A stretch of DNA of 64,000 bases. Source: Anthoceros angustus. Taxonomy: Eukaryota > Plantae > Anthocerotophyta. Positions 1-64,000 of the stretch are shown here, in pieces. Under the pieces are notes generated by a model. That model saw nothing but the letters and a program-made list of their open reading frames with translations, did no database searches and was not told the DNA's origin. Within the stretch, counting starts at the first letter, position 1. Every line of letters starts with the position of its first letter. The position numbers and the translations under genes were made by a program. Location of the stretch: contig VJWM01000063.1 of assembly GCA_010909165.1 (NCBI GenBank), positions 1,488,001 to 1,552,000 of the forward strand, written 5' to 3'.

Positions 1-480
1 CCCTCCAAGGAATCAGTCCGTTGCTGAAGTGCAGATATCCCTCTACGTGATCATATGGTGCGAAACTTGCTTTCAATTAAGTTTAGACAAGAATGAACCC
101 GTAACTTGAAGGAGAAGTTTTGAAAAAAAGATTTGTCTACAAGAAATCCAACGCTTATGTGTGTTAAAGTGTGTAAGCAAGTTGTACACAAGTTTCATCT
201 CAAACGAATGTACGATGTATTTATTTATTTTGGCCTACTATATTTTTTTTTGTTAGGATAAATAAAATAGATCAATCATAATTTATGATAGAAACTAGAA
301 ATACATCTACTGCTCAAGTATCGGTTTTGATGATGTATATGAAAAGGCTAGAGCTTTGTCACCAAATTACGTTGATTTAAAATCAAACAAATCGACATTA
401 CAACATTACTTTTTGTAAGCCCAAAACAGCCGATGCAAATTAGAAAAATAGCCCCTTTCTTCGTGATTACGGATAATCTG

Positions 481-2382
481 TTAATAACCAGGCCACCAAA
501 ACATCCAAGTACCTCCGCTAAACAATCACTACCTTCATTATCATAAAAGATTTTGTAGTCATATTGTTGAGGATCCGTTGTTGTTAAAGTATAGCCTTTT
601 GCATCACGTGGGATGAGATTATTATGCCCATCGGCCACTATAGTGTGCATTGCGCCCATGGGCTGGTACATCATTTACTCCACATGCTTTGCGGTCGTTC
701 GAACCAAATCGCCCATTCCCCATCACTACGTGTACTGTGGACTTCCCATTAGTGTTTCACCTCCCATTGCATTTCAGAAGCCCATCTCGCAAAAGACCTT
801 CAGATAGATATTATTTGGCCAATAACCTACAGCTATGCCCTCGATATACCACACATCTCTGTAGCATCTAGATTACAAATCAACCCAATTTGTAAATAGG
901 GTGAATGAACTTGCCACATTGGACAAATACATTAAAACTATTCAAAGCTCTTGAAATAAAGAAGAATAGAATGATATAGTTATATATCACGATACCTTGT
1001 TAATGCCAAGAGCATGCTTGTGCCATCATAATTCAGACAAAACCACCACCAAGGACATAGGTTGCATCGGTTTGAATAAATCAGCATTGTAGATTGAAGC
1101 ATCCCGTTGTTTGATAATTATCCTGTATTAACACACAACACTTTATATTAGCTACGAAGTTTGAACTAACATGCATTACTAGTGAAGGAATGTTGCTTTC
1201 CATAGGAATCACTTCGTCCAATAAATAAACAAATGAGGTTGTGCATCCGAAAACATTAATGGTTCCACCTATTTTTGAAGAAACAAGAAATTTCAAATGT
1301 TAGGTGCCTTCCACCAAAACGTTATTATATTTTCTTGGATTATAAAACTCTTTTGAGATTTGATTGATATGTTTATAATACTATAACATAAAGCAACATA
1401 ACAATCCACACTTGACGTATTACATTATTATTGCCTGATGCTATAACCCAAATTTGCGAGATTGTACCATCTTGGTTTGTCATATCGACGAGGATTCCAA
1501 AGACTAATCCGTTCCACCTCCATTCCACTTTCCCGGACTTGAAGCAACGACATCACGTTTATATCTACATATGTTAATGAATCTTGCATGCTTGTGTACG
1601 TGTTTAACAATAGCTTCATGCTTGCTACATTGATCTATCTAGTTCTCATTATCATGAGGACTTCATGGTTTGAGGTACTTACATGATGCGTGACCGATTG
1701 AACTTGGCCTAGAGCTCTTTTGCGGCCGTATTTACTTTGTGCACGTTATCTCCTTTGCTTGCACGTAGAATAGGTATAGTACCTTCGGACACGAACCAAC
1801 TTCATGTTGATAGAGTATAAATCGTGTTGCTTGATAACATAGTTGTGATTCGCCTTTTGAGTTGATGTTGATGGTTTCTACGTAGTACTGGAGCTATTTT
1901 AGATCTTGAGCATCAAATGAAGACAAAGTATGCTAATGTTATAGTTACATCCGTTTGAAATGAAAGCCATAACGAAAGCACACTTACTTGAATCACATGA
2001 TCCTTAAAGCGTGGATCTCGTAGTGTTAGTTGGTGCTCAATCTTCACGCAATCTACTATCGAACCATCTGTAGCTGGAATCAATTCAAACATAAAAATAG
2101 CGAGTCGCTTTTAAGATACTAATGCAAAGAATGGTCAAGCCTAAAAAAAAACCTTAGAACCTTTAGTTAATATGAATAAAAATTCCCAATCAACAAGAAT
2201 TGGGGAATCGTTAAAATCTCACAAATTAAAGGAAAGTAAAAAACTTGTGTGTTTGGACAAATGGCAATGTACCATCTTTTGAAATAAAAGCTTTCCTTTG
2301 TGCCTCAACCAACGCTTTTGCTTCCATAGCTAAAAAGGAACAAGAAGCTTGCCAATAGTAGGATTAGCCAAGTGTTAGACAT
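481..2382 (-). CDS. Neprosin-family (DUF239) secreted glutamic peptidase precursor, copy 1; 7 exons; apparent indels
   Basis: Reconstructed exons: ~2273-2382 MSNTWLILLLASFLFLFSYGSKALVEAQRKAFISKD (signal peptide); 1988-2067 DGSIVDCVKIEHQLTLRDPRFKDHVIQ; 1683-1877 ...HEVGSCPEGTIPILR...; ~1402-1554 YVVASSPGKWNGG..ISLWNP..SQIWVI..EVGWI; ~1214-1268 VEPLMFSDAQPHLFIYWT; 996-1122 DNYQTTGCFNLQCPGFIQT; 481-~860 GYWP..WGGE..MGNGRF..DPQQYDY..FGG(P)G. These match the Neprosin_AP (PF14365) and Neprosin (PF03080) motif order. Some frames need single-base corrections. Confidence 0.88.
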
Positions 2383-2489
2383 GGTGTCAACTAGTCTTCA
2401 CTAGGAAGTCTCACAAGAAAAGGAGCTTGAACATGAACTTAGCTAATTTAGAACAACTTTAACTCGACAATAATGTGAATAAGAGTGAA

Positions 2490-2583
2490 GCACACACACA
2501 CATATATAGACCATATCTAAAATTATTTCTTGAACTTATCTCTTGGTATACAATTGATCTTGATACATATATGTACATGCATG
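2490..2583 (-). promoter_or_regulatory. Putative core promoter of the neprosin gene (TATA-like CTATATAT, a (GT)n tract and an RY-like CATGCATG), repeated in every unit
   Basis: On the minus strand, CTATATAT at 2502-2509 lies ~120 bp upstream of the ATG and is followed by a GT repeat. CATGCATG is at 2576-2583. Assigned from motif and position only. Confidence 0.4.
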
Positions 2584-2819
2584 TATGCGCCAGATTCTTG
2601 AATTAGTTATGGATATGGAAAATGCCCATCAGAGAAGCTCAGCCTGATTTTTCTCTTAAGCTTCAGATGGGCGAGCTCTTGCGACTAGGTACATTTGCAA
2701 TTCAGCTAATATTGTGAAGCGCTTTTCCGCCAAGTTTGGTGATAAAACACTACCCAAAAGTTTTAGTGTTTGAAGTTTGCCAAGGCATCATGAGCTCATC
2801 ATATCCAAAGGTCCTTACC

Positions 2820-3142
2820 CAAGCCTCGCTACCATTTCTATAGACTATCGCATGTTGGGCTTCCCTATTTTGATCATTGGCACGATCCTTTGCGGACATC
2901 ATACCGCTAATAGCTACCAATATTTTACATTACATCATGGTGTTGCAATGTATGTACATTCTCATGCCATATGTGAGCTTCCAAGAAAATCTCATTACCC
3001 TTATGACCCTTTTTGAAGGTAAGCAATAGCTATGCTCTCCGGCCAATGTGGCGCATCACATTGATGTGTGTCCTTCAAATCTTAGTTCTCGATATTTAGC
3101 TTAGTTTCCACATTGAAGGTTTGTGTTATTTTGATAATACAG
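2820..3142 (+). repeat. Module A: diverged direct repeat with a donor-intron-acceptor signature (in every unit)
   Basis: Aligns by eye with 5603-5922: catgttgggcttc..tattttgatc, catcatggtgtt, atatgtgagct..caagaaaatct, aag|gtaag donor at 3019, tacag acceptor at ~3142. Confidence 0.7.
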
Positions 3143-3367
3143 ATTATCGGCATGCATATAGTGTGATGACGACAAAGGAAATTGGCAATGAGGTGATTTT
3201 GCAATTCCTACCCTCGACGACACTCAACACACTTGAATGCTGCGGTGGCTCAACTTCTCAATTGGAATGGAATGTCGATGATGGTGGTATGATGTATCAA
3301 TTTCCCATGTCCTCATTTTAAATGTCACAAACTTTCTAACGTTATTATGGATTTGGTCATAATGAGT

Positions 3368-5200
3368 CTTCATGTTGTAGAGGATTTGTTTGGGCATAAA
3401 CACAAATCTTTATGACGGTCTCACTGCTGGTTAGATGTAAGCCCTAAAGGAATAATCTACTCAAATTGAGTGGTTGTTGTAGCGTTTTGGGCCCTCATGT
3501 TTTCCACATCCATTTTTACGTCGGACCTTTGAGCATATGTGCCTCGCAATGTGGAGAACATGTAGATTTTTAGAGCGGACCAACACCATCTCCATGCCCG
3601 TGAGCTTGAAGGAGATTCCTGTAAGATGCGTGGAACAAAGCTGTACATGCTGAGGCCCACCATCACAATGGCCTCTTCTTGAGCCACGAGCTAGAGCCCT
3701 CGCTAGACCGTGGTCGTAAGGCCTCAACAACCTTGATGGCCACGGCAATATCCGGTCGTCACGGTGCGTGTTGCCGATTGTTTAGGTCGATCCGATGTGT
3801 TTTTAGAAATGGAGGTCACCTAAGCATAGCTTAGTAGGACTAGCCCAATTTTTCTTTGGAAAATGTGATGGCCATGCTCTTGACTTTCAATTGTGCTCAT
3901 TTTTGTGACAATGTCCATGGCCTTGCTAAGAATTCAATCCGTGATGAAGTTTGCTCAACCCAAGTCCTTGTCATTCTGCAAGCCTGTGAGGATGCTCGCC
4001 TGCCTTGTGACCTGAAGGGTCAAAGGGCATTGGAAATTTGTGGAAATGTCATATAAGGCATTGCCTTGTTTCAAAAGAGATGAGAGATACATACATGCGT
4101 GCACGGTGGTCATTGTGAGAGTGAGACCAGGTAAAGCAGTTTTTTTAAAAATAAAATATACATAAATACATGATATTCACCGACGTAAATGGACTTCGTC
4201 CTTTAGGAGTTGAATTCCATGGCAGCATGCCAAAGAGCATTTCAGTTCGTGAACATTCAAAGCCCGGGGGCCACAATCTTCCTAAGTACGTTGTCGGCGG
4301 AGAAATGGGATCACAAAGAATGCAACGACGATTGCGATTGTAGAAGCATAAGGAGCCAAAGCAAAGATTCGAGTTGCCGAGGCAAGATGCGGAGATTGCA
4401 AACATCGGCATCCGCGCCCACGGTCCCGAGCTCATCGGCCTTGCGACCGAGGCGGTAGGTGGAGAAATCATTCCACAAGGTGACATCGGAATAGAATCAC
4501 GCATGACAAGCATGGTCGTGAGTTTTGATCCAAGAAAATCTTGGCAAAGGCGTGTCATCGATCAAACGAAGGGTGACTTCGACCCGAGCAACCGTATGGT
4601 GCTGACTTGATGGAAAGGAGGTCTTGCTCGGGTTGGATCCACCAAACCGGATCGCCGCAGATTCAAGACGATGTTGTGAGAACCAGCATTGATAAAGCTC
4701 AAGAACTACCATCGGGTTTGGCCTCCAATCGGCGAACAACATTTGGTTGGATGTGGGATTGCTTGGGATCCGCAGGTGAATCGAAGGTGATTGTGAAGTC
4801 GGTGTCGCATAAGCGCACCGCCAGTTGGGGAACCCGATATATGGGCGTGACGCGCTGCCCTCGCCGATGTCGTTGTCATGTGCTAGAGAGACCGTGGAAC
4901 CCACAAGGGGTGTGCTGCCCACTTTGTTGTAAAGGCGCTGTAGGTGTTGTCACTAGTCGCCCTGGTGTTCAAGTCGATGCATTACCACTTCTATCCCATG
5001 TTGGAATGGCTAGCTTGCCAATGCCACGCAATGCAGGCCCACCCCTTGTAACTTCCGGCTGGATGAAGAAACGTAAGCACAAGGCAAAATTTCAAAGGTC
5101 TAAGTGCTATGCCCGTAAAACATCTCTCATCCCACGATGGTGAGACCATTATTGAAGCATTTGTTATGCTCTATGAGAAAATGATGCTCAGAACGTTCGA
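3368..5200. other. Unidentified GC-richer degenerate segment of the repeat unit, possibly a transposon or gene relic
   Basis: Broken plus-strand ORF pieces recur in all units (IESRMTSMVVSFDPRKSW, YGARLDGKEVLLGLDPPNR, MHYHFYPMLEWLACQC). No recognisable RT, integrase or transposase motif. Part of it has a homologue outside the array. Confidence 0.35.
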
Positions 5201-5602
5201 ATGAGGACATTTTAAGATTGATACATTATCGACCACGATCATCCAAATTCCATAAATTTTAATATAGAACATTCACCACTCGCAACATTCAAGTGCAACC
5301 TCGATTTTGCGGAAACATTTCAAGCACAAGCAATCTTGCCCATCCAGGTCCATAGGCGGATAGGATCCTTGTGTGATGCTCCTCACTTTTTCATAGAGAA
5401 GCAGTCTTGTGCACACGGCACAAAGGGCCACTTGCCCAACAAAATGTCCATACATTTGCAACATTATGAATCTAGCTTTCAGCTCTAGTATCAAGCTTTG
5501 TCATGCTTAATCCATTGTGTCGATTCTTACTAGAGGGGAGGAGAAGGTGCGGATTGTGCTTGTATGAACACATTATTGTCGTGGGGCGCAAGCATTTTAA
5601 TG

Positions 5603-5922
5603 CAAGCGCCACCACCATTAGGGTCTCTACATGTTGGGCTTCTCTATTTTGATCGTTGGCATGCTTCTTTCCGGATAGCATATCCGATAGCTACTAGTGT
5701 TACGCCGACATCATGGTGTTTCACGTCCGGTGTTACAAAATGATGCGATATGTGAGCTCACAAGAAAATCTTATGACTCATTTTCAAGGTAAGAGATAGT
5801 ACGCTCTTGGGCTGACTATGTCCCCACATATTATTACTTCGACGTGTTGTCCTTCGAGATCCTAATTCTTGTTATCTTCTTTATATCTAAGTTTTGTGTT
5901 ACTCGGTTGATTGTAATTACAG
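5603..5922 (+). repeat. Module B: diverged paralogue of module A (in every full unit)
   Basis: Same motif order as module A; donor caag|gtaag at 5789 and acceptor tacag at ~5922. Confidence 0.7.
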
Positions 5923-6769
5923 GATGCAAGCAAAACATTCAAGTTGAAGCTTTCCCTGTTTTAAGGTTTAGCTTTAATTTTCCGTTTCTTTCTTTTACTT
6001 AAGCATATATTTGCCATTTGGTGGCTTAACTCACGTTCATACTCAAAGGCTTCAGTGTTTGTTGCAATGCTAGTAAGCCTGTGACATTGTGAGCACCTGG
6101 TCGCACCTTGTAAGTCAAGCTTAATTTTGGTAATAAAAATAAATCGAACATTGGGGATTTTGCAAGGTTCTAATTCTTAAAAATATGTCTTCATCGGGCA
6201 TGAACCAAATTTCAGTCATGGTGTTTTTGGTGTTTTATTTAAAAGTTGACTCACAAAGTTTCTATAGACCGTTAATCGAAGTTAGAGGACAAAAGCCTCC
6301 AAGGAATCATCCCGTTCAAGTGCATAGATATCCCTCTACGTGATCATATGGTGCTAAACTTGCTTTCAATTAAGTTTGACAAGAATGAACCTGTAACTTG
6401 AAGGAGAAGTTTTGAAAAATAGATTTGTCTACAAGAAATCCAACGCTTATGTGTGTTAAAGTGTAAGCAAGTTGTACACAAGTTTCATCTCAAAGCGATA
6501 TACGGATGTATTTATTTATTTTGGCCTACTATATTTTTTGTTAGGATAAATAAAATAGATCAATCATAATTTATGATAGAAACTAGAAATACATCTACTC
6601 GTTCAAGTATCGGTTTTGATGATGTATATGAAAAGGCTATAGCTTTGTCACCAAATTACGTTGATTTAAAATCAAACAAATCGACATTACAACATTACTT
6701 TTTGTAAGCCCAAAGCAAATGGATGCAAATTAAGAAAAAATAGCCCCTTCTTGATTACGGATAATCTGG

Positions 6770-8650
6770 TTAATAACCAGGCCACCAAAACATCCAAGTA
6801 CCTCGCTAAACAATCACTACCTTCATTATCATAAAAGATTTTGTAGTCATATTGTTGAGGATCCGTTGTTAGAAGTATAGGCCTTTTGCATCACGTGGGA
6901 TGAGATTATTATGCCCATCGGCCACTATAGTGTGCATTGCAGCCATGTGGTACATCATTTACTCCACATGTTTGGTCCGTGGCGGTCAGAACCAAATCGC
7001 CCATTCCCTATCACTCGATGACCGTGGACTTCCCATTAGTGTTTCACCTCCCATTGCATTTGTTAGCAAGCCCATCTCGCAAAAGACCTTACGTAGATAT
7101 TATTTGGCCAATAACCTCTGGTATGCCCACGATATCTGACCACACATCTGCGTGGCACTAGCTATCACAAATCAACCCAATTTGTAAATAGGGTGAATGA
7201 ACTTGCCACATTGGACAAATACATTAAAACTATTCAAAGCTCTTGAAATAAAGAAGAATAGAATGATATAGTTATATATCACGATACCTTGTTAATGCAA
7301 GAGCATGCTTGTGCCATCATAATTACAAAAACCACCAAGGACATAGGTTGCATCGGTTTGAATAAATCCGAGGCATTGTAGATTGAAGCATCCTGTTGTT
7401 TGATAATTATCTTTCAGACACACACAACACTTTATATTAGCCTAAGTTTGAACTAACATGCATTACTAGTGAAGGAATGTTGCTTTCCATAGGAATCACT
7501 TCTTGTCAATAAATAAACAAATGAGGTTGTGCATCCGAAAACATTAATGGTTCCACCTATTTTTGAAGAAACAAGAAATTTCAAATGTTAGGTGCCTTCC
7601 CAAACGTTATTATATTTTCTTGGATTATAAAACTCTTTTGAGATTTGATTGATATGTTTATAATACTATAACATAAAGCAACATACTTACAATCCACCCC
7701 ACTTCATAGTATTACGGTTATTATTGCGATGCTATAACCCAAATTTAGATTGTACCATCTTGGTTTGTCATATCGCCTTGAGGATTCCAAAGACTAATAC
7801 GCTCCACCTCCATTCCACTTTCTCGGACTTGAAGCAACGACATACCGCATTTTATATCTACATATGTTAATGAATCTTGCATGCTTGCGTGTAACATAGC
7901 TTCATGCTTGCTACATTGATCTATCTAGTTCTCATTATCATGAGGACTTCATGGTTTAGGTACTTACATGATGCGTGACCGATTGAACTTGGCCTAGAGC
8001 TCTTTGCGGCTTCGTATTTACTTTGTGCACGTTATCTCCTTTGCACGTAGAATAGGTATAGTACCTTCCGGACACGAACCAACTTCATGTTGATAAGCAT
8101 CGCACGTGTTGCGGAATACAGTTGTGATTCGCCTTTTGAGTTGATGTTGATGGTTTCTACGTAGTACGTGGAGCTATTTTAGATCTTGAGCATCAAATGA
8201 AGACAAAGTATGCTAATGTTATAGTTACATCTTGAAATGAAAGCCATAGCAAAGCACTTACTTGAATCACATGATCCCAAAGCGTGGATCTCGAGTGTTA
8301 GTTGGTGCTCAATCTTCACGCAATCTACTATCGAACCATCCGTAAGTCGGAATCAATTCAAACATAAAAATAATAATTTAAGATACTAATGCAAAGAATG
8401 GTCAAGCCTAAAAAAAAAAACCTTAGAACCTTTAGTTAATATGAATAAAAATTCCAATCAACAAGAATTGGGGAATCGATTTAAAATCTCACAAATTAAA
8501 GGAAAGTAAAAACATACGCTGTGTGTTTGGACAAATGGCAATGTACCATCTTTTGAAATAAAAGCTTTGTGCCTCAACCAACGCTTTGCTTCCATAGCTA
8601 AAAAGGAACAAGAAGCTTGCCAATAGTAGGATTAGCCAAGTGTTAGACAT
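6770..8650 (-). CDS. Neprosin-family peptidase precursor, copy 2 (apparent indels)
   Basis: Same exon motifs as copy 1; ATG at 8650 and inferred stop at 6770. Confidence 0.85.
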
Positions 8651-11600
8651 GGTGTGCTCAACTAGTCTTCACTAGGAAGTCTCACAACAAAAGGAGCTTG
8701 AACATGAACTTGTAGCTAATTTAGAACAACTTTAACTCCGGACAATAATGTGAATAAGAGTGAAGCACACACACACACATATATAGACCATATCTAAAAT
8801 TATTTCTTGAACTTATCTCTTGGTATACAATTGATCTTGATACATATATGTACACATGCATGTGCCCAGATTCGAATTAGTTATGGATAGGAAAATGCCC
8901 ATGCGCGAGAAGCCCACTGATTTTTCTCTTAAGCTTGAATGGGCAGCTCTTGCGACTAGGCTTTGCAATTCAGCTAATATTGTGAAGCGCTTTTTAAACA
9001 CAAGTTTGGTGATAAAACACTACCCAAAAGTTTTAGTGTTTGAAGTTTGCCAAGGCATCATGAGCTCATCACATCCAAAGGTCCTTACCCAAGCCGCTAC
9101 CATTTCTATAGACTATCCGCATGTTGGGCTTCCCTATTTTGATCATTGGCACGATCCTTTGCGGACATCATACCGCTAATAGCTACCAATATTTTACATT
9201 ACATCATGGTGTTGCAGATGTACATTCTCATGCCATATGTGAGCTTCCAAGAAAATCTCATACCCTTATGACCCTTTTGAAGGTAAGCAATAGCTATGCT
9301 CTCCGACAATGTGCGATACATTGATGTGTGTCCTTCTCAAATCTTGGTTCAGTATTTAGCTTGGTTTCCACATTGAAGGTTTGTGTTATTTTGATAATAC
9401 AAGATTCTCGGCATGCATATAGTGTGATAGGCGACAAGGAAATTGGCAATGAGGTGATTTTGCAATTCCTACCTCTCGAGACTCAACACACCTTGAATCT
9501 GCACGGTGCCTCAAGCTCTCAATTGGAGTGGAATGTCGATGATGGTGGTATGATGTATCAATTTCCCATGTCCTCATTTTAAATGTCACAAACTTTCTAA
9601 CGTTATTATGGATTTGGTCATAATGAGTCTTCATGTTGTAGAGGATTTGTTTGGGCATAAACACAAATCTTTATGACTCACTGTTGGTTAGATGTAAGCC
9701 CTAAAGGACGAATCTACTCAAATTGAGTGGTTGTCGTAGTTTTGGGCCTGTGTTTTTCCACATCCATTTTTACGTCGGACCTTTGAGCATATGTGCCTGC
9801 AATGTGGAGAACATGTAGATTTTTAGAGCGGACAAACGAACACCATCTCCATGCCCAACGGTGAGCTTGAAGGGAGATTCACATGATGGAACAAAGCCGA
9901 GTGTATGCCGGGGCTGGTCACAATGGCCTCTTCTTGAGCCCCAGCTAGAGCCCTCTCGCTAGACCGTGGTCGATAAGGCCTCAACTGTGATGGCCTTGCA
10001 GGCAATATCCGGTCGTCGCAGGTGCGTGTTGCCGTTGTTTAGGTCTCGATCCCGATGTGTTTTTAGAAATGGAGGTCACCGCATAGCTTAGTAGGACTAG
10101 CCCAATTTTTCTTTGGAAAATGTGATGGCCATGCTCTTGACTTTCAATTGTGCTCATTTTTGTGACAATGTCCATGGCCTTGCTAAGAATTCAATCCGTG
10201 ATGAAGTTTGCTCAACCCAAGTCCTTGTCATTCTGCGCCACAAGTGAGGATGCTCGCTGCGGCCTTGTGACCTTGAAGGGTCAAAGGCATTGGAAATTTG
10301 TGGAAATGTCATATAAGGCATTGCCTTGTTTCAAAAGAGATGAGCGATACATGCAAGCTCTGGTCATTGTGAGAGTGAGACCAGTAAACGATTTTTTAAA
10401 AATAAAATATACATAAATACATGATATTCACCACAGAATGCCGAAAATGGACTTCGTCCTTAGGAGTTGAATTCAAGCCTGCATGCCAAAGAGCATTTCC
10501 AGATTCGTGAACATTCAAAGCGCGCACAATCTTCCTAAATACGTTGTCGACGGAGAAATGGGATCAAAGAATGCAACGGCGATTGCGATTGTAGAAGCAT
10601 AAGGAGCCAAAGCAAAGATTGAGTTGCCGAGGCAACGAAGATGCGAGATTGCAAACATCGGCATCCGGCGCCCGGTCCTCGAGCTCATCATGCGACCGGT
10701 AGGTGGGAGAAATCTCTCCACAAGGTGACATCGGAATAGAATCACGCATGACAAGCATGGTGGTGAGTTTTGATCCAAGAAAATCTTGGCGATGCGTGTG
10801 CAATCAAATCGAAGGGTGACACCGGGCACCGCGTATGGTGCTAGACTTGATGGAAAGGAGGTCTTGCTCGGGTTGGATCCACCAAACCGGATCGCCATGA
10901 TTCAGCGATGTTGTGAGAACCAGCATTGATAAAGCTCAAGAACTACCATCGGTTTGGCCTCCAATCGGTGAACAACATTTGGTTGGATGTGGGATTGCTT
11001 GGGATCCGCAGGTGAATCAAGGTGATTGTGAAGTCGGTGTCGTACAAGCGCACCGCCCGACAAGTTGGGGCAGCCCAACTTCCGGATATGGGCGTAGCAT
11101 GATGCGCGGCGCGCCCTCGCGCGATGTCGTTGTCATGTGCTAGAGACCGTGGAACCCACAAGGGCTGCTGCCCACTTTGTTGTAAAGACGTCTGAGGTGT
11201 TGTCAAGCGACTAGTCGCCGACTCGTGGGGTATGTTCAAGTCGATGCATTACCACTTCTATCCCATGTTGGAATGGCTAGCTTGCCAATGCCACGCAATG
11301 CAGGCCCACCACCCCTTGTAACTTCCAGCCGGATGAAGAAAGCGAAAGCACAAGGCAAAATTTCAAAGGTCTAAGTGCTATGCCCGTAAAACATCTCTCC
11401 CACGATGGTGAGACCATTATTGAAGCATTTGTTATGCTCTACAAGAGAAAATGATGCTAACGCTCGGAATGAGGACATTTTAAGATTGATACATTATCGG
11501 ACCACGATCATCCAAATTCCATAAATTTTAATATAGAACATTCGACCCACTCGCAACATTCAAGTGCAACCTCGATTTTGCGAAACATTTCAAGCACAAG

Positions 11601-13049
11601 CAATCTTGCCCATCCAGGTCCATAGGCGGGCGCATAGGATCCTTGTGTGATGCTCCTCACTTTTTCATAGAGGTCTTGTGCACACGGCACAAAGGGCCAC
11701 TTGCCCAACAAAATGTCCATACATTTGCAACATTATGAATCTAGCTTTCAGCTCTAGTATCAAGCTTTGTCATGCTTAATCCATTGTGTCTGATTCTTAC
11801 TAGAGGGAGGAGAAGGTGCGGATTGTGCTTGTATGAACACATTATTGCTGTGGGGCAAGCATTTTAATGCAAGCAAGCACGCCACCATTCCAGGGTCTCT
11901 ACATGTTGGGCTTCTCTATTTTGATCGTTGGCATGCTTCTTTCCGGATAGCATACCCGGCAGTAGCTACTAGTGTTACATCGACATCATGGTGTTTCACG
12001 GTCGATGTTACAAAATGATGCGATATGTGAGCTCACAAGAAAATCTTATGACTCATTTTCAAGGTAAGAGATAGTCGCTCTTGGTGACTATGTCCCCATA
12101 TTATTAGACGTGTTGTCCTTCGAGATCCTAGATCGTTATCTTCTTTATATCTAAGTTTTGTGTTACTCGGTTGATTGTAACTACAGGATGCAAGCAAAAA
12201 AACATTCTGTTGAAGCTTTCATGGTTTTAAGGTTTAGCTTTAATTTTCCGTTTCTTTCTTTTACTTCCAAGCATATGTTACTGCGAGGCCATTTGGTGGC
12301 TTAACTCACGCTCATACTCAAAGGCTTGGTGTTTGTTGCAAATGCTAGTAAGCTGCAGACATTTGAGCACCGGCGGTATGTCGCACCTTGTGTAATGCGG
12401 CTTAATTTTGGTAATAAAAATAAATCGAACATTGGGGATTTTGAAGGTTCTAATTCCCTTAAAAATATGTCTTCATCGCATGAACCAGCTCAAATCATGG
12501 TGTTTTTGGTGTTTTATTTAAAAGTTGACTCACAAAGTTTCTATAGACCGGTTAATCGGGTTAGAGGACAAAAGCCCTCCAAGGAATCGATCCGTTCAAG
12601 TGCGCAAGATATCCCTCTTGATCATCATGGTGCGAAACTTGCTTTCAATTAAGTTTAGACAAGAATGAACCAGGTAACTTGAAGGAGAAGTTTTGAAAAA
12701 TAGATTTGTCTACAAGAAATCCAACGTTTATGTGTTAAAGTGTAAGCAAGTTGTACACAAGTTTCATCTCAAACAGAATGTCGGATGTATTTATTTTTTG
12801 GCCTACTATATTTTTTGTTAGGATAAATAAAATAGATCAATCATAATTTATGATAGAAACTAGAATACATCTACCGTTCAAGTATCGGTTTTGATGATGT
12901 ATATGAAAAGGCTAGAGCTTTGTCACCAAATTACGTTGATTTAAAATCAAACAAATCGACATTACAACATTACTTTTTGTAAGCCCAAAACAAAGTCGGA
13001 TGCAAATTAAGAAAAATAGTACTCTTCAGGATTACGGATAATCTGGTTA

Positions 13050-14934
13050 TTAATAACCAAAACATCCAAAACTCATTAAAACAATCCTTCATTATCATAA
13101 AAGATTTTGTAGTCATATTGTTGAGGATCCGTTGTTAAGAAGTATAGGCCTTTTGCATCACGTGGGATGAGATTATTATGCCCATCGGCCACTATAGTGT
13201 TTGCAGCCATGTGGGCTGGTACATCATTTACTCCATGCTGCGGTCCGTGGTAGCCGAAAAATCGTCCATTCCCCATCACTCGTGTATTTGTGGACTTCCA
13301 TTAGTGTTTCACCTCCCATTGCATTTCAAGCAAGCCCATCTCGCAAAAGACCTTCAGATAGATATTATTTGGCCAATAACCTACTATGCCTCGATATATG
13401 ACCACACATCCGCAAAGTGGCACTAGCTCAGATCACAATCAACCCAATTTGTAAATAGGGTGAATGAACTTGCCACATTGGACAAATACATTAAAACTAT
13501 TCAAAGCTCTTGAAATAAAGAAGAATAGAATGATATAGTTATATATCACGATACCTGTTAATGCCAAGAGCATGCTTGTGCCATCATAATTACCGACAAA
13601 ACCACCACCAAGGACATAGGTTGCATCGGTTTGAATAAATCCAGGCATTGTAGATTGAAGCATCCTGTTGTTTGATAATTATCTCATATTAACACACAAC
13701 ACTTTATATTAGCTACTAAGTTTGAACTAACATGCATTACTAGTGAAGGAATGTTGCTTTCCATAGGAATCACTTATCGTCCAATAAATAAACAAATGAG
13801 GTTGTGCATCCGAAAACATTAATGGTTCCACCTATTTTTGAAGAAACAAGAAATTTCAAATGTTAGGTGCCTTCCACCAAAACGTTATTATATTTTCTTG
13901 GATTATAAAACTCTTTTGAGATTTGATTGATATGTTTATACTATAACATAAAGCAACATACTTACAATCCACCCCACTTCACCAGACATATTCATTATTG
14001 CGATGCTATAACCCAAATTTATAGATTGTACCATCTTGGTTTGTCATATCGCCGATATCAAAGACAAACGTTCCACCTCCATTCCACTTTCCCGGACTTG
14101 AAGCAACGACATACCGCATTTTATATCTACATATGTTAATGAATCTTGCATGCTTGTGTACGTATTTAACAATAGCTTCATGCTTGCTACATTGATCTAT
14201 CTAGTTCTCATTATCATGAGGACTTCATGGTTTGAGGTACTTACATGATGCGTGACCGATTGAACTTGGCCTAGAGCTCTTTGCGGCTTTATTTACTTTG
14301 TGCACGTTATCTCCTTTGCTAGTAGAATAGGTATAGTACCTTCTCGGACACGAACCAACTTCATGTCGACGGGCTCGGTTGCAAGAATATAGTTGTGATT
14401 CGCCTTTTGAGTTGATGTTGATGGTTTCTACGTAGTACGTGGAGCTAGTTTAGATCTTGAGCATCAAATGAAGACAAAGTATGCTAATGTTATAGTTACA
14501 TCTGCTTGAAATGAAAGCAACGAAAGCACACTTACTTGAATCACATGATCCTTAAAGCGTGGATCTTAGTGTTAGTTGGTGCTCAATCTTCACGCAATCT
14601 ACTATCGAACCATCCGTAAGTCGGAATCAATTCAAACATAAAAATAGCGAGTCGTTTAAGATACTAATGCAAAGAATGGTCAAGCCTAAAAAAAAAAACC
14701 TTAGAACCTTTAGTTAATATGAATAAAAATTCCCAATCAACAAGAATTGGGGAATCGATTTAAAATCTCACAAATTAAAGGAAAGTAAAAACATACGTTG
14801 TGTGTTTGGACAAATGGCAATGTACCATCTTTTGAAATAAAAGCTTCCTTTGTGCCTCAACCAACGCTTTTGCTTCCATAGCTAAAAAGGAACAAGAAGC
14901 TTGCCAATAGTAGGATTAGCCAAGTGTTAGACAT
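13050..14934 (-). CDS. Neprosin-family peptidase precursor, copy 3 (apparent indels)
   Basis: Same exon motifs. The ORF track shows fragments PGFIQTDATYVLGGGFVGNYDG and VMGNGRF...DPQQYDYKIF. Confidence 0.85.
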
Positions 14935-17900
14935 GGTGCTCAACTAGTCTTCACTAGGAAGTCTCGCATGTTAAAAGGAGCTTGAACATGAACTTGTAGC
15001 TAATTTAGAACAACTTTAACTCGACAATAATGTGAATAAGAGTGAAGCACACACACATATATAGACCATATCTAAAATTATTTGAACTTATCTCTTGGTA
15101 TACAATTGATCTTGATACATATATGTACACATGCATGTATCCAGATTCGAATTAGTTATGGATACAGTGGAAAATGCCCATGCGCAGAGAAGCTCAGCCT
15201 GATTTTTCTCTTAAGCTCGAATGGGCAGCTCTTGCGACTAGGCCGCTTGCAATTCAGCTATTGTGAAGCGCTTTTCCGCTAAGTTTGGTGATAAAACACT
15301 ACCCAAAAGTTTTAGTGTTTGAAGTTTGCCAAGGCATCATGAGCTCTATATCCAAAGGTCCTTACCCAAGCCTGCTACCATTTCTATAGACTATCTGCAT
15401 GCTTCCCTATTTTGATCATTGTACGATCCTTTGCGGACATCATACCGCTAATAGCTACCAATATTTTACATTACATCATGGTGTTGCAACATGTACATTC
15501 TCATGCCATATGTGAGCTTCCAAGAAAATCTCATACCCTTATGACCCTTTTTGAAGGTAAGCAATAGCTATGCCTCCGGCCGACAATGTATGCAATCACA
15601 GTTGATGTGTGTCCTTAAATCTTGGTTCAGATTTTTAGTTTCCACATTGAAGGTTTGTGTTATTTTGATAATACAAGATTCATGCATATAGTGTGATAGA
15701 TAAAGGAAATTGGCAATGAGGTGATTTTTGCAATTCCTACCTCGACTCGACACTCAACACACTTGAATGAATTGGCTCAACTGCATTCTCAATTGGAATG
15801 GAATGTCGATGATGGTGGTATGATGTATCAATTTCCATGTCCTCATTTTAAATGTCACAAACTTTCTAACGTTATTATGGATTTGGTCATAATGAGTCTT
15901 CATGTTGTAGAGGATTTGTTTGGGCATAAACACAAATCTTTATGACGGTCTCACTGCTGGTTAGATGTAAGCCCTAAAGGACTTAATCTACTCAAATTGA
16001 GTGGTTGTTCATGCGTTTTGGGCCTGTTTTTCCACATCCATTTTTACGCCGGACCTTTGAGCATAGCCTCGCAATGTGGAGAACATGTAGATTTTAGAGC
16101 GGACAAACGAACACCATCTCCATGCCCAACGGTGAGCTTGAAGGAGATTCTCAGAAGATGCAGTGGAACAAAGCCGGTACATGCTGAGGCCCACCATCAC
16201 AATGGCCCCTCTTCTTGAGCCACGATAGGAGCCCGCTAGACCGGTGGTCGATAAGGCCTCAACAACAAGGACGACGGCAATATCCGGTCAGACGCGTGTT
16301 GCTTGTTTAGGTCCGATCCTCGATGTGTTTTTAGAAATGGAGGTCGCATAGCTTAGTAGGACTAGCCCAATTTTTCTTTGGAAAATGTGATGGCCATGCT
16401 CTTGACTTTCAATTGTGCTCATTTTTGTGACAATGTCCATGGCCTTGCTAAGAATTCAATCCGTGATGAAGTTTGCTCAACCCAAGTCCTTGTCATTCCG
16501 CCACAAGTGAGGATGCTCGGGCCTTGTGACCTTGAAGGGTCAAAGGGCATTGGAAATTTGTGGAAATGTCATATAAGGCATTGCCTTGTTTCAAAAGAGA
16601 TGAGCTACATGCAACTGCACGGTGGTCATTGTGAGAGTGAGACCAGTGGTAATGATTTTTTAAAAATAAAATATACATAAATACATGATATTCACCGAAT
16701 GCCGTAAATGGACTTCGCCTTTAGGAGTTGAATTCAAGCTGCATGCCAAAGAGCATTTCAGTTCGTGAACATTCAAAGCATGACAATCTTCCTAAGTACG
16801 TTGTCGATGAGAAATGGGATCACAAAGAATGCAACGACGATTGCGATTGAAGCATAAGGAGCCAAAGCAAAGATTCGAGTTGCCGAGGCAACGAAGATGC
16901 GGAGATTGCAAACATCGGCATCCGGCGCCCACGGTCCCGAGCTCATCCCTTGCAACCGGTAGGTGGGAGAAAATCGCTTCCACAAGGTGACATCGGAATA
17001 GAATCACGCATGACAAGCATGGTCGTGAGTTTTGATCCAAGAAAATCTTGGCGGCGTGTCGCCGATCAAACCGGCGGTGACTTGACCTGCACCCACCGGT
17101 ATGGTGCTAGACTTGATGGAAAGGAGGTCTTGCGGTTGGATCCACCAAACCGATGTCGCACCGCAGATTCGACGATGTTGTGAGAACCAGATTGATAAAG
17201 CTCAAGAACTACCACCGGTTTGGCCTCCAATCGCGAACAACATTTGGTTGGATGTGGGATTGCTTGGGATCCGCAGGTGAATCAAGGTGATTGTGAAGTG
17301 TCGACAAAGCACCGCCAAGTTGGGGCCCAACTCCGGATATGGGCAAGGCATGACGCGTGCCCTCGCCGATGTCGTTGTCATGTGCTAGAGAGACCGTGGA
17401 ACCCACAAGGACTACCGCCCACTTTGTTGTAAAGACGCTTGTAGGTGTTGTCAACGACTAGTGCGCCAAATTTCGTGGTTCAAGTCGATGCATTACCACT
17501 TCTATCCCATGTTGGAATGGCTAGCCAATGCCACGAATACCCGAGGCCCACCAGCCCCTTGTAACTTCCAGTGTGGATGAAGAAACGAGTAAGCACAAGG
17601 CAAAATTTCAAAGGTCTATGTAAAACATCTCTCATCCCACGATGGTGAGACCATTATTGAAGCATTTGTTATGCTCTACATACAGAAAAATGATGCTCAG
17701 AACGCTCGTAATGAGGACATTTTAAGATTGATACATTATCGACCACGATCATCCAAATTCCATAAATTTTAATATAGAACATTCACCCACTGCAACATTC
17801 AAGTGCAACTCGATTTTATGGGAAACATTTCAAGCAAGCAATCTTGCCCATCCAGGTCCATAGACATGATAGGATCCTTGTGTGATGCTCCTCACTTTTT

Positions 17901-19257
17901 CATAGAGAAGCAGTCCTTGTGCACACGGCACAAAGGGCCACTTGCCCAACAAAATGTCCATACATTTGCAACATTATGAATCTAGCTTTCACTCTAGTAT
18001 CAAGCTTTGTCATGCTTAATCCATTGTGTCTCGATTCTTACTAGAGGAGGAGAAGGTGCGGATTGTGCTTGTATGAACACATTATTGGGGATCGCAAGCA
18101 TTTTAATGCAAGCGAAGCCCGCCACCATTGTAGGGTCTCTACATGTTGGGCTTCTCTATTTTGATCGGCATGCTTCTTTCCGGATAGCATATCCGATAGC
18201 TACTAGTGTTACATCGACATCATGGTGTTTCACGGTCCGTTGTTACAAAATGATGCTATGTGAGCTCACAAGAAAATCTTATGACTCATTTTCAAGGTAA
18301 GAGATAGTTCGCTCTTGGCGACTATGTCCCCACATATTGTTATAATCGACGTGTTGTCCTTGAGATCCTAATTATCTTCTTTATATCTAAGTTTTGTGTT
18401 ACTCGGTTGATTGTAATTACGGGATGCAAGCAAAACATTCAAGTTGAAGCTTTCCTAAGGTTTAGCTTTAATTTTCCGCTTTCTTTTACTTCAAGCATGC
18501 AGTGCCATTTGGTGGCTTAACTCACGCTCATACTCAAAGGCTTCTGTGTTTGTTGCAAATGCTAGTAAGCTCCAGACATTGTGAGCAATCACGGTGGTAT
18601 GTCGCACCTTGTAAGTCGGCGGCTTAATTTTGGTAATAAAAATAAATCGAACATTGGGGATTTTGCAAGGTTCTAATTCCCTTAAAAATATGTCTTCATG
18701 GGCATGAACCATTTCATGGTGTTTTTGGTGTTTTATTTAAAAGTTGACTCACAAAGTTTCTATAGACCGTTAATCGGGTTAGAGGACAAAAGCCCTCCAA
18801 GGAATCAGTCCGGCGCGCAAGATATCCTCTACGTGATCATATGGTGCGAAACTTGCTTTCAATTAAGTTTAGACAAGAATGAACCTGTAACTTGAAGGAG
18901 AAGTTTTGAAAAATAGATTTGTCTACAAGAAATCCAACGCGTTATGTGTGTTAAAGTGTAAGCAAGTTGTACACAAGTTTCATCTCAAACGAATGGATGT
19001 ATTTATTTATTTTGGCCTACTATATTTTTTGTTAGGATAAATAAAATAGATCAATCATAATTTATGATAGAAACTAGAAATACATCTACTCTCTCAAGTA
19101 TCGGTTTTGATGATGTATATGAAAAGGCTATAGCTTTGTCACCAAATTACGTTGATTTAAAATCAAACAAATCGACATTACAACATTACTTTTTGTAAGC
19201 CCAAACATGGATGCAAATTAAGAAAAAATAGCCCCTTCGTGATTACGGATAATCTGG

Positions 19258-21153
19258 TTAATAACCAGGCCACCAAAACATCCAAGTACCTCCGCTAAAC
19301 AATCACTACCTTCATTATCATAAAAGATTTTGTAGTCATATTGTTGAGGATCCGTTGTTAAGAAGTATAGGCCTTTTGCATCACGTGGGATGAGATTATT
19401 ATGCCCATCGGCCACTATAGTGTGCATTGCACCATGTGGTGGTACATCATTTACTCCACATGTTGTCGGGTCCCGTGGCGTAACCAAATCGCCCATTCCC
19501 CATCACTACGCAGGACTGGACTTCCCATTAGTGTGTTCACCTCCCATTGCATTTCGAGCAAGCCCATCTAAAAGACCTTCAGATAGATATTATTTGGCCA
19601 ATAACCTACTATGCCCTCGATATATACCACACATCCGCGGTGGCACTAGCCTCAGATCACAAATCAACCCAATTTGTAAATAGGGTGAATGAACTTGCCA
19701 CATTGGACAAATACATTAAAACTATTCAAAGCTCTTGAAATAAAGAAGAATAGAATGATATAGTTATATATCACGATACCTTGTTAATGCAAGAGCATGT
19801 TGTGCCATCATAATTACCACAAAACCACCACCAAGGACATAGGTTGCATCGGTTTGAATAAATCCAGGGCATTGTAGATTGAAGCATCCCGTTGTTTGAT
19901 AATTATCTGTCAGACACACACAACACTTTATATTAGCTACTAAGTTTGAACTAACATGCATTACTAGTGAAGGAATGTTGCTTTCCATAGAATCACTTCA
20001 TCACCAATAAATAAACAAATGAGGTTGTGCATCCGAAAACATTAATGGTTCCACCTATTTTTGAAGAAACAAGAAATTTCAAATGTTAGGTGCCTTCCAC
20101 CAAAACGTTATTATATTTTCTTGGATTATAAAACTTTTGAGATTTGATTGATATGTTTATAATACTATAACATAAAGCAACATACTTACAATCCACTTCT
20201 CAGATTACATTATTATTGCCTGATGCTATAACCCAAATTTGCGTAGATTGTACCATCTTGGTTTGTCATATCGCCTTGAGGATTCCAAAGACTAATACGC
20301 TTCCACCTCCATTCCACTTTCCTCGGACTTGAAGCAACGACATACGCATTTTATATCTACATATGTTAATGAATCTTGCATGCTTGTGTGTATTTAACAA
20401 TAGCTTCATGCTTGCTACATTGATCTATCTAGTTCTCATTATCATGAGGACTTCATGGTTTGAGGTACTTACATGATGCGACCGATTGAACTTGGCCTAG
20501 AGCTCTTTTTGCGGCTTCGTATTTACTTTGTGCACGTTATCTCCTTTGCTTGCACGAATAGGTATAGTACCTTCCGGACACGAACCAACTTCATGTTGAT
20601 AGAGCTGACCCGTGTTGCGAACATAGTTGTGATTCGCCTTTTGAGTTGATGTTGATGGTTTCACGTAGTACGTGGAGCTATTTTAGATCTTGAGCATCAA
20701 ATGAAGACAAAGTATGCTAATGTTATAGTTACATCCGCTTGAAATGAAAGCCATAACGAGCACACTTACTTGAATCACATGATCCCAAAGCGTGGATCTC
20801 GAGTGTTAGTTGGTGCTCAATCTTCACGCAATCTACTATCGAACCATCCGTAAGTGGAATCAATTCAAACATAAAAATAGCTTTAAGATACTAATGCAAA
20901 GAATGGTCAAGCCTAAAAAAAAACCTTAGAACCTTTAGTTAATATGAATAAAAATTCCCAATCAACAAGAATTGGGGAATCGATTTAAAATCTCACAAAT
21001 TAAAGGAAAGTAAAAACATACGTTGTGTGTTTGGACAAATGGCAATGTACCATCTTTTGAAATAAAAGCTTTCCTTTCAACCAACGCTTTGCTTCCATAG
21101 CTAAAAAGGAACAAGAAGCTTGCCAATAGTAGGATTAGCCAAGTGTTAGACAT
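19258..21153 (-). CDS. Neprosin-family peptidase precursor, copy 4 (apparent indels)
   Basis: ORF fragments MSNTWLILLLASFLFLFSYGSKALVE, DNYQTTGCFNLQCPGFIQTDATYVLGGG and HTIVADGHNNLIPRD. Confidence 0.85.
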
Positions 21154-24100
21154 GGTGGAACTAGTCTTCACTAGGAAGTCTCACGAAAAGGAGCTTGAAC
21201 ATGAACTTGTAGCTAATTTAGAACAACTTTAACTCTGGACAATAATGTGAATAAGAGTGAAGCACACACACACATATATAGACCATATCTAAAATTATTT
21301 CTTGAACTTATCTCTTGGTATACAATTGATCTTGATACATATATGTACACATGCATGTGCGTGCTGAATTAGTTATGGATCAGGGAAAATGCCCATGCGC
21401 AGAAGCCGCTGATTTTTCTTAAGCTTAATGGGCGCAGCTCTTGCGACTAGCTGTAATAGCTAATATTGTGAAGCGCTTTTCATTACAGTTTGGTGATAAA
21501 ACACTACCCAAAAGTTTTAGTGTTTGAAGTTTGCCAAGGCATCATGAGCTCACATATCCAAAGGTCCTTACCCAAGCCTGCTACCATTTCTATAGACTAT
21601 CTCGCATGTTGGGCTTCCCTATTTTGATCATTGGCACGATCCTTTGCGGACATCATACCGCTAATAGCTACCAATATTTTACATTACATCATGGTGTTGC
21701 AATGATGTACATTCTCATGCCATATGTGAGCTTCCAAGAAAATCTCATACCCTTATGACCCTTTTGAAGGTAAGCAATAGCTATGCTCCGGCCGACAATG
21801 TATGCATTACATTGATGTGTGTCCTTGAAATCTTGGTTCAGATGTTTTAGTTTCCACATTGAAGGTTTGTGTTATTTTGATAATACAAGATCACATGCAT
21901 ATAGTGTGATAGACAAAAAGGAAATTGGCAATGAGGTGATTTTGCAATTCCTACCTCGGACTCGACACTCAACACACTTGAATGCCGCACTGCTCAACCG
22001 TTCTCAATTGGAGTGGAATGTCGATGATGGTGGTATGATGTATCAATTTCCATGTCCTCATTTTAAATGTCACAAACTTTCTAACGTTATTATGGATTTG
22101 GTCATAATGAGTCTTCATGTTGTAGAGGATTTGTTTGGGCATAAACACAAATCTTTAATGATCTCACTGTTGGTTAGATGTAAGCCCTAAAGGACGAATC
22201 TACTCAAATTGAGTGGTTGTCATGCTTTGGGCCCTGTGTTTTTCCACATCCATTTTTACGCTTTGAGCATATATGTGCCTGCAATGTGGAGAACATGTAG
22301 ATTTTAGAGGACAAACGAACACCATCTCCATGCCCAACGCTTGAAGGGAGATTCGTAAGATGCGTGGAACAAAGTGCAAATGCTGGCCGAGGGCCCAAAT
22401 GCATCACAATGGCCCTCTTCTTGAGCCTCTAGCTAGAGCCCTCGCTAGACCGTGGTCGATAAGGCCTCAACTGGTGACGCACGGCAATATCCGGTCGTGG
22501 GTGCGTGTTGCGTTTAGGTCGACGATGTGTTTTTAGAAATGGAGGTCACCGCATAGCTTAGTAGGACTAGCCCAATTTTTCTTTGGAAAATGTGATGGCC
22601 ATGCTCTTGACTTTCAATTGTGCTCATTTTTGTGACAATGTCCATGGCCTTGCTAAGAATTGAATCCGTGATGAAGTTTGCTCAACCCAAGTCCTTGTCA
22701 TTCGCTGCCACAAGTGAGGATGTCACTGGCCTTGTGACCTATGAAGGGTCAAGGGCATTGGAAATTTGTGGAAATGTCATATAAGGCATTGCCTTGTTTC
22801 AAAAGAGATGAGCGATACATGCAATGCACAGTGGTCATTGTGAGAGTGAGACTGTGGTAATGATTTTTTAAAAAATAAAATATACATAAATACATGATAT
22901 TCACCACGAATGCGAAAATGGACTTCGTCCTTTAGGAGTTGAATTCGCAAGCCTGCATGCCAAAGAGCCAGTTCGTGAACATTCAAAGCCCGGGCGCACA
23001 ATCTTCCTAAGCACGTTGTCGACGGAGAAATGGGATCACAAAGAATGCAACGATTGCGATTGTAGCATAAGGAGCCAAAGCAAGATTCGAGTTGCCGAGG
23101 CAACGAAGATGCGGAGATTGCAAACATCGGCATCCGCGCCCACCGGTCCTCGAGCTCATCGGCGACCGAACCGGTAGGTGGGAGAAATATCGCTCCACAA
23201 GGTGACCGGAATAGAATCACGCATGGGCATGGTCGTGAGTTTTGATCCAAGAAAATCTTGGCGGCGTGTCTGTCGATCAAATCAAGGGGTGACACCTGCA
23301 CCCAATCGGTATGGTGCTAGACTTGATGGAAAGGAGGTCTTGCTCGGGTTGGATCCACCAAACCGGATGTCGCCGCAGATTCAGCATGTTGTGAGAACCA
23401 TTGATAAAGCTCAAGAACTACCACCGGTTTGGCCTCCAATCGTGAACAACATTTGGTTGGATGTGGGATTGCTTGGGATCCGCAGGTGAATCGGAAGGTG
23501 ATTGTGAAGTCTGTCGCAGATGACCGCCCGAAGTTGGGGTAGCCCAACTTCCGGATATGGGCGAGCATGACGCGCGGGCCCTCACGCCGATGTCGTTGTC
23601 ATGTGCTAGAGAGACCGTGGAACCCACAAGGACTACCGCTGCCCACTTTGTTGTAAAGACGCGTCTGTGGTGTTGTCAAGCGACTAGTGCGCCTCCGTGG
23701 TCGTGTTCAAGTCGATGCATTACCACTTCTATCCCATGTTGGAATGGCTAGCTTGCCAATGCCACTTAATGAGGCCCACCAGCCTTGTAACTTCCAGCCG
23801 GATGAAGAAACGAAAGCACAAGGCAAAATTCAAAGGTCTAAGTGCTATGCGTAAAACATCTCTCATCCCACGATGGTGAGACCATTATTGAAGCATTTGT
23901 TATGCTCTAACAAAGAGAAAATGATGAACGCCTGTAATGAGGACATTTTAAGATTGATACATTATCACCACGATCATCCAAATTCCATAAATTTTAATAT
24001 AGAACATTCGACCCACTCGCAACATTCAAGTGCAACCCGATTTTATGGGAAACATTCAAGCAAGCAATCTTGCCCATCCAGGTCCATAGACGGCGATAGG

Positions 24101-25461
24101 ATCCTTGTGTGATGCTCCTCACTTTTTCATAGAGAAATCTTGTGCACACGGCACAAAGGGCCACTTGCCCAACAAAATGTCCATACATTTGCAACATTAT
24201 GAATCTAGCTTTCTCTAGTATCAAGCTTTGTCATGCTTAATCCATTGTGTCGATTCTTACTAGAGGGAGGAGAAGCGGATGCTTGTATGAACACATTATC
24301 ACTGTGGACCGCAAGCATTTTAATGCAAGCAAGCCCACCATTCCGTAGGGTCTCTACATGTTGGGCTTCTTTTGATCTGGCATGCTTCTTTCCGGATAGC
24401 ATACCCGCGCTACTAGTGTTACATCGACATCATGGTGTTTCACCAGGTTACAAAATGATGCGATATGTGAGCTCACAAGAAAATCTTATGACTCATTTTC
24501 AAGGTAAGAGATAGTCGCTAATGACTATGTCCCCACATATTGTTACACCGACGTGTTGTCCTTCGAGATCCTAGTTATCTTCTTTATATCTAAGTTTTGT
24601 GTTACTCGGTTGATTGTAACTACAGGATGCAAGCAAAAACATTCAAGCTTTCGCTTTTAAGGTTTAGCTTTAATTTTCCGCTTTCTTTTACTTCCAAGCA
24701 TATGTTGAGGCCATTTGGTGGCTTAACTCACGCTCATACTCAAAGGCTTGTGTTTGTTGCAAATGCTAGTAAGCTCAGACATTGTGAGCACACGGTATGT
24801 CGTGACCTTGTAAGTCTGCTTAATTTTGGTAATAAAAATAAATCGAACATTGGGGATTTTGCAAGGTTCTAATTCTTAAAAATATGTCTTCATGGGCATG
24901 AACCAGCCTCCATGGTGTTTTTGGTGTTTTATTTAAAAGTTGACTCACAAAGTTTCTATAGACCGGTTCAAGGGTTAGAGGACAAAAGCCCTCCAAGGAA
25001 TCGGTCAAGTGCTAAGATATCCTCTACGTGATCATATGGTGCAAACTTGCTTTCAATTAAGTTTAGACAAGAATGAACCTGTGTAACTTGAAGGAGAAGT
25101 TTTGAAAAAATAGATTTGTCTACAAGAAATCCAACGCTTATGTGTGTTAAAGTGTAAGCAAGTTGTACACATAAGTTTCATCTCAAACGAATGATGATGT
25201 ATTTATTTATTTTGGCCTACTATATTTTTTGTTAGGATAAATAAAATAGATCAATCATAATTTATGATAGAAACTAGAAATACATCTACTGCTCAAGTAT
25301 CGGTTTTGATGATGTATATGAAAAGGCTAGAGCTTTGTCACCAAATTACGTTGATTTAAAATCAAACAAATCGACATTACAACATTACTTTTTTGTAAGC
25401 CCAAACAGTGGATGCAAATTAAGAAAAATAGCCCCTTTCTTCGTGGATTACGGATAATCTG

Positions 25462-27357
25462 TTAATAACCAGGCCACCAAAAACATCCAAGTACTCCAAA
25501 CAATCACTACCTTCATTATCATAAAAGATTTTGTAGTCATATTGTTGAGGATCCGTTGTTAAGAAGTATAGGCCTTTTGCATCACGTGGGATGAGATTAT
25601 TATGCCCATCGCCACTATAGTGTGCATTGCAGCCATGTGGGCTGGTACATCATTTACTCCACATGTCCTGCCGGCCGAACCAAATCGTCCATTCCCCATC
25701 ACGCGTGACTGGACTTCCCATTAGTGTTTCACCTCCCATTGCATTTCAAGAGCAAGCCCATCTCGCAAAAGACCTTCAGATAGATATTATTTTGGCCAAT
25801 AACCTACCTATGCCCTCGACATACACATCCGCAGTGGCACTAGCTCAGATTACAAATCAACCCAATTTGTAAATAGGGTGAATGAACTTGCCACATTGGA
25901 CAAATACATTAAAACTATTCAAAGCTCTTGAAATAAAGAAGAATAGAATGATATAGTTATATATCACGATACCTTGTTAATGCCAAGAGCATGCTTGTGC
26001 CATCAATTACCGACAAAACCACCACCAAGGACATAGGTTGCATCGGTTTTGAATAAATCCAGGCATTGTAGATTGAAGCATCCTGTTGTTTGATAATTAT
26101 CTCATGTATTAACACACAACACTTTATATTAGCTCAAGTTTTGAACTAACATGCATTACTAGTGAAGGAATGTTGCTTTCCATAGGAATCACTTATCATT
26201 CAATAAAATAAACAAATGAGGTTGTGCATCCGAAAACATTAATGGTTCCACCTATTTTTTGAAGAAACAAGAAATTTCAAATGTTAGGTGCCTTCCACCA
26301 AAACGTTATTATATTTTCTTGGATTATAAAACTCTTTTGAGATTTGATTGATATGTTTATAATACTATAACATAAAGCAACATACTTACAATCCACCCCA
26401 CTTCAGACACATTATTGCCTGATGCTATAACCCAAATTTGCGGATTGTACCATCTTGGTTTGTCATATCGCTTGAGGATTCCAAAGACTAATACGTTCCA
26501 CCTCCATTCCACTTTCCGGACTTGAAGCAACGACATACGCATTTTATATCTACATATGTTAATGAATCTTGCATGCTTGTGTACGATTTAATAGCTTCAT
26601 GCTTGCTACATTGATCTATCTAGTTCTCATTATCATGAGGACTTCATGGTTTGAGGTACATGATGCGTGACCGATTGAACTTGGCCTAGAGCTTTTTGCG
26701 GCTTCAGATTTACTTTGTGCACGTTATCTCCTTTGCTTGCACGTAGAATAGGTATAGTACCTTGGACACGAACCAACTTCATGTTGATAGAGTACGGCTC
26801 GTGTTGCGAACATAGTTGTGATTCGCCTTTTGAGTTGATGTTGATGGTTTCTACGAGTACGTGGAGCTAGTTTAGATCTTGAGCATCAAATGAAGACAAA
26901 GTATGCTAATGTTATAGTTACATCTGCTTGAAATGAAAGCCATAACGAAAGCACACTTACTTGAATCACATGATCCTTAAAGCGTGGATCTCGTAGTGTT
27001 AGTTGGTGCTCAATCTTCACGCAATCTACTATCGAACCATCCGAAGTCGGAATCAATTCAAACATAAAAATAGCGAGTCGCTTTTAAGATACTAATGCAA
27101 AGAATGGTGCAAAAAAAAAACCTTAGAACCTTTAGTTAATATGAATAAAAATTCCCAATCAACAAGAATTGGGGAATCGATTTAAAATCTCACAAATTAA
27201 AGGAAAGTAAAAACATACGTTGTGTGTTTGGACAAATGGCAATGTACCATCTTTTGAAATAAAAGCTTTCCTTTGTGCCTCAACCAACGCTTTTGCTTCC
27301 ATAGCTAAAAAGGAACAAGAAGCTTGCCAATAGTAGGATTAGCCAAGTGTTAGACAT
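25462..27357 (-). CDS. Neprosin-family peptidase precursor, copy 5 (apparent indels)
   Basis: ORF fragment QIWVIASGNNVSEVGWI contains the first catalytic Glu motif; the other exons match copy 1. Confidence 0.85.
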
Positions 27358-30300
27358 GGTGTGAACTAGTCTTCACTAGGAAGTCTCATGAAAAGGAGCT
27401 TGAACATGAACTTGTAGCTAATTTAGAACAACTTTAACTGGACAATAATGTGAATAAGAGTGAAGCACACACACACACATATATAGACCATATCTAAAAT
27501 TATTTCTTGAACTTATCTCTTGGTATACAATTGATCTTGATACATATATGTACACATGCATGTATGCGCCCAGCTTGAATTAGTTATGAATATGGAAAAT
27601 GCCCATGCGCAGAGAAGCCACAGGCCTAATTTTTCTTAAGCTCAATGGGGCGACTCTTACTGCCTTGCACCTAATATTGTGAGCCTTTTCCAAACACAAG
27701 TTTGGTGATAAACACTACCCAAAAGTTTTAGTGTTTGAAGTTTGCCAAGGCATCATGAGCTCACATCCAAAGGTCCTTACCCAAGCCTCGCTACTATTTC
27801 TATAGACTATCCGCATGTTGGGCTTCCCTATTTTGATCATTGGCACGATCCTTTGCGGATATCATACCTACTAATAGCTACCAATATTTTACATTACATC
27901 ATGTTGTTACACAGTATGTACATCCTCATGCCATATGTGAGCTTCCAAGAAAATCTCGCTACCCTTATGACTCTTTTGAAGGTAAGCAATAGCTATGCTC
28001 TCCGACAATGTGGCGCATCACATAAAAGATGTGTGTCCTTCAAATCTTGGTTATCAGATTTAAGCTTAGTTTCCACATTGAAGGTTTGTGTTATTTTGAT
28101 AATACAGATTCAGATGCATATAGTGATAGACGACAAAGGAAATTGGCAATGAGGTGATTTTGCAATTCCTACCCTCGACTACACTCAACACACTTGAATC
28201 GCATGGCTCAACTGCTCTAAATAGAAAGGAATGTCGATGATGGTGGTATGATGTATCAATTTCCCATGTCCTCATTTTAAATGTCACAAACTTTCTAACG
28301 TTATTATGGATTTGGTCATAATGAGTCTTCATGTTGTAGAGGATTTGTTTGGGCATAAACACAAATCTTTATGATGCCTCACTGGTTAGATGTAAGCCCT
28401 AAAGGACGAATCTACTCAAATTGAGTGGTTGTCTCCGCGTTTTGGGCCTGTGTTTTTCCACATCCATTTTTACGCTTTTGAGCATATGTGCCTCGCAATG
28501 TGGAGAACATGTAGATTTTTAGAGACAAAACTAACACCATCTCCATGCCCAACGGTGAGCTTGAAGGGAGATTCTGAAGATGCAAAGGAACAAAGCCGGT
28601 ACATGCGTGAGGGCCCAGGCCATCACAATGGCCCTCTTCTTGAGCCTAGCTAGAGCCCTCGCTAGACCGTGGTCGATAAGGCCTCAACAAATGGACGCAC
28701 GGCAATATCCGGTCGAGTGCGTGTTGCCGCTTGTTTAGGTCTCGATCCTCGATGTGTTTTTAGAAATGGAGGTCACCGCATAGCTTAGTAGGACTAGCCC
28801 AATTTTTCTTTGGAAAATGTGATGGCCATAGTCTTGACTTCCAATTGTGCTCATTTTTGTGACAATGTCCATGGCCTTGCTAAGAATTGAACTGATGAAG
28901 TTTGCTCAACCCAAGTCCTTGTTTCTCTCGCCACAAGTGAAGATGTTTCGGCCTTGTGGACCTTGAAGGGTCAAAGGGCATTGAAATTTGTGAAATGTCA
29001 TATAAGGCATTGCCTTGTTTCAAAAGAGATGAGCGATACATGCAATCGCACGTGGTCATTGTGAGAGTGAGACGGGTAAACAGATTTTTTTAAAAAATAA
29101 AATATACATAAATACATGATATTCACCACGAATGCCGAAAATGGACTTCGCCCTTTAGGAGTTGAATTAAAGCCATGCCAAAGAGCATTTCAGTTCGTGA
29201 ACATTCAAAGCCCGGGTCGACAATCTTCCTAAGTACGTTGTCGACGGAGAAATGGGATCACAAGAATGCACCGCGATTGTAGAAGCATAAGGAGCCAAAG
29301 CAAAGATTCGAGTTGCGAGGCAACGAAGATGCGAGATTGCAAACATCGGCATCCGCCCATCGGTCCTCGAGCTCATCGGCTCGGACAACCGGTAGGTGGG
29401 AGAAATCTGCTCCACAAGGTGACATCGAATAGAATCACGCATGACAAGCATGGTCGTGAGTTTTGATCCAAGAAAATCTTGGCGTTCCGATCAAACCGAA
29501 GGGTGACTTCACCCGTGCACCCACCGTATGGTGCTAGACTTGATGGAAAGGAGGTCTTGCTCGGGTTGGATCCACCAAACCGATCGCACCGCAGATTCAA
29601 GACGATGTTGTGAGAACCAGCATTGATAAAGCTCAAGAACTACCACCGTTGGTTTCCAATCGGCGAACAACATTTGGTTGGATGTGGGATTGCTTGGGAT
29701 CCGCAGGTGAATCGAAGGTGATTGTGAAGCGGTGTCGACACGCCAGAAGTTGGGGTAGCCCAACTTCCGGATATGGGCGTAGCATGACGCGCCCTCACGC
29801 CGATGTCGTTGTCATGTGCTAGAGACCGTGGAACCCACAAGGACTGCTGCCCACTTTGTTGTAAAGACGTCGTTGTAGGTGTTGTCAACGACTAGTGCGC
29901 CAAATGTCGTGTTCAAGTCGATGCATTACCACTTCTATCCCATGTTGGAATGGCTAGCTTGCCAATGCCACGCAATACCCGAGGCCCACCATTTTTGTAA
30001 CTTCCAGTGGATGAAGAAACGAGCAAGCACAAGGCAAAATTTCAAAGGTCTAAGTGCTATGCCCGTAAAACATCTCTCATCCCACGATGGTGAGACCATT
30101 ATTGAAGCATTTGTTATGCTCTACAAGAGAAAATGATGCTCAGAACGCTCGTAATGAGGACATTTTAAGATTGATACATTATCGGACCACGATCATCCAA
30201 ATTCCATAAATTTTAATATAGAACATTCGACCCACTCGCAACATTCAAGTGCAACTCATTTTATGGAAACATTCAAGCACCCTTGCCCATCCAGGTCCAT

Positions 30301-31714
30301 AGACGGGCGCATAGGATCCTTGTGTGATGCTCCTCACTTTTTCATAGAGAAAGCCTTGTGCACACGGCACAAAGGGCCACTTGCCCAACAAAATGTCCAT
30401 ACATTTGCAACATTATGAATCTAGCTTTCAGCTCTAGTATCAAGCTTTGTCATGCTTAATCCATTGTGTCCGATTCTTACTAGAGGGAGGAGAAGGCGGA
30501 TTGTGCTTGTATGAACACATTATTCTTTGTGGGATGCAAGCATTTTAATGCAAGTCAAGCTCGCCACCATTCTCAGGGTCTCTACATGTTGGGCTTCTCT
30601 ATTTTGATCGTTGGCATGCTTCTTTCCGGATAGCATACCCGGATAGCTACTAGTGTTACATCGACATCATGGTGTTTCACGGTCGTTACAAAATGATGCG
30701 ATATGTGAGCTCACAAGAAAATCTTATGACTCATTTTCAAGGTAAGAGATAGTCCGCTTGGTGACTATGTCCCCATATTGTTACATCGACGTGTTGTCCT
30801 TGAGATCCTATCATTATCTTCTTTATATCTAAGTTTTGTGTTACTCGGTTGATTGTAACTACAGGATGCAAGTAAAACATTCAAGTTGAAGCTTTCCTGT
30901 TTTAAGGTTTAGCTTTAATTTTCCGTTTCTTTCTTTTACTTCCAAGCATATGTTGCGGGCCATTTGGTGGCTTAACTCACGCTCATACTCAAAGGCTTGG
31001 TGTTTGTTGCAAATGCTAGTAAGCTGCAGACATTGTGAGCACCGTGGTATGTCGCACCTTGTGTCGCGGCTTAATTTTGGTAATAAAAATAAATCGAACA
31101 TTGGGGGATTTTGCAAGGTTCTAATTCCCTTGAAAATATGTCTTCATCGGGCATGAACTAGCTCATGGTGTTTTTGGTGTTTTATTTAAAAGTTGACTCA
31201 CAAAGTTTCTATAGACGGTTAATCGAGTTAGAGGACAAAAGCCCTCCAAGGAATCACCCCTGCTGAAGTGCAAGATATCCCTCTACGTGATCATATGGTG
31301 CGAAACTTGCTTTCAATTAAGTTTAGACAAGAATGAACCCAACTTGAAGGAGAAGTTTTGAAAAATAGATTTGTCTACAAGAAATCCAACGTTTATGTGT
31401 GTTAAAGTGTAAGCAAGTTGTACACAAGTTTCATCTCAAACGAATGTATGATGTATTTATTTATTTTGGCCTACTATATTTTTTGTTAGGATAAATAAAA
31501 TAGATCAATCATAATTTATGATAGAAACTAGAAATACATCTACTGCTCAAGTATCGGTTTTTGATGATGTATATGAAAAGGCTAGAGCTTTGTCACCAAA
31601 TTACGTTGATTTAAAATCAAACAAATCGACATTACAACATTACTTTTTGTAAGCCCAAACAGTGGATGCAAATTAAGAAAAATAGCCCCTTTCTTCAGAT
31701 TACGGATAATCTGG

Positions 31715-33627
31715 TTAATAACCAGGCCACCAAAACATCCAAGTACCTCCGCTAAACAATCACTACCTTCATTATCATAAAAGATTTTGTAGTCATATTG
31801 TTGAGGATCCGTTGTTAAGAAGTATAGGCCTTTTGCATCACGTGGGATGAGATTATTATGCCCATCGGCCACTATAGTGTGCATTGCGCCCATGTGGGCT
31901 GGTACATCATTTACTCCACATGCCGCTTGGTCCGGTCGGCGAACCAAATCGTCCATTCCCCATCACTACGTGGACTGGACTTCCCATTAGTGTTTCACCT
32001 CCCATTGCAAGAGCAAGCCCATCTCAAAAGACCTTCAGATAGATATTATTTGGCCAATAACCTACTATGCCCTCGATATCTGACCACACATCCGCAGGTG
32101 GCACTAGCTCAGATACAAATCAACCCAATTTGTAAATAGGGTGAATGAACTTGCCACATTGGACAAATACATTAAAAACTATTCAAAGCTCTTGAAATAA
32201 AGAAGAATAGAATGATATAGTTATATATCACGATACCTTGTTAATGCCAAGAGCATGCTTGTGCCATCATACCATCACAAAACCACCACCAAGGACATAG
32301 GTTGCATCGGTTTGAATAAATCCAGGGCATTGTAGATTGAAGCATCCTGTTGTTTGATAATTATCGATTAACACACAACACTTTATATTAGCTACGAAGT
32401 TTGAACTAACATGCATTACTAGTGAAGGAATGTTGCTTTCCATAGGAATCACTTCATCGTCAATAAAATAAACAAATGAGGTTGTGCATCCGAAAACATT
32501 AATGGTTCCACTATTTTTGAAGAAACAAGAAATTTCAAATGTTAGGTGCCTTCCACCAAAACGTTATTATATTTTCTTGGATTATAAAACTCTTTTGAGA
32601 TTTGATTGATATGTTTATAATACTATAACATAAAGCAACATACTTACAATCCACCACTTCACCAGACATAAGTTATTATTGCCTCGATGCTATAACCCAA
32701 ATTTGCGAGATTGTACCATCTTGGTTTGTCATATCGACTTGAGGATTCCAAAGACTAATCGCTCCACCTCCATTCCACTTTCCCGGACTTGAAGCAACGA
32801 CATACCCATTTTATATCTACATATGTTAATGAATCTTGCATGCTTGTGTAATGATTTAACAATAGCTTCATGCTTGCTACATTGATCTATCTAGTTCTCA
32901 TTATCATGAGGACTTCATGGTTTGAGGTACTTACATGATGCGTGACCGATTGAACTTGGCCTAGAGCTCTTTTTGCGGCTTCGTATTTACTTTGTGCACG
33001 TTATCTCCTTTGCTTGCACGTAGAATAGGTATAGTACCTTCGGACACGAACCAACTTCATGTTGATAGAGCGTTTGTTGCAAGAACATAGTTGTGATTCG
33101 CCTTTTGAGTTGATGTTGATGGTTTCTACGTACGTGGAGCTATTTTAGATCTTGAGCATCAAATGAAGACAAAGTATGCTAATGTTATAGTTACATCCGC
33201 TTGAAATGAAAGCCATAACGAAAGCACACTTACTTGAATCACATGATCCTTAAAGCGTGGATCTCGTAGTGTTAGTTGGTGCTCAATCTTCACGCAATCT
33301 ACTATCGAACCATCCGGTCGGAATCAATTCAAACATAAAAATAGCGAGCTTTAAGATACTAATGCAAAGAATGGTCAAGCCTAAAAAAAAACCTTAGAAC
33401 CTTTAGTTAATATGAATAAAAATTCCCAATCAACAAGAATTGGGGAATCGATTTAAAATCTCACAAATTAAAGGAAAGTAAAAACATACGTTGTGTGTTT
33501 GGACAAATGGCAATGTACCATCTTTTGAAATAAAGCTTTCCTTTGTGCCTCAACCAACGCTTTTGCTTCCATAGCTAAAAAGGAACAAGAAGCTTGCCAA
33601 TAGTAGGATTAGCCAAGTGTTAGACAT
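31715..33627 (-). CDS. Neprosin-family peptidase precursor, copy 6 (apparent indels)
   Basis: ORF fragments DNYQTTGCFNLQCPGFIQT and HTIVADGHNNLIPRDAKGLYFLTTDPQQYDY. Confidence 0.85.
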
Positions 33628-36600
33628 GGTGTGGAACTAGTCTTCACTAGGAAGTCTCAAAGAAAAGGAGCTTGAACATGAACTTGTAGCTAATTTAGAA
33701 CAACTTTAACTCGGACAATAATGTGAATAAGAGTGAAGCACACACACACACATATATAGACCATATCTAAAATTATTTCTTGAACTTATCTCTTGGTATA
33801 CAATTGATCTTGATACATATATGTACACATGCATGTATGCGCAGATTCTTGAATTAGTTATGGATACAGGAAAATGCCCATGTGCAGAAGCTCAGCCGAT
33901 TTTCTCTTAAGCTCGAATGGGCCAGCTCTTGCGACTAGGCTGTTGCAATTCAGCTAATATTGTGAAGCGCTTTTCCCTCTAAGTTTGGTGATAAAACACT
34001 ACCCAAAAGTTTTAGTGTTTGAAGTTTGCCAAGGCATCATGAGCTCATCATATCCAAAGGTCCTTACCCAAGCCTGCTACCATTTCTATAGACTATCGCA
34101 TGTTGGGCTTCCCTATTTTGATCATTGGCACGATCCTTTGCGGACATCATACCGCTAATAGCTACCAATATTTTACATTACATCATGGTGTTGCAATGTA
34201 TGTACATTCTCATGCCATATGTGAGCTTCCAAGAAAATCTCGTTACCCTTATGACCCTTTTTGAAGGTAAGCAATAGCTATGCTCTCCGGCCGACAATGT
34301 GGCGCATCACATTGATGTGTGTCCTTCAAATCTTACACGATGTTAGTTTCCACATTGAAGGTTTGTGTTATTTTGATAATACAAGATCGGCATGCATATA
34401 GTGTGATAGACGACAAAGGAAATTGGCAATGAGGTGATTTTGCAATTCCTACCTCGGACTCGACACTCAACACACTTGAATGCTTGCTCAACCGTTCTCA
34501 ATTGGAATGGAATGTCGATGATGGTGGTATGATGTATCAATTTCCCATGTCCTCATTTTAAATGTCACAAACTTTCTAACGTTATTATGGATTTGGTCAT
34601 AATGAGTCTTCATGTTGTAGAGGATTTGTTTGGGCATAAACACAAATCTTTATGACGGTCTCACTGCTGGTTAGATGTAAGCCCTAAAGGACGAATCTAC
34701 TCAAATTGAGTGGTTGTCATGCGTTTTGGGCCTGTGTTTTTCCATCCATTTTTACGTCGGACCTTTGAGCATATGTGCCTCGCAATGTGGAGAACATGTA
34801 GATTTTTAGAGCGGACAAAGCGAACACCATCTCCATGCCCAACGGTGAGCTTGAAGGGAGATTCAGAAGATGCAAGTGGAACAAAGCGGTACATGCTGGA
34901 GGCCCAAAATCATCTTCCCTCTTTCGAGCCAGCTAGCTAGCCCTCGCTAGACCGTGGTCGATAAGGCCTCAACAACTTGATGACGCCGGCAATATCCGGT
35001 CGTGCAGGTGCGTGTTGCCGCTTGTTTAGGTCGATCCGATGTGTTTTTAGAAATGGAGGTCATGATAGCTTAGTAGGACTAGCCCAATTTTTCTTTGGAA
35101 AATGTGATGGCCATGCTCTTGACTTTCAATTGTGCTCATTTTTGTGACAATGTCCATGGCCTTGCTAAGAATTCAATCCGTGATGAAGTTTGCTCAACCC
35201 AAGTCCTTGTCATTCTGCGCCACAAGTGAGGATGTTTCGTGGCCTTGTGACCTGAAGGGTCAAAGGGCATTGGAAATTTGTGGAAAATGTCATATAAGGC
35301 ATTGCCTTGTTTCAAAAGAGATGAGCGTATACATGCAATCGTACGTGGTCATTGTGAGAGTGAGACCGTGGGTAAAGATTTTTTAAAAATAAAATATACA
35401 TAAATACATGATATTCACCGAATGCGAAAATGGACTTAGTCCTTTAGGAGTTGAATTCAAGCTGCATGCCAAAGAGCATTTCAGTTCGTGAACATTCAAA
35501 GCCCGGGCATGACAATCTTCCTAAGTACGTTGTCGACGGAGAAATGGGATCACAAAGAATGCAACACGCGATTGCGTAGAAGCATAAGGAGCCAAAGCAA
35601 AGATTCGAGTTGCCGAGGCAACGAAGATGCGGAGATTGCAAACATCGGCATCCGGGCCCACCGTCCTCGAGCTCATCGGCCTTGCACCAACCGGTAGGTG
35701 GAGAAATCATTCCACAAGGTGACATCGGAATAGAATCACGCATGACAAGCATGGTCGTGAGTTTTGATCCAAGAAAATCTTGGCGGTGCGTGTCATCAAG
35801 CGAAGGGTGATTTCGACCCGGGCACCCAGGTATGGTGCTAGACTTGATGGAAAGGAGGTCTTGCTCGGGTTGGATCCACCAAACCGATCGCATCGATTGA
35901 CGCGTTGTGAGAACCAAGATTGATAAAGCTCAAGAACTACCTTTTTGGCCTCCAATCGGCGAACAACATTTGGTTGGATGTGGGATTGCTTGGGATCCGC
36001 AGGTGAATCGAAGGTGATTGTGAAGTCGGTGTCGTACAAGCCGCACACAAGAAGTTAGCCCAACTCCGGAATATAGATGACGCGCGCCGGGCCGGTTGAT
36101 GTCATGTGCTAGAGAGACCGTGGAACCCACAAGGGGTGTGCTGCCCACTTTGTTGTAAAGACGCTGTAGGTGTTGTCAAACGACTAGTGCGCCGCCCGGT
36201 CGTGTTCAAGTCGATGCATTACCACTTCTATCCCATGTTGGAATGGCTAGCTTGCCAATGCCACGCAATACCCGAGGCCCACCATTGTAACTTCCAGTGG
36301 ATGAAGAAACGCAAGCACAAGGCAAAATTTCAAAGGTCTAAGTGCTATGCCCGTAAAACATCTCTCATCCCACGATGGTGAGACCATTATTGAAGCATTT
36401 GTTATGCTCTAGTGAGAAAATGATGCTCAGAACGTTAATGAGGACATTTTAAGATTGATACATTATCACTACCATCATCCAAATTCCATAAATTTTAATA
36501 TAGAACATTCGACCCACTCGCAACATTCAAGTGCAACTGGATTTTGGAAACATTCAAGCACAAGCAATCTTGCCCATCCAGGTCCATAGATAGCGCATAG

Positions 36601-38000
36601 GATCCTTGTGTGATGCTCCTCACTTTTTCATAGAGAAAGCAGCACACGGCACAAAGGGCCACTTGCCCAACAAAATGTCCATACATTTGCAACATTATGA
36701 ATCTAGCTTTCAGCTCTAGTATCAAGCTTTGTCATGCTTAATCCATTGTGTCCGATTCTTACTAGAGGGAGGAGAAGGTGCGGATTGTGCTTGTATGAAC
36801 ACATTATTGTCGTGGACCAAGCATTTTAATGCAAGCCCGCCACCATTCTAGGGTCTCTACATGTTGGGCTTCTCTATTTTGATCGTTGGCATGCTTCTTT
36901 CCGGATAGCATATCCGATAGCTACTAGTGTTACATCGACATCATGGTGTTTCACGTCCGGTGTTACAAAATGATGCGATATGTGAGCTCACAAGAAAATC
37001 TTATGACTCATTTTCAAGGTAAGAGATAGTCGCTCTTGGCGACTATGTCCCCACATATTATTACGACGTGTTGTCCTTCGAGATCCTAGTTCTATCTTCT
37101 TTATATCTAAGTTTTGTGTTACTCGGTTGATTGTAACTTAGGTGATGCAAGCAAAACATTCAAGTTGAAGCTTTCCGCTTTTAAGGTTTAGCTTTAATTT
37201 TCCGCTTTCTTTTACCTAAGCATATGTTGCAGGTGCCATTTGGTGGCTTAACTCACGCTCATACTCAAAGGCTTGGTGTTTTGGTGTTTGTTGCAAATGC
37301 TAGTAAGTCAGACATGTGGAGCAATCTAGGTACGTCGCACCTTGTAAGTCGGCGGCTTAATTTTGGTAATAAAAATAAATCGAACATTGGGGATTTTGCA
37401 AGGTTCTAATTCCTTAAAAATATGTCTTCATCGGGCATGAACCAAAACATATGGTGTTTTGGTGTTTTATTTAAAAGTTGACTCACAAAGTTTCTATAGC
37501 TATGACCGGGTTAGAGGACAAAAGCCCTCCAAGGAATCATCCGTTCAAGTGCAAGATATCCCTCTACGTGATCATATGGTGCGAAACTTGCTTTCAATTA
37601 AGTTTAGACAAGAATGAACCTGTAACTTGAAGGAGAAGTTTTGAAAAATAGATTTTGTCTACAAGAAAATCCAACGTTTATGTGTGTTAAAGTGTAAGCA
37701 AGTTGTACACAAGTTTCATCTCAAACGAATGGATGTATTTATTTATTTTGGCCTACTATATTTTTTGTTAGGATAAATAAAAATAGATCAATCATAATTT
37801 ATGATAGAAACTAGAAATACATCTACTGCTCAAGTATCGGTTTTTGATGATGTATATGAAAAGGCTATAGCTTTGTCACCAAATTACGTTGATTTAAAAT
37901 CAAACAAATCGACATTACAACATTACTTTTTGTAAGCCCAAACAGTGGATGCAAATTAAGAAAAAATAGCCCCTTTCTTCGTGGATTACGGATAATCTGG

Positions 38001-39927
38001 TTAATAACCAGGCCACCAAAAACATCCAAGTACCTCCGCTAAACAATCACTACCTTCATTATCATAAAAGATTTTGTAGTCATATTGTTGAGGATCCGTT
38101 CAGAAGTATAGGCCTTTTGCATCACGTGGGATGAGATTATTATGCCCATCGGCCACTATAGTGTGCATTGCAGCCATGTGGGCTGGTACATCATTTACTC
38201 CACATGTTCTGGTCCCGCGGTCAGAACCAAATCGCCCATTCCCCATCACTACGCAGGACCGTGGACTTCCCATTAGTGTTTCACCTCCCATTGCATTTGA
38301 GCAAGCCCATCTCGCAAAAGACCTTCAGATAGATATTATTTGGCCAATAACCTACTATGCCCTCGATATATACCCACACATCTGCGTGGCACTAGCTATC
38401 ACAAATCAACCCAATTTGTAAATAGGGTGAATGAACTTGCCACATTGGACAAATACATTAAAAACTATTCAAAGCTCTTGAAATAAAGAAGAATAGAATG
38501 ATATAGTTATATATCACGATACCTTGTTAATGCCAAGAGCATGCTTGTGCCATCATAATTACCACAAAACCACCACCAAGGACATAGGTTGCATCGGTTT
38601 GAATAAATCCGAGGCATTGTAGATTGAAGCATCCTGTTGTTTGATAATTATCAATCGTATTAACACACAACACTTTATATTAGCTACGAAGTTTTGAACT
38701 AACATGCATTACTAGTGAAGGAATGTTGCTTTCCATAGGAATCACTTCATCCAATAAAATAAACAAATGAGGTTGTGCATCCGAAAACATTAATGGTTCC
38801 ACCTATTTTTTGAAGAAACAAGAAATTTCAAATGTTAGGTGCCTTCCACCAAAACGTTATTATATTTTCTTGGATTATAAAACTCTTTTGAGATTTGATT
38901 GATATGTTTATAATACTATAACATAAAGCAACATACTTACAATCCACCCCACTCAGCCAGTTACGGTTATTATTGCAGATGCTATAACCCAAATTTGCGA
39001 GATTGTACCATCTTGGTTTGTCATATCGACGAGGATTCCAAAGACTAATACGCTTCCACCTCCATTCCACTTTCTCGGACTTGAAGCAACGACATACCGC
39101 ATTTTATATCTACATATGTTAATGAATCTTGCATGCTTGTGTAATGATTTAACAATAGCTTCATGCTTGCTACATTGATCTATCTAGTTCTCATTATCAT
39201 GAGGACTTCATGGTTTGAGGTACTTACATGATGCGTGACCGATTGAACTTGGCCTAGAGCTCTTTTTGCGGCTCAGATTTACTTTGTGCACGTTATCTCC
39301 TTTGCTTGCACGTAGAATAGGTATAGTACCTTCCGGACACGAACCAACTTCATGTTGATAGCCGATCGGCCTCGTGTTGCGAATAGTTGTGATTCGCCTT
39401 TTGAGTTGATGTTGATGGTTTCAGAGTACGTGGAGCTATTTTAGATCTTGAGCATCAAATGAAGACAAAGTATGCTAATGTTATAGTTACATCCGTTTGA
39501 AATGAAAGCCATAACGAAAGCACACTTACTTGAATCACATGATCCCAAAGCGTGGATCTCGTGGTGTTAGTTGGTGCTCAATCTTCACGCAATCTACTAT
39601 CGAACCATCCGTAAGTCGGAATCAATTCAAACATAAAAATAGCGAGTCGGTTTAAGATACTAATGCAAAGAATGGTCAAGCCTAAAAAAAAACCTTAGAA
39701 CCTTTAGTTAATATGAATAAAAATTCCCAATCAACAAGAATTGGGGAATCGATTTAAAATCTCACAAATTAAAGGAAAGTAAAAACATACGTTGTGTGTT
39801 TGGACAAATGGCAATGTACCATCTTTTGAAATAAAAGCTTTCCTTTGTGCCTCAACCAACGCTTTGCTTCCATAGCTAAAAGGAACAAGAAGCTTGCCAA
39901 TAGTAGGATTAGCCAAGTGTTAGACAT
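38001..39927 (-). CDS. Neprosin-family peptidase precursor, copy 7 (apparent indels)
   Basis: ORF fragments GGETLMGSP..VVMGNGRF and ISLWNP; same exon layout as copy 1. Confidence 0.85.
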
Positions 39928-42900
39928 GGTGTGAACTAGTCTTCACTAGGAAGTCTCACAAAGGAGCTTGAACATGAACTTGTAGCTAATTTAGAACAAC
40001 TTTAACTCCGGACAATAATGTGAATAAGAGTGAAGCACACACACACACATATATAGACCATATCTAAAATTATTTCTTGAACTTATCTCTTGGTATACAA
40101 TTGATCTTGATACATATATGTACACATGCATGTAGTTGATTCTTTGAATTAGTTATGGATACAGGAAAATGCGTAGAGCTCAGCCCGATTTTTCTCTTAA
40201 GCTTGAATGTAGCTCTTGCGACTAGGCTGTTTGCAATTCAGCTAATATTGTGAAGCGCTTTTAAAACACAAGTTTGGTGATAAAACACTACCCAAAAGTT
40301 TTAGTGTTTGAAGTTTGCCAAGGCATCATGAGCTCATCATATCCAAAGGTCCTTACCCAAGCCTGCTACCATTTCTATAGACTATCCGCATGTTGGGCTT
40401 CCCTATTTTGATCATTGGCACGATCCTTTGCGGACATCATACCGCTAATAGCTACCAATATTTTACATTACATCATGGTAATGATGTACATTCTCATGCC
40501 ATATGTGAGCTTCCAAGAAAATCTCATACCCTTATGACCCTTTTGAAGGTAAGCAATAGCTATGCTCTCCGGCCGACAATGTGGCGCAAATGTGATGTGT
40601 GTCCTTGAAATCTTGGTTCTGTATTTAAGCTTAGTTTCCACATTGAAGGTTTGTGTTATTTTGATAATACAAGATTATCTGGCATGCATATAGTGTGATA
40701 GGCGACAAAGGAAATTGGCAATGAGGTGATTTTTGCAATTCCTACCTCGGACTCGACACTCAACACACTTGAATGCCGCACTGGCTCAATCGTTCTCAAT
40801 TGGAGTGGAATGTCGATGATGGTGGTATGATGTATCAATTTCCCATGTCCTCATTTTAAATGTCACAAACTTTCTAACGTTATTATGGATTTGGTCATAA
40901 TGAGTCTTCATGTTGTAGAGGATTTGTTTGGGCATAAACACAAATCTTTATGATCTCACGTGGTTAGATGTAAGCCTAAAGGACGAATCTACTCAAATTG
41001 AGTGGTTGTCATGCGTTTTGGGCCCTGTGTTTTTCCACATCCATTTTTACGTCGGACCTTTGAGCATATGTGCCTGCAATGTGGAGAACATGTAGATTTT
41101 AGAGCGGACAAAGCGAACACCATCTCCATGCCCAGCGGTGAGCTTGAAGGGAGATTCTGTAAGATGCACGTGGAACAAAGCCGGGTACATGCTGAGGGCC
41201 CCATCACAATGGCCTCTTCTTGAGCGTCTAGCTAGAGCCCTCGCTAGACCGTGGTCGATAAGGCCTCAACATGGCCTTGCAGGCAATATCCGGTCGCCAA
41301 AGGTGCGTGTTGCCGATTGTTTAGGTCGATCCGATGTGTTTTTAGAAATGGAGGTCAAGCAGATAGCTTAGTAGGACTAGCCCAATTTTTCTTTGGAAAA
41401 TGTGATGGCCATGCTCTTGACTTTCAATTGTGCTCATTTTTGTGACAATGTCCATGGCCTTGCTAAGAATTCGAATCCGTGATGAAGTTTGCTCAACCCA
41501 AGTCCTTGTCATTCTGCCACAAGTGAGGATGTCGGGCCTTGTGACCTGAAGGGTCAAAGGGCATTGGAAATTTGTGGAAATGTCATATAAGGCATTGCCT
41601 TGTTTCAAAAGAGATGAGCGTATACATGCAATCTGCACGTGGTCATTGTGAGAGTGAGACCGGTAAACAGATTTTTTAAAAATAAAATATACATAAATAC
41701 ATGATATTCACAGATGCGGAAAATGGACTTCGTCCTTAGGAGTTGAATTCGCAAGCCGCATGCCAAAGAGCATTTCCAGTTCGTGAACATTCAAAGCCCG
41801 GCCGCACAATCTTCCTAAGTACGTTGTCTGAAACGGGATCACAAAGAATGCAACGATTTTATTGCGATTGTAGAAGCATAAGGAGCCAAAGCAAAGATTC
41901 GAGTTGCCGAGGCAACGAAGATGCGAGATTGCAAACATCGGCATCACCACCGGTCCTCGAGCTCATCGGCCTTGCGACCGGTAGGTGGAGAACATCGCCC
42001 ACAAGGTGACATCGGAATAGAATCACGCATGACAAGCATGGTCGTGAGTTTTGATCCAAGAAAATCTTGGCGATGCGTCGATCAAAGCGAAGGGTGACTT
42101 GACCCGTGCACCCAATGGGTATGGTGCTAGACTTGATGGTGGAGGTCTTGCTCGGGTTGGATCCACCAAACCGGATCGCAGATTCAGCGATGTTGTGAGA
42201 ACCAGCATTGATAAAGCTCAAGAACTACCATCGTTTGGCCTCCAACCCGAACAACATTTGGTTGGATGTGGGATTGCTTGGGATCCGCAGGTGAATCGAA
42301 GGTGATTGTGAAGTCGGTGTCGTACAAGCGCCGCAAGTTAGGGGTAGCCCAACTCCTGATATGGCGTAGCATGATGCGCGCCCTCGCTGCCGATGTCGTT
42401 GTCATGCTGCTAGAGAGACCGTGGAACCCACAAGGACTACCGCTGCCCACTTTGTTGTAAAGACGCGTCGTAGGTGTTGTCAAACGACTAGTCGCTCGTG
42501 GTCGTGTTCAAGTCGATGCATTACCACTTCTATCCCATGTTGGAATGGCTAGCTTGCCAATGCCACGCAATGAGGCCCACCAGCCCTTGTAACTTCCAGC
42601 CGGATGAAGAAACGAAAGCACAAGGCAAAATTTCAAAGGTCTAAGTGCTATGCCCGTAAAACATCTCTCATCCCACGATGGTGAGACCATTATTGAAGCA
42701 TTTGTTATGCTCTACAAGAGAAAATGATGCTCGAACGCCTGAATGAGGACATTTTAAGATTGATACATTATCGACCACGATCATCCAAATTCCATAAATT
42801 TTAATATAGAACATTCGACCCACTCGCAACATTCAAGTGCAACCTTCGATTTTATGGAAACATTCAAGCACAAGCAATCTTGCCCATCCAGGTCCATAGG

Positions 42901-44313
42901 CGGGCGCATAGGATCCTTGTGTGATGCTCCTCACTTTTTCATAGAGAAAGCAGTCTTGTGCACACGGCACAAAGGGCCACTTGCCCAACAAAATGTCCAT
43001 ACATTTGCAACATTATGAATCTAGCTTTCAGCTCTAGTATCAAGCTTTGTCATGCTTAATCCATTGTGTCGATTCTTACTAGAGGGAGGAGAAGGTGCGG
43101 ATTGTGCTTGTATGAACACATTATTGTGGACCAAGCATTTTAATGCAAGCAAGCCCGCCACCATTCTGTAGGGTCTCTACATGTTGGGCTTCTCTATTTT
43201 GATCGTTGGCATGCTTCTTTCCGGATAGCATACCCGATAGCTACTAGTGTTACATCGACATCATGGTGTTTCACGGTCGATGTTACAAAATGATGCGATA
43301 TGTGAGCTCACAAGAAAATCTTATGACTCATTTTCAAGGTAAGAGATAGTCTGCTCTTGGTGACTATGTCCCCACATATTGTTACACCGAGTGTTGTCCT
43401 TCGAGATCCTAGTTCTTATCTTCTTTATATCTAAGTTTTGTGTTACTCGGTTGATTGTAACTACAGGATGCAAGCAAAACATTCAAGTTGAAGCTTTCCT
43501 TTTAAGGTTTAGCTTTAATTTTCCGCTTTCTTTTACTTCCAAGCATATGTTGCGTGCCATTTGGTGGCTTAACTCACGCTCATACTCAAAGGCTGTGTTT
43601 GTTGCAAATGCTAGTAAGCCTGCAGACATTGTGAGCAACGGTATGTCGCACCTTGTAAGCTGCTTAATTTTGGTAATAAAAATAAATCGAACATTGGGGA
43701 TTTTGCAAGGTTCTAATTCCCTTAAAAATATGTCTTCATCGCATGAACCAGCCACATGGTGTTTTGGTGTTTTATTTAAAAGTTGACTCACAAAGTTTCT
43801 ATAGACCGTTAATCGGGTTAGAGGACAAAAGCCCTCCAAGGAATCATCCATATTGAAGTGCGCAAGATATCCCTCTACGTGATCATATGGTGCGAAACTT
43901 GCTTTCAATTAAGTTTAGACAAGAATGAACCTGTAACTTGAAGGAGAAGTTTTGAAAAAATAGATTTGTCTACAAGAAAATCCAACGCTTATGTGTGTTA
44001 AAGTGTAAGCAAGTTGTACACAAGTTTCATCTCAAACGAATGCATGGATGTATTTATTTATTTGGCCTACTATATTTTTTGTTAGGATAAATAAAATAGA
44101 TCAATCATAATTTATGATAGAAACTAGAAATACATCTACTGCTCAAGTATCGGTTTTGATGATGTATATGAAAAGGCTAGAGCTTTGTCACCAAATTACG
44201 TTGATTTAAAATCAAACAAATCGACATTACAACATTACTTTTTGTAAGCCCAAAAACAAATCGGATGCAAATTAAGAAAAATAGCCCCTTCTTCGTGATT
44301 ACGGATAATCTGG

Positions 44314-46219
44314 TTAATAACCGTGGCCACCAAAAACATCCAAGTACCTCCGCTAAACAATCACTACCTTCATTATCATAAAAGATTTTGTAGTCATATT
44401 GTTGAGGATCCGTTGTTAAGAAGTATAGGCCTTTGCATCACGTGGGATGAGATTATTATGCCCATCGGCCACTATAGTGTGCATTGCGCCATGTGGGCTG
44501 GTACATCATTTACTCCACATTGCTGTCCTGGCCGAACCAAATCGCCCATTCCCCATCACTACGTGACTGTGGACTTCCATTAGTGTTTCACCTCCCCATT
44601 GCATTTCAAGAGCAAGCCCATCTCGCAAAAGACCTTCAGATAGATATTATTTGGCCAATAACCGCCTATGCCTCGATATACGACCACACATCCGCAGCAC
44701 TAGCTCACAAATCAACCCAATTTGTAAATAGGGTGAATGAACTTGCCACATTGGACAAATACATTAAAAACTATTCAAAGCTCTTGAAATAAAGAAGAAT
44801 AGAATGATATAGTTATATATCACGATACCTTGTTAATGCCAAGAGCATGCTTGTGCCATCATAATTACCGACAAAACCACCACCAAGGACATAGGTTGCA
44901 TCGGTTTTGAATAAATCCAGGCATTGTAGATTGAAGCATCCTGTTGTTTGATAATTATCCGACCGTATTAACACACAACACTTTATATTAGCTAAGTTTT
45001 GAACTAACATGCATTACTAGTGAAGGAATGTTGCTTTCCATAGGAATCACTTATCATTCAATAAAATAAACAAATGAGGTTGTGCATCCGAAAACATTAA
45101 TGGTTCCACCTATTTTTGAAGAAACAAGAAATTTCAAATGTTAGGTGCCTTCCACCAAAACGTTATTATATTTTCTTGGATTATAAAACTCTTTTGAGAT
45201 TTGATTGATATGTTTATAATACTATAACATAAAGCAACATACTTACAATCCACCCCACTTCAGACATGTTATTATTGCTCATGCTAACCCAAATTTGCAG
45301 ATTGTACCATCTTGGTTTGTCATATCGCCTTGAGGATTCCAAAGACTAATACGTTCCACCTCCATTCCACTTTCCGGACTTGAAGCAACGACATACCGCA
45401 TTTTATATCTACATATGTTAATGAATCTTGCATGCTTGTGTACGTATTTAACAATAGCTTCATGCTTGCTACATTGATCTATCTAGTTCTCATTATCATG
45501 AGGACTTCATGGTTTGAGGTACTTACATGATGCGTGACCGATTGAACTTGGCCTAGAGCTCTTTGGCTTCAGATTTACTTTGTGCACGTTATCTCCTTTG
45601 CTTGCACGTAGAATAGGTATAGTACCTTGGACACGAACCAACTTCATGTTGATAGACGGCTCGCGGTTGCAAGAATAGTTGTGATTCGCCTTTTGAGTTG
45701 ATGTTGATGGTTTCTCGTGAGTACGTGGAGCTAGTTTAGATCTTGAGCATCAAATGAAGACAAAGTATGCTAATGTTATAGTTACATCCGCTTGAAATGA
45801 AAGCCATAACGAAAGCACACTTACTTGAATCACATGATCCTTAAAGCGTGGATCTCGTAGTGTTAGTTGGTGCTCAATCTTCACGCAATCTACTATCGAA
45901 CCATCCGTGTCGGAATCAATTCAAACATAAAAATAGGAATACTTTAAGATACTAATGCAAAGAATGGTCAAGCCTAAAAAAAAAACCTTAGAACCTTTAG
46001 TTAATATGAATAAAAATTCCCAATCAACAAGAATTGGGGAATCGATTTAAAATCTCACAAATTAAAGGAAAGTAAAAACATACGTTGTGTGTTTGGACAA
46101 ATGGCAATGTACCATCTTTTGAAATAAAAGCTTCCTTTGTGCCTCAACCAACGCTTTGCTTCCATAGCTAAAAGGAACAAGAAGCTTGCCAATAGTAGGA
46201 TTAGCCAAGTGTTAGACAT
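44314..46219 (-). CDS. Neprosin-family peptidase precursor, copy 8 (last copy; apparent indels)
   Basis: ORF fragment RSDNYQTTGCFNLQC. This copy reads cacctccccattgcat, which gives the in-frame MQWGGE containing the second catalytic Glu. Confidence 0.85.
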
Positions 46220-48466
46220 GGTGCTCAACTAGTCTTCACTAGGAAGTCTCATGAAAAGGAGCTTGAACATGAACTTGTAGCTAATTTAGAACAACTTTAA
46301 CTGGACAATAATGTGAATAAGAGTGAAGCACACACACACATATATAGACCATATCTAAAATTATTTCTTGAACTTATCTCTTGGTATACAATTGATCTTG
46401 ATACATATATGTACACATGCATGTATGCGCCCAGACGCGAATTAGTTATGGATACAGGAAAATGCCCATGCGCAGAGAAGCCGGCCTAATTTTTCTTAAG
46501 CTCGAATGGGGCGCAGCTCATGACTGTCGCTTGCACCAGACATATTGTGAAGCGCTTTTACAAGTTTGGTGATAAAACACTACCCAAAAGTTTTAGTGTT
46601 TGAAGTTTGCCAAGGCATCATGAGCTCTGTCATATCCAAAGGTCCTTACCCAAGCCTGCTACTATTTCTATAGACTATCTGCATGTTGGGCTTCCCTATT
46701 TTGATCATTGGCACGATCCTTTGCGGATATCATACCTACTAATAGCTACCAATATTTTACATTACATCATGTTGTTACAACAGATGTACATCCTCATGCC
46801 ATATGTGAGCTTCCAAGAAAATCTCGTTACCCTTATGACTCTTTTTGAAGGTAAGCAATAGCTATGCTCTCCGGCCGACAATGTGGCGCAATCACATGTT
46901 GATGTGTGTCCTTGAAATCTTGGTTAATATTTAAGCTTAGTTTCCACATTGAAGGTTTGTGTTATTTTGATAATACAGTATCTACGGCATGCATATAGTG
47001 TGATAGACGACAAAGGAAATTGGCAATGAGGTGATTTTTGCAATTCCTACCCTCAGACTCGACACTCAACACACTCAACACGGCTCAACTGTTCTCAATT
47101 GGAGTGGAATGTCGATGATGGTGGTATGATGTATCAATTTCCCATGTCCCATGTCCTCATTTTAAACGTCACAAACTTTCTAACGTTATTATGGATTTGG
47201 TCATAATGAGTGTCTAGCATACCCATCTTGTCAAGGAGGAGGTTGTTATACTTTTTATGAGGTGGAGCACCAGCTAGTGTGGCGCGGCTAGTGGGAGGCC
47301 CAACGGGCGAATCGGGCTTGATGGTCCTCCACATCTGTACTTGGAAGCTGATGACCAAGCTAATCGATTGGTGGATCGGGCGGAGCTTCGTCTAACTAGG
47401 TTTAGCGGCCGATCAATCTCCGCAACAATTAGATAATCACCATCATCATCGCTTGGCGTATTGCTTGCAGGTTGCCTATCAGGCCGATCGCTCGCGGCTT
47501 GCCCATCAAGCCGACCAAGTTTGCTAGAGCACTAGCTACCCTGGTTTGCGTGCTGGAGCTCCAGCTTGGTGAATCGGGCCAACAACAGGTGATCCACCTC
47601 ACCATGAGAAAAATAAAACGCATAACTTCCTTCGTGACGATATCATGAGGTGGAGGTGACTAAAGAATTCTGTTCTTTAGTCAACTTAGTCAATATTGCG
47701 TTACAATTCCAAGCAAGAAATTCGCAAGAATTATTAACGCAAAAAAGTTTGCTTTTCAAATCTTCATTCTCCCACCACTGGGACTCAAGTTTGCTTTTCA
47801 AATCGTCAACTTCACGAACGACTAAACGAAATTCTTGAAATGATAAACCTAAATAAATCCGCGGAGTCACTACGGCTATACAAACACACCACGAAAATGG
47901 AAAGGTAGATGTGGTCACCGGGTGAAGGAAGACCCCGCGGACGAAGGTCTTTCACCCCGCGGCGAAATCGGAGCCCATCAACAACAGAACCATGAAGGCT
48001 TCCTCCTCCTCTCAAACCCATCAACACCATAGGAGGAAGATCGAGCAATCAAGAAAGAATGATCCTACTAAATGTTGTCGATTGCCTGTCTTATTATCCC
48101 TTTTTCATCTTGAAGATCCTAAAGAACCGCAGCAGGTTGCAAGGCGCGACTGCCCCCAAGGATGCTCACAATGTCACAAATACCTCAAACCCTTGAAACT
48201 TGAACGTGATAAGCCACCAAAGGGCCAGCTCACGCTTAGAAGGAACAGAAAGGAGCGGTGAAACTGAAGATTGAAGCTAAAACATGGAAACCTTCAACTG
48301 GAATCTTTTTGCTTGGATCCTGTAGTTGCAGAGCTTTAATGCTGCAAAATCTAGGTAGGAATTTGCTGGTGGTTTCGTCATAAACTACTAGTGAAGGAAA
48401 TCGGATCGCAACCAAGAAGGGTGTCTTGCGGAGATAACAATTGCAAATACAACCACCCCGGGGATA

Positions 48467-48622
48467 ATTACCACTTCTATCCCATGTTGGAATGGCTAGC
48501 TTGCCAATGCCACGCGCTGATACCCGAGGCCCACCAGCCCCTCGTAACTTCCCAGGCTCGATGAAGGAACGTAGCAAGCACAAGGCAAACTTTCAAAGGT
48601 CTAAGTGCTCTGCCCGGAAAAC
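48467..48622 (+). repeat. Dispersed homologue of repeat-unit positions 4981-5121, outside the array
   Basis: attaccacttctatcccatgttggaatggctagcttgccaatgccacgc ... gcacaaggcaaa.tttcaaaggtctaagtgct.tgcccg is shared, in the same orientation, with each full unit. Confidence 0.9.
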
Positions 48623-49829
48623 TTCTCGCGTTAACCTCTCTGACCTTTGAACCACTCGTGGAAATGCATCTCAATTGGGATTCCGAAATGACCAGACTTT
48701 GTGCTAAACAAGCAGGAACAGCACTTTAACAATATTTGCGCATGATGTGCCCAAAATCATTTTCACCCCGGCCAAGCTCCAGGGGCCAGGAGCAACAGCC
48801 TCCCAATCGTGTACAATCCCAGCCAGCCAAGCCACCAACTCCTGCAACAGAGCCAGCGCCCAGCTTACAAGTCTGTCACGTGATTCACAGTACGAATTTC
48901 CCACGTATCCTCTCGTCCATCTCTTGCCCCATCTGGACACGATCTCGGGCTGCATTTGCGGCAGTAAGTACTGGCACACTCCGAGCTCGCAGATGTACAG
49001 TACGCAGCACAGCAGTTTGCACAGGTGGCTGCTCCTGCCATCACTGCAAGCTTGCAAGTTTTGACAGGCTGCAAAGCTGCTGCCACAAATTCATGTACAT
49101 CGCGCAGCTGGAACTTGAAGCTGTGAAGGGTGTAGGTAGTCTTCATAGATATGTATCCATGGACGCCCAGTCTGGTTCTGGACAGTTCCTCCCTGCCGTG
49201 GCGTCGACCTCGTTTTCTTTGCGCGATCAATGCTACAGTGGCAATGAAGAGCATGGGTAGCTACTCCAGCTCCAGCTCGGACTGCCCGCCGTGTGTGCAT
49301 GTACTAGCATTTATGAGCAAAGTCTTGATAAGGGTCGGAACAGTGATTTGAGACTAGCTACCCGCCTGCAAGCTCAGTCTGCAGTCTGCAGTCTGCACAC
49401 GGAAAACACCTTCCGTGTGGTACCTGCTTGACTCGTCAGCTGGCCACACTGACCGACTGTTACCACCCCTTGTCTCGACTGCCCGGCTCTGGCCATCGAT
49501 AGATAAGATGTCTGTTTCGCATTTCTGAGCTGCATCGACACTCTAGCATTTCGCACACTTCTCTTCCGTCCTGCCTGTGTCTTTCTCTCCACTGGGTTTG
49601 GCTGCAGTTGAGATGATCGGGAGATCGGGATATGCTAGGCTGGAGCTACCTGCAGGTCACGCCACTCCAGGAAACGTGATAGAGCTTGCTTTGCTGATTT
49701 TCTGAGTGCGACTGCTCACCCCCTGTAGACTGAAGGCGATCCAGCATTTGGGCCGGGATAATATTGCAGCAAGCAGAGCTTCAGATTGAGCAGTATCCAT
49801 TTGCTCGCAGACGGGAGTCGAAGGGAGGG

Positions 49830-51810
49830 ATGGGCGGTCTTGCTTCTGGGGCCGGCGATGGCAGAAAGAAGAGGACAGTCACCGGGCTGTCGTCTGATCA
49901 GAAACCGTGGGGATGCAGCAGGACAGAATGTTACCAGACGGAGAACGCATCGCTGCCGTTCGTGGACAGATGCGGGCTCTCGGGCCGGGAGCAGCACACT
50001 GTAGTGTCGGACTTGGACGGCACTCTCCTCCGGTCCAGCAGCAGCTTCCCCTACTTCATGCTGGTGGCGTTTGAGGCAGGGAGCCCATTGCGGGCCGTGT
50101 TGCTGCTGCTGGTGGCACCGCTGGCTTGGGTTCTGTACCATTTTGTGTCGGAGGCGGCAGGGATCAAGATCCTCATCTTCTTCAGCTACGCAGGCTTGAA
50201 GGTGTCGGAGATAGAGTCTGCGTCCAGAGCTGTTCTCTGCAAGTTCTACCTGGAAGACATGCATCCCGAGGCCTACAGAGTCTTCATCGCCTGCGGCAAG
50301 AGGTGAGCAATGGCTGCTTCTGCCGAGTGGGTAGGATTGATTGCTTGCTGGAGAATGTTTGATCTCAGTTAGGCATGGCTGGATGTGTGATGCAATTTGT
50401 GACTCCCAGGTACGTGGTGACTGCCAACCCACGGATCATGGTGGAGCCGTTTCTGAAGGAGTATCTTGAGGTGGACGGGGTGATGGGCACAGAGATCCAA
50501 GTCACTGCGGGAGGCCATGCAACAGGATTTGCATCCGGTCCCGGAGTTCTGGTGGGCTCGAAGAAGCGAGATGCAGTCCAGCACAAGTTCCATGGCGTTG
50601 CGCCTGACGTTGGCTTGGGAGACAGAGCATCTGACTTGCCTTTCCTCGCCCTCTGCAAGGTAACTATAATCCCTCCCTCAGCAAAGTTTTACCTCGGCAG
50701 TCTCAACAGAATCCCCGACTTCAGGCCAGGAATCCGCACCTCCGCATCAACGTGAAGTTGGCCAAGCTGCCGAAGCTGCTGGGCTAATGGCTCCAGGTAT
50801 CTGGTTTGACACACCCATATCTGCATCCATCTTTGCAGGAGGCCTACCTGGTACCCCGCAACAAGAAGGTAGATCCTGTGCCTCGCCACGAGTACTTGAA
50901 GCCGTTGGTGTTTCATGACGGGAGACTCGTGCAGAGGCCCACTCCCTTGATGTCACTCTTGATCTTCCTGTGGGCTCCCTTGGGCCTGCTGTTGGCAGTG
51001 GTACGCATGTCCATCGGCATCAGCATCCCCATGTGGTGGGCTCTCCCTGTGGAGACTATGCTGGGAGTGAGAGTAGATATCAAAGGTACGCCTCCTACCT
51101 CAGGAGTGGCAGAGGGAAGAAGTGGGGTCCTGTTTGTCTGCTCACATCGCACGCTGCTGGATCCCATCTTCCTTTCCATCGCCTTGAGGAGGAATGTCAC
51201 GGCCGTCACCTACTCCATAAGCCGAGTATCCGAGGTAAGGATTCCCACCTTGTTCCCCATCTTGTGCTGCTTCGCCAGCTCTGCATTGCCGACTCTTCCT
51301 GTCTGTGTGCAGGTGCTGTCTCCAATCAAGACGGTGCGTCTGACCCGTTGCCGGGACAAGGATGCCAAGATGATGCAAACTCTGCTGGAAGAAGGAGACC
51401 TTGTGGTGTGCCCAGAAGGAACAACGTGCAGGGAGCCGTTTCTGCTGCGGTTCTCCTCATTGTTTGCGGAACTAGCGGATTGCATCGTGCCTGTTACCAT
51501 GCGGTGCCACATCTCTATGTTTCATGGCACTTCTGCCAGGGGCATGAAGGGAATGGATCCCTTCTTCTTTTTCATGAACCCATCACCCCTCTACGAGGTC
51601 ACATTCTTGGAGCAGCTGCCGTTGGAGATGACCTGTGCTGGGGGTAAATCTAGCCATGAAGTTGCCAACTATATTCAGAGGTCATTGGCTGCCTCGTTAG
51701 GATTCGAGTGCACCAACTTGACGAGAAGGGACAAATACAGGATTCTAGCTGGCAATGATGGACTTGTGCCAGATGATGGAAAGCAGGCCAAGAAGATGAC
51801 TGGCTGCTGA
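49830..51810 (+). CDS. GPAT: Glycerol-3-phosphate sn-2 acyltransferase, land-plant GPAT4/6/8-like; exons 49830-50302, 50410-50659, 50839-51234, 51313-51810 (~538 aa)
   Basis: HAD-like N-domain motifs [10 protein letters not shown] and GLGDRASD; acyltransferase motifs CSHRTLLDP and [14 protein letters not shown] introns give a continuous frame. Confidence 0.95.
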
Positions 51811-53447
51811 TCATCTCCTTTCTGGAGGTCGAGTGATGAATAATCCAACCCATAGGCCAGCAGGGTAGGGTGTGACACTCCCTGCACCTCATCTGTTTCA
51901 AGAAACTCGTACTTGCTCAAACAACCTATGCGTAGAGGCGAGATCCCAGAAGCCTCATCACAACTTGTACACCAGCGAAGAGATCACATGTCTATCACCA
52001 AGCTGAAAAATTGTCCTACCAGCCAGCCATTTTAGAACAGACTCACCAATCAGGACCCCGACATACGTGATCCGTGGCACTTCCATCGTAAAGGACCACC
52101 ACCTCGTCGTCCAGTGAGCTGTTCTGGCATGGATAAGTCATCACCAGCAAGCAGGACGTGATTGATGACAGTCCGTGGCACAGCCATCGCCCACCAGAGA
52201 CAGTGACGGTTTCGAGCCCCTCTACCATAAAGAGCGGATACAGTGCAGCATAAATGCCAGTACCAGCAGAGACCAACAACCCACATGCCACTCGCGTTGG
52301 CCATAAATTCCAGTCTGTACCTCTTATGATCCCTTATTCCGGCCCCACTTCCCCGGATAGCGCCATTAGGACAAGACATGGATGCCATTCGATATCACCA
52401 CTACACTGGGACTCTGGACACAACCGCTACATCAAGCAACAACCAACCGCAAGTACCAAGGACTCTAGCAGGTCAATCAGCAGGACACAATATCAGAGGC
52501 ACTAAGACTTGCCTACCCCCTTCTCCCGATGTACCTGTTGGCAGGGTTGACTCCCTCCATCTACAACGTAGAGATTGCCATCATATACCCCTTGGTGATT
52601 TCCTCACGGACGTCTCGGTGCCCACAAACTGGAGCACTATAATACATAATGCATCGCCCCCAGGGAAACAAAGGAGATGGGGAACACAATGGACCAGAGA
52701 AGAATGAGCTTCAAGAAGTAAAAGTAAAACAGCACCAGCACATATCCCGTGCCAGTAAACCCTCCACGTTTCCTTCAACGTCACAAGGCGTACATTTCCG
52801 TGATATGCACCACCTACGGGGCACAACAAACAGAAGCTCACCATAACAACCTACTGATCTACCTGAAACGACAAACATATTCCCCTTTAGATACTGCTGC
52901 ACAAATACCGTGATGCAGACCTAGTTTCTACTAGCGAGTGCAATGGGCACGCGCAACTACAAAGAGCTTCGTCCTCATGAGGCTACAAGAGATCCAATCA
53001 ACCTGAGATCCAACTGCTGAATCCGCTTCCTATTCGAGGAAAAAGTCCCCACAAAATGCCCAGAGGGTCCGAGCAGCTTTGACACAGAGCACACGGCTCC
53101 ACTCCCAAGGTCAGGGGAAGAACCCATGATTCCAGATGTAAGGTCCAAACAAATGATACTCTGTAGTCTGTACAAGCTGTTGACGTTGAATCCAACCTGA
53201 ATACTGCTGTTACAGCCTTGAGATCAGATCCTTATTGAGCTGCCACTGCGGATGGAAGGATCCTGCCTTTCGTGACATCTATTCCTGCGTGCGTGTTTAC
53301 AGAGTCTCCCACAGATCTCTTCCACTGACTGCCCAGACCTCCTGTCCAGAAACCTGCTTAGAGACTCATGACCTTTTGTCTCCACAAGCATAGACAGGGT
53401 TGGTCTCCCGTTCTCACCCAACTGATGCAAAATGTTGCAAATCATGT

Positions 53448-56400
53448 TCAGGCACACATAACTTGATCGCATGCTTGAAGAGCCTGATTGGCAAAGAATC
53501 TAACATCCACATCAGGATCTTCGTTTAATTCCATCAGACATGGTTTGATTGTCTGCTCCACAACCTGCATGACCGCTCCCACAGAGAGACAAGAGAGTGA
53601 GACTAAGGAGCACTTGATGCTAGGGTGGGGGAAAGTTGGCCTCAACTGATACCACAACTCAGATCAACAACCAACATCTGGGATCAAGGGAAACTCACTC
53701 CAGAGTCCACAATTGGGATCATTGACTGAAGCATCTTAGCCACATTAAATTTGATGTTAGGAACCCTGTATGGGACAGGTTAAAAGCAAGTCAAATACTG
53801 CGAAAACATTCAGCTCAAAGCAACTTAGAGAAACAAGAACCACTCTATGTTACCAACTCAAAAACGTAGCACCGATAGTACTTCCATAGAAGCCTATGGG
53901 AAGGATGCACTGACTGTACCTGTCCTTGGCAGCATTGATGACAACAGGAAGCATTGTTTGACATGTAACCTCCGAACCAACTACTGGTGCTAGCATGGAA
54001 ATTGCAAATAATATAGTCATCCTGTACAGGTAATGGGGATTGTTGATCATCTCCAGCACCTGCCAGAAACAACTATAAGCATTCCCTACTTTACCAGCAA
54101 CACACAAAGACCGTAAGGCTATTGCATGTAACTGTTCAGCACGACCTGAGGGATAATATGCTCCAGCGCCCATTCTGAACCAAATTCCTCGGCAAGGCGC
54201 TTCAGGTTGTTGGCAGCTGCCTCCCTGATTGAATACACCTGTAACCGCACAAGACGTTAAGCCTCATTACACTGAAAGTTGACAGGAAGAACAAACCACA
54301 CAGTAATTACATGACAAGGGGCTATACCTGATCACCCAGCCAGTGCATGCATAGGTTGCCAAGCTTGTCATCAAAAAACTCTACCCCTAACTGACTTGCC
54401 AACAGAGGTATGTACTCAATGATAGCAAGCCTCACACGCCAGTGTCTGTCTTCAGCCAGCTCAACAATAGCTGGCAAAAGTGACTGAGACAGGAGGTCAA
54501 TTCCTATCACCTGCAAAGGACATATAGCAATGTTCTAGATCAACTCTGTTAACATTCTAAGTACCAGGTCAAGACACAGGCAGCTACAACCACAATGCCT
54601 AACAACTGCATTTCAGATGCCAGCTACAAGCATACCTGGTTAACTTGGTCAAGTTTACTGATAATATTCAGCCTCACTTCCGGGAACTCGTCCTTCAACA
54701 GTGACAGAAAAATGGGCAGGAGTTGCTCAATTGTTGCCTCCTAGAACAAGCCACCATAACAGCAATCCCAATGAGCCAGTTGCACATACATTAGATTAAA
54801 CTGAAATGAACAATACCAATGCAAATAGAAACCTTCTAAACTAAACATCAATCACCAGACTCAGTTAAACAATATCTACACCTAGCCTTGCACCTTTCCA
54901 AGAAGTGGAGCCATCCCCATTATAACAGATGCCAAGGCAGAACGGACATGCTGTGAAGCATCCGTGGACAACTCCTGTATTGTAAAGACACAGTTTAGCA
55001 AGACCCAGTATAGATCCAAAAAAAGCCATAGGTAACTGAATATGCAACGAAGAGAGAATCACCTTCACACATGGAAGCACATGTTGAATAGCAGATTGTG
55101 GGGTTATGATTGCACAGAACTTTGTCACCTTCCCTGCAGCCGCAATCCGAACCTCTGCCTCGTTGTCGCGTAGAAGGCGCACAAATGCTGGAATCAGCTC
55201 AGTCCTGGGTGTATGGTAATTACAGTCAGCTACTTGATTGAGAGCGACAGAACACAACTTTGAACACCAATTGGGAGCTTGAAGCCCCCAAGGAGAAGTG
55301 GAAGAATACTGCATACAAGACCATGGAAGACTTTTGATGATAGCACCAAGTGAGCCCTGTCATACCTTGTGGCCTCAGGACCAACTCCGTCACAGAGTTC
55401 ATACAGCTGGTTGGCCACCATGTAGCGAACTCTCCATGACTTGTCCTGGTTCAAGTTCAAGGCATAAGATCAAGCCAGATGTTACTGGCTGCTTCAACCT
55501 GAAACCATTCCTAAAAAACCCGGCATGATCCCACAACGACCTTCACCTGTGAGAAGTTGACAATGACAGGTAGCACATGAGCAACACAATCTCCTTGTTC
55601 CAGAAGTTTCCCCAGAGCAGCACATCCTTCGACCGCCAGAAGCCTGACGGAGTCTTGATCTGTAATTCGTTTCAACAGAGGGTTACGCTGGAACTTTGGG
55701 TTGAAGTGAGAGCAGAATGATTTACAAGACCCATCCCATGAGAGGGAGCCTAAGCAGGACGAAGTGAAAATACCATCTAGAGTCAAATCTTTGAAGAAGG
55801 TCATGATGTCAGTCTTCAGGTACGAAGGCTCAACCGTTGCAGCGAATTTCCCCAGATTTAGGGCAGCAGATCTTCTGACCATAGGCATGTCATCATGACA
55901 GAGCTGATTGTACACAGTTCGAAGCTCCGCCCGCAGGAGATCGGGGGCACTTGGGTACGCAATGTGAAAGAGACCACATGCCGAGACACGGGCGGTGAAC
56001 CACTCGCCAGCACCCAATCTCTGAAACGACCATGAAAACCTCGACCTGATTAGTAGCAGATAGACCAGTGCGAACACCTGCGCTACCCATCTCTCCCTCA
56101 TAAACTGCACCATACCTTCACGAGGGGAATGAACCAGTCAATGACATCCCTCTCCTTCATCTGAGATCCAATCTTGCACAATGACTCGACAGCCTTGTCC
56201 CTAACAACCGTCTCCTCAACCGTGCACAGCGTCTCCAAAGGAGGCAGCAACACATGAGCGAACTCTACACCTCCAACATAGGGCACAAACGCGCCCAGTT
56301 CGTCTGCCATCGCCAGCAGAACCTCGTCATCATCGTCATTGTTCTCGCTCAGAAAGGGAATAAGCTCCTTCCTAGTCCTGTCCTCCCCAAGCGCCCGAGC

Positions 56401-56520
56401 GATGATGGACAGCCTGCGGATGGAGTTCAACCTCAGCTGGATATCATCGTTCTTGAGCTCGTCGATCAGAATTGCAATGGGGTACAGGGGCTCATCCACA
56501 ATCGACATATTCACAGCCAT
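53448..56520 (-). CDS. PP2AA: Protein phosphatase 2A scaffold (A) subunit, HEAT repeats; 12 exons (~590 aa)
   Basis: Begins [38 protein letters not shown] and ends [23 protein letters not shown]. Exons: 56116-56520, 55774-56020, 55547-55659, 55366-55445, 55063-55204, 54894-54974, 54636-54740, 54328-54510, 54146-54238, 53920-54059, 53699-53765, 53448-53564. All introns are GT-AG and the exons sum to 1773 nt in frame. Confidence 0.97.
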
Positions 56521-57363
56521 CCTGAGCGCACCGGTAGCACACTGCCCAGCACAATGCAGCTGCCTGCCCCTACATCCAGTCCGCAAACACCAGTACAGTA
56601 TATGCCTCCGCTAACAATGCCCCTTCAATGCAGCTGCTGCTGCTCAAACCCAAACCCGCCCCGGCTCCAATCCGTGTCAAGACTGTCGCAGCCTCCAATT
56701 TTCAAACATGGAGCCGCAGCCGCCAATGCAGGGCAGCCGTTTGCGGATTGGCGAGTAGTCGAACCACCAACATTCGAAGCCTGGTCAAGGTGTCAGAAAA
56801 CCCTACGAATGTGGAACCATTGTTTATTATGTACTCTCACCGCTTGCTTAGATCGCTGTGTTGGTGCATCGTGAGCTCACAACTTTTACCCCAGACGGAT
56901 TCACCCGACAGAAAACTTTACAACCACTACACGGAGAGGCGGAGAGAGAGACAGGATGGTGGTATGATGAATTGCGTGCCCAAATCAGTGGAACCCACAT
57001 GTGGCGGAGAAATTTTGGGTATCCTCCTCGCTCGGTCTGCATTGGTTTCAACCTCGCTCATTCTGGGACCTCCTGCTCATAACAACGAGAGTTGCGCATC
57101 ACAAGGTCATGTAAATGGGGCATTCTGGGAAGGAATTATAGAGTTGGGATAGTCTGAGGAAGCTGGTGAACCAACCAGCTTTCTCACACTATCCTGCTGG
57201 ATTACAATTCCAGTGTACATACATATGATTGGTTTGTGCCTGGCGCGTGGATCAGCAGCGACCTTCTCATACTCATTCTGACGTATGAACAGTATGCCGG
57301 CGAAGAGTTCAAAAGTTGGAAGTTATCCTTCCTCAATTTGGGATCAGCTGGTTCAGCCTTGCT

Positions 57364-60300
57364 TCACTTCCCCACGGAGAAATTGTGCACCAGTCCGTCC
57401 ATGTCTGTCCACCAGGTCAGGCCAGGCTGCTTCCATGCCTTCATTTGAACTCTTCTCACATGCATTTCTTGTGCCTGCTCCCACATCTGGGCACTTGTGT
57501 ATATGTTCGACATCAACACATATGCTGCAGCATCCTTGTTGTCTAGCTTGACTGCTTCACTAAACGCATCACATGCGACCTCCACGTTTCTCCACTTTTG
57601 ACAAGCACCCAATAGAGTGTGCCATACTGCAGCATTAGGGAGTACAGGCATTGTCCTTGCTACAGCTAGTGCGTCGTCCAGTTGTCCTGCACGACCGAGG
57701 AGATCTACCATGCATGTGTAGTGGTCCACAGTGGGGGCGATGCCATAGTTTTTGCTCATAGTGTCAAAGTACTCTCGTCCCCTGTTCACTAGACCTCTGT
57801 GGCTGCATACAGCTAGGAGACTCAATAATGTGACACCGTCTGGCTTGATGCCGTCCTCACTCATCCTGACAACCAAATCAAAGACCTTTTCGCTGTCTCC
57901 TTGCCGAGAGTATGCTGCAATCAGTGCATTCCAGGTGGCAACATTTTTTTCCTGCAATGCCTCAAACAGCTGCTGTGCATCAACCGTACTGCCGCATTTT
58001 CCATACATACTCATCAAACTGCCCGCTACAAGCACGTCAGCTTCAAGTCCTTGCTCTTTAATCTGTGCATGAAGCTGCCTTCCAAAATCCAAAGCTGCCA
58101 CAGATGCACAAGCTTGGAGAAGACAAACAAATGTCACAGAATTCGGTACAACAATGCCTTCTTGTTGCATAGCACTGTAGAGACGAAGTGCTTCCTGCCC
58201 CATGCCCTGCTGGGAATATCCTGCTATCATAGCACTCCATGTCACGACATTTTTTTCACCGAGTCCATCAAACACTATCCGAGCATCCTCGGGGCTGCCA
58301 CACTTTGCATACATGTTGACTAGACTGCTCGCCAGAAATACATCAGCTTGAAGACCTTGTTCCCTAATTCGTGCATCAAGCTGCCTCCCTTGTTCCAACG
58401 CCAGGGGGCCCACACTTGCACAAGCCTGGAGGAGGCACACAAGTGTCACAGCACTGGGCTCAACCATGAAATCTTGTTGCATGTCACAGAGAAGATCAAG
58501 GGCTTCCAGCCCCATGCCCTGCTGAGAAAACCCTGTTATCATGGAATTCCATGTCACCACATCTTTCTGAGGAAGTCCAGCGAACATGTTCTTAGCATCT
58601 TCTAGGCTGCCGCACTTTGCATACATGTTCACCAAGCTGTTGGCTACAACCACATCAGCCTGAAGACCTTGTTCTATGATTGCCGCATGGAGTTGCTTCC
58701 CCTGCTCCAAAACTGGAGAGCCTAAACTTGCACATGACTGCAGGAGGCACACAAAGGACACACTGTTGGGTTGAGAGATGCCCTCTTCTTGCATAGCTTT
58801 ATGAAGACACAGAGCTTCCATCCCCATGCCCTGCTGGGAATATCCCGCTATCATGGCATTCCATGTCACCACATTCTTCTCCCCCAGTCCATCAAACAGG
58901 GCCCGAGCCTCCTTCAGGCTGCCACACTTTGCATACATGTCCACCAGACTGCTAGCGATAAACATATCAGCTTGAAGTCCTTGTTCTCTAATTGCTGCAT
59001 GGAGCTGCTTCCCTTTTTCCAACGCTGGAGTGCCTAAAATTGCACATGACTGCAGAAGACAAAGGAATGTCACAGAATCGGGTGCGATGGCATTTTCCAT
59101 TTGCATAACCCTGTAGAGATCAAGAGCTTCCTGTGCCATCCCCTTCTGAGAATATCCTGCAATCATGGCATTCCAGGTGAACACAGTTTTTTGACTGAGT
59201 CCCTGGAACACACATACAGCATCCTCTAGCCTACCACACTTTGCATACATGTTCACCAGGCTCCCACCTACAACAACATCAGCCTGAAGTCCTTGTTCTC
59301 TAATCTGCTCATGAAGCTGCTTCCCAGTCTCCAAACTAGCGGTGCCCACACTGACACATGCCTGCAGGAGACACACAAACGTCACGGAATTTGGCATAAT
59401 GATGCCTTCTTCTTGCATAGCTTTGTAAAGGCGAAGGGCTTCCTCACCCATGCCCTGCTGGGAATACCCTGCTATCAAGGCACTCCATGTAACCACATTT
59501 CTTTGACAAAGTCCATCGAACACACCCTGCGCATCCTCTAGGTTGCCACACTTTGCATACATGTTTACCAAGCTGTTGGCAACAGAAACGTCATCCTGTA
59601 GTCCTTGTTCTCTAATTTGTGCGTGAAGCTCCTTCCCCTTCTCCAGACCTGCGAGGCCCACACTTGCACATGCCTGCAGGAGGGACACAAATGTCACAGA
59701 ATCGGGTACAGCGACAGCCTCTTCTCGCATAGCCCTGTAGAGATCTAGCGCCTCATGGCCCATGCCCTGCTGGGAATATCCTGCTATGATAGCACTCCAT
59801 GTCACCACATTCTTTTTTCCAAGTCCCTCAAATACAGCCCGAGCATCCTCCAGGCTGCCACACTTTGCGTACATGTTTATCAGGCTCCCTCCCACAACTA
59901 TATCCGCCAGAAGCCCTCGTTTTTCAATCTCAGCATGAAATTGCTTCCCCTGCTCCAGAGCTGGAGAGCCTAAACTTGCACATGACTGCAGGAGGCACAC
60001 AAAGGACACACTGTTGGGTTGAGAGATTCCCTCTTCTTGCATAGCTTTATGAAGACACAGAGCTTCCATCCCCATGCCCTGCTGGGAATATCCCGCTATC
60101 ATGGCATTCCATGTCACCACATTCTTCTCCCCCAGTCCATCAAACAGGGCCCGAGCCTCCTTCAGGCTGCCACACTTTGCATACATGTCAACCAAACTGC
60201 TAGCGACAAACACATCAGCTCAAAGCCCTTGTTCTCTAATTGATGCATGGAGTTGCTTCCCTTCTCCAAAGCTGGAGAGCCTAAACTTGCACATGACTGC

Positions 60301-63277
60301 AGAAGACAGGAATGTCACAGAAACAGGTACAATGGCATTTTCCATTTGCATAACCCTGTAGAGATCAATCCATCCTTCTGAGAATATCCTGCAATCATGG
60401 CATTCCAGGTGAACACTTTTTGACTTGAGTCCCTGGAACACACACAGCATCCTCTTACCTACCACACTTTGCATATATGTTCACCAGGCTCCCACCTACA
60501 ACAACTTCAGCCTGAAGTCCTTGTTCTCTAATCTGCTCATGAAGCTGCCTCCCAGCCTCCAAACTAGCGGTGCCCACACTGACACGTGCCTGCAGGAGAC
60601 ACACAAATGTCACAGAATTTGGCATAATGATGCCTTCTTCTTGCATAGCTTTGTAAAGGCGAAGGGCTTCCTCACCCATGCCCTGCTGGGAATACCCTGC
60701 TATCAAGGCACTCCATGTAACCACATTTCTTTGACAAAGTCCATCGAACACACCCTGCGCATCCTCTAGGTTGCCACACTTTGCATACATGTTTACCAAG
60801 CTGTTGGCAACAGAAACGTCATCCTGTAGTCCTTGTTCTCTAATTTGTGCGTGAAGCTCCTTCCCCTTCTCCAGACCTGCGAGGCCCACACTTGCACATG
60901 CCTGCAGGAGGGACACAAATGTCACAGAATCGGGTACAGCGACAGCCTCTTCTCGCATAGCCCTGTAGAGATCTAGCGCCTCATGGCCCATGCCCTGCTG
61001 GGAATATCCTGCTATGATAGCACTCCATGTCACCACATTCTTTTTTCCAAGTCCCTCAAATACAGCCCGAGCATCCTCCAGGCTGCCACACTTTGCGTAC
61101 ATGTTTATCAGGCTCCCTCCCACAACTATATCCGCCAGAAGCCCTCGTTTTTCAATCTCAGCATGAAATTGCTTCCCCTGCTCCAGAGCCCGGGTCCCCA
61201 TAGTTGCACATGCCTGCAGGAGGGAAACGAATGTCACAGAATTGGGTAGAACAATGCCCTCTTCTTGCATAGCACTGTAGAGAAGAAGCGATTCCTGCCC
61301 CATGCCCTGCTGGGAATATGCTGCTATCATGGCATTCCACGTCACAACATTCTTTAGACCAAGACCATTAAACACGCCCTGAGCATCCTCCAGGCTGCCA
61401 CACTTTATATACATGCTCACCAAGCCGTTAGCCACTAAAATATCAGCCTCAAAGCTTCCTTTTATAATTTGCTCATGAAGCTGCCTCCCCGTCTCCAAAG
61501 CCGAGATGCCCACACTTGCACATACCTGCAACAGGCACACAAATGTCACCAAATTGGGTGAAGCCATACCTTCCTTTTGCATAGCGTCGTAAAGAAGAAG
61601 GGACTCCTGCCCCATGTCCTGCTGGGCGTATCCAGCTATCATGGCACTCCATGTCACCACATTTTTTTGAACAAGTCTGTCAAATAGGCCTCGAGCCTCC
61701 TCTAGGCTGCCACATTTTGCATACATGTCCACCAAACTGCTAGCAATAACTACATCAGCCTGAAGTCCTCTTTCTCTAATTTGTGCATGAATCTGCTTCC
61801 CCTCCTCCAAAGCTGAGCTGCCCACACTTGCGCATGCCTGCAAAAGGCAGACGAAAGTCACAGGATCAGGTACTATGCAACCTTCTTGCATAATTCTGTG
61901 AAGACCAAGGGCTTGCTGGCCCATGCCCTGCTGGGAATATCCTGATATCATGGCATTCCACGTCACCACATTCTTTTGCCCGAGTCCATCAAACACGCCT
62001 CGAGCATCCTCTAGACTACCACACTTTGCATACATGTTCACCAGGCTTCCACCTAGAACTACATCGGCCTGAAGTCCTCGTTCTCCTATCTGTGCATGAA
62101 GCTGCCTACCATTCTCCAAAGCTGGGACACCCACACTAGCACATGCCTGCAGAAGACACATGTATGTCACAGAATTGGGTGCAGTCATGCCACCTTCTTG
62201 CATAGCACTGTAAAGACGCAGGGCTTCCTGACCCATGCCCTGCTGGGAATATCCTCCGATCATGGCATTCCAAGTCACAACATCCTTCTGAGGTAGCCCG
62301 TCAAAGACCCTTCGAGCGTCCTCCAAGCTACCGCACTTGGCATACATGTCCACCAAGCTGCTGCACACAAACAAGTCAGGCTCAATGCCACTAGCCAAGA
62401 CATCAGTATGCACCTGCTGCCCAAATTTCAAGTTCTCTCCCCTTGCACAGGCCTGAAGGGCTGCTGCAAACACATGGCCATTTGGCTTCACATTTGACCG
62501 GCGCATCTCCTGATACAGCTCTACGGCCTGTATGTCTTGTCCGTGTTTAACATGGGCAGAGATTATGGCACACCAGGTGAAGACATCTGGTTTTTCAACC
62601 ACGGTGAACACGTCCATAGCCTCTTGCAACCTGCTATGAGAAGCATACATTCGGAGGATGTGGTTGCACAGGAACGTGTCCGTTTCATACCCCTTCTTCA
62701 AGGTGAGAGCATGAACACGGCGAGCCAGAGCCAGATCCTTCTTAGCCACACATTCTTTTAGAACCGTATAAAACAGAGATCTGGAGATGTCACCGTGGGT
62801 GTGCACAAGAACTCCCAGAGCCTCAATTGCCTCAGCGAGCTGCCCCTGCTGACATGACTTGCTCACGGTTTCAGGTGTGATCTCCCTTTCGTATCCTGCA
62901 TGTCTGCGAGGGTGAAAATCATGGGGAACGATCGAGTTGGATGTAAGGACACAACCACCCACGTGCACGTCCAGAGCAGCCACCCCACAAGCTGACTTGT
63001 TGAATTCGTCAAACCAAAGGATATCCTGAGGCTCACTTAGCCGGGGATCAAGAGAACAGCAACTCTCCTGATGTTTGCTGTCCCACCAAAGCGTGGGATC
63101 CGAAGAAAATTGCCGCCGCAAGAGATCCTGGTCGTTGGAAGATGCCTCTCCAGCCAGACATCCTTTTGCTGCAAAGATACTGCACCTCACGGCACCGTTG
63201 TTTGCCAACAGATGGTTCCTTGAAGAAAGATGAGCGGGACCTCTTCCTCGGACGCCAGGTAACCTCCACACAGCCAT
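57364..63277 (-). CDS. PLS-class pentatricopeptide repeat protein (organellar RNA-editing factor type) with E1/E2 and a WW-type PG box, no intact DYW; one gene split into two ORFs (60455-63277 and 57364-60213) by a short frameshifted stretch
   Basis: About 16 P-L-S triplets (VVTWNAMIAGYSQQG / VTFVCLLQAC / SLVNMYAKCGSLEDA), then CSHRGLV..YTCMVDLLGRAG (E1), VWHTLLGAC..AAYVLMSNIY (E2) and KQPGLTWWTD..VHNF. The N-terminus looks like a transit peptide. Confidence 0.93.
58693..61189. repeat. Near-identical ~1.23-1.25 kb intragenic tandem duplication (4 PLS triplets) in the PPR gene
   Basis: 58693-59940 matches 59941-61189 (offset 1248 at the left end and 1228 at the right end). The breakpoints share ttgcttcccctgctcca (58693, 59941, 61169). 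Confidence 0.92.
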
Positions 63278-64000
63278 GGGCCGCAGGAGAATGCAGAATG
63301 GGGTACAGGTGGATCAAACTCCAATGATAGAACCTGAAGCATCAGACTATTTGTTCATAACGACCTGACAAGGAGCAGACTTGATTAACAGGTGCATGCC
63401 ACCGCCAATCCAGGGGAGAATCGGAATCTCACCCTAGGATATAGCAAATGTCGGTGATGTCTCAGCCCTCCCACCTCCTGTGCAGCTCGCAGGACATAAC
63501 AACTGGCAAGGACGTGAAATTTCATTTCCATCAATTCAAATCATGTGGAGTGAAGCTGTGAAATGCATGAAGCCCGAGACATTGTAAGCAGGCAGATCTA
63601 CAGTCTACATGTTTATGTACTACGAATGGCATTCTTACCAATCCCTTCAGGCCAGTAAGGCCTGCCACCCACCGTACCGCACGCCAGTGACATGCCATGG
63701 CCATCCCCATGCACATGACCAGCGTCCTCCATGGGTCGAAGGCCCCATTATAATAACACATTTTCTGCTCTCGTTGAGAGTTGTGAGAGGGTGGAGAGCG
63801 GAGACCACAAGACCTACACATTTACATTCATTCAAGTCCTTGGTTTAGCGAATTTTCTACAGCGGCTGGAAGAAAAATTCGTATTTCCGGCCGTTGTCAC
63901 GGCTTCACAACGCTGTGACTGGCTCGGGTTAAACCCACATGATAGGGTTGGAAGGGAAGGCGGACGTCGATTCCCGAAATCTGGCGTCACTTGCTACGCG

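Follow-up and report, generated by a model that had tools for sequence, protein, structure and literature searches.

The human D4Z4/DUX4 macrosatellite consists of kilobase-scale units in head-to-tail order, each with one gene; it carries methylation and is as a rule silent. Plants have two symmetric methylation contexts, CG and CHG, and methylation in both marks silenced repeats. The genes considered here belong to the Neprosin (DUF239) family, defined by the Pfam entries PF14365 and PF03080 and by MEROPS G3, whose characteristic enzyme is an acid-activated, proline-directed endopeptidase. In Arabidopsis thaliana, DUF239 cluster IV on chromosome 4 (which includes At4g23350, At4g23380 and At4g23390) consists of eight genes in strict tandem within 20 kb; these genes have seven exons and six introns and the same orientation, all are predicted to be secreted, and their duplication is recent (PMC12806958). 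Neprosin from Nepenthes x ventrata, whose structure has been solved (PDB 7ZU8, 7ZVA and 7ZVB), is a glutamic peptidase with the catalytic dyad E188/E297 (PMC9343461). An earlier, sequence-only reading of the locus described here knew of no such array, a view that does not survive the eight 7-exon DUF239 genes standing in strict tandem in Arabidopsis (PMC12806958).

Results

Organization of the array

The window (the whole stretch of DNA that was analysed, 64,000 nucleotides) begins with a head-to-tail array, which was delimited at positions 1-47211 by BLAST self-comparison and MAFFT alignment. Seven full units (6188-6307 bp) and one partial unit, interrupted at unit position 3380, provide eight gene copies (Table 1), and the array probably extends further upstream, beyond the start of the window. 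Each unit is made up of a neprosin-like gene of about 1.9 kb and a spacer of about 4.3 kb. With one gene per unit, all eight on the minus strand, and a near-constant unit length, the assembled locus is a tandemly arrayed gene cluster or gene-bearing macrosatellite. The tandem amplification proposed in the sequence-only reading was thus supported by the eight head-to-tail units, as was its count of at least eight genes in a 6.3-kb array; as assembled, these genes cannot be called whole, since exons 4 and 7 are never stop-free. The copies had also been described as very similar, which holds only in part: identity between units was 90.5-92.5% by BLAST, and 21-35 indel events, mostly of 1 nt, were counted per copy in the 1.9-kb gene region. 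In the MAFFT alignment, aligned-base identity between units was 93.2-96.9%, with 330-480 gap columns per pair. The genes flanking the array, GPAT and PP2A genes among them, are those of a land-plant nuclear genome and give no finer assignment; a PPR ORF was also recognised.

Table 1. Positions of the repeat units, gene copies and other features within the window
Feature	Positions	Strand	Remarks
U1	1-6295		6295 bp; BLAST self-comparison and MAFFT
U2	6296-12574		6279 bp; BLAST self-comparison and MAFFT
U3	12575-18792		6218 bp; BLAST self-comparison and MAFFT
U4	18793-24980		6188 bp; BLAST self-comparison and MAFFT
U5	24981-31241		6261 bp; BLAST self-comparison and MAFFT
U6	31242-37524		6283 bp; BLAST self-comparison and MAFFT
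U7	37525-43831		6307 bp; BLAST self-comparison and MAFFT
U8, partial, gene retained	43832-47211		3380 bp; BLAST self-comparison
Neprosin-like copy 1	484-2382	-	ATG to putative stop, ends accurate to about 3 nt; frame-broken; putative first catalytic Glu codon is CAA; Neprosin_AP 3e-6 at 1916-2110
Neprosin-like copy 2	6772-8650	-	Frame-broken
Neprosin-like copy 3	13035-14934	-	Frame-broken; 3' end approximate; exon 5 (13730-13831) matches Neprosin profile positions 29-55
Neprosin-like copy 4	19260-21153	-	Frame-broken; exon 6 piece 19767-19997, Neprosin 2.1e-9; exon 3 piece 20500-20682, Neprosin_AP 7.4e-6
Neprosin-like copy 5	25465-27357	-	Frame-broken; alone among the copies in reading the first-Glu motif and the Q-I-W before it in one frame
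Neprosin-like copy 6	31717-33627	-	Frame-broken; exon 6 against neprosin structures 7zvb/7zu8, 1.4e-4
Neprosin-like copy 7	38003-39927	-	Frame-broken
Neprosin-like copy 8	44316-46219	-	Frame-broken
G+C-rich spacer part (U6 shown; unit positions about 3400-5300)	34640-36540		Scans for protein families, RNA families and tRNAs negative
Direct repeat inside the unit, about 210 bp, first copy (U6 shown)	34069-34277	+	73% identical to second copy
Direct repeat inside the unit, about 210 bp, second copy (U6 shown)	36832-37029	+	73% identical to first copy
Degenerate unit fragments past array end	48176-48627		48176-48330 inverted (74%); 48467-48627 direct (86%)

A two-gene cassette was ruled out, as the spacer holds no recognisable gene: no Pfam family was found in 240 spacer ORF pieces taken from both strands of several copies, the lone match among them (0.0052) being dismissed as chance, and Rfam and tRNA scans of the unit were empty. 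An origin mediated by a transposon found no support: the sole internal repeat is the 210-bp direct one, which is 73% identical and lies off the array boundary, and no reverse transcriptase or integrase domains were present.

The unit carries a neprosin-like gene

When 128 ORF pieces were scanned exon by exon, seven matched Neprosin_AP and five matched Neprosin, and no other family was found. Exon 2 (1.5e-6, profile positions 2-34) and exon 3 (7.4e-6, positions 43-86) matched the Neprosin_AP pro-domain, which lies upstream of the catalytic domain; every single exon scored below the whole-protein cut-off of this profile (39.2 bits), as expected of fragments. The catalytic Neprosin profile was matched by exon 5 (5.9e-4, positions 29-55) and exon 6 (2.1e-9, positions 41-76, 37.5 bits against a cut-off of 22). 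In all, positions 29-86 of its 214 were matched and the rest of the profile was without match. The matches to both profiles were collinear across the exons. Together with the match to the solved neprosin structure (1.4e-4), they support the neprosin/DUF239 membership claimed in the sequence-only reading.

The layout appears to be the usual one of the family, with a hydrophobic, signal-like N-terminus followed by the Neprosin_AP pro-domain and the Neprosin catalytic domain. Downstream of the ATG, a run of about 13 hydrophobic residues together with a small-residue motif forms a putative secretion signal, and this stretch is near-identical in the eight copies except for a 1-nt deletion in a T-run in U7 and U8. 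The catalytic residues were read from motifs lying outside the profile and structure alignments. In this reading, the putative first catalytic Glu is encoded by GAA in U2, U3, U5, U6 and U8 and replaced by CAA in U1, and the motif is broken in U4 and U7, while the G-G-E motif with the putative second Glu is present in all eight copies. This first-Glu motif, E-V-G-W-I, sits directly 5' of the exon donor, with V-E-P-L following in the next exon. The product of an intact copy would be secreted as a zymogen, a glutamic endopeptidase that becomes active once the pro-domain is lost.

No match to the first 28 positions of the Neprosin profile was found in Pfam, the PDB or the 1.84-billion-protein library. 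Exon 7, and everything after profile position 86, had no match in Pfam or the PDB and no true match among 1.84 billion representative proteins; nothing came of a word search in which the 126-aa piece of U6 exon 7 was the query, and a feature search of the ESM Atlas with exon 7 gave no usable match. When an exon 7 profile built from four copies was compared with the 1.84 billion representative proteins, match P0001 was an unrelated 1863-aa repeat protein in which a short motif was matched 13 times, and it was rejected as spurious. PDB matches for exons 4 and 7, obtained with profiles and with single pieces, were due to chance. The absence of a detectable relative for the C-terminal exon could mean that decay preceded the amplification.

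All copies are frame-broken as assembled

A gene layout of about seven exons is plausible from the nucleotide sequence, in agreement with the 7-exon gene per unit of the sequence-only reading. Exon lengths vary between copies (215-226 nt for exon 3, 211-224 nt for exon 4 and 373-388 nt for exon 7), and the differences are not multiples of 3. In none of the eight copies, as assembled, does a stop-free frame cross exon 4 or exon 7, and no uninterrupted coding sequence was obtained. The majority consensus of the eight copies is still frame-broken, so that simple voting recovers no open gene, and two junctions in exon 7, along with the stop region, are clearly open in no copy. At the frame-breaking hot-spots that were inspected, the family-like reading is usually kept in some copy, as with C-P-E-G-T in U4 and U7 and E-V-G-W-I, in frame in U5. 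The frame breaks in exons 4 and 7 may be an assembly artefact.

Differences between copies concentrate at CG and CHG

Consensus cytosines varied between copies at 59% of CG and 61% of CHG positions, as against 19% for CHH and 17% for A/T. This bias was equally strong in the gene, in the G+C-rich spacer and in what remains of the unit, and a decay with distance was observed. At CG and CHG the spectrum comprised deletions (about 8% per cell), transversions (5-6%) and transitions (4-5%). Deamination of 5-methylcytosine was therefore ruled out as the source of the variability, because decay of 5-methylcytosine would be dominated by transitions and these do not dominate. In the gene region, 62% of the indels lay no more than 3 nt away from a CG or CHG (24% expected), with 1-nt events dominating, and clean substitutions outside CG and CHG amounted to only about 1.4% per pair. 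Variants common to several copies showed almost no tree structure; there is weak sharing between U5 and U8 and between U2 and U4, which indicates that some of the differences between copies are real. The CpG observed/expected ratio of the array (0.76-0.81) exceeded that of the flank (0.50), which fits a young array and is not itself proof of methylation. In the unique flank, ORFs of about 950 codons are unbroken, and the noise is thus confined to the array.

Discussion

We hold the array of at least eight copies to be real, and lean towards reading it as young or homogenised and methylated, with differences that are mostly long-read errors at 5-methylcytosine. A neprosin-like gene unit of 6.3 kb would have been amplified in tandem to at least eight copies, and in the tissue that was sequenced the entire unit, including the gene body, would carry CG and CHG methylation. 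Most of the between-copy differences, most frame breaks included, would be errors of long-read base calling or polishing and not mutations, falling on 5-methylcytosine in CG and CHG within a repeat beyond the reach of short-read correction. If most differences are indeed base-calling errors, the true copies would be much more alike than 91-94%, and the amplification young or homogenised. Nanopore consensus errors are documented to concentrate at 5-methylcytosine motifs (PMC6591954). Against this origin of the differences count the nature of those documented errors, which are mostly substitutions and not deletions, and the deviation of 3-4% per copy, which is more than one would expect of a polished consensus. 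Also against it are the eight-copy majority consensus that does not open, the two exon 7 junctions and the stop region that no copy has clearly open, the weak sharing of variants between U5 and U8 and between U2 and U4, and a C-terminal exon lacking relatives. The sequence itself shows the array, its family, the frame breaks and the CG/CHG bias with its spectrum, whereas a sequencing-error origin, methylation, silencing and a young age are what we infer; the array is probably young and methylated. The idea of a repeat-silenced locus, raised in the sequence-only reading, gains indirect support, in that the differences between copies sit on the symmetric methylation contexts of plants.

The main rival is an array of dead pseudogenes, amplified and devoid of function, with about 6-9% divergence and frameshifts in every copy. 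It would account for exons 4 and 7 being open in none of the copies, for 21-35 indels per copy without preference for multiples of three, for the closed majority consensus and for a C-terminal exon without detectable relatives; nor was any protein or transcript-derived relative found. However, the spectrum is unlike neutral decay, with transitions about as frequent as transversions and deletions above either; the excess is limited to CG and CHG cytosines, CHH behaving like A/T; CpG is not depleted (observed/expected 0.8) and the copies have almost no tree-like structure, all of which makes us regard this explanation as rather unlikely. Regular unit lengths and boundaries over 47 kb, a defined end junction with old unit fragments past it, and variants common to particular copies argue that the locus is not largely an assembly artefact, in which the assembly multiplied a small number of copies, or filled a gap from an uncorrected single read, leaving copy number and per-copy sequence unreliable. 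We hold this improbable, even though the unique flank is clean and the differences are deletion-rich, star-like and of similar size in all pairs (93-95.6% identity at aligned bases), the pattern to be expected if identical units had each been read with independent errors.

A further explanation, put first in the sequence-only reading, is that the genes are intact, encode secreted glutamic peptidases and form a cluster amplified for dosage and active in some tissue. Such a cluster would agree with the correctly ordered family domains, the signal-like N-terminus, the putative first-Glu codon of U2, U3, U5, U6 and U8, the G-G-E motif of all eight copies, the frame usually kept by some copy at the inspected breaks and the expression of tandem DUF239 clusters in Arabidopsis (PMC12806958). 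But all eight copies are broken as assembled, and, if the CG/CHG pattern reflects methylation over promoter and gene body, silencing becomes likelier, so that we give active genes little credence. Selection on the dosage of a secreted protease is unsupported, because none of the eight copies is translatable as assembled and no transcript or protein relative was found.

Since the copy differences trace the symmetric methylation contexts, they offer a means, independent of any reference, of recognising repeats in long-read assemblies that are methylated and badly polished, together with a warning that "pseudogenes" in such arrays may be assembly artefacts. If amplification of this kind proved to be repeated, gene-bearing macrosatellites would have formed recurrently from the neprosin family, and if these recurrent macrosatellites are real, their expression, silencing and possible role, whether in secreted protease dosage or as a source of small RNAs, are open to direct testing. 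It is conceivable, and in our view highly improbable, that amplified neprosin-like genes constitute several long CG/CHG-methylated macrosatellites that serve not as protease genes but as silenced loci, perhaps a source of small RNAs, and control the DUF239 family in trans. Such macrosatellites would be the bryophyte equivalent of the siren loci derived from DUF239 in Brassicaceae, which would suggest that the tie between DUF239 and RNA-directed methylation is old.

Comparison with known systems

Like Nepenthes neprosin, the predicted product has a pro-domain and a putative catalytic domain; the solved chain is matched by exon 6 (1.4e-4), exon 3 aligns weakly to the pro-domain near C-P-x-G-x-I-P-I-R, and motifs that seem to flank both catalytic Glu residues are recognisable. 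It differs in the C-terminal 40%, which is without significant sequence similarity, and in the equivalent of Y136, which appears to be Ala if the motif is read as H-E-A-I. Arabidopsis cluster IV, like the array, has eight neprosin-like genes in strict tandem, in one orientation and with seven exons. The Arabidopsis unit is about 2.5 kb, whereas here it is 6.3 kb with a 4.3-kb spacer; the Arabidopsis genes are annotated and mostly expressed in seeds, whereas all copies here are broken as assembled; and the Glu/Glu dyad, absent there (X/Q pairs), seems to be kept here, judging by motif. Tandem expansion of DUF239/neprosin-like genes being already known from Arabidopsis, what the array contributes is a further example, probably from a bryophyte, and no new principle.

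The siren siRNA loci of Brassicaceae, which contain DUF239 gene fragments, are non-functional DUF239-derived sequences tied to DNA methylation, as the array may also be. Each of those loci is a single fragment in a seed plant, and their output of 24-nt siRNAs in ovules is what defines them, whereas the present copies are full-length and probably from a bryophyte. With human D4Z4/DUX4, where gene and kingdom are unrelated, the array has in common a kilobase-scale unit that bears a single gene and recurs head to tail and, probably, methylation and silence.

A tandem array of units carrying a neprosin-like gene

Comparison of the first 7 kb with the whole window by BLAST revealed a period of 6.2–6.3 kb. 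The unit starts and the end of the last copy at 47211 bear out the extent (1–47211) proposed in the sequence-only reading, and the G+C content oscillated with the same period along the array. When the eight units were aligned with MAFFT, identity at aligned bases was 93.2–96.9%, with 330–480 gap columns per full-unit pair; BLAST identity, with gaps counted, was 90.5–92.5%. The regular period and the alignment of the units indicate that this tandem array, seven full units plus a 3380-bp partial unit, is real. Because unit 1 begins at base 1 of the window, the array probably extends further upstream.

Past 47211 only two degenerate unit fragments, one of them inverted, were found. The 2.5-kb interval from the array end to the acyltransferase gene (47212–49700) contains old unit fragments with 74–86% identity, indicating that the array edge is older than the present copies; ORFs of this interval matched no Pfam family. 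The RAM2-like gene sits about 2.5 kb past the array end, and the exons of the PP2A scaffold-type gene are unbroken. In the pentatricopeptide repeat (PPR) gene the repeats show up as 14 tandem copies of a 312-bp sequence, with 72% matches. This gene reads as two ORFs of about 950 codons each, the downstream one ending with an E motif without a DYW domain, and between them lies one broken repeat (about 60220–60460) in which two in-frame stop codons and two changes of frame occur. What is seen here is a pseudogene, a pair of genes or a local error of the assembly.

Coordinates and matches of features in the repeat unit and the flank
Feature	Coordinates	Strand	Match or remark
Unit starts	window 1, 6296, 12575, 18793, about 24981, 31242, 37525, 43832		BLAST
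Exon 2			Neprosin_AP profile positions 2–34, 1.5e-6
Exon 3			Neprosin_AP profile positions 43–86, 7.4e-6
Exon 5 (unit 3)			Neprosin profile positions 29–55, 5.9e-4
Exon 6 (unit 4)			Neprosin profile positions 41–76, 2.1e-9, 37.5 bits (cut-off 22)
Exon 6			solved neprosin chains 7zvb, 7zu8, 9qr8, 1.4e-4
F-I-Y-W-T/F-I-L-L site in exon 5	unit about 1205–1225; e.g. window 13760–13790 (unit 3), 32452–32480 (unit 6)		F-I-Y-W-T in units 1–4, F-I-L-L in units 5–8
G+C-rich stretch	unit about 3400–5300		within the remaining 4.3 kb of the unit
Degenerate unit fragments	window 48176–48330 (inverted), 48467–48627
RAM2-like glycerol-3-phosphate acyltransferase gene	window 49734–51807	plus	HAD_RAM2_N 2.7e-40, Acyltransferase 8.6e-8
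Multi-exon HEAT-repeat gene, PP2A scaffold (A subunit) type	window 53853–56610	minus
Giant PLS-type pentatricopeptide repeat gene	window 57364–63313	minus

Family assignment and gene layout

Every unit carries the gene on its minus strand, running from an ATG at about position 2382 of the unit down to about 484. Family searches were run exon by exon, with the exons unjoined and no spliced protein scored. Of 128 minus-strand ORF pieces (at least 36 aa) from the eight gene regions, 7 matched Neprosin_AP and 5 matched Neprosin, with no other family found, so that the neprosin-type assignment of the sequence-only reading holds at the level of exon pieces. The exon matches are collinear with the domain order of the family, exon 3 aligned weakly to the 7zu8 pro-domain, and the N-terminus of the gene product bears a hydrophobic, signal-like stretch. 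The last exon, which makes up about 40% of the catalytic domain, had no relative in Pfam, the PDB or a word search; a profile of it, searched against 1.84 billion representatives, found no true relative, its single match being a repeat protein that was rejected as spurious.

The first catalytic glutamate of Nepenthes neprosin is E188 (numbering of PMC9343461). Its equivalent by motif is the Glu of E-V-G-W-I, directly before a GTAAGT donor; units 2, 3, 5, 6 and 8 have a GAA codon here and unit 1 has CAA, whereas the codon is disrupted in units 4 and 7. The second-glutamate motif, G-G-E, occurs in all eight units. The putative Glu/Glu dyad is thus a motif reading, its residues lying outside every profile alignment. 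In exon 5, conserved family residues and a variant divide the copies (see table); this difference is probably genuine, since it is among the few common to neighbouring copies. Intact copies, if present, would encode secreted zymogens of a neprosin-type glutamic endopeptidase.

In the remaining 4.3 kb of the unit, none of 240 ORF pieces (both strands, several copies) matched a Pfam family, and neither an Rfam family nor a tRNA was recognised. Neither a second gene nor a transposon protein was in evidence, and the sole internal repeat of the unit is a direct one, 210 bp long and 73% identical.

Reading frames and differences between copies

Eight gene copies are present, as had been claimed, but none is whole as assembled: no copy has a stop-free frame over exon 4 or exon 7. 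Exon lengths vary among copies (exon 3, 215–226 nt; exon 4, 211–224 nt; exon 7, 373–388 nt), and each copy shows 21–35 indel events against the consensus in the 1.9-kb gene region, most of 1 nt and with multiples of three not favoured. The eight-copy majority consensus is likewise frame-broken. At the frame-breaking sites inspected, the family-like reading is usually kept by some copy (units 4 and 7 for C-P-E-G-T; unit 5 for the latter half of exon 3 and for an in-frame E-V-G-W-I), which suggests that the ancestral unit probably carried an intact gene; two exon 7 junctions and the stop region are ambiguous.

Inter-copy differences were grouped in short scrambled hot-spots. Consensus cytosines of both strands were classed by context and variability was counted among the seven full units: 59% of CG, 61% of CHG, 19% of CHH and 17% of A/T positions vary, with the same percentages in the gene, the G+C-rich spacer and the remainder of the unit. 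Variability falls off with distance from CG or CHG, the same-composition control dinucleotides GC, CC and GG are far less variable, and 62% of gene-region indels lie within 3 nt of CG or CHG (24% expected). Clean substitutions outside these contexts amount to about 1.4% per pair. Beyond a weak pairing of unit 5 with 8 and of unit 2 with 4, variants common to several units hardly group the copies into a tree. ORFs of about 950 codons run unbroken in the unique flank of the window, and the noise is therefore confined to the array. CpG observed/expected was 0.76 in the array (1–47211) versus 0.50 in the gene-rich flank (47212–64000); this is the opposite of the outcome expected from long-term methylation of the array and consistent with a young array.

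Origin of the differences

Plant heterochromatin has two symmetric contexts of methylation, CG and CHG, and in plants methylation at these marks silenced repeats. Deamination of 5-methylcytosine is expected to give mostly transitions; the per-cell spectrum at CG/CHG was about 8% deletions, 5–6% transversions and 4–5% transitions. An array of truly decayed pseudogenes, in which the broken frames would be genuine, is rather unlikely. We lean slightly towards the view that most inter-copy differences and frame breaks arose where methylated cytosines were miscalled or wrongly polished. Nanopore consensus errors cluster at 5mC motifs when the base-caller is untrained on them (PMC6591954). Against this, the known 5mC errors are mainly substitutions, 3–4% per copy is a large deviation for a consensus that has been polished, and part of the variants is genuine.

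Such errors would persist in a repeat beyond the reach of short-read correction. The true copies would then be much closer than 91–94%, the amplification young or homogenised, and the whole unit, gene body included, presumably methylated at CG and CHG in the tissue that was sequenced. An active dosage cluster, in which the copies would be expressed, is improbable beside this predicted methylation. There is also a slim chance of a copy-number or gap-filling artefact, which overlaps partly with error at methylated cytosines.

Comparison with known DUF239 loci

The CG/CHG signature of the inter-copy differences is the by-product of greatest use: it probably reports that the array is methylated, and it cautions that copies in such arrays which look like pseudogenes may be artefacts. 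None of the papers searched names neprosin together with hornworts. DUF239 (neprosin-like) gene fragments recur in siren siRNA loci of Brassicaceae (bioRxiv 10.1101/2021.06.10.447945), on which the low-probability reading of the array as a silenced, perhaps small-RNA-producing locus is based. The statement that no such array had been described is incorrect: among the 50 DUF239 genes of Arabidopsis, the eight of cluster IV stand in strict tandem within 20 kb of chromosome 4, in a single orientation and with 7 exons and 6 introns (PMC12806958). The gene-bearing tandem array of Anthoceros angustus is real and of a kind already known.
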